Assembly: GCA_964016885.1 (NCBI GenBank)
Contig: CAXHJY010001257.1
Coordinates: forward strand, 163,423 to 227,422
Reading direction: 5' to 3'
Length of the DNA: 64,000 nt
Source: Eledone cirrhosa
Taxonomy: Eukaryota
Shown piece by piece: positions 1 to 64,000 of this stretch; the stretch's first letter is position 1, and each line of letters begins with the position of its first letter. Both the position numbers and the translations under genes were made by a program. Under the pieces are notes generated by a model, which searched no databases, had not been told where the DNA came from, and worked only from the letters and a program-made list of their open reading frames with translations.

Positions 1-2
1 AA

Positions 3-1583
3 AACCCAGAAAGTCACATAAACGCAGACAAAAACAACAACGACAATAACAGCAATAGTCACAACACCAACCAAGGAAAAAATAACGATAACACCAAACA
101 AAGCGAACCCACTACTGGTACCTCCTTTGCACAGGCGGTCCGGAAAACACAAACCTGCAAGCAACTGGACATTACAACTCTGAGAGAAAAGATGAAGGAA
201 GCGAAACGGTATGTAACTTTCAAAGAAGGAGGAGACTTCACAATCACCTCCCCACAAGAAATCAAAAGAGACACGACGCTAAGAACGATATCTTTCAGAA
301 CAATTTCCAACATAACAAGGAAACCAACTCAATTATCCCAAAAAGAGATTGAGCTGGTCCTAAAAAATGTGTGGAGTGATATATCGTTCATACAAAAAGG
401 GCCACTCTATGGGAATATAACGGTCCTAATGAAGGATCAATTGACGGCCAGGAAATACTCTGTGGCACCAATTGTTTCCAAGCTACATACATTTTTCCCC
501 ACATATTTAGGGAAAAGAACGCAGAAGATAAGGGTCTCCGGAATCCGGCCAAATGCATGCATTTCCTGGGTACTAACAGGATTTTTAGAAGACGAGGACG
601 GAATCCTCTCAGTAGGAGAAGTCACCACAGACGTTTTCGGCGGTTTGAGCGTGGAGGTTCTGGTCCAAATGAGACCAGAACGAATCGCTAGAATACCACA
701 GAGGGTGTCCCTCGATGGAGAAACATTTATATATATTTCAGCCGAGGGTAGGAGGCCCATATGTTACTACTGTTCAAGCAGGGGTCATCTAAGGGCTGCT
801 TGTCCTCAATTGACAAAAAAAAAGGCTCTTTTGCCTACACCCCACACACCACCACCGCCACCACCACCACCACCACCACCTCCACCACCACCACAACAAC
901 AACAACAAAAACAACAGGGAAAAATAACACAAGACACGGCCCCACCCAAAACAACTCCCAAAACACACACAAATACAACAAAACCCCAAAATACACCACT
1001 ACCCGACAGCACGGACGAGGACCCAGCGGAAACGGCACCTAGTGACGAAGAGGGGGAACCCTTCCAACCTGTAAAAAGGAAAAAAAGAAAGCACCACTCG
1101 AACATAAACGAAACAAACACACAACCACCAACAAAAACAAAACAAACAGAACAAACAAAATCCGCCCCACCCCAAAACATAACACATACAACAAAACGTA
1201 AGCACACACAAGAACAACAAACAAACACAACACAAATAAAACAGTATACATACATTAACACAAATAACAAAGAACTAGTAAAAACAATACACAAAGACCC
1301 TTTGGTGGAAACTGAAGGGCAATTCTTTGCAAGCGCGGCCAACAAACCGCATTTAAAAATGATAAGACTCCCAATGGACACCTATGCAAAACTAAGAGAG
1401 AACTTTCCTGAGGACGTGGGGAAAACATGTACTCGACCCTATAACCGCGTCCTCTTGAAACGTTTCCCCACCCACACCTCACCAAACACCCCCACTCCAC
1501 CACAGAACAACACCCCACCAAACAACCCCTCCAATACGCCCATGGATATTGTGCAACCTGCTCCTCAGGAGCCGAACAGGTAG
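3..1583 (+). CDS. LINE ORF1 protein (gag-like, zinc knuckle), 5' partial
   Basis: The frame of ORF 192..1583 stays open back to base 3 and includes TSFAQAVR. CYYCSSRGHLRAAC is a CX2CX4HX4C knuckle; Pro/Gln/Thr-rich linker; basic KRKKRK. Confidence 0.85.
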   Translation, partial: NPESHINADKNNNDNNSNSHNTNQGKNNDNTKQSEPTTGTSFAQAVRKTQTCKQLDITTLREKMKEAKRYVTFKEGGDFTITSPQEIKRDTTLRTISFRTISNITRKPTQLSQKEIELVLKNVWSDISFIQKGPLYGNITVLMKDQLTARKYSVAPIVSKLHTFFPTYLGKRTQKIRVSGIRPNACISWVLTGFLEDEDGILSVGEVTTDVFGGLSVEVLVQMRPERIARIPQRVSLDGETFIYISAEGRRPICYYCSSRGHLRAACPQLTKKKALLPTPHTPPPPPPPPPPPPPPPQQQQQKQQGKITQDTAPPKTTPKTHTNTTKPQNTPLPDSTDEDPAETAPSDEEGEPFQPVKRKKRKHHSNINETNTQPPTKTKQTEQTKSAPPQNITHTTKRKHTQEQQTNTTQIKQYTYINTNNKELVKTIHKDPLVETEGQFFASAANKPHLKMIRLPMDTYAKLRENFPEDVGKTCTRPYNRVLLKRFPTHTSPNTPTPPQNNTPPNNPSNTPMDIVQPAPQEPNR

Positions 1584-1604
1584 GTCCTTCCTCTTTTAAC
1601 CAAC

Positions 1605-4600
1605 ATGGCTGATATAAGAGTTGGGTTTCTGAATGTACGTGGCCTGGGACTGTCTTGGAAACAAGGCAAACTTTTAAACGATCTCAGGTCGCATAGAATG
1701 GATGTAATGGCTATTTGCGAGTCCAGGATCAGCAGCGAGCACCAACTGGCGCCCCTCTTCGACGACTTTGAGATCTTCGCATCTCTCTGTCAACCGGGGG
1801 GTGGGGGTGGAGTTGTCGTTCTGCTGCGAAAACACCTGGGCCTCGCCATACAGAAGGTGCACCTGGACCCGGAGGGTCGACTGGTGGTTTTAGACGTCGG
1901 CAGTAGTGAAAGTGGAGCCCTTAGACTAATAGCTGTGTACGCCCCTTTTTGGGCAGCGCGGCCGGAATACTTCCAACGTCTGGAAACTTTTCTGGGAACG
2001 TCCCGCTCCTTGCTTTTAGTGGGGGACTGGAATGGTATCCTGGATGCACGTTGGGACTATGTAGGGGCATGTGCCAATAGAGGGGGGTGTAAAAGCCTCA
2101 AAAGGTTAATCGGCCGATTTGACCTGGCCGATAGATATCGACTAGATTTTCCGACTGTACCACTATGGACGTGGACCAATCGCAGTGGAACATCTAGGTC
2201 GTACCTAGATAGGGTCCTAGTTAGAGAGAACGATAGGGACACATTTAGCTGTCCAAAAATGTTCATGGTTGACTATTCGGATCACAAGTTAGTGACCTGC
2301 ATAGCCAACCTTGATAGAACCCATAGACAGGGACCCGGTTACTGGAAGCTGAACTTGTCCTTACCGAGAAGCAAAGCTTACAGTAAACGGATTAGCACGT
2401 TAGTCAAGCAGAGTTTGACAGGGGCAATTGTCAACAACAGGTGGTGGAGCTCTCTTAAGAGAGCAATTAGAATAGAATCGATAGGTTTTAGTCAGGAATT
2501 AGCAAGGGATAGGAACAAGACGGAAAGGGAATTAGTAGATAGAGTAGAAGAGGCGATTAGGAGTGGCAATGTAGCCGGCGTGCTGGCATCAAGAATGGCC
2601 TTAGACCAGTTCTTTGAGATGAAGCATGAAGGCTGCGTTGTCAGGAGTAAAATACGTGCTCTGGGTAATGAGGGAGCCAAAGCTGTAAGCTGGGCCCGAG
2701 TGACAGAGGCAAAAAGTGGGAACAAGTCCACGATTCGGTCTTTGAAGGACCAGGATGGGCGTGTGATCCTTGAACCTGGGCAGATGTGTGCGGTCTTTCA
2801 GCGGCACTTTGCACGACTGTTCGAGAGGGGCGGCGCGCCGGGTGAGACTATGGATTTCAATCCATACCTCGACGGTCTGCCGCGCCTCTCGGACGCGGAG
2901 GCGAAGTCCTGCGAAAGGACGATTTCAGCTGCTGAGATAGGGGCGGCGCTGAGCCAATGCGGCAAACGCAAATCCCCGGGTCTCGATGGTCTACCATACG
3001 AGCTATATGTAGCGATGCCGGACTTGTTCTCCGATATCCTCGAAGCGGTCTACTGCAACTGGCAGCAGAACGGGAGAATTCCCAGTTCTGTGACCAAGGG
3101 CGTAGTTACGCTGGTGAGGAAGGATGAGAACAAGGGGGATGACATAAGTAACTTCAGGCCCATAACTCTGCTAAATACAGAGTTAAAGATTTTGGCCAAG
3201 GTGTTAGCGAAGAGGTTGGCGCTTGTCGTTGGAAACCTGGTGGGAGAAGCGCAGACATGCGCAATCCCGTCCAGGTCCATTCACGACAATCTCCACCTTA
3301 TGCGATACATCATAGAGAGGGTAGGGAATGAACCCGGCTTTGGTGGGGCCCTGATCAACTTGGATCAATCTAAAGCTTTCGATAGGGTTGACCATCGTTA
3401 CCTGGATGCGGTGCTCGCGGCGGCAGGCTTCGGACCCGTTTTCAGGGGTTGGATTGCTGCGATGCACAGCAGCAACGTCTGCTCAAGGGTCAAGGTGAAC
3501 GGCCACCTCTCGGAGCCGTTCCAAATCATGCGATCCATCCGACAGGGATGCCCTCTCTCCTCCCTACTGTATGTGCTGGCTCTTGAGCCACTACTGCGGA
3601 AGTTGGAGCGGTTGCAGGGCATCCCTTTGGAACCGGGATTGCAGAAAGCGGCGTCGGCCTACGCCGATGACGTGACAGTAATGGTGTCGAAAACCTCGCA
3701 AATCGGTGAGATCGGCACCTTACTGGAGGAATATGAAAGGTTTACAGGAGCCAAGCTGAACCGGGACAAGTCCGTCGGTTTGCAACTCGGAACATGGAGA
3801 GGCAAACCGATGCCCTCCAACGACGTCGTCGGACGCTGGACGGAGGGCCCGGTGAAGCTGCTTGGGGTCTGGTTCGGACCAGACCTCCAGGTGGAGAAAA
3901 ACTGGAACGAGGTAACGGCCAGGGTGTTTGCACTCACCCAGAAGTGGGCCCAGTGCAAACTATCCCTGAAAGGTCGAGCGGAGGTGGCGAATACTTATAT
4001 AGCATCCGTCATCTACTACCGCTTGACCGTCGTGCCTTGCCCAGTGAAAAGACTCGCCAAAATGGAGTGCGCGCTGTTCCAATTTCTTTGGAACAAGCGG
4101 ACCCCTTTGGTGAGGAGATCCATCTGCTGTCAACACCCTTCGAAAGGAGGGCTGGGGATGCCGTGGCTACAGATGCGTAAACACGCATTAAGGCTACGGC
4201 ACCTCCAGGTATTCCTCACCGGTCAACCGGTGTGGGCCCCGTTTGTGAGGCGAGCCTTTCCCAGACTCGTCTCGCTCACCGAGCTGCAATCCTGGGTCAA
4301 GCAAAGACCGAGAAAAGTGGGCGACTGGCACATTGAATGTGCCCAGGCGCTCACGGCCCTCTGGAAAGCGGACCCGGCAATCAGTGGAGACTCCACCTCG
4401 ACATTCTATAGAGGGTTGGTACGCAGCAGGTGCGACGATGCTCTCGGAGAAGCTCTAGGCATGGAGGAAGATGAACTGGCCAGTCTGTTCGGTAGGACGT
4501 TTGGCCCTGGACCGATGGACAACTTCCAAAAGTCCCTGGCTTGGCAGTGCTACCGAGGGGCTCTACCCGTTCGAGACAAGCTCCACAGGCATGGGAGCCT

Positions 4601-5042
4601 GGGTAGAGATCCTTTGAATAAGATCTGTCCGAGATGCGTGCATGATGACGAAACCGTTGCGCACGCATTCGTACACTGCCCAGGCATTGCTGACCTGTGG
4701 GGCTATGTGGAACGACTACTGTCGAGGGTGGGACCAATCCGGTTGACCACCGAGTCCATTGTCACGATCAAACCGCCTCCCTTTTTCAAAAACGAAGGAG
4801 AGGCGGTTTTTCTCTGTGTGGTAGCCATGGCTAAAGAAGTTGTATGGTGGACGAGGCTGAAAGGGCTGAGGTCAGACACCTTTCTCTCCGGCCAACAACT
4901 GGTCCCCTTTTTCAAATACCATTTTAAAAGAAGGATCAGAATGGAGAGAGAGGTGCTCTACCCCAGCAAGTTTTATGAAAGGTGGGTGAAAGTAGGGAGA
5001 ATGGCCAGAGTGAATGGGTCTTCTCTCTATATCAGCCTGTAG
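1605..5042 (+). CDS. LINE ORF2 protein: AP endonuclease + reverse transcriptase + C-terminal CCHC zinc motif (1145 aa)
   Basis: APE motifs LNVRGL, AVYAP, VGDWN, SYLDR, SDHKLV; GPGYWKLN; RT motifs KSPGLDG, FRPITLLN, DQSKAFDRV, RQGCPLS, AYADD; CPRC...HAFVHC. No stops. Confidence 0.96.
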   Translation: MADIRVGFLNVRGLGLSWKQGKLLNDLRSHRMDVMAICESRISSEHQLAPLFDDFEIFASLCQPGGGGGVVVLLRKHLGLAIQKVHLDPEGRLVVLDVGSSESGALRLIAVYAPFWAARPEYFQRLETFLGTSRSLLLVGDWNGILDARWDYVGACANRGGCKSLKRLIGRFDLADRYRLDFPTVPLWTWTNRSGTSRSYLDRVLVRENDRDTFSCPKMFMVDYSDHKLVTCIANLDRTHRQGPGYWKLNLSLPRSKAYSKRISTLVKQSLTGAIVNNRWWSSLKRAIRIESIGFSQELARDRNKTERELVDRVEEAIRSGNVAGVLASRMALDQFFEMKHEGCVVRSKIRALGNEGAKAVSWARVTEAKSGNKSTIRSLKDQDGRVILEPGQMCAVFQRHFARLFERGGAPGETMDFNPYLDGLPRLSDAEAKSCERTISAAEIGAALSQCGKRKSPGLDGLPYELYVAMPDLFSDILEAVYCNWQQNGRIPSSVTKGVVTLVRKDENKGDDISNFRPITLLNTELKILAKVLAKRLALVVGNLVGEAQTCAIPSRSIHDNLHLMRYIIERVGNEPGFGGALINLDQSKAFDRVDHRYLDAVLAAAGFGPVFRGWIAAMHSSNVCSRVKVNGHLSEPFQIMRSIRQGCPLSSLLYVLALEPLLRKLERLQGIPLEPGLQKAASAYADDVTVMVSKTSQIGEIGTLLEEYERFTGAKLNRDKSVGLQLGTWRGKPMPSNDVVGRWTEGPVKLLGVWFGPDLQVEKNWNEVTARVFALTQKWAQCKLSLKGRAEVANTYIASVIYYRLTVVPCPVKRLAKMECALFQFLWNKRTPLVRRSICCQHPSKGGLGMPWLQMRKHALRLRHLQVFLTGQPVWAPFVRRAFPRLVSLTELQSWVKQRPRKVGDWHIECAQALTALWKADPAISGDSTSTFYRGLVRSRCDDALGEALGMEEDELASLFGRTFGPGPMDNFQKSLAWQCYRGALPVRDKLHRHGSLGRDPLNKICPRCVHDDETVAHAFVHCPGIADLWGYVERLLSRVGPIRLTTESIVTIKPPPFFKNEGEAVFLCVVAMAKEVVWWTRLKGLRSDTFLSGQQLVPFFKYHFKRRIRMEREVLYPSKFYERWVKVGRMARVNGSSLYISL

Positions 5043-5279
5043 GTGAAAGAAGAGGAAAAAGCGGAGACGAGGGAAGCACCTACTCTTTGTGCTCCTGAGG
5101 AGAAGGGTTACACATTTTTTCCGGGGTGTGTGCGACCCATGTTAATGCCCCCTCCCTATTGAGGACTTCGTTTGTTGTTGTTATTTCATTGTTATATTTT
5201 TGTACTCGTTAATTATATGTAAACTTCCCCCCTTGTATCTGTCCCTACCTTTTGTGCCCTAGTGGCAAATAAAGAAACC

Positions 5280-6220
5280 ACTCTATATATACTATTGTAT
5301 TTTCACAGTAAAGGCTTTACCTCACATAATATCTCACATAACATTTACATTACTCTATATATACTATTGTATTGTCACAGTAAAGGCTTTACCTCACATA
5401 ATACCTCACATAACATTTATATTACTCTATATATACTATTGTATTGTCACAGTAAAGGCTTTACCTCACATAATATCTCACATAACATTTACATTACTCT
5501 ATATATACTATTGTATTGTCACAGTAAAGGCTTTACCTTACATAATATCTCACATAACATTTACATTACTCTATATATACTATTGTATTTTCACAGTAAA
5601 GGCTTTACCTTACATAATATCTTACATAATATTTACATTACTCTATATAGACTATTGTATTTTCACAGTAAAGGCTTTACCTCACATAATATCTCTCATA
5701 ACATTTACATTACTCTATATAGACTATTGTATTTTCACAGTAAAGGCTTTACCTCACATAATATCTCACATAACATTTACATTACTCTATATATACTATT
5801 GTATTTTCACAGTAAAGACTTTACCTCACATAATTATCTCACATAACATTTACATTACTCTATATATACTATTGTATTCTCACAGTAAAGGCTTTCCCTC
5901 ACATAATACCTCACATAACATTTACATTACTCTATATATACTATTGTATTCTCACAGTAAAGGCTTTACCTCACATAATACCTCACATAACATTTACATT
6001 ACTCTATATATACTATTGTATTGTCACAGTAAAGGCTTTACCTCACATAATATCTCACATAACATTTACATTACTCTATATATACTATTGTATTGTCACA
6101 GTAAAGGCTTTACCTCACATAATACCTCACATAACATTTACATTACTCTATATATACTATTGTATTCTCACAGTAATGGCTTTACCTTACATAATATCTT
6201 ACATAATATTTACATTACTC
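5280..6220 (+). repeat. 72-bp satellite, about 13 copies, same family as 54.9-59.9 kb in opposite orientation
   Basis: Unit ACTCTATATATACTATTGTATTTTCACAGTAAAGGCTTTACCTCACATAATATCTCACATAACATTTACATT. Confidence 0.95.
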
Positions 6221-6574
6221 TTCGGCCCGTTTTTCTTCATTCCTGGCTGCACGCCGTCGCCGCTGTACTTCACTGTTTGATAAAGTCGAATTGCTCTTAC
6301 TTTCTGTGGAACGCTGCACGCACGCACACACACATAAACATACGCGCACGTACATACACGCGTACACATGGTAATAGTTACAGCGTTCACTTTGCCTCTC
6401 TGTTTCTTACTCTCCCCTCTCACTCCCTCATTGGCATTATACATATTAATTTAAGTTTGGCGTCGTTGAGGTGGGCAGAGTCGTTTGAAACCTATGAACC
6501 AATGATAATCGAGAATTATGACACACGGAATACTGACATTGTTGAAATTAATATATAGATATATATATGTATAT

Positions 6575-6790
6575 AAAAGGTAAACAGAAATAACAACACT
6601 CAGTACAGTATATGGAAGGTATATATTAAGTTAACGCTTGACATAGCAGGAAGAGGGTCTTAACGTTTCGGACGCTAGTCTTTCATCAGAAGAAAGAATG
6701 AGAAATAAAATAGATTGAAGGGACGGGTGGGGTGGAATTGGAAAAAATGTCTTTAGATAAAAATAACAGGTCCATTCATGTTGACATAAT
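6575..6790 (-). mobile_element. Probable Penelope-like element terminal fragment; inverted paralog of 46228-46452
   Basis: Reverse complement aligns to 46228-46452; contains a CTGATGA...GAAACGTT hammerhead core and ends in (TA)n. Confidence 0.6.
6658..6693 (-). ncRNA. Minimal type-I hammerhead ribozyme motif
   Basis: Minus strand TCTT-CTGATGA-AAGACTAGCGTCC-GAAAC-GTT-AAGA: stem I TCTT/AAGA, stem II GAC/GTC, palindromic ACGT stem III. Confidence 0.6.
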
Positions 6791-6910
6791 CATCATCGTT
6801 TAATGTCCATCTTGCACGCTAGCATGGGTTAAACGGTTTTGTTCCATTTGATGTGGGATTGGTCGGGAGACCGTGTCTATATATGTATATATATATATAT
6901 GTGTGTGTGT

Positions 6911-7472
6911 CATCATCATCATCATCATCATTTTACGTCCGCTTTTCCCTGCTTGCAAGGGTGGGACGGGTCTTATTCAGCACAGCATCTCTCCACTCGT
7001 CACGGTCCTTCGTCATCTCCACCGTGAGCTTCAATGATCTGAGGTCTGTTCTCACCACCTCTGCCCATGTTTTTCGTGGTCTACCTCTACCACGTCTTCC
7101 TTCAACTGGCATTTCCTGGTACTTCTTCACCCATAGGTCATCCTCCATGCGCATCACATGTCCATACCACCGCAGTCTCCTCTCCCGTACACTACATTCT
7201 ATCCCTCTCAGACACAGTTTCTCTCTCAACACATTTATGCTGGGTCGTTCACGCACATTGACATTGCACATCCAATGGAGCATGCTTGCCTTATTTCTCT
7301 CCAGCCGTCGCATATCCTCTGCAGTTGCTGCCCATGTCTCACTACCATGCAGCATCGCGCTCCTCACATAGGCATCATATAACCGGCCTTTCGTATGTAG
7401 GGAGAAACCCTTCTTTGTCAACAGAGGAAGCAGCTCCCTAAACTTCTTCCAACCCGTCCTTATTCTAGATAA
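6911..7472 (-). mobile_element. RTE-clade LINE 3' fragment with (GAT)n tail
   Basis: ORF 6933..7481: RIRTGWKKFREL...MLHGSETW...[11 protein letters not shown]...RGRPRKTW. Confidence 0.9.
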
Positions 7473-7489
7473 TATGGCCATTATATACC

Positions 7490-8020
7490 ATTATGTATCA
7501 GCTTACGCACCCCAATCAGGGTTGCCAGACGAACTTAAGGATAGGTTTTACGAGTCCCTAATGCACACTACTGCTCTAACAAACGACAATGACTTCCTAA
7601 TCATCGCAGGAGATTTTAACGGACACGTAGGTAAACACAGTGACTGCTTCTATAGAGTCCATGGAGGCCACGGTTTTGGCCCAAGAAATGAAGAAGGATT
7701 CAGAGTTCTAGAATTCTGCGACGCCAATGACATGTTGATATGTAACACAAACTTCTAGCTGCAAAAGGCTTCTCCCTCAAAATGAAAGGCAGACTGTATG
7801 ATGCGTGTATCCGAACAGCAATGTTACATGGTAGTGAGACCTGGGCGCTGAAGGTGGAAGACTTACGTAGATTAAAGAGAAACGAAGCCTGCATGCTCCG
7901 ATGGATGTGTAATAGTAATATACGCGAACGACAAAGCATAAATGAATTGAGAGAGAGACTGAGCATAAGAGGAATCAAATGCTGTGTGCAGGAGAGGCGG
8001 TTGCGTTGGTATGGACATGT
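7490..8020 (+). mobile_element. Internally deleted RTE LINE fragment (APE piece joined to post-RT piece)
   Basis: VSAYAPQSG...IIAGDFNGHVG...ICNTNF is followed directly by AAKGFSLKMKGRLYDAC...RRLRWYGHV. Confidence 0.85.
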
Positions 8021-8072
8021 AAGTAAAGTATTCTATATATTAGTGGAAGCCATTTCTATATTAAACATTTGT

Positions 8073-8101
<29 letters not shown>

Positions 8102-8104
<3 letters not shown>

Positions 8105-8217
8105 GGAAAAAGTATGACCCCGACGGCAGAGCTCAAGCCGTTTTGATGGCTATTTCAGTCCAGAAATAGCTGTCGGAATGGCTTGAGCTCTGCCGTCGGG
8201 GTCATACTTTTTCCTAT
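8102..8217. repeat. Near-perfect hairpin/palindrome, about 55-bp arms
   Basis: ATAGGAAAAAGTATGACCCCGACGGCAGAGCTCAAGCC... mirrored by ...GGCTTGAGCTCTGCCGTCGGGGTCATACTTTTTCCTAT; one arm recurs near 16495-16530. Confidence 0.9.
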
Positions 8218-8904
8218 TTCCCACTCTACTACCCTAAGTATTGAGTACTCCGGTGCGTTATGGTCCATCTGGTTCCTAACCACAATTCCTTTGTTATATA
8301 TATATACATATATATATACATATATATATATATATAAAAATGAGCGGAACAAGTAAACATTAAACAATCTTTTAAATGAATTAAAATGCTATTTAAATAT
8401 TCACCTGTTCTAATGCTGTTACCCACGGTTTCACTAATCAAAAGATTGGAAATTCAGAGAATTTCCAATGAAAAGAAATAGCTCTCCATGAACCAAAGTA
8501 TCGTCTTCCTGTCTTCCTCCGGTTGCAACGTTTTTTTAAATATTCACTTCTGCGTTCACAGATTGACTTTGTTAGTTTCAGAAGATCCCGTTAAGGGTGA
8601 AAGCAGCGATTCTTTGCTTAAACTTTAATCTTTTATTTTAATAAATATTTGCTCTACGGTTCTTATATATTTGATATATATTTATCCTTATCGAGCCCTC
8701 TTTGGATTCTAGTCTTCACGTTTATTATTATTACTATAGCCTTACGGGGTCGATAAAATAAAGTACCAGTAATGTACTGGGTATTTGCTGGCCTTGTGCC
8801 TAAAGTAGAAACAATTATTATTACTATATATATAACAGCTGAGAGAGATATTTAAGGTGATAGGTAGATATAGGCTGTGAAGCTGTGTTAAAGGTGTGTA
8901 TATT

Positions 8905-9950
8905 AGTATGGTGGTGGTGTGGTGGTGGTGGTGTGGTGCCGACAGTGTGGTGTGGTGGTGCTGACAGTGTTGTTGTTGTGGTACACTGGATATTTCTGTT
9001 TTAAGAACTGGGACACAGGTAAATAGGGTGTTGTGTGTGTGGGGTGTGTTGTGGAGAGGGATGTGTGTGTGTTTGAGGAAAGGTTGTGTGTGTGGGGTGT
9101 GTTGTGTGTAAAGGGACTGTGTGGAGGGGATGTGTGTGTAGAAGGGGTTGTGTGTGTGGAGGGGGCGTGTGTGGAGGGGGTTGTGTGTGTAAAGGGACTG
9201 GGGGATGTGTGTGTGTGGAGGGGGTTGTGTGTGTGTAAAGGGACTGTGGGGGGATGTGTGTGTGTGGAGGGGGTTGTGTGTGTAGGGTGTGCTGTGTGTT
9301 TGAGGAAGGGTTGTGTGTGTGGAGGGGGCTGTGTGTAAAGCGACTGTGGGGTTATGTGTGTGTGGAGGGGGTTGTGTGTGTAAAGGGACTGTGGGGGGGG
9401 GGGGGTTGTGTGTGTGTGGGGGGTGTGTTGTGTGTGGGGTGTGTTGTGTGTGGGGGTGTTGTGTGTGTGGAGGGGGTTGTGTGTAAAGGGACTGTGGGGA
9501 GGGTGTTTGAGGAAAAGTTGTGTGTGGAAGGGGCTGTGTGTAAAGGGACTGTGGGGGGATGTGTGTGTGGAGGGGGTTGTGTGTGTAAAGGGACAGTGTG
9601 GGGGGATGTGTGTGTGTGGAGGGGGTTGTGTGTGTGTGGAGGGGTTGTGTGTGTGTGTGAGGTGTGCTGTGTTTGAGGAAAGGTGTGTGTGTGGAGGGGG
9701 TTGTGCGTGTGGGTCGTGTTGTGTGTGTAAAGGGACTGGGGTGGAGGGTGTGTGTGTGTGAGGTGTTGTGTGTGTAAAGGGACTGTGGGGGGATGTGTGT
9801 GTGGAGGGGTTGTGTGTGTAAAGGGACTGAGGGGGGGGGGGGGGGGCTGTGGGGGTGTGTGTGTGGGGTGAGTTGTATGTGTAAAGGGACTGTGTGTGTG
9901 TGTGTGGAGGTTTTCTGTATGTATGGAGGAGGAGGTATTTGGGGTGGGGA
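8905..9950. repeat. GT/G-rich low-complexity repeat
   Basis: Recurring GTGTGTAAAGGGACTGTGGGGG and GTGGAGGGGGTTGTG motifs. Confidence 0.9.
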
Positions 9951-10744
9951 ATGTCTACAGTCCTAAATATAGGGTGTGGTGTGACATGAAGATGTGAGCT
10001 GTACTTTATGTAAATCTCTCTCTCTATGTGTATATATATAATATGTAGGTTCCCAAGTAGTGTTGGTGGGATAACCTCATTTGAAAGAAGTACTCAATAC
10101 ATTGGTAGAGTATAGGTATCTGTATCATATATAAATGGCTTCTACAGGACTAGAACTGTTTCATTCATATGCAATCATCATATATAAATACAATATCGGA
10201 GAAAGCTTTTTAGCGATACTCCGGCCAAATTCCAACTCACTCAACAAACATTAGGAAATAAGTGATTATATTCCCAATTATGCGTTCGGGGGTGCTAACT
10301 AAAAGTATTGCGTGGAAAATTGGCTGTATTATTTCAAATGAGACATATCTAATATATCTCTTCCCAGACGGACGTCTCGTTTCATTATAGGACTCCTAGA
10401 ATTTGGGTGAAATTATACCAATTTATGTAGGAGCTTGTATACCATCAATAGATATATATTCAAGTGGGCTCCTATAATTCATCAGTGGGTGCCCCAATAA
10501 TACTAATATTGATAATCTAACCAACATCAGTATATATATATATATATATGCATATATACCCGAAATAAATTTAGTTAAATTAAATTAAAGAAGTCATGTC
10601 CAAGACATGCGCCATATCCACCGTAGAATAAGCTCAAAGATTCCAATGAATAGATCCAAGCATTTTATACCAACTAGAAATTGGGAAAAAGTGGACGTAA
10701 AATGAAATGATGAAAATGAAATGATATATAGATATATATATAGA

Positions 10745-11095
10745 TGGAGGCACATGGCTTAGTGGTTAGAGCATTGGCCTTGCAATCGAAAGGTTGTGAG
10801 TTCAATTCTCAGACTGGGTGATGTGTTGTTTCCTTGAGCAAGACACTTTATTTCACATTGCTCCAGTTTACTCAGCTGTAGAAATGAGATGATAGGGACT
10901 GGGGTCCTTATCATTCCATTGTAAAGTGGACGTGTAGGTGCCACGGCAAAAAAGCACCCAGCACTCACTGTAAATGAGGTTGGTGTTAGGAAGGGCATCC
11001 AGCTGTAGAAATCAAGCCAGAATCAGTTCCTGTCCCACCCTTGCAAGCAGGGAAAAAGCGGACGTAAAATGAAATGATGATGATGATGATGATGA
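10745..11095 (+). mobile_element. tRNA-derived CORE-type SINE with RTE-like 3' tail (family A)
   Basis: A box TGGCTTAGTGG, B box GAGTTCAATTC, CORE-like CCTTGAGCAAGACACTT...CAGTTTACTCAGCTGTAGAAATG; tail GTTAGGAAGGGCATCCAGCTGTAGAAA...(GAT)n shared with RTE 3' UTRs in this window. Confidence 0.85.
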
Positions 11096-11119
11096 TATTT
11101 AAAATAAACACATGAAACA

Positions 11120-23837: not shown

Positions 23838-24170
23838 GAAGGAGCATGGCTTAGTGGTTAGAGCATTGGGCTTACAATCGAAAGGTTGTGAGTTCAATTC
23901 TCAGACCGGGTGATGTGTTGTTTCCTTGAGCAAGACACTTTATTTCACATTGCTCCAGTTTACTCAGCTGTAGAAATGAGATGATAGGGACTGGGGTCCC
24001 TATCATTCCACTGTAAAGTGGTCGTGGAGGTGCCACGGCAAAAAAGCACCCAGCACTCACTGTAAATGAGGTTGGTGTTAGGAAGGGCATCCAGCTGTAG
24101 AAATCAAGCCAGAGTCAGTTCCCGTCTCACCCTTGCAAGCAGGGAAAAGCGGACGTAAAATGATGATGAT
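23838..24170 (+). mobile_element. SINE family A, full length
   Basis: Near-identical to 10745-11095. Confidence 0.85.
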
Positions 24171-24219
24171 ATATATATAAATAGTTGTAAAAAGCTGTCA
24201 GGTTATATCCGTAGTTGGT

Positions 24220-24525
24220 AGGGCAACTTTATTTCACGTTGCTCCAGTTTACTCAGCTGAAAAATGGGTAGCAGCGATAGCTGGGGGTGTAACCCTGCGA
24301 ATGACTGGCATCCTGTCCAGGGGGGAGTCTTGTACTCTCAGTCGCTTCAGGCCATAAAGCCGGGATAAGCACCGGCCAAATAAGCCTTCTTAAGACAGAC
24401 TTTAGACTTATGGCCTGCCTGCCCAGCCAGTGAGATGGCGTCATTGTACGGCTAAAACAGCACGTGTTGTGACCAGTGGCACCGAGTGGGTCCCGACAGA
24501 CTGGTTGGTCAAGGTGGAAGGTGAT
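24220..24525 (+). mobile_element. Headless CORE-like SINE fragment with a different 3' body (duplicated at about 31480-31786)
   Basis: ACTTTATTTCACGTTGCTCCAGTTTACTCAGCTG followed by AACCCTGCGAATGACTGGCATCCTGTCCAGGGGGGAG. Confidence 0.55.
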
Positions 24526-24580
24526 ATATATATGTGTGTGTGTATATATATATATATGTATATATATATGTGTATATATT

Positions 24581-24611
<31 letters not shown>

Positions 24612-25550
24612 ATAATATATGTGTATATATTTGTGTGTATATATATATGTATATATATGTATATATATATGTATATATATGTATATATATAATGTGTATA
24701 TATGTATATATATAATGTGTATATATGTATATATATAATGTGTATATATGTATATATATAATGTGTATATATGTATATATATAATGTGTGTGTGTATATA
24801 TATGTACGTATATATATAATGTGTGTGTGTATATGTACGTATATATATGTGTGTATATATATATATGTATATGTGTGTATATATATATATGTATATATAT
24901 GTATATATATATATATGTATATATATATGTGTGTATATATATGTATATATATATGTGTGTATATATATGTATATATATATGTGTGTATATATATGTATAT
25001 ATATATGTGTGTATATATATGTATATATATATATATGTGTGTATATATATGTATATATATATATATGTGTGTGTATATATATATGTATATATGTGTGTAT
25101 ATATATGTATATATATATATATATGTGTGTATATATATGTATATATATATATATGTGTGTGTATATATATATGTATATATGTGTGTATATATATGTATAT
25201 ATATATATATGTGTGTGTATATATATATGTATATATGTGTGTATATATATGTATATATATAATGTGTGTGTGTATATATATGTACGTATATATATAATGT
25301 GTGTGTGTATATGTACGTATATATATGTGTGTATATATATATATGTATATGTGTGTATATATATATATGTATATATATGTATATATATATATATGTATAT
25401 ATATATGTGTGTATATATATGTATATATATATGTGTGTGTATATATATATGTATATATGTGTGTATATATATGTATATATATATGTGTGTGTATATATAT
25501 ATGTATATATGTGTGTATATATATATATATATATGTGTGTATATATATGT

Positions 25551-25581
<31 letters not shown>

Positions 25582-25670
25582 GTGTGTATATATATGTATA
25601 TATATATAATATATATATATATATGTATATATATGTATATATATATATATATATATAAGCATATATATAT
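24525..25670. repeat. (TA)/(TG) microsatellite (paralog 31786-32750)
   Basis: Direct reading. Confidence 0.95.
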
Positions 25671-26323
25671 AAGCATAAACGAACTAAGGAAAAAATTAGA
25701 GATAAGAGGGATCAGATGTTGTTTACTCGAGAGACGGCTGCGTTGGTATGGACACGTGATGCGCATGAAAGTCGATAGCTGTATTACAAAGTGCAGGGCA
25801 ATAAAGATAGACGGTAGCCACGGAATAGGCAGACCTAGAAAAACATGGGATGAGCTGATAAACTCCGACCTCATACACTTACACCTCTCCAAGACAATGT
25901 CACTGGACCGTGACCTTTGGCGGTACTCAGTAACAGAGAAGACCCGCCTTGCCAGTAGGCATCTCTAACAAACTACACCCCGTCCCGCCACCACCCCCAC
26001 CCCATCCACACCACCCCGTTCCATGTAAAGTTATGTTGGTGCCGCGCCATCCAGGCCGAAACAAACGAGATCGTGTAGGTGTCACGACAAAAAAACACAC
26101 AGTCCACGCTGTAATGTGGCCGTGTAGGCAACACGGTAAAAACCTCCCAGACCCACACTGTAAATGTGGTTGGTGTTAGGAAGGGCATCCAACTGTAGAA
26201 AACCTGCCAGACAGTCCTATGCGAGCAAGACAATCACTCTTGCCTCAAGTGGGACTACCCCCGTCCAAACCCATGCAAGCGTGGAACACGGACGTTAAAC
26301 GTTGATGATGATGATGATGATGA
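25670..26323 (+). mobile_element. RTE LINE 3' fragment
   Basis: [31 protein letters not shown]...GRPRKTW, 3' UTR and (GAT)n. Confidence 0.9.
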
Positions 26324-26747
26324 TATATGTATATATATATATGTATATATATATAATATATGTATGTATATATATATATATACATGTGTATATATACATA
26401 TATATATTTAGTGAACAATAAGAATATATATGAACTGGTTTGGAACTAAATTTATAGTCATGGACAAGATATATATATACACTCTGTGTATATATATATA
26501 TATGTATATATATACGTGTATATATATGTGTATAAGTATACTGTGTGTTTTATAGACATTGTGGGGGTTTTTTTGTGTGTATACATATATATACACACAA
26601 AAAAAAACTATATATATATACACATATATATATATATATACATACACATATATATCTATACATACACATATATATATATATATATATATACATACACACA
26701 TATATATATATATATATATACATACACATATATATATATATATATAT

Positions 26748-26785
<38 letters not shown>

Positions 26786-26787
<2 letters not shown>

Positions 26788-27192
26788 TGGCTGCCAACTC
26801 GTTTTCGAGTACGGCCACTACTTTATATCCATGTAGGAGAACCCCTACCGATGCGCTGAACGAGTGTGACTTTCTAGTCCAGCCAGCGACTTGAAAACTC
26901 TGGTACAAACACTACACTTGTGACAATTATTGACACATAGTGCTGGGCCCATGGTACCATGTGACGACAAGTGCAGAGAGATCTCCAGATACAAAGCAAT
27001 GCCTGTGCCATGAAGCTTTTATAATGAGCAAAGGCACTGCACAAAGCCAGTCCCACTCTCTTAACCAAGATGATATTTATCAAAAGATGACCCCTTAGCC
27101 TTTGTCAGGGCAGAATTCTAGAAGGAAAATTCTGATATAACACCTGCAACCCTGATGGTATCCAATGATGTTGACTTGTTCTTCTTTTTGGT

Positions 27193-27195
<3 letters not shown>
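26786..27195 (-). mobile_element. Degraded 3' end of a second, RTE-like LINE with a terminal C2H2 finger (duplicated at 33389-33797)
   Basis: Minus strand encodes [23 protein letters not shown]-stop, then a short UTR and (TA)n. Confidence 0.6.
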
Positions 27196-27246
<51 letters not shown>

Positions 27247-27556
27247 AAACCACTCGAAAATATATAAACTAAAATCATTACATTACATACACACACAAAC
27301 AATAAAACCACAGCAACACACAACACAGTGTGTTGTGTGTGTATATATATATGCACACAGTGTGTGTGTATATATACATATATATATACACACTGTGTGT
27401 GTATATATATATGTGTATATATATATATATATACACAACACACTGTGTGTGTGTGTTGTGTGTTGCTGTGGTTTTATTGTTTGTGTGTGTATGTAGTGTA
27501 ATGATTTTAGTTTATATATGTTCGAGTGGTTTTGTGTGTGTGTGTATATATATATA

Positions 27557-27799
27557 TCATCATCATCGTTTAACGTCCATGTTCCACGCTTGCATGGGTT
27601 TGGACGGGAGTTTTCCCACTTGAGGCAAGAGTGGTTGTCTTGCTCGCATAGGACTGTCTGGCGGGTTTTCTACAGCTGGATGCCCTTCCTAACACCAACC
27701 ACATTTACAGTGTGGGACTGGGAGGTTTTTACCGTGTTGCCTACACGGCCACATTACAGCGTGGACTGTCTGGCGGGTTTTCTACAGCTGGATGCCCTT

Positions 27800-27801
<2 letters not shown>
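27557..27801 (-). mobile_element. RTE 3' UTR fragment (paralog 34123-34477)
   Basis: Reverse complement of 41200-41457. Confidence 0.85.
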
Positions 27802-27839
<38 letters not shown>

Positions 27840-27847
27840 TGTGTATA

Positions 27848-27888
<41 letters not shown>

Positions 27889-28379
27889 GTGTATGTATAT
27901 ATATATATATGTGTGTATGTATATATATATATATGTGTGTATGTATATATATATATATGTGTGTATGTATATATATATATATGTGTGTATGTATATATAT
28001 ATATATGTGTGTATGTATATATATATATATGTGTGTATGTATATATATATATATGTGTGTATGTATATATATATATATATGTGTGTATGTATATATATAT
28101 ATATGTGTGTATGTATGTATATATATATATATATGTGTGTATGTATGTATATATATATATATATGTGTGTATGTATGTATATATATATATATATATATAT
28201 GTGTGTATGTATATATATATATATGTGTATGTATATATATATATATATATGTGTATGTATATATATATATGTATATATATATGTATATATATATATATAT
28301 GTGTATGTATATATATATATGTATATATATATATGTATATATATATATATGTATATATATGTATATATGTATATATATG

Positions 28380-28442
<63 letters not shown>

Positions 28443-28455
28443 GTATATATATATG

Positions 28456-28491
<36 letters not shown>

Positions 28492-28750
28492 TATATGTGT
28501 GTATGTATATATATATATATGTGTGTATGTATATATATATATGTATATATATATATATGTATATATATATATGTGTATGTATATATATATATATGTGTAT
28601 GTATATATATATATGTATATATATATATGTATATATATATATGTATATATATATATGTATATATATATATGTGTATGTATATATATATATATGTGTATGT
28701 ATATATATATATATGTGTATGTATATATATATATATGTGTATGTATATAT

Positions 28751-28798
<48 letters not shown>

Positions 28799-28801
28799 AT
28801 G

Positions 28802-28838
<37 letters not shown>

Positions 28839-28845
28839 GTGTATG

Positions 28846-28882
<37 letters not shown>

Positions 28883-28889
28883 GTGTATG

Positions 28890-28926
<37 letters not shown>

Positions 28927-28933
28927 GTGTATG

Positions 28934-28970
<37 letters not shown>

Positions 28971-29001
28971 GTGTATGTATATATATATATATATATATGT
29001 G

Positions 29002-29085
<84 letters not shown>

Positions 29086-29181
29086 TATATGTGTATGTAT
29101 ATATATATATATATATATGTGTATGTATATATATGTGTATGTATATATATGTATGTATATATATATATATATATATATGTG

Positions 29182-29230
<49 letters not shown>

Positions 29231-29233
29231 GTG

Positions 29234-29272
<39 letters not shown>

Positions 29273-29274
29273 AT

Positions 29275-29318
<44 letters not shown>

Positions 29319-29325
29319 GTGTATG

Positions 29326-29363
<38 letters not shown>

Positions 29364-29408
29364 TATGTATATATGTGTATGTATATATATATATATGTAT
29401 ATATGTGT

Positions 29409-29439
<31 letters not shown>

Positions 29440-29440
29440 T

Positions 29441-29474
<34 letters not shown>

Positions 29475-29500
29475 ATGTATATATATATATATATATGTGT

Positions 29501-29531
<31 letters not shown>

Positions 29532-29822
29532 TATGTATATATATATATATATATATATGTGTATGTATATATATATATATATATATGTGTATGTATATAT
29601 ATATATATATATATGTATATATGTGTATATATATATATGTATATATGTGTATGTATATATATATATATATATATGTATATATGTGTATATATATATATGT
29701 ATATATGTGTATGTATATATATATATATGTATATATGTGTATGTATATATATATATATATATGTATATGTGTATGTATATATATATATATATATGTATGT
29801 ATATATATATATGTGTGTGTGT

Positions 29823-29853
<31 letters not shown>

Positions 29854-30496
29854 TATGTATATATATATGTATGTATATGTATATATATATATGTGTATGT
29901 ATATATATATATATATGTGTATGTATATATATATGTGTATGTATATATATGTGTATGTATATATATATATGTGTATGTATATATATATATGTGTATGTAT
30001 ATATATATATGTGTATGTATATATATATATATATGTGTATGTATATATATGTGTATGTATATATATATATATGTGTATGTATATATATATATATGTGTAT
30101 GTATATATATATATATACATGTGTATGTATATATATATATACATGTGTATGTATATATATATATATATATGTATGTATATATATATATATATGTGTATGT
30201 ATATATATATATATATGTGTATGTATATATATATATATATGTGTATGTATATATATATATATATGTGTATGTATATATATATATATATGTGTATGTATAT
30301 ATATATATATATGTGTATGTATATATATATATATATGTGTATGTATATATATATATATATGTGTATGTATATATATATATATATGTGTATGTATATATAT
30401 ATATATATGTGTATGTATATATATATATATATGTGTATGTATATATATATATATATATATATGTGTATGTATATATATATATATATATATATGTGT

Positions 30497-30530
<34 letters not shown>

Positions 30531-30871
30531 ATGTATATATATATATATATATATATGTGTGTATGTATATATATATATATATATATGTGTATGTATATAT
30601 ATATATATATATATGTGTGTATGTATATATATATATATATGTGTGTATGTATATATATATATATATATGTGTGTATGTATATATATATATATATATGTGT
30701 GTATGTATATATATATATATATATATGTGTATGTATATATATATATATATATATGTGTGTATGTATATATATATATATATATGTGTATGTATATATATAT
30801 ATATATATATGTGTGTATGTATATATATATATATATATGTGTGTATGTATATATATATATATATATGTGTG

Positions 30872-30906
<35 letters not shown>

Positions 30907-30931
30907 ATGTATATATATATATATATATATG

Positions 30932-30995
<64 letters not shown>

Positions 30996-31021
30996 TATGT
31001 ATATATATATATATATATGTG

Positions 31022-31053
<32 letters not shown>
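27802..31053. repeat. About 3.2-kb (TA)n/GTGTATG microsatellite (paralog 34478-36352)
   Basis: Direct reading. Confidence 0.97.
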
Positions 31054-31054
<1 letters not shown>

Positions 31055-31058
<4 letters not shown>

Positions 31059-31432
31059 CCCAAGATGACCTGGGATGAGGTGATAAAAGCCGACCTTACC
31101 CAACTACACCTCTCAAAGGCAATGACACACGACCGTGACCTCTGGCGTCACGCAGTAATACAGAGTACCCAACCTCCCATGGGTACAAGCTGAAGCATAT
31201 AGACAATATGCCCCCACACCCCCCACCGCAAGGTGGTCGTGGAGGTGCCACGGCAAAAAAGCACCCAGTCCACACTGTAGAGTGGACGTGTAGGCGCCAC
31301 GAAAAAGCACCCAGCACTCACTGTAAATGAGGTTGGTGTTAGGAAGGGCATCCAGCTGTAGAAATCAAGCCAGAGTCAGTTCCCGTCTCACCCTTGCAAG
31401 CAGGGAAAAGCGGACGTAAAATGATGATGATA
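31055..31432 (+). mobile_element. RTE 3' coding fragment plus the tail shared with SINE family A (paralog 36353-36735)
   Basis: [31 protein letters not shown] followed by the GGAAGGGCATCC tail. Confidence 0.85.
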
Positions 31433-32605
31433 TATATATAAATAGTTGTAAAAAGCTGTCAGGTTATATCCGTAGTTGGTAGGGCAACTTTATTTCACGT
31501 TGCTCCAGTTTACTCAGCTGAAAAATGGGTAGCAGCGATAGCTGGGGGTGTAACCCTGCGAATGACTGGCATCCTGTCCAGGGGGGAGTCTTGTACTCTC
31601 AGTCGCTTCAGGCCATAAAGCCGGGATAAGCACCGGCCAAATAAGCCTTCTTAAGACAGACTTTAGACTTATGGCCTGCCTGCCCAGCCAGTGAGATGGC
31701 GTCATTGTACGGCTAAAACAGCACGTGTTGTGACCAGTGGCACCGAGTGGGTCCCGACAGACTGGTTGGTCAAGGTGGAAGGTGATATATATATGTGTGT
31801 GTGTATGTATATATATATGTATATATATATGTGTATATATTTGTGTATATATATATATATATGTATATATATAATATATGTGTATATATTTGTGTGTATA
31901 TATATATATGTATATATTTGTGTGTATATATATATGTATATATTTGTGTGTATATATATATGTATATATATAATGTGTATATATGTATATATATAATGTG
32001 TATATATGTATATATATAATGTGTGTGTGTATATATATGTACGTATATATATAATGTGTGTGTGTATATGTACGTATATATATATGTGTGTATATATATA
32101 TATATGTATATATATGTATATATATATATGTATATATATGTATATATATATATGTATATATATGTATATATATATATATGTGTATATATATGTATATATA
32201 TATGTGTATATATATGTATATATATATGTGTGTATATATATGTATATATATGTGTGTATATATATGTATATATATATGTGTGTATATATATGTATATATA
32301 TATGTGTGTATATATATGTATATATATATATATATGTGTGTGTATATATATATGTATATATGTGTGTATATATATGTATATATATATATGTGTGTATATA
32401 TATATATGTATATATATGTGTATATATGTACATATATGTGTGTATATATATGTATATATATATATGTGTATATATATGTGTATATATATATGTATATATG
32501 TGTGTATATATATTTATATATATATAATGTGTGTATATATATTTATATATAATGTGTGTATATATATTTATATATAATGTGTGTATATATATGTATATAT
32601 ATATA

Positions 32606-32675
<70 letters not shown>

Positions 32676-33260
32676 GTATATATATATAATATATATATGT
32701 ATATATATATATGTATATATATATAATATATGTATGTATATATATATATATATTGTTATATTTGGGGAGGGTCATATTTGCGTAATATTGCCAGGGTTGG
32801 TTTTCGCTTCTCGCTGTCTTTTATATATATATATCTGCGATCTAACTTACTCGGTCAAAAATAATACAGATACAATATAGACAAACACATATATATAGTT
32901 TACATAAATCTTTCGTTGCACATCTGCAACATCGTCAGTGGTGTTATATTCATTGTTATATATATATACATACATGTGTATATATACATATTTATATTTA
33001 GTGAACAATAAGAATATATATGAACTGGTTTGGAACTAAATTTATAGTCATGGACAAGATATATATATACACTCTGTGTATATATATATATATGTATATA
33101 TATATGTGTATATATATGTGTATAAGTATACTGTGTGTTTTATAGACATTGTGGGTTTTTTTTTGTGTGTATACATATATATACACACAAAAAAAAACTA
33201 TATATATATACACATATATATATATATATATACATACACATATATATCTATACATACACA

Positions 33261-33302
<42 letters not shown>

Positions 33303-33329
33303 CATACACATATATATATATATATATAT

Positions 33330-33391
<62 letters not shown>

Positions 33392-33797
33392 TGGCTGCCA
33401 ACTCGTTTTCGAGTACGGCCACTACTTTATATCCATGTAGGAGAACCCCTACTGATGCGCTGAACGAGTGACTTTCTAGTCCAGCCAGCGACTTGAAAAC
33501 TCTGGTACAAACACTACACTTGTGACAATTATTGACACATAGTGCTGGGCCCATGGTACCATGTGACGACAAGTGCAGAGAGATCTCCAGATACAAAGCA
33601 ATGCCTGTGCCATGAAGCTTTTATAATGAGCAAAGGCACTGCACAAAGCCAGTCCCACTCTCTTAACCAAGATGATATTTATCAAAAGATGACCCCTTAG
33701 CCTTTGTCAGGGCAGAATTCTAGAAGGAAAATTCTGATATAACACCTGCAACCCTGATGGTATCCAATGATGTTGACTTGTTCTTCTTTTTGGTAAA

Positions 33798-33834
<37 letters not shown>

Positions 33835-34475
33835 AAACCACTCGAAAATATATAAACTAAAATCATTACACTACATACACACACAAACAATAAAACCACA
33901 GCAACACACAACACACATACACAGTGTGTTGTGTGTGTATATATACATATATATATACACACTGTGTGTGTATATATATATGTGTATATATATATATATA
34001 CACAACACACTGTGTGTGTGTGTTGTGTGTTGCTGTGGTTTTATTGTTTGTGTGTGTATGTAGTGTAATGATTTTAGTTTATATATGTTCGAGTGGTTTT
34101 GTGTGTGTGTGTATATATATATATCATCATCATCGTTTAACGTCCATGTTCCACGCTTGCATGGGTTTGACGGGAGTTTTCCCACTTGAGGCAAGAGTGG
34201 TTGTCTTGCTCGCATAGGACTGTCTGGCGGGTTTTCTACAGTTGGATGCCCTCCTAACACCAACCACATTTACAGTGTGGGGCTGGAGGTTTTTACCGTG
34301 TTGCCTACACGGCCACATTACAGCGTGGACTGTCTGGCGGGTTTTCTACAGCTGGATGCCCTTCCTAACACCAACCACATTTACAGTGTGGGACTGGGAG
34401 GTTTTTACCGTGTTGCCTACACGGCCACATTACAGCGTGGACTCTCTGGCTGGTTTTCTACGGCTGGATGCCCTT

Positions 34476-34594
<119 letters not shown>

Positions 34595-34863
34595 GTATGT
34601 ATGTATATATGTATATATATATATATATATGTGTATGTATGTATATATGTATATATATATATATATATGTGTATGTATGTATATATATATATATATATGT
34701 GTATGTATATATATATATATATGTGTATGTATGTATATATATATATATATATATATGTGTGTATGTATATATATATATATGTGTATGTATATATATATAT
34801 GTAATATATATATATATATGTGTATGTATATATGTGTATGTATTATATATATATATGTGTATG

Positions 34864-34894
<31 letters not shown>

Positions 34895-34923
34895 GTGTAT
34901 GTATATATATATATATGTGTATG

Positions 34924-34954
<31 letters not shown>

Positions 34955-35285
34955 GTGTATGTATATATGTGTATGTATATATATATATATGTGTATGTAT
35001 ATATATATATGTATATATATATATATGTGTATGTATATATATATATATGTGTATGTATATATATATATATATATATGTGTATGTATATATATATATATAT
35101 ATGTGTATGTATATATATATATATATATGTGTATGTATATATATATATATGTGTATATATATTGTGTATGTATATATATATATATATATGTGTATGTATA
35201 TATATATATATATATGTGTATGTATATATATATATATGTGTATATATATATATATATATATTGTATGTATATATATATATATGTG

Positions 35286-35358
<73 letters not shown>

Positions 35359-35502
35359 GTGTGTATGTATATATATATATATATATATGTGTGTATGTAT
35401 ATATATATATATATGTGTATGTATTTATATATATATATATATATGTGTATGTATATATATATATATATATGTGTATGTATATATATATATATATATATGT
35501 GT

Positions 35503-35533
<31 letters not shown>

Positions 35534-35555
35534 TATGTATATATATATATATGTG

Positions 35556-35594
<39 letters not shown>

Positions 35595-35719
35595 GTGTAT
35601 GTATATACATATATATATATATATATGTGTATGTATATATATATATATATATGTGTATGTATATATATATATATATATGTGTATGTATATATATATATAT
35701 ATATATGTATATATGTGTA

Positions 35720-35750
<31 letters not shown>

Positions 35751-35753
35751 GTA

Positions 35754-35784
<31 letters not shown>

Positions 35785-35787
35785 GTA

Positions 35788-35818
<31 letters not shown>

Positions 35819-35836
35819 GTATGTATATATATATAT

Positions 35837-35880
<44 letters not shown>

Positions 35881-35921
35881 GTATGTATATATATATATAT
35901 ATATATGTATATATGTGTATG

Positions 35922-35952
<31 letters not shown>

Positions 35953-36309
35953 GTGTATGTATATATATATATATATATATGTATATATGTGTATGTATAT
36001 ATATATATATATATATGTATATATGTGTATGTATATATATATATATATGTATATATGTGTATGTATATATATATATATATATATGTATATATGTGTATGT
36101 ATATATATATATAATATATGTATATATGTGTATGTATATATATATATATATATGTGTATGTATATATATATATATATGTGTGTATGTATATATATATATA
36201 TATATGTGTGTATGTATATATATATATATATATGTGTGTATGTATATATATAATATATGTGTGTATGTATATATATATATATGTGTATGTATATATATAT
36301 ATATATGTG

Positions 36310-36356
<47 letters not shown>

Positions 36357-36739
36357 CCCAAGATGACCTGGGATGAGGTGATAAAAGCCGACCTTACCCA
36401 ACTACACCTCTCAAAGGCAATGACACACGACCGTGACCTCTGGCGTCACGCAGTAATACAGGGTACCCGACCTCCCATGGGTACATGCTGAAACATATAG
36501 ACAATATGCCCCCACACCCCCCACCGCAAGGTGGTCGTGGAGGTGCCACGGCAAAAAAGCACCCAGTCCACACTGTAGAGTGGACGTGTAGGCGCCACGA
36601 AAAACACCCAGCACTCACTGTAAATGAGGTTGGTGTTAGGAAGGGCATCCAGCTGTAGAAATCAAGCCAGCATCAGTTCCCGTCCCACCCTTGCAAGCTG
36701 GGAAAAAGCGGACGTGAAATGAAATGATGATGAATGATA

Positions 36740-37365
36740 AGTATGTATATACATACAAGTATGTATATATATATATATACATATATATGTATATATATGT
36801 ATGTATATATATATATACATATATATATGTATATATATGTATGTATATATATATATATATATACATATATATATGTATATATATATGTATGTATATATGT
36901 ATATATATATGTATGTATATATGTATATATATATGTATGTATATATATATATATATATATATGTATATAAGTATGTATATACATACAAGTATGTATATAT
37001 ATATGTATATAAGTATGTATATACATACAAGTATGTATATATGTATATAAGTATGTATATACATACAAGTATGTATATATGTATATATATATATATATGC
37101 ATATAAGTATGTATATACATACAAGTATGTATATATGTATATATATATATATATGCATATAAGTATGTATATACATACAAGTATGTATATATGTATATAT
37201 ATATATATGTATATAAGTATGTATATACATACAAGTATGTATGTATGTATGTATATATATATATATATATATGTATATAAGTGTGTATATACATACAAGT
37301 ATGTATATATATACATATATGTATATATATATATACGTATGTGTGTATATATATATATATATATA
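36740..37365. repeat. TA-rich minisatellite with AAGTATGTATATACATAC units
   Basis: Direct reading. Confidence 0.9.
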
Positions 37366-38244
37366 GGCGACAGCATGCTATATTCTTCTGACCTGTCTAA
37401 AAGGGGGCGTAACTCTGATTTAGAACGTCCAACCCATATATATATATATATGTGTGTGTGTGTATGTGTATATATAGATATGTGTGTGTTGGTGAAGGGG
37501 GTGGTGTGTTGATGATGGTGTGGTGGTGGTGTTGGTGAAGGGGGTGATGTGTTGATGATGGTGTGGTGGTGGTGTTGGTGAAGGGGGTGATGTGTTGATG
37601 ATGTTTTTTGGTGAAGGTGGTGGTGGTGGGGTGTTGGTGAAGGTGGTGGTGTGTTGGTGGTGGTGTTGGTGGTGAAGGTGGTGGTGAAGAGGGTGTGGTG
37701 GTGGTGTTTATATGATGGTGTATAATCTTTTTATACACAATGTTTATTATTGATTTGTAAAGTAGACATTTACTCTACCCCGCCCTGCCCCCCCCGTCTC
37801 ACTTCCCCTTTTATATATATATGTATATATATGTGTGTGTGTGTGTATACATATGTGTTTATGTGTGTGTATGTGTGTGTTTCTGTATCTATATTTATGT
37901 GTGTGTGTATATGTGTGTGTGTATATGTTTGTGTGTGTGTATATATATGTGTGTGTATGTGTATATGTGTGTGTATATATACATATATTTAAAAAAGTAA
38001 ACAGAGAACAAAAAACAGAAAACAAAGAGGCAGTACAAATGTTTATTATATATATATATATACACACATATATATATATACACACACACATCCATCATCA
38101 TCGTCTACTGTCCATTTTTACTGTGAGCAAGGAAAGCCATTTCTATTTCAAGGTCTGTTTACTCAAGAGTTATTAGTATGAATGGTTTACACAGTAAATA
38201 TTATAATTACTTGATCTTCTACTTGTCTGTCAAGTCTCAACAGG

Positions 38245-39312
38245 AACCTTAGACAGACAGTACTCCCTGGTTTTATATATACAGGACCCAACAGGGACCT
38301 TAGACAGACAGTACTCCCTGGTTTTATATATGCAGGGCCCAACAGGGACCTTAGACAGACAGTACTCCTTGGCTTTATATATACAGGACCCAACAGGGAC
38401 CTTAGACAGTACTCCTTGGCTTTATATATGCAGGGCCGAACAGAGACCTTAGACAGACGGTACTCCCTGGTTTTATATATACAGGACCCAACAGAGACCT
38501 TAGACAGACAGTACTCCCTGGTTTTATATATGCAGGACCCAACAGGGACCTTAGACAGACAGTACTCCCTGGTTTTATATATGCAGGACCCAACAGGGAC
38601 CTTAGACAGACAGTACTCCCTGGCTTTATATATGCAGGACCCAACAGGGACCTTAGACAGACAGTACTCCCTGGTTTTATATATACAGGACCCAACAGGG
38701 ACCTTAGACAGACAGTACTCCATGGCCTTATATATACAGGACCCAACAGAGACCTTAGACAGACAGTACTCCCTGGTTTTATATATGCAGGACCCAACAG
38801 GGACCTTAGACAGACAGTACTCCCTGGTTTTATATATGCAGGACCCAACAGGGACCTTAGACAGACAGTACTCCCTGGTTTTATATATGCAGGACCCAAC
38901 AGGGACCTTAGACAGACAGTACTCCCTGGCTTTATATATGCAGGACCCAACAGGGACCTTAGACAGACAGTACTCCCTGGTTTTATATATGCAGGACCCA
39001 ACAGGGACCTTAGACAGACAATACTCCCTGGGTTTATATATACAGGACCCAACAGAGACCTTAGACAGACAGTACTCCCTGGATTTATATATACAGGACC
39101 CAACAGGGACCTTAGACAGACAGTACTCCCTGGTTTTATATATACAGGACCCAACAGGGACCTTAGACAGACAATACTCCCTGGTTTTATATATACAGGG
39201 CCCAACAGAGACCTTAGACAGACAATACTCCCTGGTTTTATATATGCAGGACCCAACAGGGACCTTAGACTGACAGTACTCCCTGGTTTTATATATGCAG
39301 GACTCAACAGGG
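38245..39312 (+). repeat. 51-bp minisatellite, about 21 copies
   Basis: Unit CCTTAGACAGACAGTACTCCCTGGTTTTATATATGCAGGACCCAACAGGGA. Confidence 0.95.
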
Positions 39313-39694
39313 CAGTCTTTTGTAGAACAATTTGTGTTTCAGGGTCTTATTTGTTTAAGAACCTTTCTTTTGTCTTGTCAAGTCACAACAAGAACCTTAG
39401 ACAGACAGTACTTTCCTGGGTATATATATACATATATATATCATCATCGTAGGGCAGTTTTGCTAGCATGTGTAGTGTGTGTATTGATATTATACACAAG
39501 TATATATACATGTAGATATGATACATCAAATAAAATCATAATTGACAATATACACAGAAATTGAAGAGAGACTGTGTTACACTGTCTTATGTAATCAGTA
39601 ATGTAATCCATGATACATTAAAAAAAGACGATATTATATATAAACTGGATTACGGTGAAATGTAATGAAAACGAAAAGGAGTAAATGAGTTTCT

Positions 39695-40010
39695 TCATCA
39701 TCATCATCATTTTACGTCCGCTTTTCCCTGCTTGCAAGGGTGGGACGGGAACTGATTCTGGCTTGGTTTCTACAGCTGGATGCCCTTCCTAACACCAACC
39801 TCATTTACAGTGAGTGCTGGGTGCTTTTTTGCCGTGGCACCTCCACGACCACTTTACAGTGGAATGATAGCGACCCCAGTCCCTATCATCTCATTTCTAC
39901 AGCTGAGTAAACTGGAGCAATGTGAAATAAAGTGTCTTGCTCAAGGAAACAACACATCACCCGGTCTGAGAAATGCAAGCCCAATGCTCTAACCACTTAG
40001 CCATTTGCTG
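39695..40010 (-). mobile_element. SINE family A with a deletion in the tRNA head
   Basis: Reverse complement of 23838-24170. Confidence 0.82.
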
Positions 40011-40029
40011 AAGGAAATATAAACATTAT

Positions 40030-41457
40030 GATATAACAATGGAAATATATAAACATGGAAGCACGGCCTAGAATCAAAAGGCCTTAAAATTAACATGGCT
40101 AAGACTAAAGTTCTAGTTTGTAGGAAAGAAAATAAGGCGCCGGTCCCTTCCGGGAAATGGCCATGCTCAGTGTGTAGGAAAGGCGTAGGTAGAAACTCCA
40201 TTTTTATGTCCCAAATGCAAAGTATGGGTGCATAAAAGATGTAGTGGGATCACAGGTAAGCTAACTAAGAACACAGCTTTTACATGTGGCCGGTGCTCTG
40301 GTGCAATAAGTAGCAGCAAGTGCCCACAAAATACTAGCTATTTCAACTGCGCAGAGGGTTCTATAGAAATAGTGGACAGCTTCCGTTACCTGGGTGACAA
40401 AATCAGCAGTGGGGGAGGGTGCTCCGAATGTACAGTAGCTAGAGTCAGAACTGGATGGAAAAAGTTCAGAGAGCTTATACCACTATTAGCCGCTAAAGGG
40501 TTCTCCCTAAAAGTGAAAGGCAGGTTGTATGATGCCTGCATACGAACAGCAATGTTGCATGGCAGTGAGACCTGGGCATTGTGTGCAGAGGATATACGCA
40601 GACTAGAGAGGAACGAAGCTTGCATGCTCCGCTGGATGTGTAATAGTAATATACGCGAACGGCAAAGCATAAACGAACTAAGGAAAAAATTAGAAATAAG
40701 AGGGATCAGATGTTGTTTACTCGAGAGAAGGCTACGTTGGTATGGTCACGTGATGTGCATGAAAGACGACAGCTGTATAACAAAGTGCAGGGCAATAAAG
40801 ATAGATGGTAGCCACGGAGTAGGCAGACCCAGAAAAACCTGGGACGAGCTGATGAATTCCGACCTCACACACTTACACCTCTCCAAGACAATGTCACTGG
40901 ACCGAGACCTTTGGCGGTACTCAGTAACAGAGAAGACCCGCGTTACCTAAATACAAAGTAAAACCTACTACAGTCAGTAGGCATCTCTAACAAAATACAC
41001 CCCCGTCCCACCACCCCCACCCCATCCACACCGCCCCTTTCAATGTAAAGTTATGTTGGTGCCACAACATCCAGGCCGAAACAAATGAGATCGTGTAGGT
41101 GTCACGACAAAAAAAACACACAGTCCACGCTGTAATGTGACCGTGTAGGCAACACGGTAAAAACCTCCCAGTCCCACACTGTAAATGTGGTTGGTGTTAG
41201 GAAGGGCATCCAGCTGTAGAAAACCTGCCAGACAGTCCACGCTGTAATGTGGCCGTGTAGGCAACACGGTAAAAACCTCCCAGCCCCACACTGTAAATGT
41301 GGTTGGTGTTAGGAAGGGCATCCAACTGTAGAAAACCCGCCAGACAGTCCTATGCGAGCAAGACAACCACTCTTGCCTCAAGTGGGAAAACTCCCGTCCA
41401 AACCCATGCAAGCATGGAACACGGACGTTAAACGATGATGATGATGATGATGATGAT
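40030..41457 (+). mobile_element. 5'-truncated RTE LINE with a C4HC3 (PHD-like) insert, frameshift near 40200
   Basis: WKHGLESKGLKINMAKTKVL...WPCSVCRKGVGRNSI / CPKCKVWVHKRCSG...FTCGRC...VDSFRYLGD...GRPRKTW; 3' UTR with an internal duplication; (GAT)n tail. Confidence 0.9.
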
Positions 41458-41630
41458 TTATATAAGGGATGTGATATAGTGTATGGCAAAGTGTTATGAT
41501 ATAACAGGCGCTAACGGAAGTATTTGACATTTGAAATATTTTAACAGAAGTGAATCTTGAAATAAGCAATCATTATATATAAGAATGTTTGTTAGGAGAT
41601 AAATTATGTAATATTCATTCATTATTTATG

Positions 41631-41808
41631 GATTGGCAGTATCGGTAGAGGGTCGGACGCCATGCTTTCCAGCATAGTTACGTCCCTTTACGATCTGAGT
41701 TCAAATCCCGCCGAGGTTGACTTTGCCTTTCATCCTTACGGGGTCGATAAAATAAAGTACCAGTAATGCACTGGGTAATTGCTGGCCTTGTGCCTAAAAG
41801 TAGAAACA
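41631..41808 (+). mobile_element. SINE family B flanked by ATTATTTATG direct repeats
   Basis: tRNA-like head (TGGCAGTATCGG ... GAGTTCAAATCC); duplicated target at 41621-41630 and 41809-41818. Confidence 0.82.
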
Positions 41809-41829
41809 ATTATTTATGCATTATTTATG

Positions 41830-42119
41830 GCCCGAGTGAATGGGCCTACTTTGAGTACGTATCTGTAAATTAAAGGTGGAAAACTGGGAGAGGGCACTTG
41901 CCCTGGTGGGCAGGGTCACTGTGGCCTTTTAATGGGCTTTCTCCACAAATGTCCCTCCGAAGTCTCCCCTCTATTGGGGAATTTTTCATTGTTATTTTTT
42001 TGTTACATCCTCTGTTTTTGTTCTTTACACGCAGAAATGCCCATTTGTACCGTCCTGTATTGCCCTGCACTGTCCTTAATGTCTACTTTATGTAAACCCT
42101 TGTGGTTAATAAAGAAATC
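41830..42119 (+). mobile_element. 3' end of a Tx1-like LINE, related to 5010-5279
   Basis: GGCCCGAGTGAATGGG ... CCCCTCTATTGGGGAA ... CCCTTGTGGTTAATAAAGAAATC; flanked by ATTATTTATG at 41820-41829 and 42120-42129. Confidence 0.75.
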
Positions 42120-42256
42120 ATTATTTATGCAAAGTAATCCAACTTATTTTAATAATGAGATAAAAAAATATAAAGGGGCCACAGTGTCGTGGCTCACCAA
42201 TCATTATATATAAGGTTATTACTAATATACATTTTTCTCTCTTTCTCTGTCTACAG

Positions 42257-42376
42257 GTAAACGGTACCAGGAATTAATCTGTCTGTGGGTCGCTGTCTGT
42301 CTGTTTATCATCAACTTCATCTTCCTGATCAAACACTTCAGGATCGACAACCTCTATTTCATTGCTCTCTCTTCTA
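42257..42376 (+). CDS. PEDS1: PEDS1/TMEM189 coding exon (first one found; probably exon 2)
   Basis: CTACAG acceptor, GTAAGT donor, 120 bp, phase 1/1. (G)KRYQELICLWVAVCLFIINFIFLIKHFRIDNLYFIALSS matches the GKRxQE transmembrane segment of TMEM189. Confidence 0.88.
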
Positions 42377-42414
42377 GTAAGTATAGATATACCTACACAT
42401 ATATATACATATAT

Positions 42415-42458
<44 letters not shown>

Positions 42459-42495
42459 AAATTACACAATTATCAAAGTTATGTTCAAATCATTT

Positions 42496-42547
42496 AATAG
42501 CTGACAATCGTTTCTTCCAAACTCTCATTTGGAGTCATCAGAGCATT
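42496..42547 (-). ncRNA. Minimal type-I hammerhead ribozyme motif
   Basis: Minus strand AATGCT-CTGATGA-C-TCCAAA-TGAGAG-TTTGGA-A-GAAAC-GATT-GTC-AGCTATT. Confidence 0.7.
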
Positions 42548-42771
42548 ATCAATGTTTGTACATGTAATTAACCTCCTATTCAACTGAACAATCATATAGA
42601 TACATATAAATTGATGTTGTGAGCAACAGTTTCGTATTTACAGGGTGGAATGGATGCGACATATTTTACGAGAATTATACAATAATACAAATTAAAAGCA
42701 CAGAGTGGAATATATGCAACAGATAATACAAGAGAATTGTCTAATAATTAAAGAGGCATTGAGAAAGAAGC

Positions 42772-44570
42772 TCAACACATCACATGTCCATACCATCTCA
42801 GTCTTCTCTCCCACACACTACAACTTATCCCTCTTATACACAGTTTCTCTCTCACCACTTCACATGTCCATACGATCTCAGTCTTCTTTCCCACACACCA
42901 CAACTTATCCTCTTAGACCCAGTTTCTCAACACATCACATGTCCATACCATCTCAGTCTTCTCTCCTACACACTACAGTTTATCCCTCTTATACACAGTT
43001 TCTCTCTCAACACATCACATGTCCATACCATCTCAGTCTTCTCTCCCACACACTACAACTTATCCCTCTTATACACAGTTTCTCTCTCAACACATCACAT
43101 GTCCATACCATCTCAGTCTTCTCTCCCACACACCATAACTTATCCCTCTCATACACAGTTTCTCTCTCAACACACCACATGTCCATACCATCTCAGTCTT
43201 CTCTCCTACACACTACAGTTTATCCCTCTTATACACAGTTTCTCTCTCAACACATCACATGTCCATACCATCTCAGTCTTCTCTCCCACACACTACAACT
43301 TATCCCTCTTATACACAGTTTCTCTCTCACCACATCACATGTCCATACCATCTCAGTCTTCTCTCCCACACACTACAGTTTATCCCTCATATACACAGTT
43401 TCTCTCTCAACACATCACATGTCCATACCATCTCAGTCTTCTCTCCCACACACCACAACTTATCCCTCTTAGACCCAGTATCTCAACACATCACATGTCC
43501 ATACCATCTCGGTCTTCTCTCACACACACTACAACTTATCCCTCTTATACACAGTTTCTCTCTCAACACATCACATGTCCATACCATCTCAGTCTTCTCT
43601 CCCACACACTACAACTTATCCTTCTTATACACAGTTTCTCTCTCAACACATCACATGTCCATACCATCTCAGTCTTCTCTCCCACACACCACAACTTATC
43701 CCTCTTATACACAGTTTCTCTCTCAACACATCACATGTCCATACCATCTCAGTCTTCTCTCCCACACACTACAACTTATCCTTCTTATACACAGTTTCTC
43801 TCTCAATACATCACATGTCCATACCATCTCAGTCTTCTCTCCCACACACCACAACTTATCCCTCTTATACACAGTTTCTCTCTCAACACATCACATGTCC
43901 ATACCATCTCAGTCTTCTCTCCCACACACTACAACTTATCCCTCTTATACACAGTTTCTCTCTCAACACATCACATGTCCATACCATCTGTCTTCTCTCC
44001 CACACACTACAACTTATCCCTCTTAGACCCAGTTTCTCTCTCAACACATCACATCTCCATACCATCTCAGTCTTCTCTCCCACAAACCACAACTTATCCC
44101 TCTTATACCCAGTTTCTCTCTCAACACATCACTTGTCCATACCATCTCGATCTTCTCTCCCACACACCACAACTTATCCCTCTTATATACAGTTTCTCTC
44201 CCACACACTACAACTTATCCTTCTTATACACAGTTTCTCTCTCAACACATCACATGTCCATACCATCTCAGTCTTCTCTCCCACACACCACAACTTATCC
44301 CTCTTATACACAGTTTCTCTCTCAACACATCACATGTCCATACCATCTCAGTCTTCTCTCCCACACACCACAACTTATCCCTCTTATACACAGTTTCTCT
44401 CTCAACATACCACATATCCATACCATCTCAGTCTTTTCTCCCACACACTACAACTTATCCCTCTTATACCCAGTTTCTCTCTCAACACATCACATGTTCA
44501 TACCATCTCACTCTTCTCTCCCACACATGACAACTTATCCCTCTTATATACAGTTTCTCTCACAACTCAT
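42772..44570 (-). repeat. 80-bp satellite derived from RTE coding sequence, about 22 copies
   Basis: The unit's reverse complement encodes [27 protein letters not shown]; the array runs into single-copy RTE sequence 44570-44697, homologous to 7230-7360. Confidence 0.92.
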
Positions 44571-44729
44571 ATATGCTTGGTCATTCACGCACATTGACAT
44601 TACACATCTAATGGAGCATGTTTCCCACATTTCTCTCCAGCCGTCACATATCCTCTGCAGTTGCTGCCCATGTCTCACTACCATGCAGCATCGCGCATCT
44701 ACATACACACAAACATACACACATACCTG

Positions 44730-45440
44730 AGGACTCCAGCATCTTCACAGACGATTGCAGTCTCTTACTGATTCTTTGTTATCATCCCATCCACGTCGAT
44801 GACTTCGTAGATGACTTTGTAGGCCAGCTGTAGATCTGCATGGTTTACGACACAGGTGATAGAAGAGAGTTGTGCTTTCCACAGGACTGGTGGGGGTCAC
44901 CCTGTGGGACTTCATAGATGACTTTGTAGGCCAGCTGTAAATCTGCATGGTTTACGACACAGGTAACAGAAGAGAGTTGTGCTTTCCACAGGACCGGTGG
45001 GGTCACCCTGTGGGACTTCGTAGATGACTTTGTAGGCCAGCTGTAAATCTGCATGGTTTACGACACAGGTAACAGAAGAGAGTTGTGCTTTCCACAGGAC
45101 TGGTGGGGTCACCCTGTGGGACTTCGTAGATGACTTTGTAGGCCAGCTGTAAATCTGCATGGTTTACGACACAGGTAACAGAAGAGAGTTGTGCTTTCCA
45201 CAGGACAGGTGGGGTCACCCTGTGGGACTTCGTAGATGACTTTGTAGGCCAGCTGTAGATCTACATGGTTTACAACACAGGTGACAGAAGAGAGTTGTGC
45301 TTTCCACAGGACCGGTGGGGTCACCCTGTGGGACTTCATAGATGACTTTGTAGGCCAGCTGTAAATCTGCATGGTTTACGACACAGGTGACAGAAGAGAG
45401 TTGTGCTTTCCACAGGACCGGTGGGGTCACCCTGTGGGAC
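44730..45440 (-). repeat. 106-bp repeat, about 6 copies, built from a LINE-terminal C2H2-finger segment
   Basis: GGTCACCCTGTGGGAC at 45001, 45107, 45213, 45319, 45425; minus strand reads C(Y/H)LCRKPCR(S/F)TAGLQSHLRS. Confidence 0.85.
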
Positions 45441-45713
45441 ACAATCTTTATGTACCACCATGTGTCTTTTTAGTCAAGAGCTAGTTCTACACCCTTTGTT
45501 GTATATCACACACATTGTTTCACCAAGTCTTTGTTGAGTGGTGTTGCAGGTGGTTATACATACATACAGAGTGTACTGGGTGTATTTTATCATGACACCA
45601 GCACTACCATTCTCTCTCTCACTCTTTCTCTCTCACTCTTTCTCTCTCTGTCTCTCTCATTCTCTCTCTCTCTCTAACCAATGTCCATTTGTCTTCCCCT
45701 TCTTCTATTTCAG

Positions 45714-45805
45714 TATTCGGTGTATTAACAGCTGATTTCCTTAGTGGTCTAGTTCACTGGTCAGCAGACACCTGGGGTAGTGTGGATCTACCTGTCATAG
45801 GGAAA
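45714..45805 (+). CDS. PEDS1: PEDS1/TMEM189 coding exon
   Basis: TTTCAG acceptor, GTAAGT donor, 92 bp, phase 1/0. (I)[30 protein letters not shown]. Confidence 0.96.
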
Positions 45806-45944
45806 GTAAGTAGTCACTTTTAATATTAACTCACTCCCCCAGCCAACAACAACAACAACAACAACAGACCCTTTCCAGAAACTTCAGTCAACTCTCTTTC
45901 AAATCTTTAAACATAATCTTCCAGGAGAGAAACCATATCTCTGG

Positions 45945-46020
<76 letters not shown>

Positions 46021-46027
<7 letters not shown>

Positions 46028-46150
46028 ATATAGAAAAGGCTTCTACAGGACTAGAACTGTTTCATTTGGAAGAAATCATCAGGGCTTCCTGATGATTTCT
46101 CCCGAATTAAACAGTTCTAGTCCTGTAGAAGCCTTTTCTATATCAAATAT
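46021..46150. repeat. Palindrome after a (TA)n tract, each arm with a degenerate hammerhead core
   Basis: ATATTTGATATAGAAAAGGCTTCTACAGGACTAGAACTGTTT...TCATCAGG mirrored by CCTGATGA...AAACAGTTCTAGTCCTGTAGAAGCCTTTTCTATATCAAATAT; related piece at about 10050-10180. Confidence 0.85.
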
Positions 46151-46330
46151 TTATACTCTGCTATGTTTTGAATACCTTACTGTGGTTACCCCCGATTGAA
46201 CCTGGGATAAACGTATATATATATATTTTGCAAGAGATGACAACATGAATGGACCTGTTATTTTTATCTAAAGACATTTTTTCCAATTCCACCCCACCCG
46301 TCCCCTCAATCTATCTTATTTCTCACTCTT

Positions 46331-46366
46331 TCTTCTGATGAAGGACCAGCGTCCGAAACGTTAAGA
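46331..46366 (+). ncRNA. Minimal type-I hammerhead ribozyme motif within a Penelope-like fragment (46228-46452)
   Basis: TCTT-CTGATGA-A-GGAC-CAGC-GTCC-GAAAC-GTT-AAGA. Confidence 0.72.
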
Positions 46367-46456
46367 CCCTCTTCCTGCTATATCAAGTGTTAAACTAATA
46401 TATCCCTTCCATATACTGTACTGATTGTGTTGTTATTTCTGTTTTCCTTTTATATG

Positions 46457-46490
<34 letters not shown>

Positions 46491-46580
46491 TGTATACATA
46501 TATATATATATATATATATGCATACATACATATATATATATATATATATGTATGCATACATACATATATATATATATATG

Positions 46581-46611
<31 letters not shown>

Positions 46612-46644
46612 GTATGCATACATACATATATATATATATATATG

Positions 46645-46686
<42 letters not shown>

Positions 46687-46712
46687 CATACATACATATA
46701 TATATATATATG

Positions 46713-46752
<40 letters not shown>

Positions 46753-46778
46753 CATACATACATATATATATATATATG

Positions 46779-46819
<41 letters not shown>

Positions 46820-47000
46820 ATATATATAAATATATAAAAATTTTTGCTCTACATGGCTGAATACAATAAATGTAATCTGAGTTTTTCGAATATTAATAAT
46901 AACATTCGATTAGTTTGCAATTATACAAACAAGCCTCATTTTTAAAGCCATGTCAGTAGAATGAACCCTTCATTCTTACTCTTGTGTTGGCATGTGAACA

Positions 47001-47050
47001 GAACTGCAGACACTAATGTTTCTGGGCATCACCCTTCATCAGTACAGCTC
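47001..47050 (-). ncRNA. Type-I hammerhead ribozyme motif
   Basis: Minus strand GAGCTGTA-CTGATGA-A-GGGT-GAT-GCCC-A-GAAAC-ATTAGT-GTC-TGCAGTTC: 8-bp stem I (two G-U pairs), GUC triplet. Confidence 0.78.
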
Positions 47051-47315
47051 ACTGTTACTAATATGCAAATCAGGCCGATCAGTCACTGTGTATTTTAGAA
47101 AATAGCATATATTTAAACTAGCTCTAACAGTTGGCAGGTGAACAGTGAGCAGTACCTGCAGTTGCGACCGGTAGATAGCAATTGGAAAGACTAACGGAAA
47201 CATTGTTTCCTTGGTCCGATTTGACTGGCATATCCGTAAGACAGCCACAGAAATCTGAAAATGTAAGCAAATTGAAATACTGCTGGGAAAACATTAAAAT
47301 TATATGGAAGCCTAA

Positions 47316-47476
47316 ATCATCATCATCATCATCAGTTTTACATCCATTCTTCCACGCTAGCATGGGTTAGATGAGTTGTCCTGTTCTGGGCAATGCTAGG
47401 TCAGGTGACCATCTCTTGCTCATAGAGAACTGATTTTGGCTTGGTTTCTACAGCGGGATGTCCTTCCTAACACCAA
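47316..47476 (-). mobile_element. RTE/SINE-A type 3' tail leading into the 48-bp array
   Basis: (CAT)n...CCACGCTAGCATGGG...TTTCTACAGCGGGATGTCCTTCCTAACACCAAC. Confidence 0.8.
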
Positions 47477-50400
47477 CCACTTTACAGTGTGGACTGGGTA
47501 CTTTTTGTTGTGACACCTACATGACCACTTTACAGTGTGGACTGGGTACTTTTTGTTGTGACACCTACATGACCACTTTACAGTGTGGACTGGGTACTTT
47601 TTGTTGTGACACCTACATGACCACTTTACAGTGTGGACTGGGTACTTTTTGTTGTGACACCTACATGACCACTTTACAGCGTGGACTGGGTACTTTTTGT
47701 TGTGAGACCTACATGACCACTTTACAGTGTGGACTGGGTACTTTTTGTTGTGACACCTACATGACCACTTTACAGTGTGGACTGGGTACTTTTTGTTGTG
47801 ACACCTACATGACCACTTTACAGTGTGGACTGGGTACTATTTATTGTGACACCTACATGGCCACTTTACAGTGTGGACTGGGTACTTTTTGTTGTGACAC
47901 CTACATGACCACTTTACAGTGTGGACTGGGTGCTGTTTGTTGTGACACCTACATGACCACTTTACAGTGTGGACTGGGTACTTTTTGTTGTGACACCTAC
48001 ATGACCACTTTACAGTGTGGACTGGGTACTTTTTGTTGTGACACCTACATGACCACTTTACAGTGTGGACTGGGTACTTTTTGTTGTGACACCTACATGA
48101 CCACTTTACAGTGTGGACTGGGTACTTTTTGTTGTGACACCTACATGACCACTTTACAGTGTGGACTGGGTACTTTTTGTTGTGACACCTACATGACCAC
48201 TTTACAGTGTGGACTGGGTACTATTTATTGTGACACCTACATGGCCACTTTACAGTGTGGACTGGGTACTTTTTGTTGTGACACCTACATGACCACTTTA
48301 CAGTGTGGACTGGGTGCTGTTTGTTGTGACACCTACATGACCACTTTACAGTGTGGACTGGGTACTTTTTGTTGTGACACCTACATGACCACTTTACAGT
48401 GTGGACTGGGTACTTTTTGTTGTGACACCTACATGACCACTTTACAGTGTGGACTGGGTACTTTTTGTTGTGACACCTACATGACCACTTTACAGTGTGG
48501 ACTGGGTACTATTTATTGTGACACCTACATGACCACTTTACAGTGTGGACTGGGTACTATTTATTGTGACACCTACATGGCCACTTTACAGTGTGGACTG
48601 GGTACTTTTTGTTGTGACACCTACATGACCACTTTACAGTGTGGACTGGGTGCTGTTTGTTGTGACACCTACATGACCACTTTACAGTGTGGACTGGGTA
48701 CTTTTTGTTGTGACACCTACATGACCACTTTACAGTGTGGACTGGGTACTTTTTGTTGTGACACCTACATGACCACTTTACAGTGTGGACTGGGTACTTT
48801 TTGTTGTGACACCTACATGACCACTTTACAGCGTGGACTGGGTACTTTTTGTTGTGACACCTACATGACCACTTTACAGTGTGGACTGGGTACTTTTTGT
48901 TGTGACACCTACATGACCACTTTACAGTGTGGACTGGGTACTTTTTGTTGTGACACCTACATGACCACTTTACAGTGTGGACTGGGTACTATTTATTGTG
49001 ACACCTACATGGCCACTTTACAGTGTGGACTGGGTACTTTTTGTTGTGACACCTACATGACCACTTTACAGCGTGGACTGAGTACTTTTTGTTGTGACAC
49101 CTACATGACCACTTTACAGTGTGGACTGGGTACTTTTTGTTGTGACACCTACATGACCACTTTACAGTGTGGACTGGGTACTTTTTGTTGTGACACCTAC
49201 ATGACCACTTTACAGCGTGGACTGAGTACTTTTTGTTGTGACACCTACATGACCACTTTACAGTGTGGACTGGGTACTTTTTGTTGTGACACCTACATGA
49301 CCACTTTACAGCGTGGACTGGGTACTTTTTGTTGTGACACCTACATGACCACTTTACAGTGTGGACTGGGTACTATTTGTTGTGACACCTACATGACCAC
49401 TTTACAGTGTGGACTGGGTACTATTTATTGTGACACCTACATGGCCACTTTACAGTGTGGACTGGGTACTTTTTGTTGTGACACCTACATGACCACTTTA
49501 CAGTGTGGACTGGGTGCTGTTTGTTGTGACACCTACATGGCCACTTTACAGTGTGGACTGGGTACTTTTTGTTGTGACACCTACTTGACCACTTTACAGT
49601 GTGGACTGGGTACTTTTTGTTGTGACACCTACATGACCACTTTACAGTGTGGACTGGGTACTTTTTGTTGTGACACCTACATGACCACTTTACAGTGTGG
49701 ACTGGGTGCTGTTTGTTGTGACACCTACATGGCCACTTTACAGTGTGGACTGGGTACTTTTTGTTGTGACACCTACATGACCACTTTACAGTGTGGACTG
49801 GGTACTTTTTGTTGTGACACCTACATGACCACTTTACAGCGTGGACTGGGTACTATTTGTTGTGACACCTACATGACCACTTTACAGTGTGGACTGGGTA
49901 CTTTTTGTTGTGACACCTACATGACCACTTTACAGTGTGGACTGGGTACTTTTTGTTGTGACACCTACATGACCACTTTACAGTGTGGACTGGGTACTTT
50001 TTGTTGTGACACCTACATGACCACTTTACAGTGTGGACTGGGTACTTTTTGTTGTGACACCTACATGACCACTTTACAGTGTGGACTGGGTACTTTTTGT
50101 TGTGACACCTACATGACCACTTTACAGCGTGGACTGGGTACTTTTTGTTGTGACACCTACATGACCACTTTACAGTGTGGACTGGGTACTTTTTGTTGTG
50201 ACACCTACATGACCACTTTACAGTGTGGACTGGGTGCTTTTTGTTGTGACACCTACATGACCACTTTACAGTGTGGACTGGGTACTATTTATTGTGACAC
50301 TTACATGACCACTTTACAGTGTGGACTGGGCACTATTTGTCATGACACCTACAGGACCACTTTACAGTGTGGACTGGGTACTATTTGTTGTGACACCTAC

Positions 50401-50735
50401 ATGACCACTTTACAGTGTGGACTGGGTACTATTTATTGTGACACTTACATGACCACTTTACAGTGTGGACTGGGCACTATTTGTCATGACACCTACATGA
50501 CCACTTTACAGTGTGGACTGGGTACTATTTGTTGTGACACCTACATGACCACTTTACAGTGTGGACTGGGTACTATTTATTGTGACACATGACCACTTTA
50601 CAGTGTGGACTGGGCACTATTTGTCATGACACCTACATGACTACTTTACAGTGTGGACTGGGTACTATTTGTTGTGACACCTACATGACCACTTTACAGT
50701 GTGGACTGGGTACTATTTGTTGTGACACCTACATG
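47476..50735 (-). repeat. 48-bp satellite, about 68 copies
   Basis: Unit ACCACTTTACAGTGTGGACTGGGTACTTTTTGTTGTGACACCTACATG. Confidence 0.97.
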
Positions 50736-51627
50736 AAGGAAGCCAATACTCATATATGTATCTGTGACTATGTTTATATATATGTCCTCTATGAATTTGT
50801 TCTATACTCCCTTACGGTTGAGTAAACCTCAGGCAGTAACTAGCTGCTTCTTCTAGTAATGAACTTACTTGCTACCGGCCTACCCTTCACAACACTTCTA
50901 TCTTTGACCGCTGGCCCTGTGATGATTTTCACCCCTTTTGAATTTGTTACTAACGGCAATCACTTTGGATATTTCGGTCCTAACTGAGGGAGTCTCTTGA
51001 AAAGCTCGGAGCCTCATGGATAATGTAATGATTAGACATTTCCACAAAGTACGAGCGAAACTATCGATAGTCGGGACTAGAGGAATTTTGGTAAAGTTTA
51101 TATACATTTTTTCTTCAAACTTACATTTTAGACATAGCTCCGTTTAATTGATTATTTGTCTCGTTAATTTCTACGGACTAAGAAGAAGGACTGGGTAAAT
51201 TTTGTCTGACTGTTCCTCGCGGGGAAAGTCTGTGACATTTATCTGTTATTTCTTCAAAGTTACATTTTAAACTTAGCTCCATTTAAATGATCATTTATCT
51301 GGTTGATTTCTACGAACTAAGAAGAAAAAGATTGGATATATTTTGTCTGACTGTTCTTGAAACTTATAATTCTATATATAGCTCTGATTAATAATTATTT
51401 ACTTAATTAATTCACTTATTGAGCCACACCTTTTTAAAACTGTTATACTCTGCTATGTATTGAGTACCTTACTTACTGTGGTTACCTCCGATTCAACCCG
51501 GAATAACTTACCTATATATATATATGTGTAAATGAAGTAATTCCATCGGAAAGGTCCAGGAAAAAAAGAGTGCTCTATGTAGGTTACAGAGCTTATTAGT
51601 TATGTAATAAACAACATAAGATAATTA

Positions 51628-51688
51628 TTTCATTTACCAGTGGTTTCTTGAAAGCAAACAAAATTTGCTTTCAGTCATCAGAATGAAA
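51628..51688 (-). ncRNA. Type-I hammerhead ribozyme motif
   Basis: Minus strand TTTCATT-CTGATGA-C-TGAAAGCAAA-TTTTG-TTTGCTTTCA-A-GAAAC-CACTG-GTA-AATGAAA: 7-bp stem I, 10-bp stem II, GUA triplet. Confidence 0.8.
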
Positions 51689-51771
51689 AAATCCTGGTGT
51701 ATTTATTGACAGTGGATTTTAAAAAAATCCACTGTCAATAAATACACCAGGATTTTTTCATTCTGATGACT
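51673..51771. repeat. Perfect palindrome, 48-bp arms, overlapping the hammerhead 5' half
   Basis: AGTCATCAGAATGAAAAAATCCTGGTGTATTTATTGACAGTGGATTTT mirrored exactly. Confidence 0.92.
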
Positions 51772-51784
51772 TTTTCATTCTAAT

Positions 51785-64000: not shown

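What the first reader, a model, noticed from the sequence alone, without database searches (positions are those of the whole stretch)
6658..51688. At least eight sequence-diverse minimal hammerhead ribozyme motifs scattered through the locus
Seen: type-I cores (stem I, CUGAUGA, stem II, GAAA, short palindromic stem III, NUH, stem I') at 6658(-), 12303(+), 12380(+), 23401(+), 42496(-), 46331(+), 47001(-) and 51628(-), with partial ones at 32911(-) and 46045-46115. Apart from the 6658/46331 pair the stems differ in sequence yet all pair, which argues against chance. Several have an unpaired position at the base of stem II (U-U, C-A, C-A, A-A). Established: Penelope-like elements and retrozymes carry minimal hammerheads that cleave as dimers through palindromic stem III. 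Inference: relics of several PLE or non-autonomous ribozyme-retroelement families; no PLE ORF is visible in the window.
Basis: partly seen in the sequence, partly recalled or inferred. Interest (0 to 1): 0.78.

Follow-up and report, generated by a model that had tools for sequence, protein, structure and literature searches.

The report
Penelope retroelement hammerheads, genome-wide flood
These are real hammerhead-ribozyme motifs in the tail ends of nine families of Penelope-like jumping genes and their likely short non-coding derivatives, a known pairing; the one surprise is an estimated quarter-million such motifs in this genome, whose self-cutting is predicted but untested.

Summary
A type-I hammerhead descriptor finds 7 motifs in the window against 0.03-0.07 in shuffles. 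The 6658 copy and both 'partial' sites are also members of hammerhead families. The ten sites fall into nine dispersed repeat families. Four families run upstream, in other copies, into Penelope-like (PLE) RT and/or GIY-YIG coding sequence, and a fifth probably does; one copy is a complete element with two hammerhead-bearing pLTRs. Three families occur as 306-635-bp tandem units (retrozyme-like) with no ORF link found. One is a short palindrome. Stem III is self-complementary across families and the stems covary, which fits dimer cleavage as published for PLE hammerheads. The window is not special: 59 evenly spaced 10-kb samples give 51 motifs (0.5 in shuffles), about 86 per Mb or 260,000 per genome (165,000-358,000). 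That is twice the largest count I found in print (axolotl, 126,247), at about 19 times its density, though with a different descriptor. The window copies are single, truncated relics. Cleavage and expression were not testable. Verdict: new members of a known kind, notable for abundance.

The parts
6551..6787 (-). Family A: 5'-truncated 3' end (pLTR) of a PLE; minimal hammerhead 6658-6693 (C3 6689, predicted cut after 6662), stem II weakened
   Evidence: family linked to RT + GIY-YIG coding sequence
12208..12368 (+). Family E: PLE 3' end with a short fold-back at its 5' side; hammerhead 12303-12366 (C3 12310, cut after 12359); tail cut off where family D begins
   Evidence: L187 and L290 align for 2218 nt at 81% from GIY-YIG to the hammerhead
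12369..12696 (+). Family D: part of one unit of a tandem retrozyme-like repeat (unit 433-635 bp, with an internal TA run); hammerhead 12379-12421 (C3 12385, cut after 12415)
23339..23539 (+). Family F: part of a ~310-bp non-coding unit; hammerhead 23401-23442 (C3 23405, cut after 23438)
   Evidence: (one tandem pair, 306 bp)
32750..32957 (-). Family I: PLE 3' end; hammerhead 32903-32940 (CUGACGA core, 6-bp stem II, stem I only 2 bp)
   Evidence: RT/GIY-YIG coding sequence directly upstream in 10 of 20 loci
42457..42772 (-). Family G: PLE 3' end; hammerhead 42500-42544 (C3 42541, cut after 42503); most family copies have C at core position 4, this copy has U
   Evidence: GIY-YIG 1.07-1.32 kb upstream in 5 of 20 loci
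46016..46226 (+). Family B: head-to-head palindrome (46016-46155) plus tail; + arm hammerhead 46082-46133 with G12U at 46108 (predicted dead); the - arm lacks stem I
   Evidence: G is read at 46108 in about 95% of the summed depth of run X21
46226..46455 (+). Family A second copy; minimal hammerhead 46331-46366 (C3 46335, cut after 46362); sense strand of a host intron
46850..47155 (-). Family C: part of a 430-441-bp tandem retrozyme-like unit with an inverted 5' piece (47058-47155); hammerhead 47001-47050 (C3 47042, cut after 47009)
51530..51771 (-). Family H: probable PLE 3' end with fold-back arm (51727-51771); hammerhead 51628-51688 (C3 51681, cut after 51635)
   Evidence: GIY-YIG upstream in L137 and L207, but across microsatellites
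45714..45805 (+). Exon of the host gene (Lipid_desat PF10520; PEDS1/TMEM189-like is my recalled label)
52458..52676 (+). Next host exon; families B, A(46335), C and H lie in the intron before it
60029..60289 (+). Last coding exon of the host gene

Best explanation
The motifs are type-I hammerhead folds in the 3' terminal repeats of Penelope-like retroelements and of short non-coding repeats likely mobilised by them, and they are predicted to cut multi-copy element transcripts as dimers. Shown: each motif sits near the 3' end of a dispersed repeat, 8 of the 10 window copies end in or next to a TA/CA run, families A, I, G and E join upstream to RT and/or GIY-YIG coding sequence, and C, D and F occur as tandem units. 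Inferred from the literature: a tandem or read-through transcript carries two hammerheads; their self-complementary stem III strands pair with each other; both cut after NUH and release a unit-length RNA, possibly circularised; PLE RT and endonuclease copy it into a nicked microsatellite from the 3' end. Early termination leaves only the hammerhead-bearing tail, and fold-back or a second priming gives the head-to-head copies. The ten window copies are such single, truncated insertions, likely silent and decaying almost neutrally.
For: Excess over shuffles. Seven families gave 1,851-3,797 first-look candidates each and family I gave 79, with top copies mostly 85-99% identical. L200: two 430-bp direct repeats 3,829 bp apart, each with the family A hammerhead, around RT-, CxxC- and GIY-YIG-like coding sequence with a DKG motif. 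PLE protein hits in 13 of 40 family A loci. ESM Atlas neighbours of two ORFs score 0.92-0.97 and include HTH_animal, GIY-YIG and RVT_1 clusters. With no stem III filter, 34 of 36 inner stem III positions are self-complementary across 12 distinct types. Among 12 related but distinct motifs, 12 of 16 pairs change on both sides, 0 of 500 shuffles reach that, and slid controls give 0-4. Tandem spacing: C 430-441 bp, D 433-635 bp, F 306 bp. Published parallels: PMC4209133, PMC7229834, PMC3846280, PMC8557442, bioRxiv 10.64898/2026.07.22.740005.
Against: No cleavage or RNA-end data. Unconstrained cofolding gave intermolecular stem III for only 1 of 8 motifs, and self-duplex energies are small (-1.7 to -8.8 kcal/mol). 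Within families the core varies nearly as much as the 3' flank (92/3047 vs 440/10991, p=0.012; one core column of family I was mis-indexed). Pfam gave no RT or GIY-YIG hit on three family A ORF fragments; NCBIfam gave only a weak RT hit (E=6.5e-4) on 1 of 3. None of the 30 loci from the family E search showed the ORF link; it came from other loci. H is linked only across microsatellites. No ORF link was found for B, C, D or F. The rows of the alignment were picked from descriptor hits, so the inner stem I and first stem II pairs are partly selected. Published in vitro activity is low, and 8 of 9 Xenopus dimers did not cut.
Confidence: 0.88

Rival explanations
1. The motifs are chance matches in AT-rich repetitive DNA.
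For: The core is short, Rfam does not call them, and the minimum-energy folds mostly differ from the hammerhead fold.
Against: 7 vs 0.03-0.07 in the window; 51 vs 0.47 in the genome sample; palindromic stem III and covariation not demanded by the descriptor; position in PLE pLTRs.
Confidence: 0.01
2. The hammerhead fold is kept as a structural or protein-binding signal (RT recognition, pausing, fold-back) rather than for cleavage.
For: Family G is abundant although 17 of 20 loci have C at core position 4. Fold-back points cluster just upstream of the core (H -39/-44 in 14 of 20, E about -81 in 10 of 30, B at the core in 19 of 20), not at the cut site. In B the palindrome (-98 kcal/mol) would bury the ribozyme. 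PMC4209133 leaves non-cleavage roles open.
Against: All 11 catalytic-core positions are the majority letter in 7 of 8 families and the core is invariant across 12 divergent types, including the NUH site; related PLE hammerheads cut in vitro.
Confidence: 0.12
3. Some window copies were co-opted to process or regulate the host desaturase-like pre-mRNA.
For: The family A copy at 46335 is intact and on the sense strand of an intron.
Against: It is a lone copy with a 4-nt stem III and no sense-strand partner of its family nearby; 96-97% identical copies are scattered genome-wide; local density equals the genome average.
Confidence: 0.04
4. Families B, C, D and F are not PLE-derived but move by another route (MITE-like DNA transposition for B; another retroelement for C, D, F).
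For: No ORF link found for them; B looks like a 140-bp inverted repeat.
Against: Same hammerhead type, head-to-head inverted copies, and an optional one-sided tail in B as described for PLEs; vertebrate retrozymes trace to pLTRs.
Confidence: 0.2

Closest known systems
[quoted passage not shown]
   Same: Type-I topology, palindromic or absent stem III, extra base after A9, many sequence families per genome, mostly single motifs from truncated PLEs, opposite-strand pairs 100-700 bp apart, a U3-A8 core variant.
   Different: Their counts are about 2,000-9,000 per genome; here about 260,000 is extrapolated. The E-like superfamily keeps an unpaired C at stem II position 4 in 12 of 12 types, which I did not see in the parts read.
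EN+ PLEs with a zinc-finger-like linker (Neptune and Nematis clades; Craig et al. 2021, PMC8557442; passages)
   Same: C-terminal GIY-YIG after RT, CxxC-type linker, pLTRs, tandem/inverted insertions, microsatellite targets.
   Different: Clade not tested by a tree; assigning A and I to Neptune-like and G, E, H to Nematis-like rests on linker motifs and recall.
Non-LTR retrozymes (Cervera and de la Pena 2020, PMC7229834, passages; Li et al. 2026 bioRxiv 10.64898/2026.07.22.740005, parts 1-3 of 5)
   Same: Non-coding tandem units of a few hundred bp with one type-I hammerhead per unit (C, D, F), coexisting with PLEs.
   Different: Only short arrays and many inverted copies seen here; D holds an internal TA run; C and D carry a fixed octamer motif; circular RNA not tested.
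Palindromic PLE junctions in Adineta vaga (Arkhipova et al. 2013, PMC3846280; passages)
   Same: Head-to-head inverted pLTRs with a palindrome at the junction and an optional one-sided tail.
   Different: Here short palindromic forms (B, H, E) are themselves abundant, with recurring junction positions; in B the hairpin loop is the 5' strand of hammerhead stem I.

Membership tests
Type-I hammerhead ribozyme | Core CUGANGA, GAAA, UH in type-I order | tested here: met
   9 of 10 window sites; the family B window copy has G12U
Type-I hammerhead ribozyme | Stems I-III supported by covariation | tested here: met
   12 of 16 pairs, 0/500 shuffles; E-like types only, rows partly selected; 34/36 stem III positions
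Type-I hammerhead ribozyme | Match to an Rfam hammerhead model | tested here: not met
   none at gathering score; best row E=3
Type-I hammerhead ribozyme | Site-specific self-cleavage | not testable with these tools
   needs an in vitro assay or RNA-end data
EN+ Penelope-like element (A, I, G, E, H) | RT followed by C-terminal GIY-YIG, upstream of the hammerhead | tested here: met
   A and I: RT and GIY-YIG motifs; G, E: GIY-YIG region contiguous with the 3' end; H weaker
EN+ Penelope-like element (A, I, G, E, H) | Direct pLTRs flanking the ORF, each with a hammerhead | tested here: met
   shown for family A only, in L200
EN+ Penelope-like element (A, I, G, E, H) | 5' truncation, inverted copies, microsatellite-adjacent 3' end | tested here: met
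EN+ Penelope-like element (A, I, G, E, H) | RT groups with PLE RTs in a phylogeny; clade identity | not tested
   no named PLE reference proteins were returned by any search
Non-LTR retrozyme (C, D, F) | Non-coding tandem units with a type-I hammerhead in consecutive units | tested here: met
   C 4 distinct loci, D at least 9, F 1
Non-LTR retrozyme (C, D, F) | Expressed as unit-length linear and circular RNA | not testable with these tools
   no RNA holder listed
Non-LTR retrozyme (C, D, F) | Homology to the pLTR of an autonomous PLE | tested here: inconclusive
   no ORF link among 20 loci per family plus longer fetches; only top-scoring copies seen

The most novel reading that the evidence does not exclude
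This genome carries the largest and densest hammerhead load yet described, about a quarter of a million canonical-core motifs (one per 12 kb) plus some 40,000 U3-A8 variants. With related families sharing compatible palindromic stem III sequences, long pre-mRNAs would often hold two sense-strand motifs able to dimerise and cut, making transposon ribozymes a routine force on host intron processing. The record count alone I put at about 0.6; the effect on host transcripts is the unlikely part.
Probability: 0.12. Interest if true: 0.75.

Novelty: new member of a known kind. Interest (0 to 1): 0.4.

Why it matters
The biology is known, so the window by itself is ordinary. What it adds: (1) an extrapolated 165,000-358,000 hammerheads, against 126,247 for axolotl (28 Gb) and 235 Rfam Hammerhead_1 hits in a squid annotation, which suggests Rfam-based annotation misses most of them; (2) many coexisting families, autonomous and non-autonomous, offering a natural set for the open question of what PLE hammerheads do; (3) testable details: a conserved stem II mismatch, an abundant U4C family, octamer motifs in retrozyme units, and fold-back points tied to the ribozyme.

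Tried and rejected
Rfam E-value scan of the whole window: the 150 rows shown of 654 were microsatellite-driven noise, mostly miRNA models. The repeat finder was swamped by microsatellites. RNA: no RNA holder listed; laying contigs of four runs showed families A and B in two runs of unrecorded kind, 0 contigs in X1 and 1 short piece in X2; contigs cannot show ends, so this was not used for expression. PDB searches and one homolog search gave nothing. A motif hunt for upstream host exons found none, so I cannot say whether the sites before 45714 are intronic. My first descriptor capped stem III at 14 nt and missed family B (43 hits); it was widened (51 hits). Fold-back arm lengths are capped by the script and not used; junction counts are biased because queries included the window's own junction. 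L111 and L114 ORFs downstream of G copies belong to another PLE and were not counted as links; the 'D' hit in L296 was an E-type motif. Lunse et al. 2017 could not be read; it is cited only through review passages (PMC6765202). A newt satellite-2 promoter paper was not found. Two look-ups of earlier scan findings returned nothing. No supplements were read; those of PMC4209133 and PMC8557442 may list cephalopod motifs or counts.
Full report
Observation. A type-I descriptor found 7 motifs in the window against means of 0.07 and 0.03 in two sets of 300 shuffles. The eighth named site (6689) is a diverged copy of the 46335 motif with one stem II pair lost. The 'partial' site at 32938 passes a relaxed descriptor with a 2-bp stem I. 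The 46045-46115 site is a palindrome whose + arm is a full hammerhead with a 4-bp stem III and 8-nt loop, spoiled in this copy by G12U; 15 of 19 other copies are intact. Rfam calls none of them.

Setting. The window is the last 64 kb of a 227-kb contig in a 3.0-Gb assembly, rich in TA/CA microsatellites and minisatellites. That it is an octopus-like cephalopod is my inference from recalled genome traits; no call names it. Three exons of a Lipid_desat (PF10520) gene lie on the + strand, and four of the elements sit in the intron 45806-52457. No PLE coding sequence lies in the window.

Families. Each motif's flank is a dispersed repeat. First-look candidates: A 3,110, B 3,270, C 3,797, D and E together 3,595, E 1,851, F 1,981, G 2,796, H 2,744, I 79; only 40 were scored per search, and these are not copy numbers. 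Family A copies share a 3' end at TA/CA runs and vary at the 5' end; 13 of 40 loci hit PLE protein pieces. L200 holds two 430-bp direct repeats 3,829 bp apart, each with the hammerhead, around broken RT, CxxC and GIY-YIG-like coding sequence. Family I has RT/GIY-YIG sequence directly upstream in 10 of 20 loci, and G has GIY-YIG 1.07-1.32 kb upstream in 5 of 20. For E, none of its own 30 loci showed a link, but L187 and L290 align over 2,218 nt at 81% from GIY-YIG to the hammerhead. H has GIY-YIG upstream in L137 and L207, across microsatellites. Atlas neighbours of the A and I ORFs include HTH_animal, GIY-YIG and RVT_1 clusters; Pfam and NCBIfam did not recognise the fragments beyond one weak RT hit. 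C, D and F show tandem units of 430-441, 433-635 and 306 bp and no ORF link. B shows no ORF link either.

Structure. With no stem III filter, 42 sample hits fall into 12 stem III types with 34 of 36 inner positions self-complementary. Twelve related motifs of different sequence keep the core invariant; 12 of 16 pairs change on both sides, none of 500 shuffles reaches that, and stem II position 4 is an unpaired C in 12 of 12. Those rows were chosen from descriptor hits, so part of the pairing is selected; the outer stem II and inner stem III pairs are not. Against function of the single copies: core positions vary at 3.0% versus 4.0% in flanks, the hammerhead is the minimum-energy monomer fold for 1 of 8 motifs, and cofolding gives the stem III dimer for 1 of 8.

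Abundance. Of 60 evenly spaced 10-kb stretches requested, 59 were returned (589.8 kb, chromosome-scale contigs only). The first descriptor gave 43 hits in 25 stretches versus 1.0 in 12 shuffles. The widened one gave 51 in 27 stretches versus 0.47 in 15 shuffles: 86 per Mb, about 257,000 per genome, bootstrap 165,000-358,000. U3-A8 variants add about 42,000 (6,000-88,000; 10 hits vs 1.7). Both arms of an inverted pair count separately. The window (7) is within expectation: mean 4.7, P(>=7)=0.24. Published counts I saw: about 2,000 minimal motifs in Schistosoma, 4,000 in coelacanth, 9,000 in Xenopus, about 5,000 in a mussel and 126,247 in axolotl (28.21 Gb, so about 4.5 per Mb), and 235 Rfam hits in giant squid. 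Descriptors differ, so the comparison is rough. Four searches pairing hammerhead or ribozyme with octopus or cephalopod, or seeking the highest count, listed no cephalopod hammerhead survey; the library lacks most subscription papers, and I read no supplements.

Mechanism. Shown: position near element 3' ends, ORF links, tandem and head-to-head copies, palindromic stem III. Inferred from PMC4209133 (parts 1-2 read), PMC7229834, PMC6765202 and PMC3846280 (passages): two motifs in one transcript pair through stem III, cut after NUH, and free a unit-length and possibly circular RNA that PLE RT and endonuclease insert at microsatellites; truncation leaves the hammerhead tails seen here. Unexplained: fold-back points recur upstream of the core rather than at the cut site, and family G is abundant with C at position 4.

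Verdict. Real, well explained, and a known kind; interest rests on the abundance and on a few testable structural details.

Noticed in passing
window 3-5042 (+): Apparently intact LINE: ORF1-like frame 3-1583 and a 1152-aa ORF with endonuclease, RVT_1 and zf-RVT domains.
   Followed up: partly
family G, L101-L120; window 42541: 17 of 20 loci have C at core position 4; the window copy has the canonical U, probably through CpG decay.
   Followed up: partly
families C and D, e.g. L188, L192: An octamer motif lies at -88 from C3 in 41 of 66 D copies seen and within 300 nt in 33 of 47 C copies (overlapping loci included; background 0.024 per 300 nt). It recalls the snRNA-type promoter of newt satellite 2 (recalled; paper not found).
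   Followed up: partly
E-like types, alignment A1: Invariant unpaired C three pairs up stem II in 12 of 12 types, with covarying pairs on both sides; a possible tertiary contact.
   Followed up: partly
L206, L227, L231, L243, L250, L254: A U3-A8 core family with a 6-nt palindromic stem III: 9 of the 15 U3-A8 hits in 590 kb; none in the window.
   Followed up: partly
window 46016-46155: In family B the loop of the palindrome is the 5' strand of stem I, so one arm is a whole ribozyme and the other lacks stem I.
   Followed up: partly
window 12368/12369 and 46226: Different families abut directly (E then D; B then A), as expected for elements sharing microsatellite targets.
   Followed up: no
window 10753-10816 and 23847-23904 (+): Two tRNA-like matches just over the Rfam threshold, likely heads of tRNA-derived SINEs.
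   Followed up: no
window 5280-6221 and 54912-59921; 15076-16160 and 47476-50736; 23539-23649 and 38238-39312: Three minisatellites (72, 48 and 51 bp units) each occur at two separate places in the window.
   Followed up: no
window about 24250-27800 and 31500-34500: A segment of several kb appears duplicated (near-identical frames).
   Followed up: no
L122 and L124 (family H): A 45-bp tandem array fills the fold-back junction between two H arms.
   Followed up: no
run X2, window 46330-46362: One contig from a differently coded organism matches only the 33-nt family A hammerhead, with unrelated flanks.
   Followed up: no
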